A stretch of 64,000 bases of DNA from an uncultured Gemmatimonadales bacterium (GTDB lineage: Bacteria; Gemmatimonadota; Gemmatimonadetes; Gemmatimonadales; Gemmatimonadaceae): NCBI GenBank assembly GCA_963793305.1, contig CAWBZV010000014.1, positions 96,001-160,000 on the forward strand. The letters run 5' to 3'. Both the position numbers and the translations under genes were made by a program. Below are positions 1-64,000 of this stretch, piece by piece (within the stretch, counting starts at the first letter, position 1; each line of letters starts with the position of its first letter). Below the pieces are notes generated by a model that had not been told where the DNA came from, ran no database searches, and saw only the letters and a program-made list of their open reading frames with translations.

Positions 1-12
1 GTCGACCTGCTC

Positions 13-417
13 GTGTTTCGAGCCGGCGGCGAGCGATTCGCCGTGGGTCTGGCGGCGGTCGACGAGGTCATCGACACCGGAATCATCACGGCATTCCCCC
101 AGAGTCCGACGACGATGCTCGGCGTGTCCGAGATCCGCGGCGCGCTCGTTCCCGTGTACACGCCCGGCCCGGCGCTCGGCGTGGACATCGTGGACCGCAA
201 GAAGATCGTCGTGGCCCGTGGTCGCGATGGACGCCGCGTCGGTCTCGCGGTCGACGACGCCGAAGGCGTGATGGCGTTCGACTTCGAGACGCTGAATACG
301 GCGGCGGCTCAGGGGATGCTGCTCGGGATATCTCCACGCGGGAGTCTCTTAGCTGTCGTCGATATCGAGGCGCTGGTCGCCGCGTGCACTACCGATCGGG
401 TCGAGGAGACCTCATGA
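13..417 (+). CDS. cheW: CheW-like chemotaxis coupling protein (5' end probably outside the window)
   Basis: LGVSEIRGALVPV and VGLAVD motifs typical of CheW; frame is open from the window start. Confidence 0.8.
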   Translation: MFRAGGERFAVGLAAVDEVIDTGIITAFPQSPTTMLGVSEIRGALVPVYTPGPALGVDIVDRKKIVVARGRDGRRVGLAVDDAEGVMAFDFETLNTAAAQGMLLGISPRGSLLAVVDIEALVAACTTDRVEETS

Positions 418-881
418 GCACCACCAACGGGCACGTTCAAATCGTCACGTTCCGCTTGGCAGGCGATCTGTTCGCCGCTGACATTCACGGCGTCGAGCGC
501 GTGCTGCGTCGTCAGGAGACCACACCGGTGCCGAACGTACCGGATTGGATCACCGGCGTGATCGAGTATCAAAAGCGCGTGGTGCCGGTGATCGATCTCC
601 GGGCGCGGTTCGAGATGGAAGTCGCCGAGGCGACGAACGAGACGCGCGTGTTGGTCTTTAACGCCGCGGATCAGTGGATCGCCGGCGTCGTGGATGCGGT
701 CCTCGATGTGGCCGCCGTCGACAAGTCGGCCGTGCAGCCGCCGCCCGAGCTGTTTCGCGGGCTGGCGGGCGAGTACCTGAAAGGCATCGTGCGCCGCGAG
801 AACAAGCTTGTCATGCTCCTCGACGTCACCAAGCTGTTGACCGCGACCGAGCGGTTGGCGCTGGAGCTGGTCGATGCCTGA
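414..881 (+). CDS. cheW: CheW chemotaxis coupling protein
   Basis: IVTFRL, PVPNVPDWITGVIEYQKRVVPVIDLR, GVVDAV; ATG 414 overlaps the upstream TGA; GGAG upstream. Confidence 0.88.
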   Translation: MSTTNGHVQIVTFRLAGDLFAADIHGVERVLRRQETTPVPNVPDWITGVIEYQKRVVPVIDLRARFEMEVAEATNETRVLVFNAADQWIAGVVDAVLDVAAVDKSAVQPPPELFRGLAGEYLKGIVRRENKLVMLLDVTKLLTATERLALELVDA

Positions 882-1740
882 CGAGTTGGTCGACCTGCGA
901 ACCGCGTATCAGGCCATCGACGCGCGACTCGCCGGGCCGGAAGCACAGAACGGCGCTCGGGATCAGCTCAAGGGGGAGATCATCGCCCTCTATAAGCGCG
1001 TGGAGCAGCGCGTGACCGAGCTGTCCGCGCTCAAGGACGACATCAAGAAGCTCGTCGACAAGTGGAAGACGATGCAGCAGCAGGCCGCGCCCTCCGTCGC
1101 GCCGCAATTTACCGGCGAACGGCCGACGGTGCATGCGGACCACATCGGCGCCTCGACCTTTATTGAAAAAGGCTGGAGCCGGATTTCCCTGGGCGACTAC
1201 GAAGGGGCCGAGGCGGCGTTGACCAAGGCGCTCGAGCTCTCGCCGAACGATCCGCAATCGGAGTCACTGCTCGGCTGGGCGCAGATGCTGCAAGAGAAGT
1301 ACGACGACGCACTGTTGAACTTCCAACGCGTGCTGATGCGCCAGCCCTCGAACGCGCTCGCGCGCATCAACGTCGGCTACATCTGCCTCAAGAAGCGCAT
1401 CTTCGGCGAGGCCATCGAGCATTTGTCGAAGGCCATTCGGCTCGATAACGACAAAAAAGCCACGCTCTACGCGCACTTCTATCTCGGCCTCGTGTATCTC
1501 GAGCGCGAGATGTACGAGGACGCGCAGACGTTCTTCGAGAAGACGCTCGCACTCGGCCCCAACCTCATCGAGGCCTACTACGAGCTCGGCCGCGCGCGTT
1601 GGTTCGGCGGGCTGGCGGAGCACGCGCTCGAGGCGTGGCGCGCGGGACACGCGGCGAACAAGTTCAATCCATGGGGGAAGCGCTGCGCCGAGGTGCTGGA
1701 GGCGGTCGCCGCCGGCGGCGAACCCCCGCACGCTCCATAG
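874..1740 (+). CDS. TPR-repeat protein with N-terminal coiled coil
   Basis: Repeated TPR patterns (ALELSPND, ALALGPNLIEAYYELG). Confidence 0.8.
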   Translation: MPDELVDLRTAYQAIDARLAGPEAQNGARDQLKGEIIALYKRVEQRVTELSALKDDIKKLVDKWKTMQQQAAPSVAPQFTGERPTVHADHIGASTFIEKGWSRISLGDYEGAEAALTKALELSPNDPQSESLLGWAQMLQEKYDDALLNFQRVLMRQPSNALARINVGYICLKKRIFGEAIEHLSKAIRLDNDKKATLYAHFYLGLVYLEREMYEDAQTFFEKTLALGPNLIEAYYELGRARWFGGLAEHALEAWRAGHAANKFNPWGKRCAEVLEAVAAGGEPPHAP

Positions 1741-2747
1741 GGCTCACGCTAGCGCTACTGGCGTCCACGGCCGCCGCGACCATTCCGGCTACCCAGGGCA
1801 GCCCAGCCACTGAGACTCCTGAGAGCCGAGGCGACGAGCGCGAAGCGCGAGGAGAAATAGCGACGCGGATCGATGTCGGCCGCTTTACGGCGATCGCCTT
1901 CGCTGCCGACACGGTGCTGGCAAGGCACCTGTTGCAGCAGGCGGTTCGGATCGACACGTTCCCGGGCCTGCCAAGACCAACCGAGCATGTCCTGATCGCG
2001 ATCGCGCCTGACCGGGCGCGGTTTAAGGCATGGGCGGGGCCCGCGGCGCCGGAGTGGGGCGCCGGCCTGGCGTTTCCCGAGTCGCACAAGATCCTGCTCC
2101 AGGGCCACACGGCGTCGTCCGCCGCCGGGAACCCGACCGTGACGCTCCGGCACGAGCTGGCCCACCTGGCGCTCCATGAGTTTTTCGGCGACGCGGGCGA
2201 CGGAATCCCGCGGTGGTTCGACGAGGGATACGCCTGTTACGCCGCCGGCGAAGTCGGTCGCGACGACGCGCTGGCGGCGAACGTCGCACTGGCGTTCCGA
2301 GGGACGCCGACCCTGGCGCAGGTTGACAGCGGGTTGACCGGAACCGCCTTGGAGGCCGATGCGAGCTACGCCCTGGCGTATCGGGCGGTCGCGGATCTGG
2401 CGGCGAGGGATCCCCAGCGTGGGCTGGCGCTGCTCTTCGCCGACTGGCGGGATACCGGGTCTCTCGAGCGCGCCGTGCGCCGAGCCTATGGCGTCACGAT
2501 CGAGGGGTTCGAGACGGATTGGCGCTCGCGCGTCCGCCGCCGCTACGGCGTCTTGGCGCTCGTGACGGATATCAGCGTCGCGTCGCTGCTGCTTCTCGTG
2601 TTTCTGACGCCGCTCTACATCGCCCGGCGCCGGCGCGACCGGGAGCGGATGGCGGCGCTGCGCGCTGCCGAGGAGGCAGCCGAGGAGCGAGAGCGGCGCG
2701 ACGCGATCGACGCGCTACTCGCCACGTTGCCGAGGGGATCGGCGTAA
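1737..2747 (+). CDS. Peptidase MA-like zinc metallopeptidase with signal-like N-terminus and C-terminal TM helix (start uncertain)
   Basis: LRHELAH (HEXXH) followed by PRWFDEGYA; hydrophobic segment near the C-terminus. Confidence 0.7.
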   Translation: MGLTLALLASTAAATIPATQGSPATETPESRGDEREARGEIATRIDVGRFTAIAFAADTVLARHLLQQAVRIDTFPGLPRPTEHVLIAIAPDRARFKAWAGPAAPEWGAGLAFPESHKILLQGHTASSAAGNPTVTLRHELAHLALHEFFGDAGDGIPRWFDEGYACYAAGEVGRDDALAANVALAFRGTPTLAQVDSGLTGTALEADASYALAYRAVADLAARDPQRGLALLFADWRDTGSLERAVRRAYGVTIEGFETDWRSRVRRRYGVLALVTDISVASLLLLVFLTPLYIARRRRDRERMAALRAAEEAAEERERRDAIDALLATLPRGSA

Positions 2748-2768
2748 TGACACTGGGATGAACTTCTA

Positions 2769-2797
2769 TTGACACTGTTTTCGACTGGTTCTACTCT
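2769..2797 (+). promoter_or_regulatory. Sigma70-type promoter, likely leaderless for the ORF at 2804
   Basis: TTGACA (2769-2774), 17 nt spacer, TACTCT (2792-2797), 6 nt, ATG 2804; no SD. Confidence 0.75.
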
Positions 2798-2803
2798 TTT
2801 AAA

Positions 2804-2992
2804 ATGGCATCGAACACGACGAACTCACCGGCAGCGGCGAATTTATGGCGCCGTCGAGCCTTGTTTTGGGCGCTGGCGGCGGTCGTGATCATCCTCGGGT
2901 TTGCCGATCTGGCGCGGGGCGGGGAAACGTTGGCCCCCGTGCTCCTCGTCATCGGCTACTGTGTGTTGGTGCCGATCGCCATACTCCAGTAG
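2804..2992 (+). CDS. Small two-TM membrane protein (62 aa)
   Basis: Two hydrophobic helices; consensus promoter directly upstream. Confidence 0.65.
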   Translation: MASNTTNSPAAANLWRRRALFWALAAVVIILGFADLARGGETLAPVLLVIGYCVLVPIAILQ

Positions 2993-3038
2993 CCCGGTCG
3001 TTCCAATCTGGTCCTCGGCATCCTACCGTACTCCCAGC

Positions 3039-3112
3039 GGGCGAATAGCTCAGTTGGTTAGAGCGCCTGCCTTACACGCAGGATGTCGGGGGTTCGAGTC
3101 CCTCTTCGCCCA
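3039..3112 (+). tRNA. tRNA-Val (anticodon TAC); CCA not encoded
   Basis: Acceptor stem GGGCGAA/TTCGCCC, D-arm TAGCTCAGTTGGTTAGAGC, anticodon arm CCTGC-CTTACAC-GCAGG, T-loop GGTTCGAGTCC. Confidence 0.95.
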
Positions 3113-3140
3113 TATGAGTAAACGTTTGGAGGTTGGTCAC

Positions 3141-4841
3141 GTGACGGTTCGTTCTTGGTTGGGACTCGCACTGGTGTTCTGCGCAAGTATTGCCGGCGCG
3201 CAATCTCCGCCCAGGCAGCACGATGCGGACGCGCTGAAGCTGCTTGTCGTACCGGCCTTCAACGGCGACAAGACCATCGCCTGCAAAACGGCGATGGAAG
3301 TGCGCGACAAAATCGAGGATGACCTCGACGGCCGTCACCTCTGGGTCGTTTCTCGCACCAATATCGAGGAAACGCTCAAGGCGTCCGGTTTCCCGGTCTG
3401 CGACCCCATCACCCCGTCCGACGCCAAGCAGCTCTCCAGCCAGCTACGGGCCGACGCATACGTCGACGGCACGATCTCGAAGGTCGCGGCATTGCCCGCA
3501 CCCGCGAACGGACCAGGCATCCACCTCGAGGCCAAGCTCGTCCTCGCGCGCGGCCCCGAGTTCTCGCAGCCACTGCCGCCGGCCGAGGGCAGGGATGCCG
3601 GCGCCGTCGCGAAGCAGGTATCGAAGTCGCTCGACGCCGCGCTCAAGCAGATTCCGGGCGAAGACAAGTGCTATAAGGCCGCCGGTCAGCAGCAATACCC
3701 AGCGGCACTGGCGGCTGCGCAGACGGCGATCACCGCCTATCCGCAGTCGACGTTGGCTCGTTTGTGCATCGCCAATGTGTACGCGGCCGAGAAGCTTCCG
3801 GCCGACTCGATCATCTCGGCGACCAAACCGATCCTGGCGCTCGATCCGCACAACCGCCGGTCGTTGGAGCTCGTCGCCCAGGCGTATTACGACAAGAAGG
3901 ACTTCGACAACGCGGTCAAGGCGTGGACGGAGCTGATTGCCGGCGATCCATCGAACTCCGAGTTGATCGAGGGCATTATCACGAAGATCGTGCAGAGCGG
4001 TCACGCGGAAGCGGCCCTGCCGATCATGAAGCAGGTCGTCGAGCAGAACCAGGGTGATCCCAAGCTCCTCGAGCTCTACTATCGCCTCTTGATCGTCACG
4101 AGGCACTTCAAGGAAGCGATTCCGATCGGCGAAGAAGTCGTCAAGGAAGACACCGCGTTCGCCGACACACTGTACTTCGTGCGTCAGACGCGGGCGTACG
4201 CGGGCGACAGCCAGTTCACGAAGGCGGCGGAGACGGCCCAAAAGGGCTTGGCGAAGTTTCCGACCAACGAAGCGCTGATGTTGCTCGAGGCACAGGAGCT
4301 GAGAGACGGCGGCCAGATCGCGCAGGCGAAGACCTTGCTGCTCCAGATTCTGCAGAAGGATCCGAAGAACGCGGACGCGGCGCAGATGCTTGTGACGATC
4401 TACGCGCAGGCGGGGAATACCGACAGTACGTTGTGGGCGCTTCATCAGGCGATCGCCGCCGGCGTTCCGCCATCGAACATAGCCGCCATCGCGCTCAGTC
4501 AAGGCAACATCATGTATCGCAAGGGGAACCCGACCAAGAACAAGGACACGCTGGACATCGCGATCAAGTTCTTCGCGTACTCCGATAGTCTGGTGCCGGA
4601 CACAAAGCCGAAGTTCTTGATGGGCGCGTCGGCGTTCGTGATCGGGTATGCGCTGGCCCAGGAAGCATCGAAGGAAAAGAGTTGCCCGCTCGCGAAATCG
4701 GCGGGGGAGTACTTCACGATCACGCAGACCGAGGCGCCGGCGGGGTTGCAGGACTTCCCTGAGCCCGCGAAGCAGATTCTGTCGGGGCTCCAGCAGCTCA
4801 ATCCATTCGTTCAGAAAGAAGTCAAAGCCTTCTGCAAGTAG
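3141..4841 (+). CDS. Secreted multi-TPR protein
   Basis: GGAGG then GTG 3141 (alternative ATG 3114); signal peptide ending AGA-Q; several TPR-like repeats. Confidence 0.75.
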   Translation: MTVRSWLGLALVFCASIAGAQSPPRQHDADALKLLVVPAFNGDKTIACKTAMEVRDKIEDDLDGRHLWVVSRTNIEETLKASGFPVCDPITPSDAKQLSSQLRADAYVDGTISKVAALPAPANGPGIHLEAKLVLARGPEFSQPLPPAEGRDAGAVAKQVSKSLDAALKQIPGEDKCYKAAGQQQYPAALAAAQTAITAYPQSTLARLCIANVYAAEKLPADSIISATKPILALDPHNRRSLELVAQAYYDKKDFDNAVKAWTELIAGDPSNSELIEGIITKIVQSGHAEAALPIMKQVVEQNQGDPKLLELYYRLLIVTRHFKEAIPIGEEVVKEDTAFADTLYFVRQTRAYAGDSQFTKAAETAQKGLAKFPTNEALMLLEAQELRDGGQIAQAKTLLLQILQKDPKNADAAQMLVTIYAQAGNTDSTLWALHQAIAAGVPPSNIAAIALSQGNIMYRKGNPTKNKDTLDIAIKFFAYSDSLVPDTKPKFLMGASAFVIGYALAQEASKEKSCPLAKSAGEYFTITQTEAPAGLQDFPEPAKQILSGLQQLNPFVQKEVKAFCK

Positions 4842-4851
4842 CGGCGACGAC

Positions 4852-5780
4852 ATGACGGACGAGGGGGCGCGGTGGGATTCTCCCTACCACGCCCCCGTCA
4901 TGGTCGACTCCGTGGTCGGCCATCTCCGCGGGGCCGCGCGTGTGCTCGACGGGACCCTCGGCGGCGGTGGGCACGCTACGGCGCTCCTGTCCGCTGGCTC
5001 CGCGGTCGACGGCATCGACCTGGATCTCAATGCGCTCGCCGCCGCGCGGCGGCGCCTGGCCGGCTTCGAGCACTTTCGCGCCGTCCACGGGAATTACGCC
5101 GACGTGGATCGCATTCCGGAGTTGGCCGGGGCGCGGTACGACGGCATCTTGCTGGACCTCGGGATCTCGTCTCATCAAATTGACGATCCAGCACGTGGCT
5201 TCTCGTTTCGTCCCGGTGTCCCGCTCGACATGCGTATGCATCAGGGCGACGCGACTGACGCACGGTCCTGCTGAATGACAGTGACGAGGCGACGCTCACC
5301 ACATCTTTCGATCGTATGGCGACGAACCACGGGCGGCGCGATTGGCGCGCGAGATCGTGCGTCGTCGACGTACACGTCACTTCGCCACCGCGCGACGATC
5401 TGGTGGGCGCCATTCGTGGCGCATTGGGCCCGCGAAGCGGACCGGGTGATTTTGCGCGGCTCTTCCAGGCGATACGGATCGCGGTCAATGGGGAGCTCGA
5501 GCGACTGCCGGAGGCGCTCGTGACGCTGCGAGACCGCCTCAACCCGGGTGGGCGGTTCGTCGTGATCGCCTACCATTCGGGCGAAGATCGTATCGTGAAA
5601 AATGCATTTCGCGATTGGAGCGTCGCCTGCATCTGCCCACCGCTCGCGCCGCGCTGTACCTGTGGCGCCACCGCACGCGGTCGCCTCGTGACGAAGAAGG
5701 CCGAGCGGCCTTCGGCCGAGGAGACCGAGCGGAATGGCAGGGCGCGCAGCGCGCGACTGCGCGTCTGGGCCGCCGCGTGA
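4852..5780 (+). CDS. rsmH: 16S rRNA m4C1402 methyltransferase RsmH/MraW; three apparent indels at about 5262, 5300 and 5391
   Basis: HAPVM, DGTLGGGGH, DLGISSHQID, RGFSF, PLDMRM; after the shifts FQAIRIAVNGEL, YHSGEDRIVK, RARSARLR. Confidence 0.9.
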
Positions 5781-6082
5781 TGGCGAAGCGACGCGGGGGG
5801 CGGGGACCTCGCGGGCGCACCGTGGTCGCACTCGGCCTAGTCGCGTTCGTACTGGTCGCTTCGGCCGTGGTCTGGCGACGGTCGGTGGGACTGCGCGAGG
5901 CGGCTAACGTCAGAAAGCTCGACATTCAACGCGCGGCGCTCGACGGCGAGGTCACGAAGCTCGAGACGACGATTCGGTCGTTATCCAGCCGCGAGCACCT
6001 GGGTGCGGTTGCCGAGCAGCGCTTGCACATGCGCGTGCCCGACGACAGCCAGGTCATCGTACTTCCTAATGCGCCGCATTAG
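5780..6082 (+). CDS. ftsL: FtsL-like cell division protein
   Basis: Basic N-terminus, one TM, coiled coil; lies between rsmH and ftsI. Confidence 0.7.
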   Translation: MAKRRGGRGPRGRTVVALGLVAFVLVASAVVWRRSVGLREAANVRKLDIQRAALDGEVTKLETTIRSLSSREHLGAVAEQRLHMRVPDDSQVIVLPNAPH

Positions 6083-7991
6083 TCGCATCGGGATGCTCCA
6101 GGCGGCGCTGATCGCCTTCATGGTCGCGCTGATCGGGAAGGCGGCACAGGTGCAGCTCTGGCAAGGGCGGGAGTGGGCCGCGAAAGCCCAGCGCCAGCAG
6201 GTGGAGCGCGCGCCGCTGCTCGTGCCGCGCGGGCCCATTCTCGACGCGACCGGGGCGGTGCTCGTCGAGAGCCGCAATGTCGTGCGCCTCCGCGTGGCGC
6301 CGCGCGAGGTCAAGAATCGCCGCGCGTTGGCCGTCGCGTTGACGCACTTGGGGCTCGGCGGAGATTGGGTCCGGCGGGCGACCGATACGACCGAGAAATG
6401 GGTCGAGATTCCCGGACGTTATCTCGCCACGGACGTCCAGAGCATTCTGGCGACGCCGGGTGTTCATCCGGAGATGCTGGTGGACCGGGTACCGATCGCG
6501 TCCGAAGGGTTACGCCGGGTGATCGGACGACCACCTGATGAGGGCCTGGAGTCCACGCTCGACAGCGTGCTGCGCGGCGTCGCTTTCCAGGAGACCCTGT
6601 TACGCGACGCGCGCGGCACCCAGTTCGAGGCGCCCGGAGGCGATGCGCCGACGCCGAAAGACGGCGACACCGTCGTGCTGACGATCAATAATGCGCTGCA
6701 GGAGATCTGCGAGCGCGCGTTGGCCGGCGAGGTGGCGGCCGAGGGCGCGAGCGGCGGCGATATCGTGGTGATCGATCCGCGCGACGGCTCGATCTTGGCA
6801 ATGGCGTCGAGCCGGCGCGATCCGCGGTCGATCGAGGCGACGGCGCTGACGGAGCCGTTCGAGCCGGGTTCGACGATCAAGCCTTTTATTGCCGCGTCAC
6901 TGCTCGCGCGTGGCAAGGCGACTCCGGACGAAACGGTCGATACCCATGGTGGCACGTTCGAGTTGAACGGCCGCACGTTGACCAATGAGCACAAGGCCGA
7001 CCGGCTGGCGCTCCGCGATGTGATCCGGTTGTCGAGCAATATCGGGATCGCCGAGTTCGCCGAGCGATTGACCGAGGGCGAGGAGTACGAGACACTGCGG
7101 GACCTCGGGTTCGGGATGCCGACCGGCGTGCCATACCCCGCCGAGTCACCGGGGACGCTCCGCCGGCCGATCGATTGGTCGAAGCAATCACCGGCGTCCC
7201 TTGCCATCGGATACGAGCTCGCCGTCACGCCACTGCAGTTGGCGATGGCGTACGCTAGTATCGCGAACGGGGGTGAATTACTGGAGCCGGGACTCGTACG
7301 GGAGGTCAGGCGATCCGACGGCACCGTGCTGTACCGGCATGTACGCCGTGCCATTCGACGTGTGATGCCCGTCACAGTCGCGGACACCGTGCGGGCCATG
7401 TTGGTCGAGACCGTGGCGCATGGGACGGGATCGAAGGCCGATTTGTCGACCTTTTCCGTCGCCGGGAAAACGGGGACCGCGCGCCGCACGGAGCGAAATC
7501 GGGGATATGTGGCCGGAGCATATACCGCGACGTTCGTCGGACTCTTCCCGGCGGCCAATCCACAGTACGTTATTCTCGTGAAGATCAACGATCCACCCGC
7601 GCGAGGTGAGAGTTACTTCGCGGCGAAGGCCGCCGCGCCGGTGGCGAGGACCGTGCTCGAGGCGGCGGTCGCCGCCCGCGACGCATCGCTCGATCGTGGT
7701 GCGCTGGCCGCGCGGAAGGCAGCGCCGGCCGAAACCACGGTGGTTGCCGCCGCGGCGGATATCGCGAGCAGCGTCACGGTCGATCTTCCCCTTCGTCCCG
7801 CGCATTCGGGTCCCACGGGCGCGCCACGCGCCGTGCCCGACGTCCACGGGATGTCGCTGCGCGCCGCGGTCCATGCGCTGCATCGCGCGGGGTTAAAAGT
7901 GGAGCTCATCGAGTCCGCGCCTGGGGTGACGATACCCGTTGCCGGGACAGTCGTCCCCGAAGGGGCCATCGTGAAATTGGGTCGGTTGTGA
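6069..7991 (+). CDS. ftsI: Penicillin-binding protein FtsI with C-terminal PASTA domain
   Basis: EPGSTIK (SxxK), SSN (SxN), KTG; VPDVHGM PASTA start. Confidence 0.9.
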   Translation: MRRISRIGMLQAALIAFMVALIGKAAQVQLWQGREWAAKAQRQQVERAPLLVPRGPILDATGAVLVESRNVVRLRVAPREVKNRRALAVALTHLGLGGDWVRRATDTTEKWVEIPGRYLATDVQSILATPGVHPEMLVDRVPIASEGLRRVIGRPPDEGLESTLDSVLRGVAFQETLLRDARGTQFEAPGGDAPTPKDGDTVVLTINNALQEICERALAGEVAAEGASGGDIVVIDPRDGSILAMASSRRDPRSIEATALTEPFEPGSTIKPFIAASLLARGKATPDETVDTHGGTFELNGRTLTNEHKADRLALRDVIRLSSNIGIAEFAERLTEGEEYETLRDLGFGMPTGVPYPAESPGTLRRPIDWSKQSPASLAIGYELAVTPLQLAMAYASIANGGELLEPGLVREVRRSDGTVLYRHVRRAIRRVMPVTVADTVRAMLVETVAHGTGSKADLSTFSVAGKTGTARRTERNRGYVAGAYTATFVGLFPAANPQYVILVKINDPPARGESYFAAKAAAPVARTVLEAAVAARDASLDRGALAARKAAPAETTVVAAAADIASSVTVDLPLRPAHSGPTGAPRAVPDVHGMSLRAAVHALHRAGLKVELIESAPGVTIPVAGTVVPEGAIVKLGRL

Positions 7992-9419
7992 TCTCCGGCG
8001 CGATCATCGCTCGCGCATTGGCCGAAGCGGGTTTGCTCGTCTCGGCGTCGCCGGCCATGCCCAGTGAGTTCAGTGGAATCACCGACGACAGTCGTGCCGC
8101 GGAGCCGGGCACGTTGTTCATGGCCGTGCGCGGGAGCACGCGCAATGGCCACGAGTTCTTGGCGGCCGCCGCCAGCGCTGGTGCGACGGCGGCGGTCGTC
8201 GATGATCCGGCCCGATCAACACTGCCCGTGTTCGTCGTCAGCGATACACGAGCGGCGGTCGCCACGGTGGCGTCCGCGGCGTATGACTACCCTGCGCGAG
8301 CGCTCCACGCTGTTGGCGTGACGGGCACCAACGGCAAGAGCACCACGGTGGCGCTCGTGCGGCACCTGCTCGACCAACCGGCAGCCTCTCTCGGCACCAT
8401 AGGCGTTTTCGTGGGCGACACGCCGTTCGGCGAGACCGGCCTCACCACGCCCGGGCCGATTGAGCTGCAGCGCGTGTTGCGTCTCCTGGTCGATCGGGGC
8501 GTGCGGTCGTTGGCGATGGAGGCTTCGTCGCATAGCCTCGATCAGCATCGCATCGATGGCATGCAGTTCGAGGCCGCGGTGTTCACGAACCTGACCCGCG
8601 ATCATCTCGATTATCACGGCACCATGGAAGCCTACTTCGCGGCGAAGGCCCGGCTGATCTCATATCTCACGCCGACTGGCACCGCCGTGGTCAACGCCGA
8701 CGATCCCGTCTGGCAGAATCTTCCCCCGGCTCCCCGCCGTCTCACGTTCTCGGCCACCAATCGGCCCGCGGATCTCAGGGCGACCAACGTGCGGTACACG
8801 CCTCGGGGCAGTGAGTGGCGCCTCAATGACCATGTTGTCCACCTCCCGCTGATCGGTGCGTTCAATATCGAGAACGCGCTGGGAGCGGCCGGTGCGGCGC
8901 AGGCCCTGGGAGTGGAACTGAAGACGGTCGCCCAGCGACTGGAAACCGTTCCCCAGGTGCCGGGCCGGCTCGAGGTCCTGCACGATCACCCGACGGTGCT
9001 GCGCGATTACGCGCACACGCCCGAATGCGATCGAGCGGGCCCTCGAGGCCGTGCGACCGTTTACCCGTGGCCGGCTGATCATTGTCTTTGGAGCCGGAGG
9101 AGATCGGGATCGAGGCAAACGACCGGCAATGGGCTCGGTCAGCGAGCGCCTCGCGGATACCGTGATCATCACCAGCGACAACCCGAGAACCGAAGACCCC
9201 GAGCGCATCCTCGACGAGATCGAGACGGGGATGACGCGGCCGCACGAGCGCATTGAGGACCGGGAGCGCGCGATCGCGCGAGCCATCGCGCTCGCCGGGG
9301 ACGATGATGTCGTGCTGCTCGCCGGCAAAGGACACGAGACGTACCAGGTGCGTGGGACGACGAACTATCCGTTCGACGAGCGGGTGATCGTGCGGACGTT
9401 GCTCAGCTCCGCCGCGTGA
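7988..9419 (+). CDS. murE: MurE ligase; +1 insertion at about 9024
   Basis: GVTGTNGKST, EASSH, TNLTRDHLDYH, DYAHTP; after the shift GDRDRGKR, DNPR, AGKGHE. Confidence 0.93.
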
Positions 9420-10753
9420 CGTTCTGGACGCTCGACCGCGTGGCGCAGGCCCTGGGCACCGGGCCTCGCGGGAGCCAAGCGCTGGCCGCGGTATCCACGG
9501 ACACCCGGACGGCCGGGCCGGACGATCTCCTCGTGGCGCTCGCCGGCCCACGATACGACGCGCATGACTTCCTCGGCGCCGCAATCGAGCGCGGATGCGC
9601 CGCGCTCGTCGTCTCCCGCCTCCCACGCGAGCGGTTCGGCGTGCCGATATATCACGTTCCCGACACCCTGGCCGCCCTCGGGTCGCTGGCTCGCTACCGT
9701 CGCCGGGCTTGGGGCAAGACTGTGATCGCCATCGCCGGGTCCAACGGAAAAACGTCGACCAAGGATCTCGTACGATCGGCCCTCGGATCGGTCCTCGAGG
9801 TTCATGCCACAACCGGTAATCTGAATAACCAGATCGGCGTGCCGCTGACCCTCCTAGGCGTGCCCGACTCGGCGGACATTGCGGTCATCGAAATGGGTAC
9901 GAACTATCCCGGCGAGATCCCGATCCTCCGCTCAATCGTCGAGCCGGACCTGGCCATTGTGACGTCTATTGGTGAGGAGCATCTGGAAGGCTTTCACGAC
10001 CTGGCCGGCGTTCTCGCTGAGGAAGGCTCGGTCTTTGACGGCGTACCCATCGGTATTGTTCCCGCCGCCGAGCCGGAGCTTGTCGCGTTGGCGCGCCGCA
10101 AGGCGCGTCACGTGCTCACGGCCGGACTGGACGAGGGCGACGTGCATGCCGATTCCTGGGATGTGGGCGCTGGCACTATCCGATTCCGTAACGTGGACGT
10201 GACTGTCCCTCTGCGCGGCGCGCACAACCTGCGCAATGCCATGCTAGCACTGGCCGCCGCCGATGCGTGTGGGGTACTGCCCGAGCGAGCGGCAGTCGGC
10301 ATCGCCGCGACCCCGGCGCCGGCAATGCGATCGGCCGTCACGCCGCTCGGCGGGCGCGGAGCAACGTTGATCAACGATGCCTACAACGCGAACCCGGCGT
10401 CGATGCGCGCCGCGCTGGACATGCTGGCGGGTATGGGTGTCGGGCGGCAGCGGGTAGTCGTCCTGGGGACGATGCGCGAGCTCGGCCCGAATTCGCCCGC
10501 TCTCCACGCCGACACCGCTCGGGCGGCTCTCGCTGGACCTTTCGACGTTGTCGCCGGGATCGGGGATCTCGGCGCCGCGCTGCGCGCGGTCGCCCCGGCC
10601 GATGCGCGTGTGGTGACGGCGACTGACGTCGACGATCTCTGGCCATGTTTGCGACCGAAGCTCGCCCATGACGCCATCATTCTGATCAAAGCATCCCGTG
10701 GGGTGCGACTCGAACGTTTGGTTCCCTATCTCACCGACTGGGCGACGACGTAG
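9416..10753 (+). CDS. murF: MurF ligase
   Basis: GSNGKTSTK, NNQIGVP, NDAYNANP, KASRG. Confidence 0.93.
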   Translation: MTFWTLDRVAQALGTGPRGSQALAAVSTDTRTAGPDDLLVALAGPRYDAHDFLGAAIERGCAALVVSRLPRERFGVPIYHVPDTLAALGSLARYRRRAWGKTVIAIAGSNGKTSTKDLVRSALGSVLEVHATTGNLNNQIGVPLTLLGVPDSADIAVIEMGTNYPGEIPILRSIVEPDLAIVTSIGEEHLEGFHDLAGVLAEEGSVFDGVPIGIVPAAEPELVALARRKARHVLTAGLDEGDVHADSWDVGAGTIRFRNVDVTVPLRGAHNLRNAMLALAAADACGVLPERAAVGIAATPAPAMRSAVTPLGGRGATLINDAYNANPASMRAALDMLAGMGVGRQRVVVLGTMRELGPNSPALHADTARAALAGPFDVVAGIGDLGAALRAVAPADARVVTATDVDDLWPCLRPKLAHDAIILIKASRGVRLERLVPYLTDWATT

Positions 10754-11895
10754 TGCTCTACCACTTTCTGGCGCCGCTGTCGCGCACGATCAAGCTGTTC
10801 AATCTGTTCAACTATATCACGTTCCGCGCGGCCGGCGCGTTCGTGACATCGTTGCTCGTCGCGTTCTTGATTGGACCGGCCATTATTGCCAGGCTCCGGG
10901 CCATGTCCGTCAACCAGGTCGTGCGCGAGGGCACGCCGGAGACCCACGCGAAGAAAAAGAACACGCCCACGATGGGTGGTCTCATCATCCTGTGTGCGAC
11001 GCTCGTGCCGACACTCCTGTGGGCGAAGCTCGACAATCGCTACGTCGTGTTGGCGTTGATCGTGATGGCGTGGATGGGCCTGATCGGTTTTCTGGATGAT
11101 TATCTCAAGTTGTTGCAAAAAAGACGGGGAGTAAAAAACGAGGGCCTCGTCGAGAAATACAAACTGGCCGGACAGATCGCGATCGGGCTCGCGCTCGGCA
11201 TCTACCTGTGGAAATACCCGATCTCGACACTGCCCGGGGCGTCGACGACGCTGCCGTTCTTCAAGTACGTGCTCGTCGTTCCCGCCGCCGCGTGGCTGGG
11301 GTGGGTGTATGTTGGGTTCACGACGTTTGTGCTGACCGGGACATCGAACGCCGTGAACTTCACTGATGGGCTCGATGGGTTGGCCGCGGGACTCTGCGCG
11401 ATCGCGGCGCTGACGTTCGCGCTGTTCGCATATGTGATCGGCCGTGTCGATACGAGCGCGTATCTCCAGATCTATTATCTCCGCGGCGCTGGTGAGCTCA
11501 CGGTGTTTTGTACCGCCATCTTTGGGGCGACGATTGGATTCTTGTGGTACAACGCGTATCCGGCCGAGGTGTTCATGGGGGATACGGGATCGCTCGCCTT
11601 GGGCGGGGCGCTGGGGGCGATCGCTATCTTGCTGAAAAGTGAGTTCTTGTTACTGCTCATCGGCGGGGTGTTCGTGGCCGAGAGCGTATCGGTAATCATC
11701 CAACGATCGGTGTTCAAGTATCGCAAGATGCGATTCGGCCTCGAGTACGCGCAGGCGCACCGCGTATTCAAGCGCGCCCCCATCCATCACCACTTCGAGC
11801 TGCTGGGCTGGCCCGAGCCGCAGATCGTCGTGCGATTCTGGATCATCGGCATCCTGTTCGCGACCCTCGCGTTGTCCACGCTCAAGCTGCGGTGA
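10753..11895 (+). CDS. mraY: MraY translocase
   Basis: TPTMGG, NAVNFTDGLDGL, FMGDTGS, APIHHHFE. Confidence 0.95.
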   Translation: MLYHFLAPLSRTIKLFNLFNYITFRAAGAFVTSLLVAFLIGPAIIARLRAMSVNQVVREGTPETHAKKKNTPTMGGLIILCATLVPTLLWAKLDNRYVVLALIVMAWMGLIGFLDDYLKLLQKRRGVKNEGLVEKYKLAGQIAIGLALGIYLWKYPISTLPGASTTLPFFKYVLVVPAAAWLGWVYVGFTTFVLTGTSNAVNFTDGLDGLAAGLCAIAALTFALFAYVIGRVDTSAYLQIYYLRGAGELTVFCTAIFGATIGFLWYNAYPAEVFMGDTGSLALGGALGAIAILLKSEFLLLLIGGVFVAESVSVIIQRSVFKYRKMRFGLEYAQAHRVFKRAPIHHHFELLGWPEPQIVVRFWIIGILFATLALSTLKLR

Positions 11896-13217
11896 CCGGC
11901 GAAGTCGCGGTACTCGGCCTCGGCAAGAGCGGTCGCTCGGCGGCCCTCTTGCTGGCCCGCGAGGGTCGCCAGGTCTACCTGTCGGACGCCGATGCCAATG
12001 CGTCGTGGTCCGCTCCCGATGGGATCGCGGTCGAAGCCGGACGCCATGATCTGGCCCGCATCGGCGCGGCATCACTCGTCGTCACGAGCCCCGGGATTCC
12101 TCCCACGGCGCCACCCTTGGCCGCCGCTCGTGCAGCGGGCGTCCCGGTCATCTCGGAAGTCGAGCTCGCGCTACGGGCCATGCCGGGGTTGCGGTATATC
12201 GCCGTCACCGGGACGAACGGCAAGACGACCACCACGGCGCTCATCGGCCATCTCCTGCGCGGTCTGGGCTACACGGCCATCGACGCGGGCAACATCGGCT
12301 TGCCATTGGCCGAGGTCGCGTTGGAGTCGCCAAAGGTCGATTGGATCACGCTCGAGCTCTCGTCGTTCCAACTGCACGATACGCCATCGGTCGACCCCAC
12401 CGTCGGGGTCCTCACGAATCTGAGTCCCGATCATCTCGATCGGTACGCGACCGTCGAGGACTATTATGCCGATAAGCGGCGGTTGTTCGCCAATGCGCGC
12501 GGAACGTCGCGGCTCATCGTCAATGCCAATGACCCCGCGTCGTTGGGATTGGTGGCGGGCGTGCTGGGGACGCACTATCACTTCACGGTGGCTGGGCATC
12601 CGGCTGACGCATCACTCCGAGCGGATACCCTGACGCTTGGCAACGACGTATTGATCAGCCGTGACGATTTGCATCTCCTCGGCAACCATAATGTCGCCAA
12701 TGCGCTGGCGGCGGTCTTGGCGGTCACGGCAGCCGATCCCGATCACCGCTCGCCGATGGTCCGCGAGCGCCTCGCCGAGGCCCTGCGGACGTTTCATGCA
12801 TTGCCGCATCGCCTCCAGCTCGTTGGCGAATACCTCGGCGTGCAGTGGATCAACGATTCCAAGGCGACGAACGTGAGCTCGGCGCTCGTCGCGCTCGAAA
12901 GCATGACGCGGCCGACGATCCTGCTCGCGGGCGGCGTGCACAAAGGCGAGCCATATACCGCCCTGGCTGCCCCGTTGGCACGCATTGGCAAAGCGGTCCT
13001 TGCCTATGGCGAGGCGGCACCGCTCATCGTAGCGGATCTCGCCGGGAAAGTTCCAGTGGAGCGGCTCGGCAATAACTTCAACGAGGTCATTGCTCGTGCC
13101 CGGGCCCTCGCAACACCTGGCGACGCAATCCTGTTGGCGCCCGCGTGCTCCAGCTTCGACATGTTCCACAACTATGCTGAGCGGGGCGAGACGTTCGCGC
13201 GTTTGGCGCCGACATGA
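11892..13217 (+). CDS. murD: MurD ligase
   Basis: GLGKSG, TGTNGKTTT, ELSSFQL, NDSKATN, PACSSFD. Confidence 0.95.
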   Translation: MTGEVAVLGLGKSGRSAALLLAREGRQVYLSDADANASWSAPDGIAVEAGRHDLARIGAASLVVTSPGIPPTAPPLAAARAAGVPVISEVELALRAMPGLRYIAVTGTNGKTTTTALIGHLLRGLGYTAIDAGNIGLPLAEVALESPKVDWITLELSSFQLHDTPSVDPTVGVLTNLSPDHLDRYATVEDYYADKRRLFANARGTSRLIVNANDPASLGLVAGVLGTHYHFTVAGHPADASLRADTLTLGNDVLISRDDLHLLGNHNVANALAAVLAVTAADPDHRSPMVRERLAEALRTFHALPHRLQLVGEYLGVQWINDSKATNVSSALVALESMTRPTILLAGGVHKGEPYTALAAPLARIGKAVLAYGEAAPLIVADLAGKVPVERLGNNFNEVIARARALATPGDAILLAPACSSFDMFHNYAERGETFARLAPT

Positions 13218-14359
13218 AAGAGCGATTCCGTTGGCGAATCGGCGTCGAGGCCCGCGCGCTCGTCGTGCTGACGGCCGCGATGTTGGCGTTTGGCCTGGCG
13301 GTACTCTATAGCGCCAGCTCGATGTCGGCGATTCAAGAGCACCGGTCGAACGCCTTTTATCTCTTACGGCAGCTTTCGGGCGTCGCCATCGGGGTTATTG
13401 CATTCGCCATCGCGGCGAAGATGGACGCCGAGCGATGGTATAAGTGGGCATGGCCGCTCATGCTCGTCACGCTCGTACTGATGCTGGTAACGATCCTGCC
13501 ATTCACGCGCTCGATCGCACCAGTCATCCACGGTTCGCGCCGTTTCTTGATCGGCTCGTCAATTCAACCGTCCGAGATCGGCCGGTTCGCGGTCGTCATT
13601 TGGTCTGCCATGCTGGTCGTCAAAAAAGGCCCGCAGCTGCACCGGCTCACGAAGGGTTTCCTGCCATTTCTCGTCGTTGTCGGCGCGCTCGACGTATTGG
13701 TGGTATTGGAGCCCGACCTGTCGACGGCGCTCCTGTATACGCTCCTCATGACCGTCGTGCTCTTCGCCGGCGGCGTGCGCATCGGATTTCTGCTCGTGAT
13801 GTTGGTGATCGGCGCGCCGGTGCTGTGGCACGAGGCACAGCATCTGCAATACGTATTCGCGCGAATCGTGTCCTTCGCGAACGCGGGACCGAATGTCACC
13901 GCGATCAATTATCAGCTCCGGCAATCGTTGATCGCGGTGGGATCGGGACGGTTGCTCGGCGTCGGCTTCGGGCACGGGCATCAGCAAGGTGGGTTCGTGC
14001 CATTCCCGTACGACGACTTTATCGGGAGCACCATTGGCGAGGAGTGGGGGTTCGTCGGCATCCTCTTCATCGCGCTCGCGTTTGGCGCGTGGGCCTGGCT
14101 CGGCATTCGGGTGGCGAGAGAGGCGCGCAACCAGTTCCTCCAGCTCGTGGCGATCGGCATCACCTTCTCTGTGACCGTGACGGCGTTTCTGCATCTCGGC
14201 GTCGTGATCGGCCTCCTGCCGACAACCGGCCTGACCTTGCCATTCGTCTCATACGGCCGATCTGATCTCATCCTCTCGTTGTTCCTGACTGGCCTCCTCG
14301 TGAACATCGGGAGCGTGCGCGAGCGGGTGATCGTCAATACGGCGACAGATCCGCCATGA
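13214..14359 (+). CDS. ftsW: FtsW SEDS glycosyltransferase
   Basis: IQPSE, EPDL, GEEWG, GLTLPFVSYG; multi-TM. Confidence 0.92.
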   Translation: MKERFRWRIGVEARALVVLTAAMLAFGLAVLYSASSMSAIQEHRSNAFYLLRQLSGVAIGVIAFAIAAKMDAERWYKWAWPLMLVTLVLMLVTILPFTRSIAPVIHGSRRFLIGSSIQPSEIGRFAVVIWSAMLVVKKGPQLHRLTKGFLPFLVVVGALDVLVVLEPDLSTALLYTLLMTVVLFAGGVRIGFLLVMLVIGAPVLWHEAQHLQYVFARIVSFANAGPNVTAINYQLRQSLIAVGSGRLLGVGFGHGHQQGGFVPFPYDDFIGSTIGEEWGFVGILFIALAFGAWAWLGIRVAREARNQFLQLVAIGITFSVTVTAFLHLGVVIGLLPTTGLTLPFVSYGRSDLILSLFLTGLLVNIGSVRERVIVNTATDPP

Positions 14360-15438
14360 TCGTTTGGTTCGCCGGTGGAGGCACGGGCGGGCACCTGTAT
14401 CCGGGGCTGGCGATCGCGCGCGCACTGACCCGTCTCGCCCCGTCGGTGCAACCGTTCTTCATCGGCGCCCGACGAGGTATCGAGCGCGAAGTGCTCCCGC
14501 GCGAGGGCTTCCCGTTCGAGTTGCTCGATCTGCACCCGTTATATCGGCCACGGATCTGGCTCAACTGGCGCACGTTGCGCGGCGCCGTCGGTGCATGGCG
14601 GCGGCTCTCGGCGTTGGAACGCCCGACGCTCGTTGTTGGCACCGGTGGCTATGCGTCCGCTCTGGCGCTGGCCTTTGCCGAAATGCACCGGATCCCATTC
14701 GTCGAGCAAGTCGCGGACAGTCATCCGGGGTTGACCGCGCGCGCATTCAGCCGTGGCGCGCGCGAAGTCTATCTCGGCTATCCTGAAGCCGAGCCATATC
14801 TGCCGCGCAAGAGTGGGGAGCCGTTTTTCGACACGGGAAACCCGATCGAGCCGCCCCCCAATCCTCGCCCGTCGCGGACCGCCGCACGGGTCGCGTGGGG
14901 CTTTCCGCCCGAAGGCGGTACGGTGCTCCTCGTCTTCGGCGGCAGCCAGGGTGCCCGGGCGCTGAATTCCGTCGTTGATACCTGGCTCAGTCGCGGCATA
15001 CCGGACTCGCTCCATGTGATCTGGGGTACGGGCAAAGCCCATTTCGATGCGCACCGTGCGCGCGCCAGCGCGCGGGTATGCGTGCGGCCGTACTTGTCGC
15101 CAATCGCCGATGCCTATGCGGCGAGTGATGTCGTGCTCGCGCGAGCGGGCGCCATGACGACGGCCGAGTTGTGCGCCTGGGGTCTTCCCATGATCCTCGT
15201 GCCGCTGCCAACGGCGGCCGCTGATCACCAGACCGCCAACGCGCGCGCGCTGGCTGCCGCCGGCGCGGCAGTGCACGTCCCACAGGCCGAGCTGACGCCT
15301 GAGCGGCTGGAGCAGGTTGTTCGGGACGTTGTCCTCAACACCGAGCGACGGAATCTACTCGCGACGGCGGCTCGTGCGCGTGGGCGGCCCGACGCCGCCA
15401 ACCACATCGCGGGACGGATACTTGCCCTGCTAGATTAG
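14356..15438 (+). CDS. murG: MurG glycosyltransferase
   Basis: GGGTGGH, GGSQGA, RAGAMT, DHQTANA. Confidence 0.95.
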   Translation: MIVWFAGGGTGGHLYPGLAIARALTRLAPSVQPFFIGARRGIEREVLPREGFPFELLDLHPLYRPRIWLNWRTLRGAVGAWRRLSALERPTLVVGTGGYASALALAFAEMHRIPFVEQVADSHPGLTARAFSRGAREVYLGYPEAEPYLPRKSGEPFFDTGNPIEPPPNPRPSRTAARVAWGFPPEGGTVLLVFGGSQGARALNSVVDTWLSRGIPDSLHVIWGTGKAHFDAHRARASARVCVRPYLSPIADAYAASDVVLARAGAMTTAELCAWGLPMILVPLPTAAADHQTANARALAAAGAAVHVPQAELTPERLEQVVRDVVLNTERRNLLATAARARGRPDAANHIAGRILALLD

Positions 15439-15445
15439 CGTCGTC

Positions 15446-16792
15446 ATGCCCCTTCTCGACCCGGCGGATAGCCGCCCCATTCACTTCATCGGGATCGCCG
15501 GCGCGGGAATGAGCGCATTGGCCGACTTGTTCGCCCGACGGGGCGCGCGGGTCACGGGATGCGACGCATCCACGGGTGGCCATGATCCAGCGCACCTGCA
15601 GGGTGTTCGTGCCGTTGTCGTATCCTCGGCGATTCGGCACGACCAGCCCGAGATTGTCGCCGCGCATCAGGCCGGACTGCCAGTGATCCGTCGCGCGGAG
15701 GCGCTGGCCGAGGCGGTGGCGGGTGGTACCGTCATCGGCATCGCGGGAACACATGGGAAGACCACGACAACCGTCATGACGACCGAGGCGCTGACCGCTG
15801 CCGGCAAGGCGCCCACTGGCGTTGTCGGCGGGCGCGTCGCCGAGTGGGGAGGCAATCTGCGATTTGGCGGTCTCGATCTGTTCGTCGTCGAGGCCGACGA
15901 GTACGACCGCTCATTCCTCGCGTTGACGCCGACGATCGCTGTCGTGACGAACGTCGAGGCCGATCATCTCGACATCTATCGCGATCTCGACGATATCCGA
16001 TCGGCGTTCGCGACGTTCGTGCGCCCGGCGCGCTGGATCATTCTGTGCGCCGACGATCCCGGCGCCAATACGCTCCCGACGCCAAATACCGCGGAGATTC
16101 TGCGCTACGGCGTGACGTCCCCTGACGCACGTCTCGCTGCGCTCGACGTAACGCTCACGTCCACCGGGTCGACGTTCGCGGTCGCGTATGATGGTGACCG
16201 CCTCGGCGTCGTGGAGCTCCACGTTCCGGGTGTACACAACGTGCGCAACGCGCTCGCGGCCATCGCGTGCGGGATCGCCGAAGGCGTGCCGCTCGATGCG
16301 ATGCGACCGGGACTCGCGGCGTTCCATGGAGTGGAGCGGCGGTTCCAGCGCTTGGGTGAAGCGCGTGGAGTCACGGTGGTCGATGACTATGCGCACCACC
16401 CAACCGAGATCCGCGCCACGCTCGATGCCGCGCGCGCGGCGTTCCCAACCAAACGCATTATCGTCGCGTTTCAGCCGCACCTCTACTCGCGCACGCGAGA
16501 TTTCGCCGCCGATTTTGGGCGCGCGTTGGCGCGTGCGGACGCCGTGTATTTGACCGAGATATACCCCGCGCGCGAGCAGCCGTTGCCCGGAGTCACCTCT
16601 GAGCTCATCGCGAAGGCCGCTGCCGACGCCGGGCGGCCTGTCGCGTGGCGTGGAAACCGGGGAGATCTTGCCGGGGCGCTGGCCGCCGCGGTAAGACCCG
16701 GTGATGTCGTGCTGACGCTCGGCGCGGGCGATATCACGCGGACCGGACCCGAGCTCCTCGCGGCGTTGCGGCCTAACGGGGCTGCGGCGTGA
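15446..16792 (+). CDS. murC: MurC ligase
   Basis: GIAGAGMS, GTHGKTTT, EADEYD, DDYAHHPTEI, FQPHLYSRT. Confidence 0.95.
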   Translation: MPLLDPADSRPIHFIGIAGAGMSALADLFARRGARVTGCDASTGGHDPAHLQGVRAVVVSSAIRHDQPEIVAAHQAGLPVIRRAEALAEAVAGGTVIGIAGTHGKTTTTVMTTEALTAAGKAPTGVVGGRVAEWGGNLRFGGLDLFVVEADEYDRSFLALTPTIAVVTNVEADHLDIYRDLDDIRSAFATFVRPARWIILCADDPGANTLPTPNTAEILRYGVTSPDARLAALDVTLTSTGSTFAVAYDGDRLGVVELHVPGVHNVRNALAAIACGIAEGVPLDAMRPGLAAFHGVERRFQRLGEARGVTVVDDYAHHPTEIRATLDAARAAFPTKRIIVAFQPHLYSRTRDFAADFGRALARADAVYLTEIYPAREQPLPGVTSELIAKAAADAGRPVAWRGNRGDLAGALAAAVRPGDVVLTLGAGDITRTGPELLAALRPNGAAA

Positions 16793-17463
16793 CCCGCACC
16801 CGCCTGGCCCTCCTCGGCGTGCTCGGCATCGTGCTCGTCGCCGCGCCGTGGTGGGGACGCCGCGCGCTGCGCGCGCTCGCGTATTTTCATGTGCGGTCGG
16901 TGCAGGTCGTCGGCGCCCACTATCTGGCACCCCGAGATGTCGTCGCCGCGATGCGAGTCGATACCAATGCGTCCACATGGGACGATCTCAGGCCGTATGC
17001 TTCGCGCGTGAATACGTTGGCATTGGTGCGACACGCGGACGTGGAGCGGGAGCTGCCCGGTACTCTCGTCGTGCACGTGACCGAGACTGCGCCAGTCGCG
17101 ATGGTGCCGGGCGCGGGTGGGCTCCGCGTCTACGATGCGCGGGCCCGGGTGCTGCCGATCGACCCGGCGAGAGCCGATGTCGACGTGCCGGTCATCGATC
17201 GGCCGGACGCCGTCGTCACCCGCTTGCTCGCTGGCGTCGAGGTGATGAGCCCCCGCATGTTCGCGCGGATCAGCTCCGTGAGTCGCTCTGGTGAGCAGAT
17301 CATCGTGCAACTGGATCGAGGCGTGGTCAGGGCGGGAATCGACGTCACGCCCGAGCGCCTCGCGGGAGCGGGGCTCGTGGCCGCGGATCTCGATCGGCGC
17401 GGGCAGCATTACACGGAGCTCGATCTCCGCTATCGCGATCAAATCGTGGCGAGGCTCCAGTAA
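16789..17463 (+). CDS. ftsQ: FtsQ/DivIB cell division protein
   Basis: TM plus POTRA-like region, C-terminal LDLRYRDQIV; precedes ftsA. Confidence 0.85.
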   Translation: MTRTRLALLGVLGIVLVAAPWWGRRALRALAYFHVRSVQVVGAHYLAPRDVVAAMRVDTNASTWDDLRPYASRVNTLALVRHADVERELPGTLVVHVTETAPVAMVPGAGGLRVYDARARVLPIDPARADVDVPVIDRPDAVVTRLLAGVEVMSPRMFARISSVSRSGEQIIVQLDRGVVRAGIDVTPERLAGAGLVAADLDRRGQHYTELDLRYRDQIVARLQ

Positions 17464-18716
17464 TGGCGACCGCCGAGCGGTTGATCGCGGGGCTCGATAT
17501 CGGGTCGGCGAAGACGACGGCGCTCATCGCCGAGGTCGTCGGTGACCTGCCGCGCAGTCCACAGATCAAGGTGCTGGGGGTGGGTCGGGCACGCACGACC
17601 GGCCTTCGGCGCGGCGTGGTCGCCGACATTGAGGAGACCACGCGCTCGATCCGTAAGGCCATGGAAGACGCCGAGCGGATGGCCGGGCAGCATGTGACCG
17701 AGGTGTATGTCGGCATCGCCGGGGAGCACGTGCGGGCCATGACGTCGACAGGCGTCGTCGCCGTGAACGGCGAGGAGATCACGAAGCAGGACGTCGAGCG
17801 CGCGAATGATGTGGCGCGCGCGCAGGCGGTGCCGACCGATCGCGAGTTGCTGCACGCGATCCCGCAGGAGTACACGGTCGACAAGAACCAGGGGATTCGC
17901 GACCCCGTCGGGATGATCGGGACGCGACTCGAGACCGAGATGTACCTGGTGACGATCGGAGCGTCGCCGGCCATGAACCTGCGCAAGGCCGTGGAGCGGG
18001 CCGGGTACAAAGTGCGCGAACTGGTACTGGAGCCGCTCGCGTCAGCCCTCAGTGTGCTGACGGAGGACGAGAAGGAGCTTGGCGTCGCGCTCGTCGAGAT
18101 GGGCGCTGGATCCACCGACCTGGCGATCTTTCACGAAGGCAAGATTCGTCACCTGGGCACGATCGCATTCGGCGGCAATAGCGTCACGAATGACATTGTG
18201 CTCGGGCTCAAGGTGACGCCGGACGACGCCGAGCGCTTGAAGGAACGCTACGGCTGCGCCTATGAGTCCGCGTCGGATCCAAATCTGGTCATCCCGCTTC
18301 CTGGAACTGCCGCGCAGGGTGAGCGTGCGATCGATCACGGGTCGCTGACGCACATTATTCATCAGCGCGTCGACGAGATCTTCGATCTGGTCCAGCGCGA
18401 TATCACAAATGCGGGCTACGCGCGCCGGTTGAGCTCCGGAGTAGTGCTGACCGGCGGAGCGGCAGCGCTTCCTGGCATTGGCGACCTGGCGACCGACGTT
18501 TTCGGTATTGGTGTCCGAGTCGGCGCACCCGGTTCATCCCTGACCGGACTCACCGATTCAGTGGACGCGCCACGGTTTTCGACGGTGACCGGCCTGGCCC
18601 TCTACGGGGCTCATCGCATGGCGCTCGGCGGCGAGACCCGTCGGCAGGGCATTGGGGCACCCGGGGTCGATAAGCTCATCGAGCGCGTCCGGGTCTGGCT
18701 CCAAGATTTTTTCTGA
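17463..18716 (+). CDS. ftsA: Cell division protein FtsA
   Basis: GLDIGSAK, VVLTGG, C-terminal amphipathic WLQDFF. Confidence 0.95.
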   Translation: MATAERLIAGLDIGSAKTTALIAEVVGDLPRSPQIKVLGVGRARTTGLRRGVVADIEETTRSIRKAMEDAERMAGQHVTEVYVGIAGEHVRAMTSTGVVAVNGEEITKQDVERANDVARAQAVPTDRELLHAIPQEYTVDKNQGIRDPVGMIGTRLETEMYLVTIGASPAMNLRKAVERAGYKVRELVLEPLASALSVLTEDEKELGVALVEMGAGSTDLAIFHEGKIRHLGTIAFGGNSVTNDIVLGLKVTPDDAERLKERYGCAYESASDPNLVIPLPGTAAQGERAIDHGSLTHIIHQRVDEIFDLVQRDITNAGYARRLSSGVVLTGGAAALPGIGDLATDVFGIGVRVGAPGSSLTGLTDSVDAPRFSTVTGLALYGAHRMALGGETRRQGIGAPGVDKLIERVRVWLQDFF

Positions 18717-18724
18717 CTTCTGAT

Positions 18725-18830
18725 TGTGGATAACTTGCGGGTAACCGGCGGCTCGCTAATTCGTCATCACGCTGGCAGAAATCTTGTTATATTGCCGCGG
18801 CCCAACGGGGACCGCCCGAAGTTATCCACA
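18725..18830. promoter_or_regulatory. Two perfect DnaA boxes in inverted orientation (12 bp perfect inverted repeat) upstream of ftsZ
   Basis: TGTGGATAA at 18725-18733 and TTATCCACA at 18822-18830; arms TGTGGATAACTT / AAGTTATCCACA. Confidence 0.7.
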
Positions 18831-18847
18831 TTAGCTTGGCACTCGCG

Positions 18848-20005
18848 ATGATCTTCGAGTTCGAGGAGAGCGCGTCACAGAACGCCCGGATGAAGGTGGT
18901 GGGCGTGGGCGGCGGAGGCGGCAACGCCGTCAACCGCATGATCGAGGAGCACCTGGAAGGCGTCGAGTTCATTCTCGGTGAACACCGACGCACAGGCGCT
19001 GCTGAACTCGAAGTCCGACGTCAAGATCCAGATCGGCAAGAAGCTCACCCGAGGCCTTGGCGCGGGCGCGCGTCCCGAAATTGGGCGCCAAGCCATTGAA
19101 GAAAGCAAAGAAGACGTGCAACGCTCGCTCGTCGGCGCCGATCTCGTGTTCATCACCTGCGGTATGGGCGGTGGGACGGGAACTGGCGCGGCGCCCGTCA
19201 TTCTGTGAGCTCGCCCGGCAGGCTGGCGCGCTGACGGTCGGCATCGTGACCCGGCCCTTCTTGTTTGAAGGCAAGAAGCGCATGCGTCAGGCCGATAGCG
19301 GCATCAACGAGATGCGCAGTAACGTCGACACGATGATCGTCGTGCCGAATGAGCGGCTGCTCGCGGTGGTTGGAAAGGGCATTCCGTTTCAGGACGCGCT
19401 CAAGAAGGCCGACGAAGTCCTGCTGCACGCCACGCAGGGCATCTCCTCGCTGATCAGCGTCACCGGTCTCGTCAACGTCGACTTCGCCGACGTGAGGACC
19501 GTCATGCAGGCCGGCGGGAGCGCCCTCATGGGGACCGGCATCGGGAAGGGAGAGAATCGGGCGATGGAGGCGGCGCAGCAGGCCATCTCGTCGCCGTTGC
19601 TCGACAACATTCTCGATCTCCGGCGCGACCGGCGTGCTCGTGAACATCACGGGTGGGGCGGATCTCACGCTCGGTGAAGTGCACCAGATCAACGAAATTA
19701 TTCACGATGCGGTCGGCGATGACGCCGAGATCATATTCGGCGCGGTGCACGAGCCGGCCATGCAGGGTGAGATCCGGGTGACCGTCATCGCGACCGGGTT
19801 CGACGGGATTCGGGCGGCCGGCGTGCCGCAGATTCAGAAGAGCCCTCCGGTGCTGCCGTTCCCGACCCAGCGGCAGCAACAGGTTCCCCGCGCATCGCGG
19901 CCGGCGATCGCCGAAATTCCGCGGCGCGCGAGTGAGCCGCGCACGAGCGATCAGGATCTCTCGGATATGGAGATTCCGACGTTCATCCGGAGGCAGATGG
20001 ATTGA
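18848..20005 (+). CDS. ftsZ: FtsZ; three +1 insertions at about 18972, 19201 and 19610
   Basis: [37 protein letters not shown]-terminal [11 protein letters not shown]; removing one T at each CATTC restores one frame. Confidence 0.95.
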
Positions 20006-21231
20006 GAGCGATCGGCGCGCGCGCGATCACATACTCCGTGGTCGCGCTCCTCGCCGCGGCGGCGTTCGTCTTCACACCGCCGATCCACGGCCGGCAAATA
20101 ACGCCGGCCGTTTCTGTCGTTGCGCATCCCGCGGTCCCGGATACGCAAAGCATTATCGATACCCTGCGGTCGGGCGAAACCCTGTCCCAACTTTTCGCCC
20201 GCGCTGGTGTCACGCCCATCACAGCCGCGGCTGCGCTAAAATCCGCCCCGTTTGTCGATGAACGCAGGGTGATCGCCGGCACCGTCGTGACGGTCAAACA
20301 CGTGGCCGACAGCGCGCCAAGCGAAATTGCACTTCAGCCGGCGATAGACCACATCGTGCATCTCCGGCGCACGGGCGACCAGTGGTCGGCGCAAGATGAA
20401 AAACTGCCGTGGACCAGCGACACGATCGTCGTGTCGGGAACGATCCACACCAATCTGTACGCGGCGATGGATGCCGGAGCGCCGACGCTCCCAAAGCACG
20501 CGAGGGAAGAACTCGCGTGGGCGCTGGCCGATATCCTGGACTATCGCGTCGACATGAGTCGCGACCTTCAGGACGGCGACACGTTCAAGGCGTTGTTCGA
20601 GCGCCAGACGGGCCCCGAAGGAGTCGTTCGTGTTGGGAAGGTGATGGCGACGACATTCGTGTTGTCGCGCGACACGACCGAGGCGGTGTGGTTCAAAAAC
20701 GGGTACTACGACAAGTCTGCGAAGTCGCTCAGAAATGCCTTCCTGAGAGCGCCGCTCGAGTTTCGCCGCATATCGAGCGTCTTCGGCATGCGCAAGCATC
20801 CGATTCTCGGCATCTGGCGGCAGCACAAAGGAACCGACTATGTCGCCGCACAGGGGACACCCGTGCGAGCTATCGGGGATGCCGTCGTGATCTTTGCGGG
20901 GCAGAAGCACGGCTATGGCAACGTGCTCGACCTACGACATCGCAACGGCTACGTGACCAGGTACGGACATCTGCTCCGGTTTGCGTCCGGGATACATGTG
21001 GGTGCCAGAGTCGAACAGGGTCGAACCATTGCGTATGTCGGGATGACGGGCCTGGCGACCGCCCCGCATCTCCACTTCGAGGTGCTGGTCAACGGGGTGC
21101 AGCGCGATCCCCGTGTCGCCCTCAAGTCCACGGGCGGCGAGCCGCTCATGGCCGCCGACCGCCCCGCGTTCGAGGCGGTGCGCGAACGATGCCTGGCCGC
21201 CATGCAGTCAAAGGAGTTGGCGCTGAAGTAG
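20002..21231 (+). CDS. M23/LytM peptidase (MepM-like)
   Basis: HKGTD, YGHL, TAPHLHFE; N-terminal TM. Confidence 0.88.
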   Translation: MRAIGARAITYSVVALLAAAAFVFTPPIHGRQITPAVSVVAHPAVPDTQSIIDTLRSGETLSQLFARAGVTPITAAAALKSAPFVDERRVIAGTVVTVKHVADSAPSEIALQPAIDHIVHLRRTGDQWSAQDEKLPWTSDTIVVSGTIHTNLYAAMDAGAPTLPKHAREELAWALADILDYRVDMSRDLQDGDTFKALFERQTGPEGVVRVGKVMATTFVLSRDTTEAVWFKNGYYDKSAKSLRNAFLRAPLEFRRISSVFGMRKHPILGIWRQHKGTDYVAAQGTPVRAIGDAVVIFAGQKHGYGNVLDLRHRNGYVTRYGHLLRFASGIHVGARVEQGRTIAYVGMTGLATAPHLHFEVLVNGVQRDPRVALKSTGGEPLMAADRPAFEAVRERCLAAMQSKELALK

Positions 21232-21241
21232 CTTTCGGGCC

Positions 21242-23044
21242 ATGATGCCTTGGCTGCTCGCGGCCGCGGTCGGCTTCGGAGTCGCGGCCGTGCAGTACGG
21301 CCCGGCCGGAACGCGCCGCGAGCTACCCGCCGCGGTCTTGCGTGGCGTGGCGGTGACGCTGCTGGTCGCGTTGCTGCTCGACGCGCCCGCGGGCGCGACC
21401 AGGGCTGTGCGTCCGATCGCGGTGCTGGACGTCTCGGCTAGCTGGCAGCGCGGCGGCCCGGCGACGTACGACAGCGCCCTCCGACATTTCCGGACGCTCT
21501 CGCGTACCGCCGATTCGAGCTTCCTGTTCGGCGACTCGCTGCGCCATGCCACACCGCCGGGCGTGCCGACGGATTCGCGCACGTCGACGCGCGAGGCCGT
21601 CGATCGCGCGCTCGCCTCGGGCCGACCGCTCCAGATCGTGACCGACGGTGAGCTCGATGATCCGGACGCGCTGGCGAATCTCCCGGCCGGCTCCAGGCTC
21701 GATGTCATCGCGCGACCGGCCGCGAGCGACGCCGCGGTCATCGCCGTCGATGCACCGCGCGCCGTGGTTGGCGCCGATACCGTGCCGATTCAGGTCACCG
21801 TCGCCGCGGGCGCGGCTGGCGCCGGTGCGGGCACCCTCTCCATCGTGTTCGGTGCGCGGACGCTCACGAGTACGCCGCTTCCCGCGCTCGATGCGCTGGC
21901 CGAGCGCGTCGTCCCGTTGCGCATTGTCGTGCCGTCCGAGGAAGGGTCTGGGCTGCTGCGCGCCATCGTCACCGTGCCCGGCGACGCCGAGCCTCGGAAT
22001 GACACGCTGGAGAGACCGCTGGAGATCTCCCCGGCGGCTGGCGCGGTGTTCGTCTCGACTGCGCCCGACTATGACGCGCGCTATGCGCTGGCGGTGTTGC
22101 GCGGCGCGGTATCGCTGCCGACGCGTGGGTTCTTTCGTGTGGCACCCGGCAACTGGCGTGTCGATGGAACGCTGGCGTCGGTCGCCGAAGCCGACGTGCG
22201 CCGCGCGGTCGCCAACGCCCCGCTCGTGGTACTGCACGGCGACACCGCTTTGTTTGGATCGCCGCGCACCGCGACGCGCGGGTCTCTCGTCTTGTTCCCC
22301 GGTCCCAGTGGGGAAGAGACTGGGGAATATTATGCGACGGGTGCGCCGCCATCGCCCATCGCCGCGGCGCTCGGTGCGATGGTGTGGGATAGTCTTCCGC
22401 CCATCGAGTCTCCGGCGATGGTGTATCCCCCCGGACTGTATTGGGAGGGGTTGGAGACCAGGCGCGCGAGGAAGATCGATAGAAGGGTGCCGGTCATTGG
22501 GACGCTCGGCGGGCGTCGCATCGTGATCGTGAACGCGACCGGCCTGTGGCGGTGGCAGTTCCGTGGCGGCGTGGCGGCGGACGCCTATGCGGCGCTGTGG
22601 GGTGGTATCTTTGATTGGTTGTCGGCCGAGCGGCCGGATGTCCGGGTGGCTCTGCCGGTGGAGGGGGCGGTAAGGGCCGGCGAGCCTGTCGAATGGCGCC
22701 GCGGATCGGGCACCGACTCGGTGGTGACGGTGGTGATGGCGCGACGCGGCACGAGTGTCGCGGACACCGTCGCGCTGCACTTCGGCGGCGGGTCGACAGC
22801 CGAATCGGCGCCAATGGCGCGCGGTGTGTATGACGTGCGCACGACCGGCGGCGCGTCGCTCCTCGTGGTCAACCCGTCGCGCGAGTGGGTCCCCAATCGC
22901 GCGCGCGCGAAGGCCGGGGCGATCGGGGGTGGCGCGGTCGCCGGGCTCGCTACGCGAGTGCGGACATTATGGTGGGTCTATTTGGCGCTGGTCGGCGCGC
23001 TCTGTGGAGAGTGGGTCGTTCGCCGGTCGCTGGGACTTCGGTGA
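21242..23044 (+). CDS. vWA-domain membrane protein with Ig-like domain
   Basis: DVSAS (DxSxS) and TDG motifs, EPRNDT, terminal TMs ending EWVVRRSLGLR. Confidence 0.65.
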   Translation: MMPWLLAAAVGFGVAAVQYGPAGTRRELPAAVLRGVAVTLLVALLLDAPAGATRAVRPIAVLDVSASWQRGGPATYDSALRHFRTLSRTADSSFLFGDSLRHATPPGVPTDSRTSTREAVDRALASGRPLQIVTDGELDDPDALANLPAGSRLDVIARPAASDAAVIAVDAPRAVVGADTVPIQVTVAAGAAGAGAGTLSIVFGARTLTSTPLPALDALAERVVPLRIVVPSEEGSGLLRAIVTVPGDAEPRNDTLERPLEISPAAGAVFVSTAPDYDARYALAVLRGAVSLPTRGFFRVAPGNWRVDGTLASVAEADVRRAVANAPLVVLHGDTALFGSPRTATRGSLVLFPGPSGEETGEYYATGAPPSPIAAALGAMVWDSLPPIESPAMVYPPGLYWEGLETRRARKIDRRVPVIGTLGGRRIVIVNATGLWRWQFRGGVAADAYAALWGGIFDWLSAERPDVRVALPVEGAVRAGEPVEWRRGSGTDSVVTVVMARRGTSVADTVALHFGGGSTAESAPMARGVYDVRTTGGASLLVVNPSREWVPNRARAKAGAIGGGAVAGLATRVRTLWWVYLALVGALCGEWVVRRSLGLR

Positions 23045-23051
23045 CGAGAGC

Positions 23052-23987
23052 ATGACGCGAATTTTTCGGCGTGACGGCGATGTGCCCAAGCGCTCCTTGT
23101 GGCAACGGATCAAAGACATCGCGCTCGCCGACGTCGGCGTCGTCGTGCGCGGTGGGCCCGACCAAGGGTCGCTCGAGCGCCTCGAGGAGGTCTTGCTGGA
23201 CGCGGACTTCGGGGTCGCGACGACGATGCGACTCGTTGCTGACGTTGAGAGTCTCGCGCTCGCCGGGAGTGTGCGCAGCCAACAGGAATTTCGCGTGGCG
23301 CTTCGCGCCGGCGTCGAGCGCGCCCTCGTCACCGGACGTCATGACGCCTCCCTGATTTCTGCACCCCAATCGCCGACAGTAGTGCTGATCATCGGCGTAA
23401 ACGGTGCGGGCAAGACAACGTTTATCGGCAAATTGGCCAACACCCTCCGCGAGGGACGTAAGCGCGTCGTCGTCGCCGCAGGCGACACGTTTCGCGCGGG
23501 CGCAATCGATCAGCTAAAAGTCTGGGCCGAACGAGCGAAAGCAGAATTCGTCGGTGCAACGGTGGGCAGAGACCCCGCAGCGGTTGCGGTGGACGCATTG
23601 GACGTCGCGACGCGAAGCGGAGCGAACGTCCTGATCATAGACACCGCTGGTCGCCTGCACACGAGTGGCAATCTCATGGACGAGCTCAAGAAGATTGTTC
23701 GTGTGCTTGGCAAGAGAAGCCCCGGGGCGCCGCATGAGACGCTCCTCGTGCTGGACGGGACGATTGGCCAGAATGCCATCGTGCAAGCCAAGACGTTCGC
23801 CGCGGCCGTCCCCGTGACCGGGCTCGTGGTCACGAAGGTCGACGGGACCGCGAAAGGCGGCATCGTGGTCGCCGTGCACGAGGCCATCAACGTCCCCGTG
23901 AAGTTCATCGGGACGGGCGAAAGCATCGGCGACCTGGCGACGTTCGACGCCGCCGAGTTCTCGAAGGAGCTCCTCGAAGAGGTATGA
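23052..23987 (+). CDS. ftsY: SRP receptor FtsY (short N-terminus)
   Basis: GVNGAGKTT, DTFRAGA, DTAGR, TKVDGTAKGG. Confidence 0.95.
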   Translation: MTRIFRRDGDVPKRSLWQRIKDIALADVGVVVRGGPDQGSLERLEEVLLDADFGVATTMRLVADVESLALAGSVRSQQEFRVALRAGVERALVTGRHDASLISAPQSPTVVLIIGVNGAGKTTFIGKLANTLREGRKRVVVAAGDTFRAGAIDQLKVWAERAKAEFVGATVGRDPAAVAVDALDVATRSGANVLIIDTAGRLHTSGNLMDELKKIVRVLGKRSPGAPHETLLVLDGTIGQNAIVQAKTFAAAVPVTGLVVTKVDGTAKGGIVVAVHEAINVPVKFIGTGESIGDLATFDAAEFSKELLEEV

Positions 23988-26044
23988 ACCTCGAGACACC
24001 CATCACGTATCTCAAGGGTGTCGGGCCGCACCGTGCCGATCTGTTGCGGCGCTTGGGGATCGTCACGGCGGGAGATCTGCTCTATCACGTCCCGCACCGG
24101 TACGAAGACGCCAGCACGGTCGCGCCGATCGCGTCGCTCGAGCCCGGGATGGATGCGACGATCATCGGCTCGGTGATCTCGAAGGGCGTGCTGCCGACGC
24201 GGAAGGGCCTGCGAATTTTCCAGGCCGTGCTCCGCGACGACTCCGGGATGATCGAAGTGTCGTGGCCCGGGCAACCGTTTCTCGACCGAACGATCCACAA
24301 AGGCGACACGCTGCTGGTGAGTGGGTCGGTGCGATTCTATCACGGGCGGCAGGTCCAGCCGCGGGAGTTCGTCAATCTCGGGGATGATGCCGATGGGACG
24401 CTGGAGGGACGCGTACTCGCGATCTATCCGGCGACCGAGGGGCTATCGGTCAAGCTGATCCGATCGCTGATCGAAACGCACCTGGATGCGCTGCTCCCGC
24501 TCGTGCACGAGTACCTGCCGAGGGCCGCGCTGGCGGGCGTCGAGGTGCCGCCGCTCGGCGATGCCCTGCGGATGGTGCACCGCCCACGCTCGCTGGCGGA
24601 GGCAAACTCGGGTCGTGCACGTCTGGCGTACGAAGAGCTGCTCTTTGTGCAGCTCTTGCACCGGCGCGGCAACGCGATCGCGCGGGACAAGCGGGCCGGC
24701 ATCGTCTTCGTGAACCGTCGGGAGCTGACGACCGCGCTCAAGGCCGCGCTCCCATTTGCGCTCACGGGCGCCCAGACCCGAGTGCTGCGCGAGATCGTCG
24801 CCGATATGGTGAGCCCCGCCCGCATGCATCGGCTGGTGCAGGGTGACGTCGGGAGTGGCAAGACTATCGTCGCGCTGTTCGCGGCGCTCCTCGCCATGGA
24901 AAACGGCTACCAGGCGGCCATCATGGCGCCCACGGAGCTCCTGGCCGAGCAGCACGCTCGCACCATTGGTCGCTTGCTCAGCGCGCTCGGCATCGAGCCC
25001 GTCCTGATCACTGGTGGGCAGGGCGCCGCCGCTCGTCGCGAGGCGGCAACGCGGCTTGCGCAAACGGGGCCCACGATAGCTATCGGCACGCACGCGTTGA
25101 TTCAGGAGGCGACGGAGTTCGCGAAGCTCGGGCTCGCCGTGGTCGACGAGCAGCACCGGTTCGGTGTCGAGCAACGCAAGGCGCTCGGCCAGAAAGGCGA
25201 GAGTCCGGACGTGCTCTTGCTCAGCGCAACGCCAATCCCGCGGTCGCTGGCGCTCACGGTCTACGGAGATCTCGACGTGAGCGTGATCGATGAGCGGCCG
25301 CCTGGGCGGCAGCCGGTCACGACCGTGATGCGCTCCGAATCCTCGCGGGCCCGGGTACTCGAATTCGTCGACCACGAAGTCGAGAAGGGGCGCCAGGCCT
25401 ATATCGTCTATCCCGTCATCGAGGAATCCGAGAAGCTCGATCTCAAGTCGGCGACGGCGATGTACGCCAGTCTCACGGAAGGCGCGTTCGCTCAGCGACG
25501 GGTGGCGCTGATTCATGGGCGCATCCCGGGCCCGGAGCGCGACAAGACCATGCGGGCGTTCCGGGATGGTCAGATCGACATTCTCATCGCCACGACCGTG
25601 ATCGAGGTCGGCATCGATGTCGCCAACGCGACGGTGATGGTGATCGAGCACCCGGAGCGATTCGGGTTGTCGCAGTTGCACCAGCTCCGAGGCCGTGTCG
25701 GTCGTGGAGGCGAAGCGTCTTACTGCGTGCTGTTGGGCGACGTCTCCCCGGAAGCGGGAGCACGGCTTGATGTCTTCGCGCGAACTGATGACGGCTTCGA
25801 GATTGCGCGGGCCGATCTGAGACTACGGGGTATGGGCGATTTGTTCGGCGAGGCGCAGAGCGGCATGTCGACGTTCAAGATCGCCGACCCCCTGCGCGAT
25901 GAGGCGCTCAATGAGAAGGCGCGCGAGATCGCCGATCGTATTCTCGCCGAGGACCCGGAGCTCGAGGCGCCGGCGAACGCCCCGCTCAAACGGGCGCTCG
26001 GCGCTCGCTTCGCTCGCGCCCTCGAATTGTTCAGGGTGGGGTAG
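23984..26044 (+). CDS. recG: ATP-dependent DNA helicase RecG
   Basis: QGDVGSGKT, DEQH, SATPIPR, QLRGRVGR. Confidence 0.96.
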   Translation: MNLETPITYLKGVGPHRADLLRRLGIVTAGDLLYHVPHRYEDASTVAPIASLEPGMDATIIGSVISKGVLPTRKGLRIFQAVLRDDSGMIEVSWPGQPFLDRTIHKGDTLLVSGSVRFYHGRQVQPREFVNLGDDADGTLEGRVLAIYPATEGLSVKLIRSLIETHLDALLPLVHEYLPRAALAGVEVPPLGDALRMVHRPRSLAEANSGRARLAYEELLFVQLLHRRGNAIARDKRAGIVFVNRRELTTALKAALPFALTGAQTRVLREIVADMVSPARMHRLVQGDVGSGKTIVALFAALLAMENGYQAAIMAPTELLAEQHARTIGRLLSALGIEPVLITGGQGAAARREAATRLAQTGPTIAIGTHALIQEATEFAKLGLAVVDEQHRFGVEQRKALGQKGESPDVLLLSATPIPRSLALTVYGDLDVSVIDERPPGRQPVTTVMRSESSRARVLEFVDHEVEKGRQAYIVYPVIEESEKLDLKSATAMYASLTEGAFAQRRVALIHGRIPGPERDKTMRAFRDGQIDILIATTVIEVGIDVANATVMVIEHPERFGLSQLHQLRGRVGRGGEASYCVLLGDVSPEAGARLDVFARTDDGFEIARADLRLRGMGDLFGEAQSGMSTFKIADPLRDEALNEKAREIADRILAEDPELEAPANAPLKRALGARFARALELFRVG

Positions 26045-26642
26045 CGGTCGACTCAGCGCGCGGGGGCGTGGCGAGTCGCTTTTTGATCCGGTCCAGCTCC
26101 TCTTTCGTGCGATCGAGCTCGGCGCGCGTGCTTTCCAGCTCGGTCCGCAGCCGCGCGATCTCCTCGTCCTTGGAGCGGACCCGGTCGGAGGCCGCGGCGG
26201 CTCGCGACGCGCGCGTGGCCGAGTCGGCCGCGGACGCCGAGTCGCTCTGCGATGCGGCCTGCTCGGCCAGCCGCTGGATGGACCCCACGAGAACGGCCAC
26301 GCGCCGCAAGATGTGCGCTTCGGTCAGGTGCGCGTCGTTGTGCGGCGCCGCGTCATAGGCATCGAGCGCCGTCAGCGCGTCCTTGGGGCTCGCGCTCAGG
26401 TTGGACGGATCGAGGTCCAGCACCGCCCGCCAATACAAGCTCTCGGCGCCTTCGGCCGTTCCGCTGTACTGCGTGCTGAATGTCCCGAGTAACGAGTCGG
26501 CCGCCGCGTACCGGCCGGTGGTGATCAACGACTCGGCCGCGACGCGCGTGGCCGGCCACTGGCGCGCGGGATCGGTCGTGCCGTACCCGTAGCGTCCGGC
26601 GCAACCAGCAATGAGAAATGTGGCGAGTAGAACCCGACGCAT
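26031..26642 (-). CDS. Lipoprotein with TPR-like and coiled-coil regions (QseG-like position)
   Basis: Lipobox LIAG-C after MRR; C-terminal heptad repeats; start overlaps the kinase stop. Confidence 0.7.
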   Translation of the reverse strand: MRRVLLATFLIAGCAGRYGYGTTDPARQWPATRVAAESLITTGRYAAADSLLGTFSTQYSGTAEGAESLYWRAVLDLDPSNLSASPKDALTALDAYDAAPHNDAHLTEAHILRRVAVLVGSIQRLAEQAASQSDSASAADSATRASRAAAASDRVRSKDEEIARLRTELESTRAELDRTKEELDRIKKRLATPPRAESTATPP

Positions 26643-28165
26643 TACGAGAGGGCGCGGGACAGCACGCCCTCGGGATCGTCGGTGGCGAGTGGACTCACTC
26701 GATGGCGGCGCGCGGCGAGCGGGAACGCGATGGGAAGCTCGATCACGAACGTGGTCCCGACACCCGGTGTGCTGTCGACATTGATCGTGCCACTGTGCGC
26801 TTCGACGATGCCCTTGGCGATGGCCAGGCCGAGTCCCGTGCCTTCGGAATCGGCCGAGCCCTGATTATCGGCCTGATAGAACTTGTCGAAGATGCGCGGG
26901 AGTTGCTCCGGCGCAATACCGGCGCCGGTGTCGCGCACGATCATCTGGATTGTTTCCCCCTGGGCCTCCAGCCTGAGTTCCACGCGTCCGCCACGGGGCG
27001 TGAACTTGAACGCGTTGGAGAGGAGGTTGCCGAGGACTTCGTTGATGCGGTCGGGGTCCCAGAGGACGCTCTCGGGCAATCCCGCGGCGCGCATGACCAG
27101 GAAATCCACACCACGTTGCAGGGCAAGCACCTGGAAGGCCGTTTCCAGGTCGTCCAAGAACGGACCCAGGGCAAACCGCCGGACTTCCAGCTTGCCTCCA
27201 CCCGCTTCGAATCGGCTGACGTCCAATAATTGCTTTACCAGGCGGCCCAGCGACATGCACTGTGCTTCGAGCGTCCGGCAGACCTCGAGTTGCCTTTCGG
27301 TCAGCTCGCCGTACACGCCTTCTTGCAAAAGCTGCAGGTAGCCGAGCAGCACGTTCACGGGCGTTTTGAGCTCGTGGGACGCGACCGAGACGAATTCGGC
27401 CTTGAGCTTGTCGAGCTCCGCCAGCTGTCGGGACATCGAGTAGAAGCTCGCCGACAGCCGGCCGAATTCGTCCCGACGGCTTGGCGTGACGGACAGCCGA
27501 TAACTGAATTCGCCGCCGGCCACGGCCTCCATGCCGGTCTCCAGATCGCGCACCGGGCCGCTGACGGATCGGGTGAGCCACAGGGCCAGGACCAGTCCGA
27601 TGACCGCGGCGAACGCCAACAGAAAGATCGCCACTTTTCGCGCTTGCTCGGCCTCGGCCGAGGCGTTCTCGACGCGCATGCGCGTCCGATCGCGCAGCGA
27701 CCGCTCGGCGACCATCGTCGACGTTTCGATGTGCGCGAGCGCGGGTCGCACGCCCTTGGCGGATAGACTGTCGGCGCGCTTCGTCTTGCCCGCGACCGCC
27801 GCGGTGTACTCGTCGGGCGCCAAATGTGCGACTTCGGCGACCGCATTCTTCATGTCAGCCGCCTCGCTGTCGAGCGCGAACCGGGCGAGCGAATCGGCGC
27901 GCGCTTGCAGCGTCGCAACCGCGTGCGACACGCGATCGCGGCTCGCCGCATCGTGCACGAAGAGGAGCGCATCCTCGGCCCGCCGGAGGTCTTCGGTCCC
28001 CACGCGAATTCGGCCGAGCAACAGCGACGCGGCGAAGTCGTAATCGAGCATCTCCGCGGCGTGCTCGTGCAGAGTCTCGAGCGAGCGTAGTGCGACGTAC
28101 AGCGGGATGACGAGCACGAACGCAATCGCCAAAATGCCCAAAAGGAGCCGGGCGCGGAGCGTCAT
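26642..28165 (-). CDS. Membrane sensor histidine kinase (2 TM, HAMP, HisKA, HATPase)
   Basis: SHELKTP, NLLSNAFKF, DTGAGI, GTGLGL. Confidence 0.92.
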   Translation of the reverse strand: MTLRARLLLGILAIAFVLVIPLYVALRSLETLHEHAAEMLDYDFAASLLLGRIRVGTEDLRRAEDALLFVHDAASRDRVSHAVATLQARADSLARFALDSEAADMKNAVAEVAHLAPDEYTAAVAGKTKRADSLSAKGVRPALAHIETSTMVAERSLRDRTRMRVENASAEAEQARKVAIFLLAFAAVIGLVLALWLTRSVSGPVRDLETGMEAVAGGEFSYRLSVTPSRRDEFGRLSASFYSMSRQLAELDKLKAEFVSVASHELKTPVNVLLGYLQLLQEGVYGELTERQLEVCRTLEAQCMSLGRLVKQLLDVSRFEAGGGKLEVRRFALGPFLDDLETAFQVLALQRGVDFLVMRAAGLPESVLWDPDRINEVLGNLLSNAFKFTPRGGRVELRLEAQGETIQMIVRDTGAGIAPEQLPRIFDKFYQADNQGSADSEGTGLGLAIAKGIVEAHSGTINVDSTPGVGTTFVIELPIAFPLAARRHRVSPLATDDPEGVLSRALS

Positions 28166-28273
28166 GTCCGAAGCTTAACGGTTGGGGTCATTCTATGTGA
28201 GGCTGCCGCGTTGACAGTGCGGGGGCACGGAGCCCACTTTTCGCGCCGCACACGACAACCGCCAACTTCTGCA

Positions 28274-29565
<1,292 letters not shown>

Positions 29566-29576
<11 letters not shown>

Positions 29577-30405
29577 CGCGCTGCCGCTTCACTTCCTCCC
29601 AGAGCTCGTCCAGTTCGGCCGGCGAGGAGTCGGCCAACGTGATCCCGCGATCCGTTGCCACGGTCTGTATCGCCGCAACGCGACGCTCGAACTTCGCGTT
29701 GGCCCGGTCGAGCGCCAACGCCGCGTGGACCCCGGCCTTGCGGCACAGGTTGACGCAGGCGAAGAGCAGATCTCCGAGCTCGTCTTCCAGCCGGTCGTGC
29801 GTACGAGGGCCGGCCAACGCGGCTCCGCCGCGCGTCGATGCAGCGCTCGCTGCGCTCACGCCGCTCGACTGGTCGGTTGGCCTGAGCCCGGCTGCGCCGA
29901 GCTCCTGGGTGACTTCCTGCAACTCCTCGGCGACTTTCGCGGCCGGACCGGACGCATCCGGCCAATCGAAGCCCACGCCCGCCGCACGGTCCTGCAGCCG
30001 GTGAGCACGGTGCAGCGCCGGCAGTGTCAACGGGAGGCCGTCGCCGAGTGAGGAGCGCTTTTTCGCCTTCATTTGCTCCCAGGGGATCTTCTCGGCGCCT
30101 TCGTACAAGTGAGGGTGGCGGGAACGCATCTTCGTCACCAGCCCGTGCGCCACATCGTGCATGTCGAATGCGCCGCGTTCCTCGGCCAGGACCGAGTGGA
30201 ACAGGATCTGGAGCAGTAGGTCGCCGAGCTCTTCCCTCAGGGCCCGATCATCGCCCCGGCGAAGCGCATCGTCGACTTCGTGCGATTCCTCGATCAAATA
30301 GGGGCGAAGCGACTCGTGCGTTTGGGCAGCATCCCAGTCGCAACGGACGCGTAAGTCGCGCATTATCGCGAGCGTATCTTCAAGCGATGCTTTGTCTTGC
30401 GTCAT
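29566..30405 (-). CDS. mazG: Nucleoside triphosphate pyrophosphohydrolase MazG
   Basis: [34 protein letters not shown]. Confidence 0.92.
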
Positions 30406-30418
30406 TGGCGGAAGTCTA

Positions 30419-31459
30419 ATGGGCGCGTGGCTCGAAATCGACCTCGACGCTCTCGTTCGCAACGCTCAGGCGATTGCTCGTCGCGCTCAGGCGCCGCTGT
30501 TGCCCATGGTCAAGGCGAACGCCTACGGCCTCGGTGTCCTCCCCGTCGTCCGCGCGCTCGAAACGCTCTCCCCGTGGGGCTATGGTGTGGCAACGCTCGA
30601 CGAAGGCATGGCGCTTCGCGCCAACGCAATGCATCGGCCGGTGCTCATCTTCACGCCACTACTGCCCAGGGAGCTGGAAACGGCCCACCAGCATCGATTG
30701 ACGCCAACCCTGGGTACGGCCGAGGCGATTGCCGCGTGGGCGCCGTCAGGCGCCCCGTGGCATTTAGCGATAGACACAGGGATGAACCGCGCGGGGATGC
30801 CATGGGATGCCATTGATACTCAGGGTCAGGTCCCCGAGGGCGCGTTTACGCATTTTCACTCGGCCGAATGCGGCGATGGATCGATGGAGCAGCAGTTGGG
30901 CCGCTTCAGAGAGGCACTGAGCCGTCTACCCGCCCGGCCCCAGCTGCTCCACGCCGAAAACAGCGCCGCGCTCGAGCGGCTCACGGGTCCGTCGGCGTGG
31001 GACATTGTGCGCCCGGGCGTGTTCCTGTACGGGGTCGGCAAAACCGCCGAGCCGGTGGCAACGCTCAAAGCGCACATCGTGGACCTGAGGACGATCGCGG
31101 CCGGAGAATCGGTGAGCTATGGCGCGACATACCGAGCCGCGAGCCCACGACGGATCGCGACGCTCGCGCTCGGCTACGCCGACGGGTATCGCCGCGCATT
31201 TGGGAATCGCGGCCGCGCGATAGTGAATGACCGCGAGGCGCCGGTGGTCGGAAATGTCACGATGGACATGACGATGATCGATGTGACAGATGTACCATGT
31301 GAGATCGGGGACGTTGCAACCGTCCTCGGGCAGGCCGGCGAGCGGGTTCTTGATGTGGTGACGGTCGCCGAGGATGGGGGAGTCTCCCCCTACGAGCTGC
31401 TCGTCGGGCTCGCGCTCCGAGCGAAACGGATCTACACGGGCTCGGGGGGGTACACGTGA
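30419..31459 (+). CDS. alr: Alanine racemase
   Basis: VKANAYG (PLP lysine), DTGMNR, GYADGY, MDMTM. Confidence 0.93.
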   Translation: MGAWLEIDLDALVRNAQAIARRAQAPLLPMVKANAYGLGVLPVVRALETLSPWGYGVATLDEGMALRANAMHRPVLIFTPLLPRELETAHQHRLTPTLGTAEAIAAWAPSGAPWHLAIDTGMNRAGMPWDAIDTQGQVPEGAFTHFHSAECGDGSMEQQLGRFREALSRLPARPQLLHAENSAALERLTGPSAWDIVRPGVFLYGVGKTAEPVATLKAHIVDLRTIAAGESVSYGATYRAASPRRIATLALGYADGYRRAFGNRGRAIVNDREAPVVGNVTMDMTMIDVTDVPCEIGDVATVLGQAGERVLDVVTVAEDGGVSPYELLVGLALRAKRIYTGSGGYT

Positions 31460-31878
31460 CGCGCGCTGAGTTGGAGGCGCGAGCCATCGCTGCCGCCCGG
31501 AATGCGCATGAGCGGGCCTATTCGCCGTACTCGGGGCTTCGCGTCGGGGCCGCGTTGTGCGATATCAACGGAGCGATCGCCGTCGGATGCAATGTCGAGA
31601 ACGCCGCTTATGGTTCGACGATGTGCGCGGAGCACGGCGCCGTGATGGCCGCGGTCGTGGGCGGGATGCGCGCACCGGTGCTCCTCGCCATCGTCACGAA
31701 CGGACGCGCGCCGGCTCCTCCATGTGGCACCTGTCGGCAGGTCCTGGTTGAACTGGCACCGGACGTTGAGATTATCAGCCTTGCGGGAGATGGGGCGGAC
31801 CAGCGACAAGAACGGTGGCGCTTGACCGACCTGCTTCCGGACGCATTCTTGCCGTCGTCCCTCGACACTCCGACATGA
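31456..31878 (+). CDS. cdd: Cytidine deaminase (homotetrameric type)
   Basis: AYSPYS, GCNVENA, CAE, PCGTCRQ. Confidence 0.92.
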   Translation: MTRAELEARAIAAARNAHERAYSPYSGLRVGAALCDINGAIAVGCNVENAAYGSTMCAEHGAVMAAVVGGMRAPVLLAIVTNGRAPAPPCGTCRQVLVELAPDVEIISLAGDGADQRQERWRLTDLLPDAFLPSSLDTPT

Positions 31879-33218
31879 CCGTTCGTCCCATTGCCGTCAT
31901 TGCCACCATCCTCGGCGCCGCGTTCGCGGCGGCCGCGTGCAGCGAGCATCTGAACGGTGGTGCTGCGTGTGTTGTTCCGGGGTTCTGTCCCGGGCAGAAG
32001 CTCCCGCAGTTCGATACGACGATCCGGATAGACCATCTCTCTCCGGTGTACGACACGACGATCGCCAGCTTCCCGCTGCTCGGCGATGAAGGGGCGATCT
32101 TGCTGGCGCGCATTCCGCAACGCGCGGACATCCGCGGCGTCATGCGGTTCGATTCGCTCGCCAATTATTACACGGCCACGGTCGACGACACGGCGGCCAA
32201 GTTCTATCCGACGGTCGCGCACGACGCGCTGGTGTGGTTCACGATCAACCGGTCGGGGTTCGCGGCGACGCGTGGGTCGGACCAGGTCCAGTTCCTCGTG
32301 TTCGATATCGACACCACCGCGGACACGACCATCAGCGTGCTGTCGGGCATGTTCAACAGCGCGCATTTTCTCGGTGCGAGCGGCGTGCGGCTGGCGTCGG
32401 CGCTGAGCGACACGCTGAACGCGAGCTCGCTCGACACGTTCGTTATTCACCTGGACACGGCGAAGATCCTGGCGAAGACTCGGGGCGACCGCAAGCTGCG
32501 CCTCGGGATCATCCCGCAACTGCTGAACAACCCGAGCGATGGTATCCGCCTGACGATCGCCCTCAATCCGACGCCGTACGTCCGCTATTACGGAAGCCTC
32601 GACAGCCTCAAGGACACCACCTACGCCCGCGTGGTGTCGGATTTTCGGTCGGTCACGCCGGTGACCGATACCTCGTTGCTCGCGCGGCTCATTCATTACC
32701 CGCTCATTGTCCAGGGGGCGATCACCGACTCGATGGATGCACTCAACATCGGCGGTATCCCCGCGCGCCGGGTTTTTCTGCGGTTCGCGCTGCCCCCGCG
32801 CATCATCGATACGGCGAACGTGATCCGCGCGACGCTGATGCTGCATCCAAAGCCACAGCCGCTCCAATTGGCGGGCGATACGCTCGTGCTGTATCCGTGG
32901 CCGGTGGTGTCGTCGAACAAGGTGATGACCGCGGCCGAGGCGACCAATTTCATCGTCAGCAACACGCTCTACTCGTTGGATTCCGTGCAAGTCGTGCCAT
33001 TGGCCGGCGCGGTGGTGGCGTTCGACTTCGTGAATGCGGTGCGGAACTGGCAGAACGTCTCGGATACGGTCAATACGCGCTCGCTCGTGCTCCGGATCCT
33101 CCCTGAGGGCGGCACGCCGCTCGAAGCCAGCTTTTGGTCATCGTTCGCTCCTGACACGTCGCTTCGGCCCCATGTCCGAATCCAGTACGTCAAACGGTCG
33201 GGCTTCGGGGCTCCGTGA
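31875..33218 (+). CDS. Hypothetical beta-rich lipoprotein
   Basis: Lipobox AAA-C at residue 22; beta-strand-like periodicity. Confidence 0.7.
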   Translation: MTVRPIAVIATILGAAFAAAACSEHLNGGAACVVPGFCPGQKLPQFDTTIRIDHLSPVYDTTIASFPLLGDEGAILLARIPQRADIRGVMRFDSLANYYTATVDDTAAKFYPTVAHDALVWFTINRSGFAATRGSDQVQFLVFDIDTTADTTISVLSGMFNSAHFLGASGVRLASALSDTLNASSLDTFVIHLDTAKILAKTRGDRKLRLGIIPQLLNNPSDGIRLTIALNPTPYVRYYGSLDSLKDTTYARVVSDFRSVTPVTDTSLLARLIHYPLIVQGAITDSMDALNIGGIPARRVFLRFALPPRIIDTANVIRATLMLHPKPQPLQLAGDTLVLYPWPVVSSNKVMTAAEATNFIVSNTLYSLDSVQVVPLAGAVVAFDFVNAVRNWQNVSDTVNTRSLVLRILPEGGTPLEASFWSSFAPDTSLRPHVRIQYVKRSGFGAP

Positions 33219-34364
33219 TGCGCATTGCTTCCGTCGGCGTGTTGGCCCTCGCGCTCCCTGTGTCGCTCGTCGCCCAGGGCAACATCAGCACCCAGGGCTT
33301 CGGCTACCCCCCAGGCCAACTGAGCACGCGCGCTGAGGGCGCGGCGGGCGCGTTTGGCGAGTTCGACGCGCAGTCGCCGATCAACCCCGCCGCCATCGCG
33401 TCCGATCGCACGACACAGATTCACTTCCAGTACGATCCGGAGTTCCGCACGGTCGACGTTGGGAATACGCACGAGAGCTCGACCACCTCGCGCTTCCCAC
33501 TGGCCATGATCAGTGGCCCGATCTGGGGTGGCGGCGCGATCGCCTTGTCCTGGTCGACCCTGATGGACCGCACGTTCCAGGTGTCCCAGACCAGCTTCAT
33601 CAACAACTACACCGCGAATCAACGCGACACGCTGATCGCGACGATCGGATCGAGCGGTGGCATCAATGACATTCCGTCTGACCACCGCGTGGGCATTCGG
33701 CTCCTGGTTGGCGATCGGTGGTGGGTTCGACCTGTTTACGGGAGAGAATCGCCTCACCCAAACGGTGACCGTCAACGATACGATCCCGAATCAGTATGCG
33801 AATTCCCAATTCAAGAACTCGCTCTCGTACGACGGCGTGGGCGCATTGGGCGGCATCACCCTGCGTCCCGTGAAATGGCTCGGTCTCGCGGGCTCGTTCC
33901 GATATGGCGGCGGCATCACGGTGCGCGAAGGCGACTCCGCCACCGTGGCTCACGGCCTCATTCCCGCCCGCGCCGGTGGCGGTCTGCTCCTCACTCCCCT
34001 TCAGGGCCTCCTCATCTCGGCGCGCTATGACTGGGAAGAGTGGTCGCGGCTGAACCTGCTGGAGAAGGGCAACCTCCTGGCGCAGAACGGTGGCGGGTGG
34101 AGCGTCGGCGCCGACATTGAAGGACCGAAGCTGGGCACGAATCGCTACGTCACGCTGCGCGTGGGCGGCGGCAATCGCCCGCTGCCGTACGTGCTCGACG
34201 GCGTGTCGATTCGGGAAACGGAGATCAGTGGAGGACTCGGTATTCCACTCCTCCTGCAGCGATCCGTGCTCAACGTCTCGCTCATTCACGCCGACCGCAC
34301 ATCAGTGCTCGGCGTCAGCGAGAAAGCGTTCATCTTGAGCGTCGGGCTGACTATCCGACCGTGA
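33215..34364 (+). CDS. Outer-membrane beta-barrel protein (FadL/PorV-like); +1 insertion at about 33672
   Basis: Signal peptide, NPAA motif, alternating hydrophobic strands, C-terminal LSVGLTIRP; two ORFs join by removing one T. Confidence 0.7.
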
Positions 34365-35534
34365 CCGAGCCCCAAGCGCCGCTGATCCTCGTCGCGGACG
34401 ACGTTCCCGCGAACGTGGAGTTGCTCTTCGATCAGCTTCACGCGCTCGGTTACCGTACGGTCTCGGCCCTCGACGGTCCCTCCGCCCTGACGGCGGCCTT
34501 CGTCCACCATCCCGAGCTGTGCATCCTCGACGTGTCGATGCCGGCCGGCGATCTCGGCTGCGACGATCGCTCGACGGGGTTCGAGGTCTGCCGCCGCATT
34601 AAGCGCGATCCGCGCACCGCGCGCATCCCGGTCATCTTCGTCACGGCGCTGAACGACACCTCTGACCGCGTGAAGGCGATTGAAGCCGGCGGCGATGATT
34701 TCTTGACCAAGCCGCACAACCGGCTCGTGCTCGGCGCGCGCGTGCGGAGCCTGATCCGGCTCAAAGCGGCGACGGACGCGCTGGAAGACAGCTACCGGAA
34801 GCTCCGTGAGCTCGAGAAAGTGCGCGACGATCTCATGAAGATGATCGTGCACGATCTCAAGACGCCGCTCACGTCGATCCTCGCCAGTCTCGAGCTGCTG
34901 CTCGACGGCGATCTCGGGCCGCTCTCCGGCGATCAGCGCGGGATGGTGTCCGATGCCGACGGCAAGGCCCAGGAGCTCCTTCGGCTCATCGAGGACCTGC
35001 TCGAAATCGCCCGCATCGAAGAGGCCGCGTTGCCACTCTCGCTCGAGCCGATCTCGGCCGTGGATCTGCTCGGAGAGATCCTCGGCGAGTGGGCCGTGCG
35101 ATTTCAACAGGACGGCGCGACCGCCACGTTCGATGTCGCCGACGACGTGACCCTGTTCGAGGCGGATCGGGGGCTCCTCAAGCGCGTGTTCGCGAACCTC
35201 GTACAAAACGCGCTCACGCATTCGGCTCGCGCCATCACGTTGACGTTGACCGCCCGGCGTGATCCGTCCGGCGTGTTGTTCACCGTGGCGGACAACGGTC
35301 CCGGCATCCCGCCGCAGTATCACGAGCTGATCTTCCGGAAGTTCGAGCAGGTGCGTGCGCTCAACGCGCCGCGCGTGCGCAGCTCCGGCCTCGGGCTCGC
35401 GTTCTGTCGCCTGGTGGTCGAGCAGCACGGCGGGCGCATTCTGGGTGCAGAGCGCCGAAGGGCAGGGCTCGGCGTTTCACATCCTGCTGCCCCAGGCGCC
35501 GAAGACGGCCGAGTATCCCGTGGTGACGGGGTGA
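34361..35534 (+). CDS. Hybrid REC-HisKA-HATPase kinase; +1 insertion at about 35439, corrected stop TGA 35532-35534
   Basis: VADD, LDVSMP, TKP, HDLKTP, DNGPGI, GLGL; corrected tail GGRIWVQSAEGQGSAFHILLP. Confidence 0.88.
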
Positions 35535-36697
35535 ACGTCTACCTCCAGACGTTCGGGTGTCGGGCGAATCAGGCGGATTCGGAAGCCGTCCGCTCCCTCG
35601 TGCTCTCGGCGGGACACGAGCTGGTCGACTCGCCGAGCGACGCTGACGTAGCGGTGTTCAACTCCTGCACGGTCACGGCAGCCGCCGACGCCGACGTTCG
35701 GCAAGCCGTTCGGCGCGCGCCGACCGCACGCAAGATCCTGATGGGATGCCTCCCTTCGCACACACCGCCAGACGTGACGGACGTACTCCCGGGCGCCGAT
35801 CTGGATGCGATCGCGGCGGTGCTCGGGATACCGTCAAGCGCGAAGCGCGAGACGATCAAACAAACCGGCACCCGCGCACTACTCCGCATCCAAGACGGCT
35901 GCGATGAGCACTGCACGTTCTGCGCGACGACCATGGCCCGTGGCGCGCATCGCTCGCGAGGCATCGGGGAAATCCTGGCCGAGGCCGAGCGGCTTGCCGA
36001 GTGGCATCCCGAGATCGTCCTGACGGGTATCCATATTGGCTCCCACGAGTCCCTGGGGCTGCTCGTCCAGGCGCTCGTCGACCGGCTGCCGGGTACGCGA
36101 TTTCGATTGTCGTCAATCGAAGCGACGGAGGTCGATGGCCGGTTGCGCGGCCTGCTCCGCGAGGGTGCGATAGCGCCCTGGCTGCATGCTCCGCTCCAAT
36201 CGGGCTCCGATCGCGTGCTCAAACGGATGGGCCGTCACTGGTATACCGCCGCGACGTACGAGCGCGCGATCGCCGAGATCGTCGATCGGATGCCGGTGTT
36301 TGGGCTTGGCGCTGACGTCATCGCCGGATTCCCTGGAGAGACGGAAGAAGATCATCGCGCGACGATGGCGCTCGTCGAACGGCTCCCGTTCACGGCGTTG
36401 CACGTATTCCCATACTCGCCCCGCCCGGGCACGGCGGCCGAGCGGCTCGGGCCGCCGGTCCGCTCGAACGAGCGGGCGGCCGAGCTGCGGGCCTTGGCCG
36501 CACGGAAGGCCGCGGCGTATCGGGACGCCCGACGCGGGACGATCGCGGATGCGATAGCCATGGGTGGGCGTAAGGCTATGACGGAAGACTATCTTACGGT
36601 CGATTTGGCCGACCCGACTATCCCGCGCGGCACTCGGTGGCGAGGATTGTTGGTTGCCAGCGCGACTACGCCCGACCGCCTTACCATTACGCGATGA
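35531..36697 (+). CDS. mtaB: MtaB-like radical-SAM methylthiotransferase
   Basis: TFGCRANQADS, NSCTVT, QDGCDEHCTFC, HVFPYSPRPGT; GTG overlaps the corrected kinase stop. Confidence 0.82.
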   Translation: MNVYLQTFGCRANQADSEAVRSLVLSAGHELVDSPSDADVAVFNSCTVTAAADADVRQAVRRAPTARKILMGCLPSHTPPDVTDVLPGADLDAIAAVLGIPSSAKRETIKQTGTRALLRIQDGCDEHCTFCATTMARGAHRSRGIGEILAEAERLAEWHPEIVLTGIHIGSHESLGLLVQALVDRLPGTRFRLSSIEATEVDGRLRGLLREGAIAPWLHAPLQSGSDRVLKRMGRHWYTAATYERAIAEIVDRMPVFGLGADVIAGFPGETEEDHRATMALVERLPFTALHVFPYSPRPGTAAERLGPPVRSNERAAELRALAARKAAAYRDARRGTIADAIAMGGRKAMTEDYLTVDLADPTIPRGTRWRGLLVASATTPDRLTITR

Positions 36698-38043
36698 CCG
36701 ATCAGCCGACCGTCTACGTCGAGACGTATGGTTGCCAGATGAACGTCAGCGACTCCGAGCTCATGCTCGGAAAGCTCGTGGCGTCCGGCTATCGTCCCGT
36801 CGACGGCCCGGACGGCGCCGATGTCATTCTCGTCAACACGTGCGCGATTCGGGATCACGCCGAGCAACGGGTGATCGGGCGCCTCGGCGAGCTCAAACGG
36901 CATATGGCGCCAGGCGCGATCCTCGGTGTGACGGGCTGCATGGCGCAGCGCCTCGGCCCCGTGCTGTTGGAGCGTGCATCGCACGTGAGTCTCGTGATCG
37001 GACCCGACGGCTATCGCGCGTTGCCTGCTCTGCTTGATGGTGCCCGCCGCGGCATTCGGGCCACTGCGACAGAGTTTGATCTCGAGGAGCATTACGAGGA
37101 TTTCTCGCCGCGGCGTATCGACGGCGTGAAAGCGTGGATCCCGGTCCAGCGGGGATGCGACTACCGGTGCACGTACTGCATCGTGCCGACGACACGCGGC
37201 CCGGAGCGCAGCCGTCGCCTCGCCGACGTTGTCCGTGAGGTCGAATCCGTCGTGGCCGAAGGCATGACCGAGGTCGTGCTGCTCGGCCAGACCGTCAACT
37301 CCTACCACGACGGGGAGCACGATTTCGCTGATCTGCTCCGCGCCGTGGGCGCGGTATCAGGGGTCCGTCGCATCCGCTTTACGAGCCCACACCCGAACGA
37401 TTTCTCCGACCGGGTGATCTCCGCGCTCGCCGAAGTCCCGGCCGTGTGCGAACACGTCCACTTGCCGATGCAATCCGGCTCGACGCGCATACTCAAGCGC
37501 ATGCTGCGCCGGTATTCTCGCGAGGGCTACTTGGAGTGCGTGGCGCGGCTCCGCGAGGCGATCCCGGGGCTCGCGCTGACGACGGATGTGATCGTCGGAT
37601 TTCCGGGTGAGACGGACGACGATTTCTCCGAGACGCTGGAGGTCGTGCGGGAGGTGGGATTCGAGGACGCGTACACGTTCAAGTTCTCTCCCCGGGATGG
37701 GACGGCCGCCACGCGCTTTCCGGTTGGGGAGACGGTACCGGATGACGTGGCGAGCGAGCGGCTGGCCCGGCTCATCGAGACCGTTCGGGGTGCCAGCCGG
37801 CGGCGCAACCTGGGTCTTCTGGGGACGGAGCACGAGGTGTTGGCCGAGCGGGTCGCCAAGCGGGGCGAAGGGGAGATTCAGGCGCGGACCCGCGATTTCA
37901 AGACCGTGGTCCTCGGCTCGGGCGCCGCGGTGCTGGGTGGCTACTATCGGGTGAAGATCACCGGGACGACGGGGTCGACGTTTACCGGCGAAATTATTGG
38001 CGCGACTCGTGCGTTGCCCGTGTCTCACCAGGCGGTTGTGTGA
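36694..38043 (+). CDS. miaB: tRNA methylthiotransferase MiaB
   Basis: TYGCQMNVSDS, NTCAIR, GCDYRCTYC, FTSPHP. Confidence 0.93.
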   Translation: MTDQPTVYVETYGCQMNVSDSELMLGKLVASGYRPVDGPDGADVILVNTCAIRDHAEQRVIGRLGELKRHMAPGAILGVTGCMAQRLGPVLLERASHVSLVIGPDGYRALPALLDGARRGIRATATEFDLEEHYEDFSPRRIDGVKAWIPVQRGCDYRCTYCIVPTTRGPERSRRLADVVREVESVVAEGMTEVVLLGQTVNSYHDGEHDFADLLRAVGAVSGVRRIRFTSPHPNDFSDRVISALAEVPAVCEHVHLPMQSGSTRILKRMLRRYSREGYLECVARLREAIPGLALTTDVIVGFPGETDDDFSETLEVVREVGFEDAYTFKFSPRDGTAATRFPVGETVPDDVASERLARLIETVRGASRRRNLGLLGTEHEVLAERVAKRGEGEIQARTRDFKTVVLGSGAAVLGGYYRVKITGTTGSTFTGEIIGATRALPVSHQAVV

Positions 38044-38306
38044 TCAACGCACTCGAAGAAGCCATTCGGGCGTCCTACGAGACCCTGCGGCCCTTGCACC
38101 CCGAGCTGTGCTCGTGCGACCGGTGTCGCGACGACGTCCTCACGTTTGCCTTGAACCAAGCGCGTCCCCGCTACATCGTGGGTGACGCGCTCGGCTCGGC
38201 GGTGACCCGCGTGACCCTGAGTAAGGATCAAGCGCAAGCGGAGCTGGCCGTGATCGTGCTCGACGCCATGCAGCGGGTGGCCAGTCAGCCGCATCATCAC
38301 GCATAA
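38040..38306 (+). CDS. ComFB family protein
   Basis: N..EE, CSCDRCRDDV..ALN..PRY, C-terminal P-H-H pattern of the ComFB family. Confidence 0.8.
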   Translation: MINALEEAIRASYETLRPLHPELCSCDRCRDDVLTFALNQARPRYIVGDALGSAVTRVTLSKDQAQAELAVIVLDAMQRVASQPHHHA

Positions 38307-38318
38307 CGGGGAGGAGTC

Positions 38319-39347
38319 GTGGTCCAACACACCGACACATTGGTGGTGACGATCGAGCGATTCATCATCGAGCAGGAACGACTGTATCCCCAGGCGACCG
38401 GTGAGCTGTCTGGCATTCTGTACGATCTGGCGCTGGCTGCCAAGTTGATCGCCAACAAGGTCCGTAGTGCGGGGCTGGCCGACGTCCTGGGCGCCACGTC
38501 GTCGATCAACGTCCAGGGCGAAACGCAGCAAAAATTGGACGTCCTGGCGAACGACATTCTGATCAAGGCGCTGGACCACGGCGGCCGTCTCGCCGCCATG
38601 GCCTCGGAGGAAGAGCCGGACATCATCCCGATCCCGGACGGCTTCCCGACGGGGAAATACGTGATCGTGTTCGACCCGCTCGACGGCTCGTCGAACATCG
38701 ATGTGAACGTTCCCGTCGGCACGATCTTCTCGGTGATGCGTAAGATCTCGCGCGGCACGCGAGGTGATCTGTCCGACATGCTGCAGCCAGGCCGGCGGCA
38801 GGTCGCCGCGGGCTACGTCATCTACGGCTCCAGCACGATGCTCGTCTATACGACCGGTCAGGGCGCCCATGGTTTCACCTTGGACCCGTCCATCGGCGAA
38901 TTCCTCCTCTCGCATCCCGATATCAAGACCCCCGCGCGCGGGCGATACCTGTCGGTGAATGATTCCTACGAGCAACACTGGGACGAATCCACGCGTGCAT
39001 TGATCCGTCGGTACCGTGGTCTCGACGGCAAAAGAAAGCCGCTGTCCGGCCGATACGTCGGGTCGCTCGTTGCCGATTTCCATCGCAATCTCTTGGGCGG
39101 TGGCCTTTTCGCGTATCCGGCGAATGCCCAGTACCGAAAGGGCAAGCTGCGGTTGCTCTATGAGGCCAACCCATTGGCGTTCATCTGCGAGCAAGCGGGC
39201 GGCGGGGCCATCGACGGCGTGAATGACATCCTCGACTTGACGCCGACCGAGTTGCATCAGCGAACGCCGCTGTATATCGGCAGCAAAGACGAGGTCGCCC
39301 TCGCGCGCGAGATGCTCGCCGCGAGCCTGAGCGCGGTCGGTGCGTGA
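38319..39347 (+). CDS. fbp: Class I fructose-1,6-bisphosphatase
   Basis: [34 protein letters not shown]. Confidence 0.95.
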
Positions 39348-40905
39348 GCTGACACCGTCGGGTCTGACAGTCGCCCCGCTCTATCGACCGGCCGACGCGC
39401 CGGTCGATTACGCACGTGACCTCGGCGACCCGGGAACGTTCCCGTTCACCCGTGGGATTCAACCCACGATGTACCGTGGGCGGCTGTGGACCATGCGCCA
39501 GTACGCCGGCTTCGGGACGGCGGCCGAGACGAATGCGCGCTTTCGCTTACTGCTCGCGGCTGGCCAAACCGGATTGTCGGTCGCGTTCGATCTGCCGACG
39601 CAGATGGGATTCGATTCCGACTCGCCGCGAGCGTTGGGCGAAGTCGGCCGCGTGGGCGTGGCGATCGACACCGTGGAAGACATGCACGCGTTGTTGGCCG
39701 ACCTGCCCCTCGACCGCGTGTCGACGTTGATGACGATCAATGCGACGGCGTCGACGTTGCTAGCGATGTACATCGTCGCGGCCGAAGAGCGGGGTATCGG
39801 CCGCGACAAAATATCGGGCACGGTCCAAAACGACGTTCTCAAGGAGTACATAGCCCGCGGTACGTATATCTACCCACCAGGGCCGAGCCTCGCCCTCGTC
39901 GCTGACGTGATCCGCTTTTGCACTGCCGAGGTTCCGGGCTGGAACCCCATCTCGATCTCGGGCTATCACATCCGCGAGGCCGGTGCCACGGCGATCCAGG
40001 AGCTGGCGTTCACATTCTCGAATGCGATCGCGTATATCGATCGTGCACTGGCGGCCGGGGTGGCAATCGACGATTTCGCGCCTCGGTTGTCTTTTTTCTT
40101 CGCCGCCCACAACGATCTCTTCGAAGAAATCGCGAAATTCCGCGCCGCGCGCCGGATCTACTCGCGCCTGATGCGCGATCGTTTTCACGCGAGCGAAGCG
40201 AGCGCCAGGCTCCGTTTTCACACGCAGACGGGCGGCGTTACGCTGACCGCCCAGCAGCCGCTGAACAACGTCGTCCGCGTCACGGTCCAAACGCTCGCCG
40301 CGACGCTCGGCGGCACGCAGTCGTTGCACACGAACGGCTACGACGAGGCGCTCGCGCTCCCGACGGCCGAAGCGGCCACGCTCGCGCTTCGAACGCAGCA
40401 AATCGTCGCCTACGAGTCGGGAGTCGCGAGCACCGCCGACCCATTGGCCGGCAGCTACTACGTCGAGCACCTGACCACGGAGCTCGAGCAACACGCCCTC
40501 GCCCTGATGTCTCGCGTCGACGACCTCGGCGGAGCAGTATCCGCGATCAGCGCCGGATTCTTCCAGGACGAGATCGCCAAGAGCGCCTACGAGTACCAAC
40601 TGCGCGTCGAGAGCCGCGATGCCCCGATTGTCGGCGTCAACATCTTCACCGACGACTCCGCACCGCCCACAATCCCGGCTCCCGATTTCAGCGCCCTCGA
40701 ACGCGATCAGGTCGCGCGCTTAGCCACCGTACGCAAAAGCCGCGATGCCACCAAGGTCGATGCCGCTCTCGCCGCCCTGCGCACCGGCGCTCACGACCAG
40801 CAGCCCCTCATGCCGCTCATCATCGACGCCGTCCGCGCGCGCGCCTCGGTCGGCGAGATATCCGACACGCTACAGCGCGAGTGGGGACGGTTCCGGGACT
40901 CGTGA
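39340..40905 (+). CDS. Methylmalonyl-CoA mutase-family large (substrate-binding) subunit without B12-binding domain
   Basis: [48 protein letters not shown]. Confidence 0.9.
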
Positions 40906-41381
40906 TGTTGTTCCTGATCGCCCTGCTGGCGCCCCAAGACTCCACGCGAGTCTATGATGTCGTGCCCGACCAGAGTGATGACATTCCGGCTGCCATCGAG
41001 CGATCTGTCGAGCACATGAATTTCATCATTCGCCCAATCGCCCGTCATCGCTTGCGGAAAACCAACCCTCTCCCACAGCACCTGCGCCTCGACTACGCAC
41101 CAGACACGATCACGGTCCACCTCGGCGACGCCCCACCAGCCGCCCTCCCTCGTGACGGCTCAGCCGTACCCTGGCGTGACATAGACAACGACAAGTGCCG
41201 CATAAGCCTGACGCTCGCGGGCGACACCCTGATCGAGCACGTCGTTGCGCACGGCGGCCAAGGTGAGACGCGCTACGTCATGCTCGACGGCGGCAAACGC
41301 ATCCGCGAGGACGTCCGCATCACGAGCTCGCACCTGCCGCAGCCGGTGGTTTACAGCGTGGTGTTCGCCAAGGCCGAGTAG
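40905..41381 (+). CDS. Hypothetical small secreted beta-rich protein
   Basis: ATG overlaps the upstream TGA; short hydrophobic N-terminus. Confidence 0.6.
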   Translation: MLFLIALLAPQDSTRVYDVVPDQSDDIPAAIERSVEHMNFIIRPIARHRLRKTNPLPQHLRLDYAPDTITVHLGDAPPAALPRDGSAVPWRDIDNDKCRISLTLAGDTLIEHVVAHGGQGETRYVMLDGGKRIREDVRITSSHLPQPVVYSVVFAKAE

Positions 41382-41386
41382 CTTTC

Positions 41387-41407
41387 AACGGGGCCAAGCT
41401 CCCCGTT
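41387..41407. terminator. Hairpin, possible intrinsic terminator
   Basis: AACGGGG-CCAAGCT-CCCCGTT just after the stop at 41381; weak U tract. Confidence 0.4.
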
Positions 41408-41509
41408 TCCCGCACTGCGACCGCCAGGTAGACTCGGGACGCCCAGCTGCTGCTTGTAGCGCTTGCGGCTCGATTCACCATATGCCAAATTCATGGAGCA
41501 GCTCATACG

Positions 41510-41827
41510 ATGCCTCGATGGGCCGCATCGGTATCGGCCGCCATTCGAGATCGTGTGGCTCGCGGCCAAGTCCGATTCACGTTCAAAGCAATTACCGAGC
41601 TCGCGATGCTCGGGGAAGGGCTGGACAAATCCGATATCTGTGAAGTTCTCGCCGACCTTCGGCCGAGTGACGCGTGCTCGAGACTGCGATCATCATCGAC
41701 GCATGAGTGGATGTATGTGTTCAAACCGCACGTCGGCGCGACGATCTTGTATCTCAAGGTCATCGTGCGCACATCGTGCATTGTGATTTCCTGCCATGAC
41801 GACCAGACGCCTGAAGCCAGTTCCTAA
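41510..41827 (+). CDS. MqsR-like (RelE superfamily) toxin
   Basis: 105 aa; FTFKA, WMYVFKP, LYLK, VISCH; directly upstream of a Zn-finger HTH antitoxin. Confidence 0.75.
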   Translation: MPRWAASVSAAIRDRVARGQVRFTFKAITELAMLGEGLDKSDICEVLADLRPSDACSRLRSSSTHEWMYVFKPHVGATILYLKVIVRTSCIVISCHDDQTPEASS

Positions 41828-42230
41828 CGAAGCCTGCCCGGAATGCGGCGCGACGATGACCACCGTTCGCGGTGCCTTGAGCTACCCGGTTAATGGGGAA
41901 CGCGTGCGCGTGGCGGGTGTGACGTATTCTCAGTGTTCTCGTGGACACGACCCCGTCCTCGGGATCGATCAAGCTCGCCTGCTGCAGGAGGGTGCGCTCG
42001 CGCGTTATCGCAAACGATACGGCTTGTTGTCCGCCGGCGACATCCGCGCCCTGCGCGGTGAGCTCGGTCTGACACAGGGAGCACTCGCCTCGTTGCTTCG
42101 GCTGGGCGGCAACACGCTGTCGCGATGGGAGTCAGGGCGCAATGTGCAGACGGCCGCTATGGACCTCTTGCTCCGGCTTCTACGCGACGTGCCGGGTAAT
42201 CTCGACTATGTGAGACGGCACGCGGCATAA
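41796..42230 (+). CDS. MqsA-like antitoxin (Zn finger plus Xre HTH)
   Basis: CPEC near the N-terminus; IRALRGELGLTQGALASLL..GNTLSRWESG. Confidence 0.85.
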   Translation: MTTRRLKPVPNEACPECGATMTTVRGALSYPVNGERVRVAGVTYSQCSRGHDPVLGIDQARLLQEGALARYRKRYGLLSAGDIRALRGELGLTQGALASLLRLGGNTLSRWESGRNVQTAAMDLLLRLLRDVPGNLDYVRRHAA

Positions 42231-42279
42231 GCACTCTCGGACCGAAAATGATGCGGGAGGCGCTTGGCGTCTCGAGGGT

Positions 42280-42906
42280 TCATCGACAGGGTACTTCCTT
42301 GGAACCGAAGGTAATCGCGCGAATTCGCGCATTCGGAAGTATGGGATCTTGCAATGCCTGGAGTTTGAGACCCTGGAACTTGTGCGCTTCCAACAGATCC
42401 CGCTGCGCGTAGTCGGCGGAACCAAAGAGAAACACCACGCCTCGAGCCGCACAAAACCCCACCTGCACCTGACCGTTCTCGACCCATACAATGCCACGAT
42501 TGCCGTACGTGGCGGTCAACTGACTCCATGTCGCGTCCGAGGGCAAGCCGCGAGGCAAGCGCCCAGCCGCACCACGTAAGATCCACAAGTGCAGAGGCCG
42601 TCCGCTATCGATCGCCGACGCCCGGCCAGCGGCGATGGCGGAGACCTGCAAGCCGTCGAAGGGAAAAACGACTCGAGGCTCCGCTTGCGGGTTCACGTCG
42701 TACGTTTTGACTAGCGTGGTATCAATGCGAGCCGCGGGGCAACGACGGAGCAGATCGACAAGCGGAGCCTGGATTCCAAGGGGACCGATTGAATCGCCGG
42801 TGATGCTGAGTTTTGCCGCCGGCGACACAGGGCAGGTGTCGGCGGCGCGCTCCGGTGCACTCGACTGCGCGCCGCCAGGTCCCGGCCCGATCATCAGCCA
42901 CAACAC
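42280..42906 (-). CDS. Hypothetical, possibly secreted protein (start uncertain)
   Basis: Long open frame filling the gap between the TA pair and the Mo enzyme; no family recognised. Confidence 0.45.
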   Translation of the reverse strand: MLWLMIGPGPGGAQSSAPERAADTCPVSPAAKLSITGDSIGPLGIQAPLVDLLRRCPAARIDTTLVKTYDVNPQAEPRVVFPFDGLQVSAIAAGRASAIDSGRPLHLWILRGAAGRLPRGLPSDATWSQLTATYGNRGIVWVENGQVQVGFCAARGVVFLFGSADYAQRDLLEAHKFQGLKLQALQDPILPNARIRAITFGSKEVPCR

Positions 42907-43030
42907 GCAGGTACGCAGCGCTGGCGAAACCCGGCTCGGTGTCCCCTTGCTTGAGAAGTGAGTACGCTGCGATTCGATGGTGGCGCGTGAGCGCAAGCGT
43001 TCGCTACGTGAACCCATCGCGATACCACGA

Positions 43031-43720
43031 TTACACCCCGCCGTACCATTCGTAACCCTGGTCGGACCAGTAGCCGCCGTTGCGCTGGGGTAGGAAGACG
43101 ATCTTCGTCAGGTACTTCGTGTTCTTGTAGCCCAGCTTGACGGGCGAGAACACGCGCGCCGGGCCTCCGTGGGGCGCTCCCAGCCAGTGGCCGTCCATTC
43201 CGTAAGCGACGAGCGTCTGCGGGTGCATCGCCGAGGGCAGATCCCAGGACTCGTGGTAGCCGTCGTCGAACGACTGGAAGTCGACGTACTGGGCGGTCGG
43301 GAGGGGCTGAACGAGGGCGGCCAATGCGCTGAGCCGGACGCCCGTCCAAGAAGCCACTGCCGTCCAGCCCTCGACGCAGTAGTGGTTCACCCGCTGCGTC
43401 ACGGATGGGAGGGCCGCCAGCTGGCTCAGACTCAGCGTGAGCGGCTTGGCCACCATCCCCGAGATCTCCAGCGTCCACGGGCCGCGCTTCGCGGCGTCCC
43501 ACATCGGTACGGTGTTGGCAATGAAATACGAAGGGTACGCAGCCAAGGGGGTCACGAAGCGGCCGCGGGCCACGTCCATGGACCGGTGGCGGAATAGGCC
43601 GCGCTCGACCTTCTCGTTCGCATGCTCGGCGAAAGAGAGCGTGCGGTCGCAGGCGGCGAGCACGGTCAGTGCGGTCGTGCTCAGGAAGTCGCGCCTACGC
43701 ATCGGCAGGGCTGTCCTCAC
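43031..43720 (-). CDS. Molybdopterin-dependent oxidoreductase, sulfite oxidase/MsrP-like
   Basis: RRRDFL Tat motif, HYCVEGW (Mo-ligating Cys), HGGPAR, KLGYKNTK, GYWSDQGY. Confidence 0.85.
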   Translation of the reverse strand: MRTALPMRRRDFLSTTALTVLAACDRTLSFAEHANEKVERGLFRHRSMDVARGRFVTPLAAYPSYFIANTVPMWDAAKRGPWTLEISGMVAKPLTLSLSQLAALPSVTQRVNHYCVEGWTAVASWTGVRLSALAALVQPLPTAQYVDFQSFDDGYHESWDLPSAMHPQTLVAYGMDGHWLGAPHGGPARVFSPVKLGYKNTKYLTKIVFLPQRNGGYWSDQGYEWYGGV

Positions 43721-44420
43721 GCGCGCAGGGCGCCAGGTGGTAGAGCGGGCGGGCGTTGCGCGCCTCTGGGGAGCAGCGCTCGTCGTAGCGCCCGGTGATC
43801 ATCGAGGGGATCGAATACGGATCAACCGCGAAGACCATGAAGACGTGCCCAACGACCAGGATCACTAACAGGCTCATGGCCACGAAGTGCCAGTACCGCG
43901 CCCACACGTAACCCCCGAACACGCTCGTCAGCCACCCCAGCTCCACCGGCTTCCAGATCGCCAACCCGGTGAGCACGAGCAGGACCCCGACCAAGGGCAA
44001 GGTGAAGTAGGCGAGCTTCTGGAGCGCGTTGTGCTTCCCCTGATGGGGATGGTGCTTGGTGATGAAGAGATAGAACCGGACCATGGCGATCGAATCCCGG
44101 AGATCGCCCTTCCGGGGCACCAAGTCCCGCCACTCGCCGTGGAGGTAGAGGAACCCCAGGTAGACCAGGCCGTCGAGGACTAAGAGCCACATCATGGCGA
44201 AGTGCCAGTGACGGGCGCCGCCGAGCCAGCCGCCGAAGGTGAGCCAGTTGGGGATCGGCTTGCCGGCGAAGGGATAGCAGCAGAAGCTCTGGCCGCGGCG
44301 GGCGAAGGCGGGGTAGGCGTTGAAGATGCGCAGGCCGGAGCCGACCATGATGGTGATGGCGACGACGGCAACCCAGTGCGTGACCCGCACGACCCAGTGG
44401 TGGCGGAGTACGGTTGTCAT
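43695..44420 (-). CDS. Cytochrome b (Ni/Fe-hydrogenase b-type family), likely partner of the Mo enzyme
   Basis: RVTHW, WHFAMMW, KHNALQKLAY, WHF...GH. Confidence 0.85.
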   Translation of the reverse strand: MTTVLRHHWVVRVTHWVAVVAITIMVGSGLRIFNAYPAFARRGQSFCCYPFAGKPIPNWLTFGGWLGGARHWHFAMMWLLVLDGLVYLGFLYLHGEWRDLVPRKGDLRDSIAMVRFYLFITKHHPHQGKHNALQKLAYFTLPLVGVLLVLTGLAIWKPVELGWLTSVFGGYVWARYWHFVAMSLLVILVVGHVFMVFAVDPYSIPSMITGRYDERCSPEARNARPLYHLAPCAREDSPADA

Positions 44421-44438
44421 AGGCTAAGTTCCAAGATA

Positions 44439-44732
44439 ATGCCGACTTACGCGTATCGCTGCCCGAACGGTCACGAGTTCGATCATTTCTTCCGCAAGAT
44501 GAGTGACGCGGTGCAAACGTTGCCGTGTCCCACCGATGGCCTGCCTGCAGTGCGCCAAGTGTCAGGTGGTGCCGGCCTACACTTCAAGGGTTCCGGATTT
44601 TACGCCACTGACTACAAGCGCCCCAGTAGCAATGGCGGTGAAGGCTCGGACAGCAAGCCCGCGGACAAGTCAGCCGACAAGCCAGCCTCTCCCGCGTCAT
44701 CGTCCGGAGACGGGTCCAAAAAGAGCGAATGA
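44439..44732 (+). CDS. FmdB-family zinc-ribbon protein
   Basis: MPTYAYRCPNGH, CP, FKGSGFYATDY, low-complexity tail. Confidence 0.88.
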   Translation: MPTYAYRCPNGHEFDHFFRKMSDAVQTLPCPTDGLPAVRQVSGGAGLHFKGSGFYATDYKRPSSNGGEGSDSKPADKSADKPASPASSSGDGSKKSE

Positions 44733-46358
44733 ACGACGTTGAACTGCTGCGTGACGCGCTCGCTCACGCGGCGCGCTCACTCGGCGCGCCCAGCGACGTC
44801 GCACCCATCGTCGAGCGCCCGCGCGATCCGTCGTTCGGCGACTGGACAACGAATCTCGCCCTCACGCTCGCCAAGCCGCTGGGCAAGAAGCCACGCGACA
44901 TTGCTACGGCGCTCATCGCCGCGCTGGATCTCTCCGCGCTGCATGTGGCCGCGGCCGAGATCGCGGGGGCCGGGTTCATCAACTTTCGCATGCAACAGGC
45001 CGCGCTCGCGCGAGGCCTGGCGGCGATTATCGCCAAGGGCGACGGTTACGGGAAATCCGACGTTGGACACGGACAGCGCGTGATGGTCGAATTCGTCTCG
45101 GCGAATCCAACCGGCCCCTTACACGTCGGTCACGGGCGCCAAGCCGCCCTCGGCGACGCGATCTCCCGGCTCCTGGAGTGGACGGGATGGGACGTCTCCC
45201 GCGAGTTCTACTACAATGACGCCGGCGCCCAGATCGACAATTTGACATCGAGTGTCCAAGCTCGGGTCCGTGGCGAGTCGGTTCACGAGAAAGGGTATCA
45301 CGGGGAGTACATCAAGGAGATTGCGGCCGCGTACGTCGCCGCGCATCCCAATGATCCAGATGCCCGCGACTCCAACACGGTTCGCCAATTTGCCGTCCGC
45401 GTGCTCCGTGGAGAACAAGACAGAGATCTGCAAGCGTTCGGGGTCTACTTCGACACGTACTATCTAGAATCGTCGCTATATAGTGACGGCTCGGTCGACC
45501 GCACGCTGGATACGTTGCGACAGTCCGGATACGTGTACGAAGAAGGGGGCGCGGTCAAACTCCGCACGACCGCGTTCGGCGATGCCAATGATCGCGTGGT
45601 CGTGAAAAGCAATGGCACGTTCACGTACGTCGTCCCCGACATCGCGTATCACGTCGGCAAATGGCAACGCGGATTCGGCCGTGTGATCAACATCCATGGC
45701 TCCGACCACGTCGGCTACTTCGCGAGAGTGCGCGCTGGACTCCAGATGATGGGCGCGGGCATTCCGAAAGGCTGGCCGGATTATGTGATTCACGACCTGG
45801 TCAAAGTCGCGCGCGGTGGCGAGGAAGTCCGCATGTCGAAGCGCGCCGGCGACTACGTCACGCTGCAAGATCTCCTGGAGTGGGTCGGGCGCGATGCCGT
45901 GCGCTACTTCTTCCTCATGCGACGCTACGTGTCCGACCTGACGTTCGAACGTCGATCTCGCGCAGCGACAGTCGGACGAGAATCCCGTCTATTACGTGCA
46001 GATGGCCCACGCACGCATGTGCGGCATCTTTCGCGTCGGTGGCATCAATAAAGACGAGTTGCAGATTGAGACCGAGGCGTTGGATGCGCTCAGCGCACCG
46101 GAGGAGCTCGAGCTCATCAAAGCGCTGCTCGACTTTCCCGACATCGTGGAGAGCGCGGCCCAGGGGCTCGAACCGCAGCGGATCACGGCCTACGTGCACG
46201 AGATGGCGCAACTGGCGCACCACTGGTATCACAAGTATCACGTGCTCGGAGAGCCCGAGCCCGTACAAAGCGCGCGACTGGCACTCGCGCGCGCCACTCA
46301 ACTCGTTCTCAGGAACGCGATGACCCTGTTAGGCATTCACGCGCCGGAGCGCATGTGA
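44729..46358 (+). CDS. argS: Arginine-tRNA ligase; +1 insertion at about 45948
   Basis: SANPTGPLHVGH, RMSKR; corrected FDVDLA..SDENPVYYVQMAHAR; C-terminal APERM. Confidence 0.93.
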
Positions 46359-47273
46359 CGGTACTCGTCGTTGGCTCGGTGGCGCTCGATTCGGTCGAGA
46401 CGCCATTTGGGAGCGCCGAGAACGTCCTCGGCGGCTCGGCAACATTTTTCGCCTCCGCGGCATCGCTGCTCACAACGGTGCAGGTGGTCGGCGTCGTCGG
46501 GTCCGATTACCCCGTCGACAAGCTCGCGCCGCTCGTCGCGCGGGGCGTCGATTTCGCCGGCCTCGAACGGGCCGAGGGCGAGTCGTTCCGTTGGCGCGGC
46601 CGCTATCGGCACGACCTGAATACCGCCGAGACGCTGGAAACCCGGCTTGGCGTATTCTCGCACTTCCGGCCGAAGATTCCGGAGCAGTTCCGGAAGGCGC
46701 CGTTCGTCTTTCTCGGCAACATCGACCCGCGATTGCAAATCGATGTCCTGAGCCAGGTCGACGCGCCGAAGCTCGTGGCGTGCGATACGATGAATTTCTG
46801 GATCGAGAGCCGCCGCGCGGACCTCGTGACGCTGCTCGGCAAGGTGCATCTGATCACGCTGAATGACGCCGAGGCGCGGCAGCTCACGGAAAGGGCCAAC
46901 CTGGTCCACGCCGCCCGCTGGATTCTCGACCACGGTCCGCGCTACGTCATTATCAAGAAGGGCGAGCACGGGGCGTTCATGTTCACCCGCGAATCCGTCT
47001 TCTATGCACCGGCGTATCCGCTGGAGAAGATCTTTGATCCGACCGGCGCAGGGGACTCGTTTGCCGGCGGGTTCGTCGGGTATCTGGCGAAGACGGGGAA
47101 CTTGAGCGACGCCAATATGCGGCGCGCCGTCGTCTACGGCGCCGCAATGGGATCGTTTGCCGTTGAAAAGTTCTCGAACGAGCGCCTGCTGGAATTGACC
47201 CGGGCGGATGTCGATGCCAGAGTGGCGCAGTTCAAGCAACTCGTCGCATTCGATACCGAGAATGCCTGCGTGA
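46355..47273 (+). CDS. PfkB-family sugar/nucleoside kinase (corrected stop TGA 47271-47273)
   Basis: GSVALD, LGGSA, DTMNFWI, DPTGAGDSFAGG. Confidence 0.88.
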
Positions 47274-48286
47274 TCGACTACAAAGCCGCCGGAGTAGATC
47301 TCGAAGCCGCTGACGATGCGAAGCGGCGGCTCAAGCGGCTCGTCGAGTCGACCTTCACGGCCGGTGTACGCGGGGCGTTCGGCGGGTTCGGCGGCATGTT
47401 TCGCGTGCCGAGTGGAGAGAAACCGCGGCTGCTCGTGGCGAGCGCCGACGGCGTGGGCACGAAAGTCAAAGTCGCCATCGAGGCCGGCCGCCACGACACG
47501 ATCGGGCAGGATCTCGTCAATCACTGCGTGAACGACATCCTGGTCCAGGGCGCGACGCCGCTCTTCTTCCTCGACTATGTCGCGTTTGGCCGGTTGGACC
47601 CCAATGTGGTCGAAGCCATCGTCGCGGGAGTGGCCACTGGGTGCAGAGAGAATAAGTGTGCGCTCATCGGCGGCGAGACGGCCGAGATGCCTGGCGTGTA
47701 TACGCCTCCTGATTACGACTTGGCGGGGTTCATCGTCGGTATCGTGGACGAAGACCGAGTCTTGGGCGCCGATCGCGTGCGGGCGGGCGACGTCGTGCTC
47801 GGTTTGGCGAGCAGCGGGCTGCACACCAACGGCTATTCGCTGGCGCGACGGGTAGTGAGTGATCGGCTCCATCTTGCGGTGACTGACCGGTTCCCGGGCA
47901 GCGACTGCTCGGTCGCCGATGTGCTGCTTGCGGTGCACCGGTCATACCTGGCCGCGCTCAGTCCGGTGCTCGATCGCGTGCACGCGTTGGCGCACGTGAC
48001 CGGCGGCGGGTTGCCGGGCAACGTCGACCGCGTGCTGCCGCGTTCGCTCGATGCGCGGATAGTGAGAGGTCGCTGGCCCGTGCCGCGTGTATTCGGTGTA
48101 CTCGCCGAAGCAGGTGGGATCGGCGAGGAAGAGAGGTACCGCGTCTGGAACATGGGCGTGGGGATGGTCGTCATAGCGGACTCGTCATCGGTCGAGACCA
48201 TCGCGGACGCATCGCGCCGCGTGGGGATCGACTCGTGGCTCCTGGGCGAAATCGTGCCGGGAGAAGGACGGGTAAACATCGTGTAA
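47270..48286 (+). CDS. purM: AIR synthetase PurM
   Basis: YKAAGVD, DGVGTK, GGETAEMP, SSGLHTNG, HVTGGG, NMGVG. Confidence 0.93.
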   Translation: MIDYKAAGVDLEAADDAKRRLKRLVESTFTAGVRGAFGGFGGMFRVPSGEKPRLLVASADGVGTKVKVAIEAGRHDTIGQDLVNHCVNDILVQGATPLFFLDYVAFGRLDPNVVEAIVAGVATGCRENKCALIGGETAEMPGVYTPPDYDLAGFIVGIVDEDRVLGADRVRAGDVVLGLASSGLHTNGYSLARRVVSDRLHLAVTDRFPGSDCSVADVLLAVHRSYLAALSPVLDRVHALAHVTGGGLPGNVDRVLPRSLDARIVRGRWPVPRVFGVLAEAGGIGEEERYRVWNMGVGMVVIADSSSVETIADASRRVGIDSWLLGEIVPGEGRVNIV

Positions 48287-48303
48287 TCACGGAGACACGT
48301 ACC

Positions 48304-49311
48304 ATGCGTGGCGTTGTTCGTTCGTTCGCGGTCGTGGCGCTCGCGATTGGCGTGCCCAGCGCGGCCCTGCAGGCGCAGTCCGCCCAGTGTGCCAACACCT
48401 CGGTGCAGCTGCAGGACGGTTGCCAGAAAACCATCGACCTCTTCGACTTCCTCGCGCCGCAGCTGGCGACCGCCGTCGCCGGCGGCAATGCCATCCTCGG
48501 CCAAGGCGGATCGCTCGGCGGCCTCGGACACTTCACGATTGGCATCCAGGCCAACGTCGTGAAGGGCGACATTCCCAAATTCAATCAGTTCCAGGTCTCG
48601 ACGACCGGGTCTCAGGCGACCGACTTCAACGCGTCGAACTTCCCAGTGCCAATGCCGTCCGCGGTTCTCGGTATCGGACTCTTCGGCGGCATCCCGCTGG
48701 GGATCACGAGGATCGGCGGCGTCGATGCGATCGTGACCGGGATCTACATCCCGAAGGTCTCGAGCAACAATATCTCGCTGCAGCCGAAGAACTCGTTCCA
48801 GATCGGATACGGCGCGCGCCTCGGTATCGTGCAGGAGACGCCATTCACGCCCGCCGTCTCGGTCTCGTGGATGGAGCGCGATCTGCCGACGACCACGATC
48901 TCCGGCAACGACAACAACGGCGACACGCTGACGGTGCACAACCTGTCGATCAAGACGAGCGCATGGCGCCTCGTGGCCAGCAAGAACATCTTCATCCTCG
49001 GCCTGGCGGCCGGCGTCGGCGAGGACCACTACAGCATGTCGACGCAGGTCAACGTCGGGCTGAACCAAGGGGCCTATACGGCCTGCCAGGTGCCAGGGGC
49101 CGTGTGCTCCGGCACCGTCGCCAGCCCGAGCTTGAGCATTACCCGGGCGAACTACTTCGGCGATCTTTCGCTCAACTTCGCGATTTTCCGGACGGTCTTC
49201 GAGGTCGGCCAGGTGGCCGGGAAGGACATCCCGACGTTCAATACGTTCAGCGGCAACGTCGCCGGGTACGCCCGCCTCTATGGTTCGGTGGGGTTTTTGT
49301 TCAAGATTTAG
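48304..49311 (+). CDS. Hypothetical secreted or outer-membrane beta-barrel-like protein
   Basis: GGAG SD, signal peptide, amphipathic strands, aromatic C-terminus GFLFKI. Confidence 0.65.
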   Translation: MRGVVRSFAVVALAIGVPSAALQAQSAQCANTSVQLQDGCQKTIDLFDFLAPQLATAVAGGNAILGQGGSLGGLGHFTIGIQANVVKGDIPKFNQFQVSTTGSQATDFNASNFPVPMPSAVLGIGLFGGIPLGITRIGGVDAIVTGIYIPKVSSNNISLQPKNSFQIGYGARLGIVQETPFTPAVSVSWMERDLPTTTISGNDNNGDTLTVHNLSIKTSAWRLVASKNIFILGLAAGVGEDHYSMSTQVNVGLNQGAYTACQVPGAVCSGTVASPSLSITRANYFGDLSLNFAIFRTVFEVGQVAGKDIPTFNTFSGNVAGYARLYGSVGFLFKI

Positions 49312-49314
49312 GGC

Positions 49315-50379
49315 ATGGATCATGAGCTAATGGCGAGGGCGCTCGCGCTCGCCGAGCTGGGATGGGGACAGACGGCGCCGAACCCGATGGTCGGCGCCGT
49401 TCTCGTCCGCGATGGAGAGATCGTCGGCGAAGGGTATCACGCGCGGTATGGCGGGGATCACGCCGAGATCGTAGCCCTGCGCATGGCCGGCGAGCGGGCG
49501 CTCGGCGCCACGATGTACGTGACCCTCGAGCCCTGTGCGCACCACGGGAAGACACCCCCATGCGCTGACGCCATTCTCACCGCGGGCGTCGCACGGGTCG
49601 TGGCCGCGACGACTGACCCGAATCCGGTCGCGGCCGGCGGCGCCGCACGGCTCCTGGCAGCGGGCGTCGAGTTCGGGGTCGGCGTTGGAGAGAAGGCAGC
49701 GCGGGAGCTCAATGCGCCCTTTTTTCACGCCGTGAAGTCGAAGCGGCCCTGGGTGACGCTCAAGCTCGGGATGTCGCTCGACGGCGCGATTGCCGATAGT
49801 AATGGACAAAGCAAGTGGATCACCAACGCCGCGTCTCGCCGGGAAACCCATCGCCTTCGCGCCGGCAGCGACGCTATCGCGGTCGGCATCGGAACGGTTC
49901 TGGCTGATGACCCGGCACTGACTGTCCGAGACGCTCCCGCGCCGCCTCGCATCTCTCCAATTCGTATAGTGTTCGACAGGTCGGCGCGGCTACCGCTCGA
50001 CAGCCAGCTCGTACGGACGGCCCGCGAGGTACCCGTCGTGGTGGTCGCGGACCGGCCGGCCCCCAAGTTGGAAGAACACGGGGTCGAGGTCATCGTGGCG
50101 CACACGACGCTCGAAGCCCTCGAAGCGTTGAAAAAACGGGGCGTGCGGGCGCTAATGGTCGAAGGAGGCGCCCGGCTCGCGGGCGAGCTACTCGCCGAGA
50201 AGCTGGTCGACCGACTCGTTATCTTTCAGTCGCCCCGCATCCTCGGCGCCGGGGCCACCGGAGCCTTTGCGTTCGCGTCGCGGGAGACCGCGGCCGATGC
50301 ACCGAAGCTTCCCGTCATTGCGCGCCGGGCTATAGATGACGACCTAATGACCGTGTATCAATGTTCACGGGACTCATAG
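49315..50379 (+). CDS. ribD: RibD deaminase/reductase
   Basis: PNPMVG, HAE, TLEPCAHHGKTPPC, VEGG. Confidence 0.94.
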   Translation: MDHELMARALALAELGWGQTAPNPMVGAVLVRDGEIVGEGYHARYGGDHAEIVALRMAGERALGATMYVTLEPCAHHGKTPPCADAILTAGVARVVAATTDPNPVAAGGAARLLAAGVEFGVGVGEKAARELNAPFFHAVKSKRPWVTLKLGMSLDGAIADSNGQSKWITNAASRRETHRLRAGSDAIAVGIGTVLADDPALTVRDAPAPPRISPIRIVFDRSARLPLDSQLVRTAREVPVVVVADRPAPKLEEHGVEVIVAHTTLEALEALKKRGVRALMVEGGARLAGELLAEKLVDRLVIFQSPRILGAGATGAFAFASRETAADAPKLPVIARRAIDDDLMTVYQCSRDS

Positions 50380-50963
50380 ACGACGTAGGGACTATCGAGC
50401 GCGTGCTCGATACTCCCGCTGGACGCGAGTTGACCATCGCGTGCCGGTACGAAGACCTTGCGCCCGGCGAGAGCATCGCCATCAACGGCGCCTGTCTCAC
50501 GGTGCGCGAGTGCGCCCCGCGCCGTTTCACCGTCGCCGCGATCGTGACGACGCTGGATCGGACCACGGTTGCGAATTGGACGGCCGGCACGCGAGTCAAC
50601 CTCGAACGCTCGTTGCGCTCGAGCGACCGGCTCGGCGGCCATATCGTGCAGGGGCACGTCGATGGCGTCGGGCGTGTCCGCGGGACCGTGCGGCGCGAGG
50701 ATGCTTGGCTCATCGACATCGAAGTCCCCGAGGACATCGGAGAGCTTCTGGTGCCCCATGGGGCCATTGCCATCGAGGGTGTCAGTCTGACGGTGAACGA
50801 GATTCTCGGGCGCGATGTGCTGCAGGTCAGCATCATCGAGTACACATTGCGCCATACCACGCTCGGGTCCCTGAAAGCCGGTGACCGAGTGCAACTCGAG
50901 GCCAATGTGATCGGCAAATACGTGCGTCGGCTGGTCGCCCCCTACACCGGGAGCCTATCGTGA
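50361..50963 (+). CDS. ribE: Riboflavin synthase
   Basis: [28 protein letters not shown]. Confidence 0.94.
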
Positions 50964-52165
50964 GCTTCGCACCGATCGAGCAAGCGATCGCGGATATTCG
51001 CGCCGGCAAGTTCGTGCTGGTCGCCGATGACGAGGATCGCGAGAACGAGGGTGATCTCATCTGCGCGGCCGAGAAGATCACGCCGGAGATGGTCAATTTC
51101 TTACTGCTCAACGCCCGCGGTCTGATTTGCTTGGCGCTGACGCCGGAGCGCGTCGAGCATCTGCGTCTTTCTCCACAAACCGAAGTGAACACCGAGGCCA
51201 TGCGCACGGCGTTCACGACGACGATTGACGCCGCCGCGCGCTATGGCGTGACCACCGGCGTCAGCGCGAGTGATCGCGCCACGACCATTCGGGTCGCGGT
51301 GGATCCGCGGAGTGTGCCTGGTGATCTGGTTCGTCCCGGGCATATCAATCCGCTCCGCGCGAGGGCTGGTGGTGTGCTGCAGCGTGTGGGACATACGGAG
51401 GCCGCGGTAGACCTCGCCCGACTCGCCGGACTCTATCCCGCCGGGGTGATTTGCGAAGTCATGAACGTCGATGGGACGATGGCCAAGCGACAGAACCTGG
51501 AACAATTCGCGGCGACGCACGGCATCACGTTCGTCACCGTCGCGCAATTGGTGTCGTATCGGTTGCGCACCGAGCGGCTCGTGCATCGGGTTGCCGAGGC
51601 GCGGTTGCCGCTGGAGCACGGAGCGTGGCGGATTATTGGATATCGAAACGACGTCGACCCGCATGAGCATGTCGCCCTGATATTCGGCGATGTCGCCGGC
51701 GGGGAAGATGTGCTGGTCCGGATGCACTCGAAGTGTCTCACCGGCGACGTCTTTCACTCGCAGCGCTGCGACTGCGGTTGGCAGTTGGATCGCGCGATGG
51801 AGATGATCGCTCAGGCGGGACGCGGGGTGCTTGTGTATTTGGATCAGGAAGGCCGAGGGATAGGACTACTGAATAAGCTCAAGGCGTATGCGCTACAAGA
51901 CGAGGGCGCGGATACCGTTGAGGCCAACGAGCAGCTCGGCTTCAAGCCTGATTTGAGAGACTATGGCATTGGCGCCCAGATTCTCTTGGATCTGGGGCTC
52001 AAATCGATCCGCGTATTGACCAACAATCCGCGCAAAATGGTCGGACTCGAGGGATATGGCCTGCGTATCGTGGATGGCGTCAGGATCGAGGCGCCCGCGA
52101 CGCAGGAGAACGCTTCGTATCTCCAGACGAAGCGATCGAAGCTCGGCCACCTGCTCGCCTCGTAG
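50960..52165 (+). CDS. ribBA: Bifunctional DHBP synthase / GTP cyclohydrolase II
   Basis: [39 protein letters not shown]. Confidence 0.95.
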
Positions 52166-52166
52166 C

Positions 52167-52652
52167 GTGGCCGAGTTCGCGGGGGAGATAGCGGCCCAGG
52201 GGCGGCGCTTTGCCGTCGTGGCCAGCCGGTTCAACGAACAGATCACGCAGAAGCTGGCCGAAGGCGCGGTAACGGCGTTGCTCGACGCCGGCGCGGCGTA
52301 CGACGATGTCGATCTCGTGTGGGTGCCCGGGGCGTGGGAGCTGCCCGCCGCGGCGCGCGCGCTGTTGGCATCCGACCGGTATGACGCCATTGTCGCCGTC
52401 GGCGCGGTCGTTCGCGGCGACACGCCGCATTTCGATTTCGTGGCCGGCGAGGCATCGCGGGGGCTCGCCGATGCGAGCGCCGAGTTTCACACCCCGGTGG
52501 GGTTCGGGTTGCTGACGTGCGATACGATGGAGCAGGCCGAAGCGCGCGCTGGCGGGTTGCACGGCAACAAGGGCGCCGATGCGGCGCGGGCGGCCATCGA
52601 GATGGCCGACTTGTTCGCGCGTCTCGCGGTCGACGACGAGGAGACCCGCTGA
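52167..52652 (+). CDS. ribH: Lumazine synthase
   Basis: SRFN, VPGAWE, RGDTPHFDFV, GNKG. Confidence 0.94.
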   Translation: MAEFAGEIAAQGRRFAVVASRFNEQITQKLAEGAVTALLDAGAAYDDVDLVWVPGAWELPAAARALLASDRYDAIVAVGAVVRGDTPHFDFVAGEASRGLADASAEFHTPVGFGLLTCDTMEQAEARAGGLHGNKGADAARAAIEMADLFARLAVDDEETR

Positions 52653-53305
52653 CTGGCGGATGCCCCGACCGGTGTTGTCCCGACGACTGTTTGGGGCGCC
52701 ACCACGATCGTGCGCGGTGGCAATGGGGAACCCGGGTTAGGCTGCATCGTGATGTTCATCGACACTTGGAATTGCGCCATCTGGCATGGGACCGGCGGGC
52801 CCACTTCGCTGGTGCATGGACCGCCTGTGGAGCGCATCGTGATGCTGACGCTTCCTGTTACCGCGTCGTACTCGCCGCTCTGCCACAAGGTGCTATCCGC
52901 GAGCAAGAACGCGAAGCGGCGACTCGTGGCGTTCTCTAGTCCCATCCAGACGACGTGCTGCAAGCTCAAGCCATCGTACGCAACGAACACGTATGACGTA
53001 TCGACTTGGTATGGCGCCACGGGGCTGTTGAGGCTGCGCAGGACAAATCCATACCAATCGCCGGCGCCCGCCGAGGTCGTGATCTGGACCCTGGAGGGCA
53101 CGACGCCCTCGAGCGGTGCGATCTTGACGACATTGACGAAATCGCACCACGCGGGGTCGTGCGACGGGGTGCACTCGACGGCGAGCGAATCGAAGTGCGC
53201 GACCAGTTGCGCGGCGCTCAACGCCGGCGCCGGCGCGGTCGAGCTTCCACAGGCGATAATGCCGGCGCTGAGTGCGATGAGGGAGATGCAGCAGAGGCTT
53301 CTCAC
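52487..53305 (-). CDS. Orphan lipoprotein-like gene on the opposite strand between ribH and nusB (alternative start 53335)
   Basis: MRSLCCISLIALSAGIIA-CGSSTAP lipobox; frame stays open until 52487, inside ribH. Confidence 0.55.
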   Translation of the reverse strand: MRSLCCISLIALSAGIIACGSSTAPAPALSAAQLVAHFDSLAVECTPSHDPAWCDFVNVVKIAPLEGVVPSRVQITTSAGAGDWYGFVLRSLNSPVAPYQVDTSYVFVAYDGLSLQHVVWMGLENATSRRFAFLLADSTLWQSGEYDAVTGSVSITMRSTGGPCTSEVGPPVPCQMAQFQVSMNITMQPNPGSPLPPRTIVVAPQTVVGTTPVGASASQRVSSSSTARRANKSAISMAARAASAPLLPCNPPARASACSIVSHVSNPNPTGV

Positions 53306-53339
53306 GACTACGTTCCCCAGGCAATGGTGAGCCATCGGC

Positions 53340-53762
53340 GTGGCGCGGACCCGTCTTGAGACTCGCGCGCGATCGCGCGCGCTGCAAGCCCTGTACGCGT
53401 GGGATATTCGGTCGGCGCGGGATCCGCTGATGCGAATCGCCGCGCAGGTGTGGGACGATTTGGCGGTGCCGCCCGACGAGCGCCAGATCGCCGGCGAGAT
53501 CGTGCGCATCGTGTCGAGTCAGGGTGCGGACCTCGATCGCACGCTCGCCGATGTGACGACGAATTGGCGGTTGGACCGCATCGGCGCGATCGAGCGGTCC
53601 GTGTTGCGGCTCGCGGCCGCGGAGCTTGCCCGGGGCGTGACGCCCCCCCGCGTGGTGATTCAGGAAGCGATACGACTCGCCGAACGATACGGGTCCGCGA
53701 AGAGTGCGGCGTTCGTGAACGGGGTCCTCGACGCGCTCGCGCGGCGCACAGGGCGGTTATAG
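53340..53762 (+). CDS. nusB: Transcription antitermination factor NusB
   Basis: ARSRALQALY, NWRLDRI, FVNGVLD. Confidence 0.93.
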   Translation: MARTRLETRARSRALQALYAWDIRSARDPLMRIAAQVWDDLAVPPDERQIAGEIVRIVSSQGADLDRTLADVTTNWRLDRIGAIERSVLRLAAAELARGVTPPRVVIQEAIRLAERYGSAKSAAFVNGVLDALARRTGRL

Positions 53763-53768
53763 GCGCGC

Positions 53769-54899
53769 ATGCGCATCGTCGTCGTCAACTGGCAGGATCG
53801 CGAGAATCCGCAAGCCGGCGGAGCGGAGACGCATCTGCATGAGCTCTTTGGGCGTCTCGTCGGATACGGGCACGAGGTGTCACTCGTGTGTGCGGGTTGG
53901 CGCGGCGCGGCGGCGCGCGCGGAGCTCGATGGCATCCAGGTCTATCGGGTCGGGACGCGCCACACCTATCCCCTGCACGCCCGGCGCCACTACGAATCGC
54001 TCTTCCCACCCGGCACCCACGACATCCTCGTCGAGGATCTCAACAAGATCCCGCTGGCAACGCCGCAGTGGAAAGCGCCGCCGGTCGTTGGGCTGGTGCA
54101 CCATCTCTTCGGGCTGACGGCGTTTCGGGAGCTCGCGGCGCCACTGGCGAGTGCGGTCTGGCTCGCTGAGCGGCCGCTTCCGCTCATCTATCGGAATGTG
54201 CCGTTTCAGGCGGTCAGCGAAAGCACCGCCAGTGATCTGGTCGCTCGCGGAATCAAACGCGAGAACGTTACGGTCATCTTTCAGGGGGTCGACACTGGCT
54301 GGTATACCCCATGTGATACCGAGCGGACGACTGAGCCACGGTTCGCATACCTCGGTCGTCTAAAGAGATACAAAGGGGTGCATCTGGTCATTCGGGCCTT
54401 TGCGGAGGTCAGGCAGCGCTACCCAACGGCGACGTTGGATATCGCCGGGGCTGGCGACTACCGGCCTAAGCTGGAGCGACTCACAAGCTCGCTTGACCTC
54501 GGGGAGAGCGTACGGTTTCTTGGCAGAGTGTCCGAGCGGGAGAAGTTGGCGCTCTTGAGGCGGTCGTGGGCGCTGTTGTTTGCGTCGCCGAAGGAGGGGT
54601 GGGGTATAACGAACCTCGAGGCGGCGGCGTGCGGTACGCCGGTGGTGGCCTCGAACTCACCCGGCATCCGGGAGTCCGTCATCGACGGCAAGACCGGCTA
54701 TCTCGTTCCGCATGGCGACATCCACGCGCTGGCCGACGCCCTTGGACGATTCGCGGGTGAGCCAGGGCTCGTACGTATGATGGGCGCCAACGGGCGGAAA
54801 TTTGCCGAGACCTTCACCTGGGATCGAGCCGCGACTGAGACCGAAGCGCACCTCTCTTCCGTTCTTGCGTACAGCAACCAAGCCACACACGGAGGGTAA
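53769..54899 (+). CDS. GT4-family glycosyltransferase
   Basis: NPQAGGAE, GRLKRYKG, EGWGITNLEA (EX7E). Confidence 0.88.
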   Translation: MRIVVVNWQDRENPQAGGAETHLHELFGRLVGYGHEVSLVCAGWRGAAARAELDGIQVYRVGTRHTYPLHARRHYESLFPPGTHDILVEDLNKIPLATPQWKAPPVVGLVHHLFGLTAFRELAAPLASAVWLAERPLPLIYRNVPFQAVSESTASDLVARGIKRENVTVIFQGVDTGWYTPCDTERTTEPRFAYLGRLKRYKGVHLVIRAFAEVRQRYPTATLDIAGAGDYRPKLERLTSSLDLGESVRFLGRVSEREKLALLRRSWALLFASPKEGWGITNLEAAACGTPVVASNSPGIRESVIDGKTGYLVPHGDIHALADALGRFAGEPGLVRMMGANGRKFAETFTWDRAATETEAHLSSVLAYSNQATHGG

Positions 54900-54903
54900 G
54901 CTC

Positions 54904-55236
54904 ATGGACGTCATCTTTCATGCCCACCACGCCGTCATCTCCGATCGAGTTCGTGCCCGAGCGCAGGAAGCAGTCGAGCGCGCGGCCGAGCGACTCAAGC
55001 GGAGCGTCGACGCCGTGGTGCGGTTTGAGGGAGACGGCCGAACGCGGCGCGTGGAGATCGTGCTCCATGCGCCACGGCATCGGAGGCTGGTCGCCGAGGG
55101 TCACGCCCCGTTCTTTGGCGCGGCGCTCGCAAATGCAATCCGGTGCATCGAAGCGCAATTGCGCAGCACCAAACGAACGCCCAAGGCTCGACGAGCCCGG
55201 CCCCCTGCATTGACACTGCGCGAGAGCCGCGCCTAA
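54904..55236 (+). CDS. hpf: HPF/RaiA-family ribosome-associated protein (short form)
   Basis: GGAGG SD; size and VEIVL...LVAEG pattern; upstream of hprK. Confidence 0.7.
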   Translation: MDVIFHAHHAVISDRVRARAQEAVERAAERLKRSVDAVVRFEGDGRTRRVEIVLHAPRHRRLVAEGHAPFFGAALANAIRCIEAQLRSTKRTPKARRARPPALTLRESRA

Positions 55237-55239
55237 CCT
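55210..55239 (+). promoter_or_regulatory. Putative sigma70 promoter, leaderless for hprK
   Basis: TTGACA 55210-55215, 18 nt, TAACCT 55234-55239, 5 nt, GTG 55245. Confidence 0.55.
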
Positions 55240-55244
55240 ATCGA

Positions 55245-56228
55245 GTGCCACGAACCATCACGGTCGGCCACCTCTACGAGCGACTCCGCGACGCGCTGGA
55301 GCTCGAACAGGTGGTCGTCCCTGGTGGTGGCGGCCTGGGACTCGACCGGCCGATCACGTCATCCGAGGTCTCCTCTCCCGGTCTGGTCCTGGCCGGGTAC
55401 GTCGAGCGGTTCGCCGGGGGGCGCCTCTTGGTCTTAGGCGAGACCGAGATCTCGTATCTCAATTCACTCAGCGTTGAACACCGCCTCGCTTCGCTCCGGC
55501 GGTTTTTCGAGTTCCCGATCCCGGCATTGTTTATTACCAAGTCTCAAGGCCTGCCAGCGGGATTGGCTGAAATGGCGGCGGGTGCCGGGGTGCCGGTGTT
55601 TCGGTCCCCACTCAAAACCAACGAATTCTATCGGCGCATGTGGCCGATGCTCGAGGATGAATTCGCCGCATCGACGACGATCCACGGCTCGCTCGCCGAT
55701 GTCTTTGGCGTCGGGCTGTTGTTCATTGGAAAGAGCGGCATCGGCAAATCCGAGTGCGTCCTGGATCTCGTCGAACGAGGCCATAGACTGGTAGCGGATG
55801 ATCTGGTCATGGTGACGCGCCGAGGCCAGGATGTGCTCGTGGGACGGGGCCACGAGCTGCAAAGACATTTCATGGAAGTCCGCGGTATCGGCCTCGTGGA
55901 CGTCCGGGCGATATTTGGCATCCGCTCCGTGCGCCAGCAGAAGCGCATCGAGGTGATCGTCCAGTTGGAAGAATGGAATTCCGAAGCCGTGATCGACCGC
56001 ACCGGGCTGGATGGCGTCACCATGGAGATCCTCAATGTGCCTATCCCAAAGATCACGGTGCCCCTCAATCCGGGCAAAAACATTACGGTGGTCGCGGAGG
56101 TGATCGCGATGAACCATCTCTTGCGGTACTCTGGTGTCGACGCCGCCGAGGCGTTCAACGAGCGCTTGATCGCGCGCATGCGCGATGCCTCGTCCATCCG
56201 TCGCTACCTGCAGGAAGACGATGAGTGA
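55245..56228 (+). CDS. hprK: HPr kinase/phosphorylase
   Basis: GKSGIGKSE, GHRLVADD, MEVRGIG. Confidence 0.95.
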   Translation: MPRTITVGHLYERLRDALELEQVVVPGGGGLGLDRPITSSEVSSPGLVLAGYVERFAGGRLLVLGETEISYLNSLSVEHRLASLRRFFEFPIPALFITKSQGLPAGLAEMAAGAGVPVFRSPLKTNEFYRRMWPMLEDEFAASTTIHGSLADVFGVGLLFIGKSGIGKSECVLDLVERGHRLVADDLVMVTRRGQDVLVGRGHELQRHFMEVRGIGLVDVRAIFGIRSVRQQKRIEVIVQLEEWNSEAVIDRTGLDGVTMEILNVPIPKITVPLNPGKNITVVAEVIAMNHLLRYSGVDAAEAFNERLIARMRDASSIRRYLQEDDE

Positions 56229-56619
56229 CGCGGCCGTCCGCGCCATCGTCGCCGGACACGGCGACTTCGCGACCGGGATGATCTCGGCCGTCGACCAGAT
56301 CACGGGCCGTGGCGGAGTCTTCGCGCCGATGACGAACCGCGACCTCTCCATGGAGGACATCACGAATGCGCTGGAGTCCCTCATCGATCACACTGGCGCC
56401 GCGGTCGTGTTCACGGATCTGCCGGCCGGGAGCGCGACCGTCGCCGCGCGGCGCGTGCAGCGCGCGCACCCCGATCTCGTCGTCGTGACGGCGATCAGTC
56501 TGCCCGTGCTGCTCGACTTCGTGTTCCAGGGCGACCTGGCCGCCGCCGATGCGGCGCGGCACGCCGTCGAGAAGGGGCACGGCGCCATGGCGATCGTGGG
56601 GTTACCCGGTGCCCGTTGA
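56221..56619 (+). CDS. PTS mannose-family EIIA
   Basis: IVAGHG, FTDLPAGS. Confidence 0.85.
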   Translation: MSDAAVRAIVAGHGDFATGMISAVDQITGRGGVFAPMTNRDLSMEDITNALESLIDHTGAAVVFTDLPAGSATVAARRVQRAHPDLVVVTAISLPVLLDFVFQGDLAAADAARHAVEKGHGAMAIVGLPGAR

Positions 56620-57106
56620 TCTCTATCGTATCGACGACCGCCGGATCCACGGACAGGTCGTCGTGGGCTGGGGCCAGCCGCTCGACCTGGGGTTCATCGT
56701 GCTCGTCGATGACGAGATCGCGTCCAGCGATTGGGAGCAAGAGCTCTATCGCATGGGCGTTCCGCCGGACATGGACGTGTTCTTCGAGAGCGTCGACAGC
56801 ATCGCCACGGATTTTGCGCGGTTTGCGCGAGACGCGCGGCACGGCATTTTGCTGACAAGCGACATCGACACGATGCGTCAGCTCGTCGAGCGCATGCCGA
56901 ACGCCATTCGGGCCGTCAACCTCGGCGGCATTCATCATCGGCCGGGACGAAGCCCGAAGCTGCGATACGTCTTTCTCGATGGGGCCGAAGAGGATGCGTT
57001 GCGCGGGCTCGCGTCGCGTGGCGTCGTCGTCAGCGCGCAGGATGTGCCAGCCGCGCGACCCATTCCGCTCGACGAGGTCTTGGCGCTCCATGGGGCCGCC
57101 AAGTGA
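56609..57106 (+). CDS. PTS mannose-family EIIB
   Basis: RIDDRRIHGQV, VNLGG. Confidence 0.88.
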   Translation: MPVDLYRIDDRRIHGQVVVGWGQPLDLGFIVLVDDEIASSDWEQELYRMGVPPDMDVFFESVDSIATDFARFARDARHGILLTSDIDTMRQLVERMPNAIRAVNLGGIHHRPGRSPKLRYVFLDGAEEDALRGLASRGVVVSAQDVPAARPIPLDEVLALHGAAK

Positions 57107-57804
57107 ATTGGTTCAATCTCGTCCCGTTCGTGTTGCTGGGCGCCATCGTTGGGCTCGATGTCGTCAGCTTTCCGCAGGCCATGATTTCGCGCCCCATTGT
57201 CGCGGCCACCGCGAGCGCGGCCCTCGGCGGACATCCGGGGCTCGGGCTCGCCCTCGGTGCGACGCTCGAGCTCATCGCGCTCGAGATGCTGCCATTCGGG
57301 GCGTCCCGCTATCCCGAGTGGGGTTCGGCGGCCGTCGTCGGCGGGGCCATCATTGCCGGCACGCCAGGCCAAACTATCACGCCGACGGTCACCTCATCGG
57401 CCCTCGTGTTGGCCGTGCTGGCCGCTCTCGCCACTGCGTGGGTCGGCGGCTGGACCATGGTTATGCTGCGTCGTCTCAACGCGGTATGGGCGCGACGTGC
57501 CACGGCCATACTCGACACCGGATCGCCACGAACTGTCGATGGGCTGCAGATCAGAGGGTTGTGTGCGGATTTGCTTCGTGGGGCGCTGCTGACGGGGATC
57601 GCATTGGCCGTTCTCAATCCGATAGTAGACGCGGTCATTCACTTGTGGGGCGTGCCGCCTGCGCAGTCGCGAGCCGTTGTGGTGGGAGTCTCGGCGACGG
57701 TGGCCGTGGCGGCGGCTTGGAAGGTGTTTCATACGACCAAGGGCGCGCCTTGGTTCTTTCTCGCCGGATTGGCGGCGGGTGTTGCGTTGGCGTGGGCCCA
57801 ATGA
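57103..57804 (+). CDS. PTS mannose-family EIIC
   Basis: SRPIVA, GATLELIAL...PFGA; multi-TM. Confidence 0.82.
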   Translation: MNWFNLVPFVLLGAIVGLDVVSFPQAMISRPIVAATASAALGGHPGLGLALGATLELIALEMLPFGASRYPEWGSAAVVGGAIIAGTPGQTITPTVTSSALVLAVLAALATAWVGGWTMVMLRRLNAVWARRATAILDTGSPRTVDGLQIRGLCADLLRGALLTGIALAVLNPIVDAVIHLWGVPPAQSRAVVVGVSATVAVAAAWKVFHTTKGAPWFFLAGLAAGVALAWAQ

Positions 57805-58568
57805 CGGAGCCCACGCGAGTTCCACGCAAGACCTGGCTTGCCATGTTTACCCGGCTGCTCGCGGTGCAAGGATCCTGGAACTACGAGCTGCTCATGGGCA
57901 ACGGTATCGCTTTCGCGGCCGAGCCGGGCCTCCGCCTCTTGCCAGAAACGGAGTACCGAGAGGCGTTGGCCCGCCAGGGGCGCTATTTTAACTGCCACCC
58001 CTATCTCGCGTCTGTTGCCGTCGGCTCGCTGGTGCGAGCCGAGTTGGAGCACGTGCCGGGACCGAAGATCGACCGGTTTCGGACCGCGTTGTGTGGGCCG
58101 CTCGGGAGCGTGGGTGATCGATTGATTTGGGCCGGCTGGCTCCCGGCGTGCTCGCTCTTGGCGCTCGTGGTGTTTGGCGCCGGCGCGCCGGCATGGGTCG
58201 TGGTGACGGTATTTCTCGGGCTGTACAATGTCGGTCACTTGAGTCTGAGGGCGTGGGGATTATCGACGGGGCTTTCTTCAGGCATGCATGTCGCGAAAGC
58301 CCTCGCCGGCCCCGTGTTCCGGCGTGGCCCAGATGTGATAGCGAGAGCCGGCGCCTTGCTGGCTGGTATGGCGATTCCGGCGGCGTTGGCGCGAGTGGTG
58401 CGGCATGGACCAGCGCCCGGGTCCGCGGCGTTGTACGTCGATGTGGTGGCCGGCGTGTTAGCCGGCGGTGTGCTCCTGGTGCGTATGCACGGCCGCGTGG
58501 ACGGTTGGCGCATCGCGCTCGTGGTGCTGGCGGCGTTCGTCCTCTACGCGGTGTTACGGCATGGCTGA
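57801..58568 (+). CDS. PTS mannose-family EIID
   Basis: QGSWNYE, YFNCHP, GPLGSVGD. Confidence 0.88.
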   Translation: MTEPTRVPRKTWLAMFTRLLAVQGSWNYELLMGNGIAFAAEPGLRLLPETEYREALARQGRYFNCHPYLASVAVGSLVRAELEHVPGPKIDRFRTALCGPLGSVGDRLIWAGWLPACSLLALVVFGAGAPAWVVVTVFLGLYNVGHLSLRAWGLSTGLSSGMHVAKALAGPVFRRGPDVIARAGALLAGMAIPAALARVVRHGPAPGSAALYVDVVAGVLAGGVLLVRMHGRVDGWRIALVVLAAFVLYAVLRHG

Positions 58569-58827
58569 ACGGAGCGTGAAGATCGTCAACAAGAATGGGC
58601 TCCACGCCCGGCCAGCGGCCGAGATCGTGAAGACCGCCTCGAAGTTCACGAGCGATATCATCATCGTGCGCGATGAGCTCGAGGTCAACGGGAAGAGCAT
58701 CATGGGCGTGATGATGCTCGCGGCCGAGTGCGGCTCGGAGGTGACGCTCCGCGCGACCGGCCCGGACGAGTCGGACGCGGTGGAGGCGATCGCGACACTC
58801 ATCTCCAGCAAGTTCGGAGAGAAATAG
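58561..58827 (+). CDS. ptsH: Phosphocarrier HPr
   Basis: GLHARPA (His15) and GKSIMG (Ser46). Confidence 0.95.
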   Translation: MAERSVKIVNKNGLHARPAAEIVKTASKFTSDIIIVRDELEVNGKSIMGVMMLAAECGSEVTLRATGPDESDAVEAIATLISSKFGEK

Positions 58828-60603
58828 GTGGATCGGACGCTCGCGGGGCTGCCCGCGTCCCCGGGGATCGTCGTCGGGCCCGTGTACCTCTTGCGCTGGG
58901 AGGTGCCCGAGGTCGGTCATCGCATCATTGGCGACGATGCTATCCCCGAGGAGATCGAGCGTCTGCGCTCGGCGTTCGGCCGGGCAAAGGAACGCCTGCG
59001 CCACATTCGCGCGCGCGCGGAGGCACACGCCGGTCCGGACGAGGCGCGTATCTTCGACGCGCAGCTCATGATCCTCGAGGATCCGACGCTGCTCCAGGAG
59101 GTCGAGTCGGTGATTCACCAGAACTACGGGGCGGAAAAAGCCTTCGATCTGGTGATGCTGGAGCACCGCCAACGGTTCGCTCGCCAGACCCATGCGCTCT
59201 TGCGCGAGAAAGTCAGCGATCTGACGGACGTTCACATTCGGGTCCTGACGGCCTTACTGGATCTGCCCGACCACGATCCAGTCGACGTGCCGAAGGGTGC
59301 AAACGCGATTCTGTTGACCCATGATCTGACGCCGAGCCTGACCGTTCAGCTCGACCGCGAGGCTATCGTTGGCATCGCGACCGATGGCGGCACGGGCACT
59401 TCGCACGTAGCGATTCTGGCGCGATCACTCGGCCTTCCAGCCGTACTGGGCCTACGAGACGCGACGACGCGTCTCACCGGCGATGAGCGCGTGGTACTCG
59501 ATGGCTTCGCGGGCGTTCTCGTGGTCAACCCGACCGACGCCGAAGTCGATGCCTATCGCGTGCGGGCGAGAAGGGAAGCCGAGCGTCAGGCCGAGTTGCG
59601 GCATTTTGCGATGGCCGAGCCGATTACGAAAGACGGCGTGCGCATCACCGTCCTGGCCAACGTCGACTTGCCGGAAGAAGCGGAGAGTGCCGCGCAAAGT
59701 GGCGCGGAAGGCGTTGGCCTCATGCGCACCGAGTTTCTGGTGGTGGGACGAGCCACCATGCCTGACGAAGAAGAGCAGTATCGCTCGTACGCGCGGGTCG
59801 TCGAAGCGTTTGCCGGACAGCCGGTGGTGATCAGAACGTTCGATGTCGGCGGCGACAAGCTTCCCGCGGGAACGTACCCGGTCGAACAGAACCCGTTCCT
59901 CGGCTGGCGCGCGATCCGGATGTGTCTCGATGAGTCGGAGCTATTCAAGACGCAACTGCGCGCGCTGCTGAGAGCAGCCATGCACGGCGACGTGCGCATC
60001 ATGTTGCCGCTCGTCGTCACGCTGGATGAAGTCCATCAGGCGCGAACGCTGATCCAGGAGGCGGCCGAGGAGCTCGAAGCCCGGGGGACGGCGTACAGCG
60101 ACAGCGTGCCGATTGGCGTGATGATCGAGACGCCCGCGGCGGCGGTCGCGGTGGACACGTTCGCTCGGGATGTCGCGTTTTTCAGCATCGGCACCAACGA
60201 CCTCGTGCAGTACACGCTTGCCGTGGACCGCGGCAACGCGAACATGGCGTCGCGATTCACGCCATTGCATCCGGCGGTCCTCCGCCTGATCCAGCGCATC
60301 GCCGAGGTCGGCGACAGCAACGGCCTCGAGGTCGGGGTGTGCGGCGAGATGGCGTCAGAGCCGCTGATGGCGTTTGCGCTGATCGGCCTCGGGTTGCGAC
60401 AGCTTTCGGTGGCGCCACGCTCGGTGGCGTTGGTCAAGCGCCTCATTCGCGGCGTCGATGTCGAAACGGCGGCCGCGGCGGCCAAGGAAGCCATGTCCGC
60501 GTCGACCGCCGCGGCGGCCGAGCGCGGGTTGCGGCGGCGCTTGTTGGTGGCACTCGCCGATGACCCGATCCTAGGGGAGAACGGGTTGCCCAGCCCCGCG
60601 TGA
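58828..60603 (+). CDS. ptsI: PTS Enzyme I
   Basis: TSHVAILAR, GLMRTEF, NPFLGWRAIR, GTNDLVQY, CGEMA. Confidence 0.95.
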   Translation: MDRTLAGLPASPGIVVGPVYLLRWEVPEVGHRIIGDDAIPEEIERLRSAFGRAKERLRHIRARAEAHAGPDEARIFDAQLMILEDPTLLQEVESVIHQNYGAEKAFDLVMLEHRQRFARQTHALLREKVSDLTDVHIRVLTALLDLPDHDPVDVPKGANAILLTHDLTPSLTVQLDREAIVGIATDGGTGTSHVAILARSLGLPAVLGLRDATTRLTGDERVVLDGFAGVLVVNPTDAEVDAYRVRARREAERQAELRHFAMAEPITKDGVRITVLANVDLPEEAESAAQSGAEGVGLMRTEFLVVGRATMPDEEEQYRSYARVVEAFAGQPVVIRTFDVGGDKLPAGTYPVEQNPFLGWRAIRMCLDESELFKTQLRALLRAAMHGDVRIMLPLVVTLDEVHQARTLIQEAAEELEARGTAYSDSVPIGVMIETPAAAVAVDTFARDVAFFSIGTNDLVQYTLAVDRGNANMASRFTPLHPAVLRLIQRIAEVGDSNGLEVGVCGEMASEPLMAFALIGLGLRQLSVAPRSVALVKRLIRGVDVETAAAAAKEAMSASTAAAAERGLRRRLLVALADDPILGENGLPSPA

Positions 60604-60664
60604 GCGATAATACTAACACCAGTGAGTCACGCAGTCCGCGGTTAGCCCCCCTCAATATTGCCCT

Positions 60665-63212
<2,548 letters not shown>

Positions 63213-63222
63213 GGGGGCTCGG

Positions 63223-63744
63223 ATGGTCGAGGTGGTGGTCGCCAAACTCGGGCTGGACAGTTCGACCAACAGCCATGTGGTCATCTTGCAGGAGAAGGAT
63301 GGCCACAGGCTGCTGCCCATTTGGATCGGTCAGCCCGAGGCTGACTCGATCGTGATGGAAATGAAGAACGTGAGGCGGGAGCGGCCGCTCACGCATGACC
63401 TCTGCAAGAACCTCATCGTTGGACTCGGCGGCACGCTGCGGCGTGTGCAGATCACGAAGGTACAGAAAAGTACCTACTACGCCGAGCTGCACGTCGCGCG
63501 GCCCGAGGGGCTGGTGCAGATCGACGCGCGGCCGTCCGACAGCATCGCCATCGCGCTCCGGCTCTCCGCGCCCATCTATGCCCAAGAGTCCCTGCTCACG
63601 GCCGTCGTCGAGGAGGAGGGTGAGGACTCCGTCGCGACGGCCGAGTCTCAGGCGCGGCTCGACGAGATGAAATTGACCGCCGAGCAACTCAAGGAGCGGC
63701 TCGAGAACCTGCGGCCAGAGGATCTCGGCAAGTTCAATATCTGA
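63223..63744 (+). CDS. Bifunctional nuclease (DUF151) family protein
   Basis: LPIWIG..EA, RPLTHDL, DARPSDSIAIALR. Confidence 0.9.
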   Translation: MVEVVVAKLGLDSSTNSHVVILQEKDGHRLLPIWIGQPEADSIVMEMKNVRRERPLTHDLCKNLIVGLGGTLRRVQITKVQKSTYYAELHVARPEGLVQIDARPSDSIAIALRLSAPIYAQESLLTAVVEEEGEDSVATAESQARLDEMKLTAEQLKERLENLRPEDLGKFNI

Positions 63745-64000
63745 ACTACGCCCTGCTCGGCCTCGCTTCGCTCGCCCTCGCCGGCGCCGGCGGCGATCAT
63801 GTCGATGGGCGGGTGCTGCGGCGCGTCGGCAAAGGCGTACAGCCGATCGCCGGCACGTGGGTCACGCTGCATTGCGTCGGGTCTGACACGGCCGGTCCGC
63901 TGGATTCGACACGGACCAAGGCCGACGGGCGGTACGCGTTCAACTACAAAAGAACGGGCGATCCGCAGGCCATTCTACTTCGTGTCGTCGACGTTCGATG
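63741..64000 (+). CDS. Partial secreted protein with an Ig-like/carboxypeptidase-regulatory-like domain; start uncertain; probable +1 insertion at about 63973
   Basis: LNYALLGLASLALAG signal-like segment; VTLH..G...GPLDSTRT..DGRYAF. Confidence 0.5.
   Translation, partial: MNYALLGLASLALAGAGGDHVDGRVLRRVGKGVQPIAGTWVTLHCVGSDTAGPLDSTRTKADGRYAFNYKRTGDPQAILLRVVDVR

Follow-up and report, generated by a model that had tools for sequence, protein, structure and literature searches.

Extra bases and G-to-A changes at GATG and GACGTC in an uncultured Gemmatimonadales genome: probable nanopore consensus errors at predicted N6-methyladenine

Ten extra bases coincide with frame breaks in the window (the whole 64,000-nucleotide stretch analysed), and we consider it probable that they are nanopore consensus errors at N6-methyladenine, with a D12 enzyme writing G(m6A)TG and a beta-class enzyme writing G(m6A)CGTC. 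In GATG or GACGTC, the G that precedes the A predicted to be methylated would be read as A or as GA, and the misread G would leave G-to-A swaps and GA-to-GAA frameshifts in the consensus. The base at position -1 (errors being frequent after A or C and rare after G or T) and a T after the motif would set the rate at which the caller fails, so that most motif sites are read correctly. If the extra bases are miscalls, the cell would carry intact genes. Both the methylation and the artefact are likely, as judged from assembled sequences; note that the genome used for comparison comes from another species and not from the same DNA.

The genome under study (G000; 92% complete, a species representative) was compared with G001, a genome of another species of the same genus that is about 92% identical; 1.445 Mb of G000 and 56,857 of the 64,000 window bases were aligned. 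All of the ten extra bases (one A or T each; Table 1) lacked a counterpart in G001, the one at 33673 having six flank mismatches and being accepted under a looser filter only. When G001 proteins were aligned to the window, the frame switched in ftsZ (three times), in asnS, in the 33670 gene, in the kinase gene and in argS, and the alignments ended at 47260 and 63980. With the extra bases removed, the reading frame was extended from 83 to 384 codons in ftsZ, from 422 to 476 codons in murE and from 440 to 542 codons in argS. The window held 13 isolated 1-nt indels, ten of them at GATG or GACGTC and three (5300, 5393 and 63217) off-motif. An earlier note on this DNA had described the ten insertion contexts, with AGATG at seven of the nine GATG sites, and both descriptions were reproduced. 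The commoner G-to-A substitution at the same sites was missed there; likely, most of the 42 such positions that are GACGTC in G001 and about half of those that are GATG are miscalls, and the remainder true divergence. The DNA alignment of G000 with G003, another genome of the family, covered only 50 kb, too little to decide anything. Two sequencing runs contain most of window positions 18001-28000, and one of them may come from the source sample; no RNA run with this stretch was listed.

Table 1. Predicted miscall sites in the window, with the position of the extra base relative to G001
Feature	Position	Strand	Extra base	Basis
GAATG (CGATG plus A) in murE (NCBIfam)	9023..9027	+	9025	Base missing in G001; likely consensus miscall
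ftsZ site 1, AGAATG (AGATG plus A)	18970..18974	-	18972	G001 DNA and protein comparison
ftsZ site 2, AGAATG	19199..19203	-	19201	G001 DNA and protein comparison
ftsZ site 3, AGAATG	19608..19612	-	19610	G001 DNA and protein comparison
asnS site (NCBIfam), AGAATG	28876..28880	-	28878	Extra base missing in G001 and G003
GGAATG in the 33215-34364 gene, without NCBIfam family ("beta-barrel" in the earlier note)	33670..33674	-	33673	G001
AGAATG near the 3' end of a response-regulator/histidine-kinase gene (NCBIfam)	35437..35441	-	35440	G001
argS site (NCBIfam), GAACGTC (GACGTC plus A); second motif class	45947..45953	+	45949	G001
AGAATG at the end of a pfkB-family kinase gene (NCBIfam)	47260..47264	+	47262	G001
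AGAATG in the last ORF	63971..63975	-	63974	G001
42 G-to-A positions: GATG (31) or GACGTC (11) in G001, A for the first G in the window	1423..63873			G001

Frameshift contexts were tallied on 174,709 single-A sites scored against G001. A doubled A was found at 36 of 8,862 GATG sites, 38 of 756 GACGTC sites and 7 of 165,091 other sites (odds ratios: GATG, 96; GACGTC, 1,248). The two motifs accounted for 127 of the 340 isolated 1-nt indels over 1.445 Mb, and for 110 of the 220 inside long reading frames; the off-motif indels include true divergence and G001's own indels. Thus, the claim that nearly all frameshifts lie at the motif holds for the window and fails for the genome. The swap was commoner than the insertion at both motifs. 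At the first G, the G000 versus G001 asymmetry of G-to-A changes was 628 vs 296 for GATG and 160 vs 14 for GACGTC; no such asymmetry was seen against G001 at GATC (the control; 333 vs 337), CATG, RGATCY or ATGCAC, which does not by itself prove that these words carry no marks. Conserved GACGTC sites (about 666) comprised 436 intact, 176 swapped and 54 inserted ones. No insertion was found in 1,631 GACGCC or 1,540 GACGCG sites, nor in most other GACG contexts. The argS site, previously taken for a variant related to GATG, therefore belongs to a second motif, GACGTC, and a single shared motif GAYG was rejected.

The preference at position -1 was common to both motifs. No obligatory flanking base was found within 14 nt of GATG, and any 3' base was accepted in G003, so that AGATG or a longer or bipartite motif was rejected; AGATG is the context in which the error appears as an insertion, and CGATG that in which it appears as G-to-A. 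The predicted motif core is GATG, with AGATG as a context effect; VGATG (TGATG left out) may be an alternative core. Of the proposal that one motif, (A)GATG, is modified, the modified-motif reading is supported, whereas the motifs are two and the leading A is context only. A TCGA signal was not retained as a motif of its own, being mostly overlap with GATG and GACGTC, and two candidates for a third motif, CTC(G>A)AG (21 vs 2) and ACCC(G>A)T (29 vs 5), did not reach significance in a set of about 19,000 tests. Markov k-mer statistics by themselves recovered GACGTC and missed GATG.

Errors of this class have already been published and are ordinary; the novelty lies in the predicted lineage of GATG enzymes. 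RA/TY is given as the minimal shared nanopore Kit-14 error motif in excerpts of PMC11610573, and G2A errors as strand-specific and lost after amplification in excerpts of PMC11610603 and bioRxiv 10.64898/2026.01.14.699587. The R10.4.1 methylation errors in the excerpted parts of these reports (Lohde 2024, PMC11610573; Hammerhead, PMC11610603; bioRxiv 10.64898/2026.01.14.699587) resemble ours in being G-to-A before A (RA/TY), motif-confined and partial, and probably also in their strand skew, which is weak in G000. They differ in that substitutions are described there, whereas the GA-to-GAA form at GACGTC in G000 is nearly as common as the swap, and in that our motifs were derived from assemblies alone.

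Five DNA methyltransferase genes were found in G000, in line with the suggestion that a modifying enzyme is encoded outside the window. The D12 (alpha-class) candidate (G000:C4:116398-117480) is a single 361-aa ORF and the one PF02086 gene of the genome; an ECF sigma factor gene follows it directly, and the gene upstream of it has no NCBIfam family and differs between genera. G(m6A)TG would be written by this enzyme, which is related to the N-terminal domain of M.FokI but stands alone. Among 201 genomes of the family (Gemmatimonadaceae, judging by the names of close homologues), close orthologues were found in 65, with a patchy spread. The skew test was performed on the 50 genomes with at most 30 contigs (criterion: CAATGT forward/reverse z above 3.5). 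The strand-skewed CGATG-to-CAATG trace was found in 8 of 13 contiguous genomes with a close orthologue vs 0 of 37 without (Fisher 2e-6; by genus, 6/8 vs 0/22, 5e-5), related genomes not being independent; the association would be overstated if few of the 37 were unpolished nanopore assemblies. Five of the 13 carriers showed no clear skew. The skew was strong in G003, G070, G110, G132 and G205 and weak in G000 (CAATGT z 3.6, CGATGC z 1.5); in G003, CAATG was the most skewed 5-mer (697 vs 350), whatever the 3' base. A matching CGATGC deficit was seen in five of the eight trace-bearing genomes and failed to repeat in G000, G054 and G161. The gamma-class enzyme (1087 aa) was found in 193 of the 201 genomes and the beta enzyme in seven, so neither distribution matches the GATG trace, and both were rejected as its writer; by the query used, the beta enzyme was missing from seven of the eight trace-bearing genomes (G003 and six others).

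A general bias of the basecaller or polisher at these words in unmodified DNA would find some precedent in excerpts of the literature: low-level G/A confusion remains in amplified nanopore reads (bioRxiv 10.64898/2026.01.14.699587), and CRATGTC, CARATG and RACG are among the error words shared by unrelated species (PMC11610573). We give it very little credence, since the traces are separable (G003, G110 and others have that of GATG and not that of GACGTC), the 37 contiguous D12-free genomes have no trace, and errors occur at about a third of GACGTC sites but spare GACGTG. An unusual DNA modification, either phosphorothioate at GpA or 7-deazaguanine at G, would suit the facts that the misread base is G and that GA starts both motifs, and the dnd/ssp and dpd systems had been named as options in the earlier note. 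The searches lent them no support: PF01507 (the PAPS-reductase family of DndC/SspD) was not found in the 92%-complete G000 or in G003, and no DpdA (NF041059) match was found in the five genomes searched, G000 having one ordinary, full-length tgt only. As for real mutations, there is no biological route to lesions in ftsZ, murE, argS and asnS together with a skew tied to contig orientation, and we regard these explanations, unusual modification and mutation together, as extremely improbable. The intact genes of G001, the matching G-to-A bias and the strand skew in other contiguous assemblies likewise favour the earlier judgement that the insertions are sequencing miscalls and that recoding or RNA editing is unlikely.

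Over its whole length the D12 protein aligned with the N-terminal half of double enzymes of the FokI type, 635-646 aa long (PADLOC 646-position model, 2-337; P0124, 2-340), and with a D12 joined to FokI nuclease domains (31-35% identity); a sequence search of PDB gave no match. According to excerpts of PMC3985630, the N-terminal half of M.FokI recognises GGATG. That domain (GG(m6A)TG) is likewise of the D12 family; however, the G000 enzyme stands alone, with no second-strand domain or gene and no nuclease, and the trace does not follow GGATG, being strongest at CGATG and AGATG with swaps near zero at GGATG. The same four-base non-palindromic word, GATG/CATC, is the target of MhoVII of Mycoplasma hominis, the one proven system of this kind, in which the D12 domain marks C(m6A)TC and the beta domain G(m6A)TG (PMC12898733); the target was called virtually unknown there, with five REBASE assignments, none published. 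MhoVII is a beta and D12 fusion with a nuclease, whereas the G000 D12 is a single gene, chromosomal and syntenic, that needs no partner for the trace. By analogy with the MhoVII D12 domain, the same artefact could arise from a D12 mark on the other strand, C(m6A)TC, the caller misreading the C two bases downstream or doubling the T; a C-to-T error two bases past 6mA appears for C. lari in the excerpted part of PMC12392509. This we regard as unlikely, because the error falls on the G that precedes A and shares its -1 preference with GACGTC, where that A is the known mark, and because the protein matches the N-terminal (GGATG) half of FokI and not the C-terminal half. Tentatively, and with slightly less than even confidence, we propose that a third of the family carries an undescribed solitary methyltransferase, a freed FokI N-terminal domain upstream of an ECF sigma gene, which would place a one-strand GATG mark with no nuclease.

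The beta candidate (G000:C2:48215-49066; PF01555) is also solitary. It is an N6/N4 amino-methyltransferase with the beta motif order, DPPY at residue 23 preceding FMGSG (FxGxG) near 238. Its best PADLOC model has 331 positions, which we take to be the length of M.AatII, also judging by the plasmid sizes in PMC3287169; the plasmid homologues of the candidate carry no specificity names. No nuclease-like ORF was found beside the beta gene on reading the ORFs of the loci of G000, G001, G004 and G005. The M.AatII product is G(m6A)CGTC in excerpts of PMC3287169: the hexamer is the same and the A doubled in G000 is the one M.AatII methylates, although no restriction gene adjoins the G000 candidate. 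G(m6A)CGTC would be written by an M.AatII-like enzyme. AACGTC was raised only in G000 among six members of the genus (995 per Mb vs 723-792). In three carriers of the beta enzyme from other phyla, chosen after the first skew results, CAACGTC was in excess and CGACGTC in deficit; only two of eight MFD-titled carriers passed z 3.5, a third reached 2.1, and two other carriers were skewed in the opposite direction (z -2.9 and -3.1). G003, without the beta enzyme, showed a mild AACGTC skew (z 3.3) with CGACGTC level (2336/2336).

Other writers are conceivable, namely a DruM2-like C5 methyltransferase or BREX PglX for GACGTC, or, for GATG, an enzyme co-occurring with the D12 gene. The C5 enzyme is found in G000 only (one of five genus genomes), like the GACGTC trace, and BREX shares its defence island. 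We nevertheless hold such writers to be quite improbable: the error is at G-A rather than at C, other GRCGYC words are spared, beta-enzyme carriers of other phyla have the GACGTC trace, and known BREX motifs are non-palindromic. Most likely, GACGTC belongs to the putative AatII-like, solitary beta-class enzyme, the link to the gene being correlative.

Dam and CcrM are solitary (orphan) adenine methyltransferases, and the D12 candidate is like them in having no nuclease, a conserved chromosomal place and a frequent four-base target; GATG is not avoided in G000 (1,141 per 100 kb). It is unlike them in its patchy occurrence across the family and in that GATG is non-palindromic, and therefore one enzyme would mark one strand only.

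Extrapolation puts the false frameshifts in G000 at about 500 and the false G-to-A changes at about 1,900; pseudogenes, split defence genes and amino-acid differences at GATG or GACGTC in this genome are therefore not to be trusted; at least seven other representative genomes of the family carry the G-to-A swap. Without raw signal, forward and reverse word counts combined with gene presence yield testable enzyme-motif pairs for uncultured bacteria. Proof that GATG/CATC serves as a target came only in 2026, from a two-domain restriction system (PMC12898733). The Gemmatirosa methylome has motifs other than GATG and GACGTC (PMC3974934), and no Gemmatimonadota methylome with either was found in the main texts of the open-access literature. 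A solitary, vertically kept GATG enzyme would add an orphan methyltransferase lineage to a phylum for which very few methylomes exist. If the tentative one-strand proposal is true, some 65,000 GATG sites per genome would bear a permanent epigenetic mark on one strand, and the strand skew of public assemblies would already reveal it.

The window spans positions 96001-160000 of contig C14 in genome G000 (5.72 Mb, 26 contigs, 65% GC, 92% complete), whose proteins have close homologues labelled Gemmatimonadaceae at source. G000 was compared with a genome of the same genus (G001; about 100 contigs, about 5.4 Mb), of which 1.91 Mb was retrieved and 1.445 Mb aligned at ≥89% identity; HSPs that were shorter than 500 bases or overlapping were discarded, and 1-nt indels were excluded from the count if their flanks were gapped or held more than 4 mismatches. 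All ten insertion contexts reported in the earlier note were found in the window, the extra base was absent from G001 at each, and the frame of the G001 proteins shifts on the window DNA at these points. The affected genes were murE, ftsZ, asnS, a response-regulator kinase, argS and a pfkB-family kinase (NCBIfam); the gene at 33670 matched no NCBIfam family. Isolated 1-nt indels lay at GATG or GACGTC in 10 of 13 cases in the window and in 127 of 340 in the whole aligned sample (110 of 220 inside long frames). Among 174,709 single-A sites in the first 0.9 Mb aligned, 81 clean A to AA insertions were counted (38 at G[A]CGTC, 36 at G[A]TG, 7 elsewhere); thus, the insertion motifs are two, and of the single GATG motif proposed earlier the insertions at GATG stand, but the argS site belongs to GACGTC. 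Outside the motifs, a 1-nt deletion and a 1-nt insertion relative to G001 (window positions 5300 and 5393, 93 bases apart) form a compensating pair, real or erroneous.

True divergence of two genomes should be more or less symmetric, and a one-sided excess would reflect errors in one assembly. The first G of GATG was G in G001 and A in G000 628 times vs 296 for the reverse, and that of GACGTC 160 vs 14, with no such asymmetry at GATC (333 vs 337) or at any position of CATG. Conserved GACGTC sites were intact (436), swapped (176) or inserted (54), and conserved GATG sites intact (11,828), AATG (761, about half being true divergence) or inserted (52); extrapolated to the whole genome, the load is some 500 insertions and about 1,900 swaps. 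No flanking base within 14 nt of the motif was required. At both motifs errors came chiefly after A or C, rarely after G or T, and because the failure depends on this preceding base, AGATG is the insertion context, CGATG the swap context and GATG the core; VGATG is also compatible. A third, minor form was an additional G preceding AGATG (6 cases in 1.445 Mb, strict class). Two further one-sided signals between G000 and G001 lay outside both motifs, namely ACCC[G>A]T (29 vs 5), perhaps a third mark, and CGC[G>C]A (305 vs 178), perhaps due to codon drift.

Real mutation was ruled out, as essential genes are affected and the skew follows contig orientation, and so were recoding and RNA editing, given the motif in both orientations and the intact frames in G001; the earlier note had called real lesions implausible and recoding or editing unlikely. 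For nanopore R10.4.1, the published accounts describe a minimal error motif RA/TY (PMC11610573), G2A errors that are strand-specific and gone after amplification (PMC11610603; bioRxiv 10.64898/2026.01.14.699587) and motif occurrences affected in part only (PMC12392509). The G000 errors resemble this pattern, and we infer a nanopore origin from the error type. The marks would be N6-methyladenine, written by the D12 enzyme (a solitary alpha-class methyltransferase (MTase)) at GATG and by the solitary beta-class enzyme at GACGTC.

Methyltransferases and other loci of G000
Feature	Contig:position	Remark
Beta-class N6/N4 MTase	C2:48215	one in G000; family search
D12 alpha-class MTase	C4:116398	one in G000; family search
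Gamma-class Eco57I-family MTase, 1087 aa	C4:75608-78700 (L093)	family search
BREX PglX		family search
DruM2-like C5 MTase with Vsr		family search
Type-1 BREX operon (brxA, B, C, pglX, pglZ, brxL)	C3:725368-738414 (L095)	complete
Block adjoining BREX	C3:740307-751011 (L096)	DruM2-like C5 MTase with Vsr first
End of contig C2	C2:907000-923192 (L094)	

The dnd/ssp or dpd systems suggested earlier were not borne out: G000 has no PAPS-reductase family gene (the one family by which dnd/ssp genes were covered), no DpdA was found, and tgt is single-copy. The brxC, pglX and brxL genes are split in the assembly and, because each junction region contains CATTC or GAATG, the splits are likely the same artefact rather than phase variation. 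In the adjoining block, the C5 MTase and Vsr are followed by a sigma54-type ATPase, a BrxC/D-like ATPase, a HerA-like protein, an unknown 471-aa ORF, an HNH protein and a McrB-like AAA protein; the four-gene ATPase/HerA block was given no known system name. The end of contig C2 differs in gene style, with many short broken ORFs, and may be foreign or a contaminant brought in by binning.

On a contig strand a word should occur about as often as its reverse complement, and strand-biased consensus errors upset this balance. CAATGT was counted in both directions in 201 genomes of the family (judged by eye, the largest values recomputed), and the skew exceeded z 3.5 in eight (forward/reverse: G003, 1436/616; G110, 1391/776; G132, 839/424; G070, 601/260; G205, 947/618; G054, 464/267; G161, 807/669; G000, 1164/995). 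The next skews were below z 2.8, two of them in genomes without the D12 gene (G122, G211). All eight carry a close D12 orthologue, which is present in 65 of the 201 at E ≤1e-60 and 85 at 1e-20. Among 50 genomes with ≤30 contigs (any platform; kin not independent), the skew was seen in 8/13 with the orthologue, 0/8 with a distant paralogue and 0/29 with neither; by genus it was 6/8 with the orthologue vs 0/22 (platforms not distinguished; kin not independent). In 600 kb of G003, CAATG was the most skewed 5-mer, whatever the 3' base, and CGATG was depleted on the same strand. CGATGC, an independent word counted in 34 of the 50 contiguous genomes and in 6 fragmented ones, repeated the deficit in G003, G110, G132, G205 and G070 and not in G000, G054 and G161. 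Neither the gamma enzyme (193/201) nor the beta enzyme (7/201) fits this distribution. Note that the tallies 65, 85, 193 and 7 take in the unpublished genomes G012 and G093, used for no other claim. The gamma-class MTase-like protein (1,030-1,090 aa) is near-universal and solitary, and CTCGAG (weak G to A trace, 21 vs 2) is one candidate for its target.

The D12 protein aligned over its full length to the N-terminal half of double methyltransferases of the FokI type; in M.FokI, that half is described as recognising GGATG (PMC3985630). The protein is encoded by a single gene, and in G000, G001, G003, G005 and G014 the gene immediately downstream of it codes for an ECF sigma factor; the upstream neighbour varies, and no nuclease was seen at the D12 loci. 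The presumed marked strand, G(m6A)TG, is weakened because the D12 half of MhoVII is reported to mark C(m6A)TC (PMC12898733). In 20 family genomes the sole D12 protein is a distant paralogue (30-38% identity), which may have another target, since its 8 contiguous carriers showed no CAATGT skew. A 2026 paper describes GATG/CATC as a virtually unknown target and counts five REBASE assignments, all unpublished (PMC12898733); no Gemmatimonadota report of its methylation was found in the main texts of the open-access literature, and the motifs given for the Gemmatirosa methylome are RGATCY, ATGCAC and CCAGN7TCA (PMC3974934). The predicted solitary GATG enzyme would thus be new.

The link between the beta enzyme and GACGTC is weaker than that between D12 and GATG. 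AACGTC was elevated in G000 only (995 per Mb vs 723-792 in five genus members); the other seven genomes with the GATG trace, all without the beta gene, had no clear AACGTC excess, and G003 showed a mild AACGTC skew (z 3.3), CGACGTC being level. Of 80 beta-enzyme loci in other phyla, 16 genomes picked for long contigs were tested, 8 with titles of MFD, a catalogue described as made from nanopore reads (PMC12313526). Among these 8, G221 (z 5.5) and G219 (z 4.3) showed a forward skew of CAACGTC, G222 a weak one (z 2.1) and the remaining five none; in two non-MFD genomes the skew was backward. In G221, G219 and G222, chosen post hoc, CGACGTC was depleted on the same strand (z -2.4, -1.1 and -3.4), with the control CAACGTG about level. 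The A doubled in G000 is that methylated in the reported M.AatII product, G(m6A)CGTC (PMC3287169). The island enzymes of G000 remain rivals of the beta enzyme as GACGTC writers.

Proteins homologous to the beta enzyme (53-64% identity) are encoded on small mobilizable plasmids in Klebsiella and Acidiphilium (L160, L161), easy material for fixing the specificity of this family from existing methylomes. The artefact class is already published and GACGTC methylation already known; overall, the artefact is an ordinary one, and its by-product, a predicted solitary enzyme for GATG, is modest and testable.
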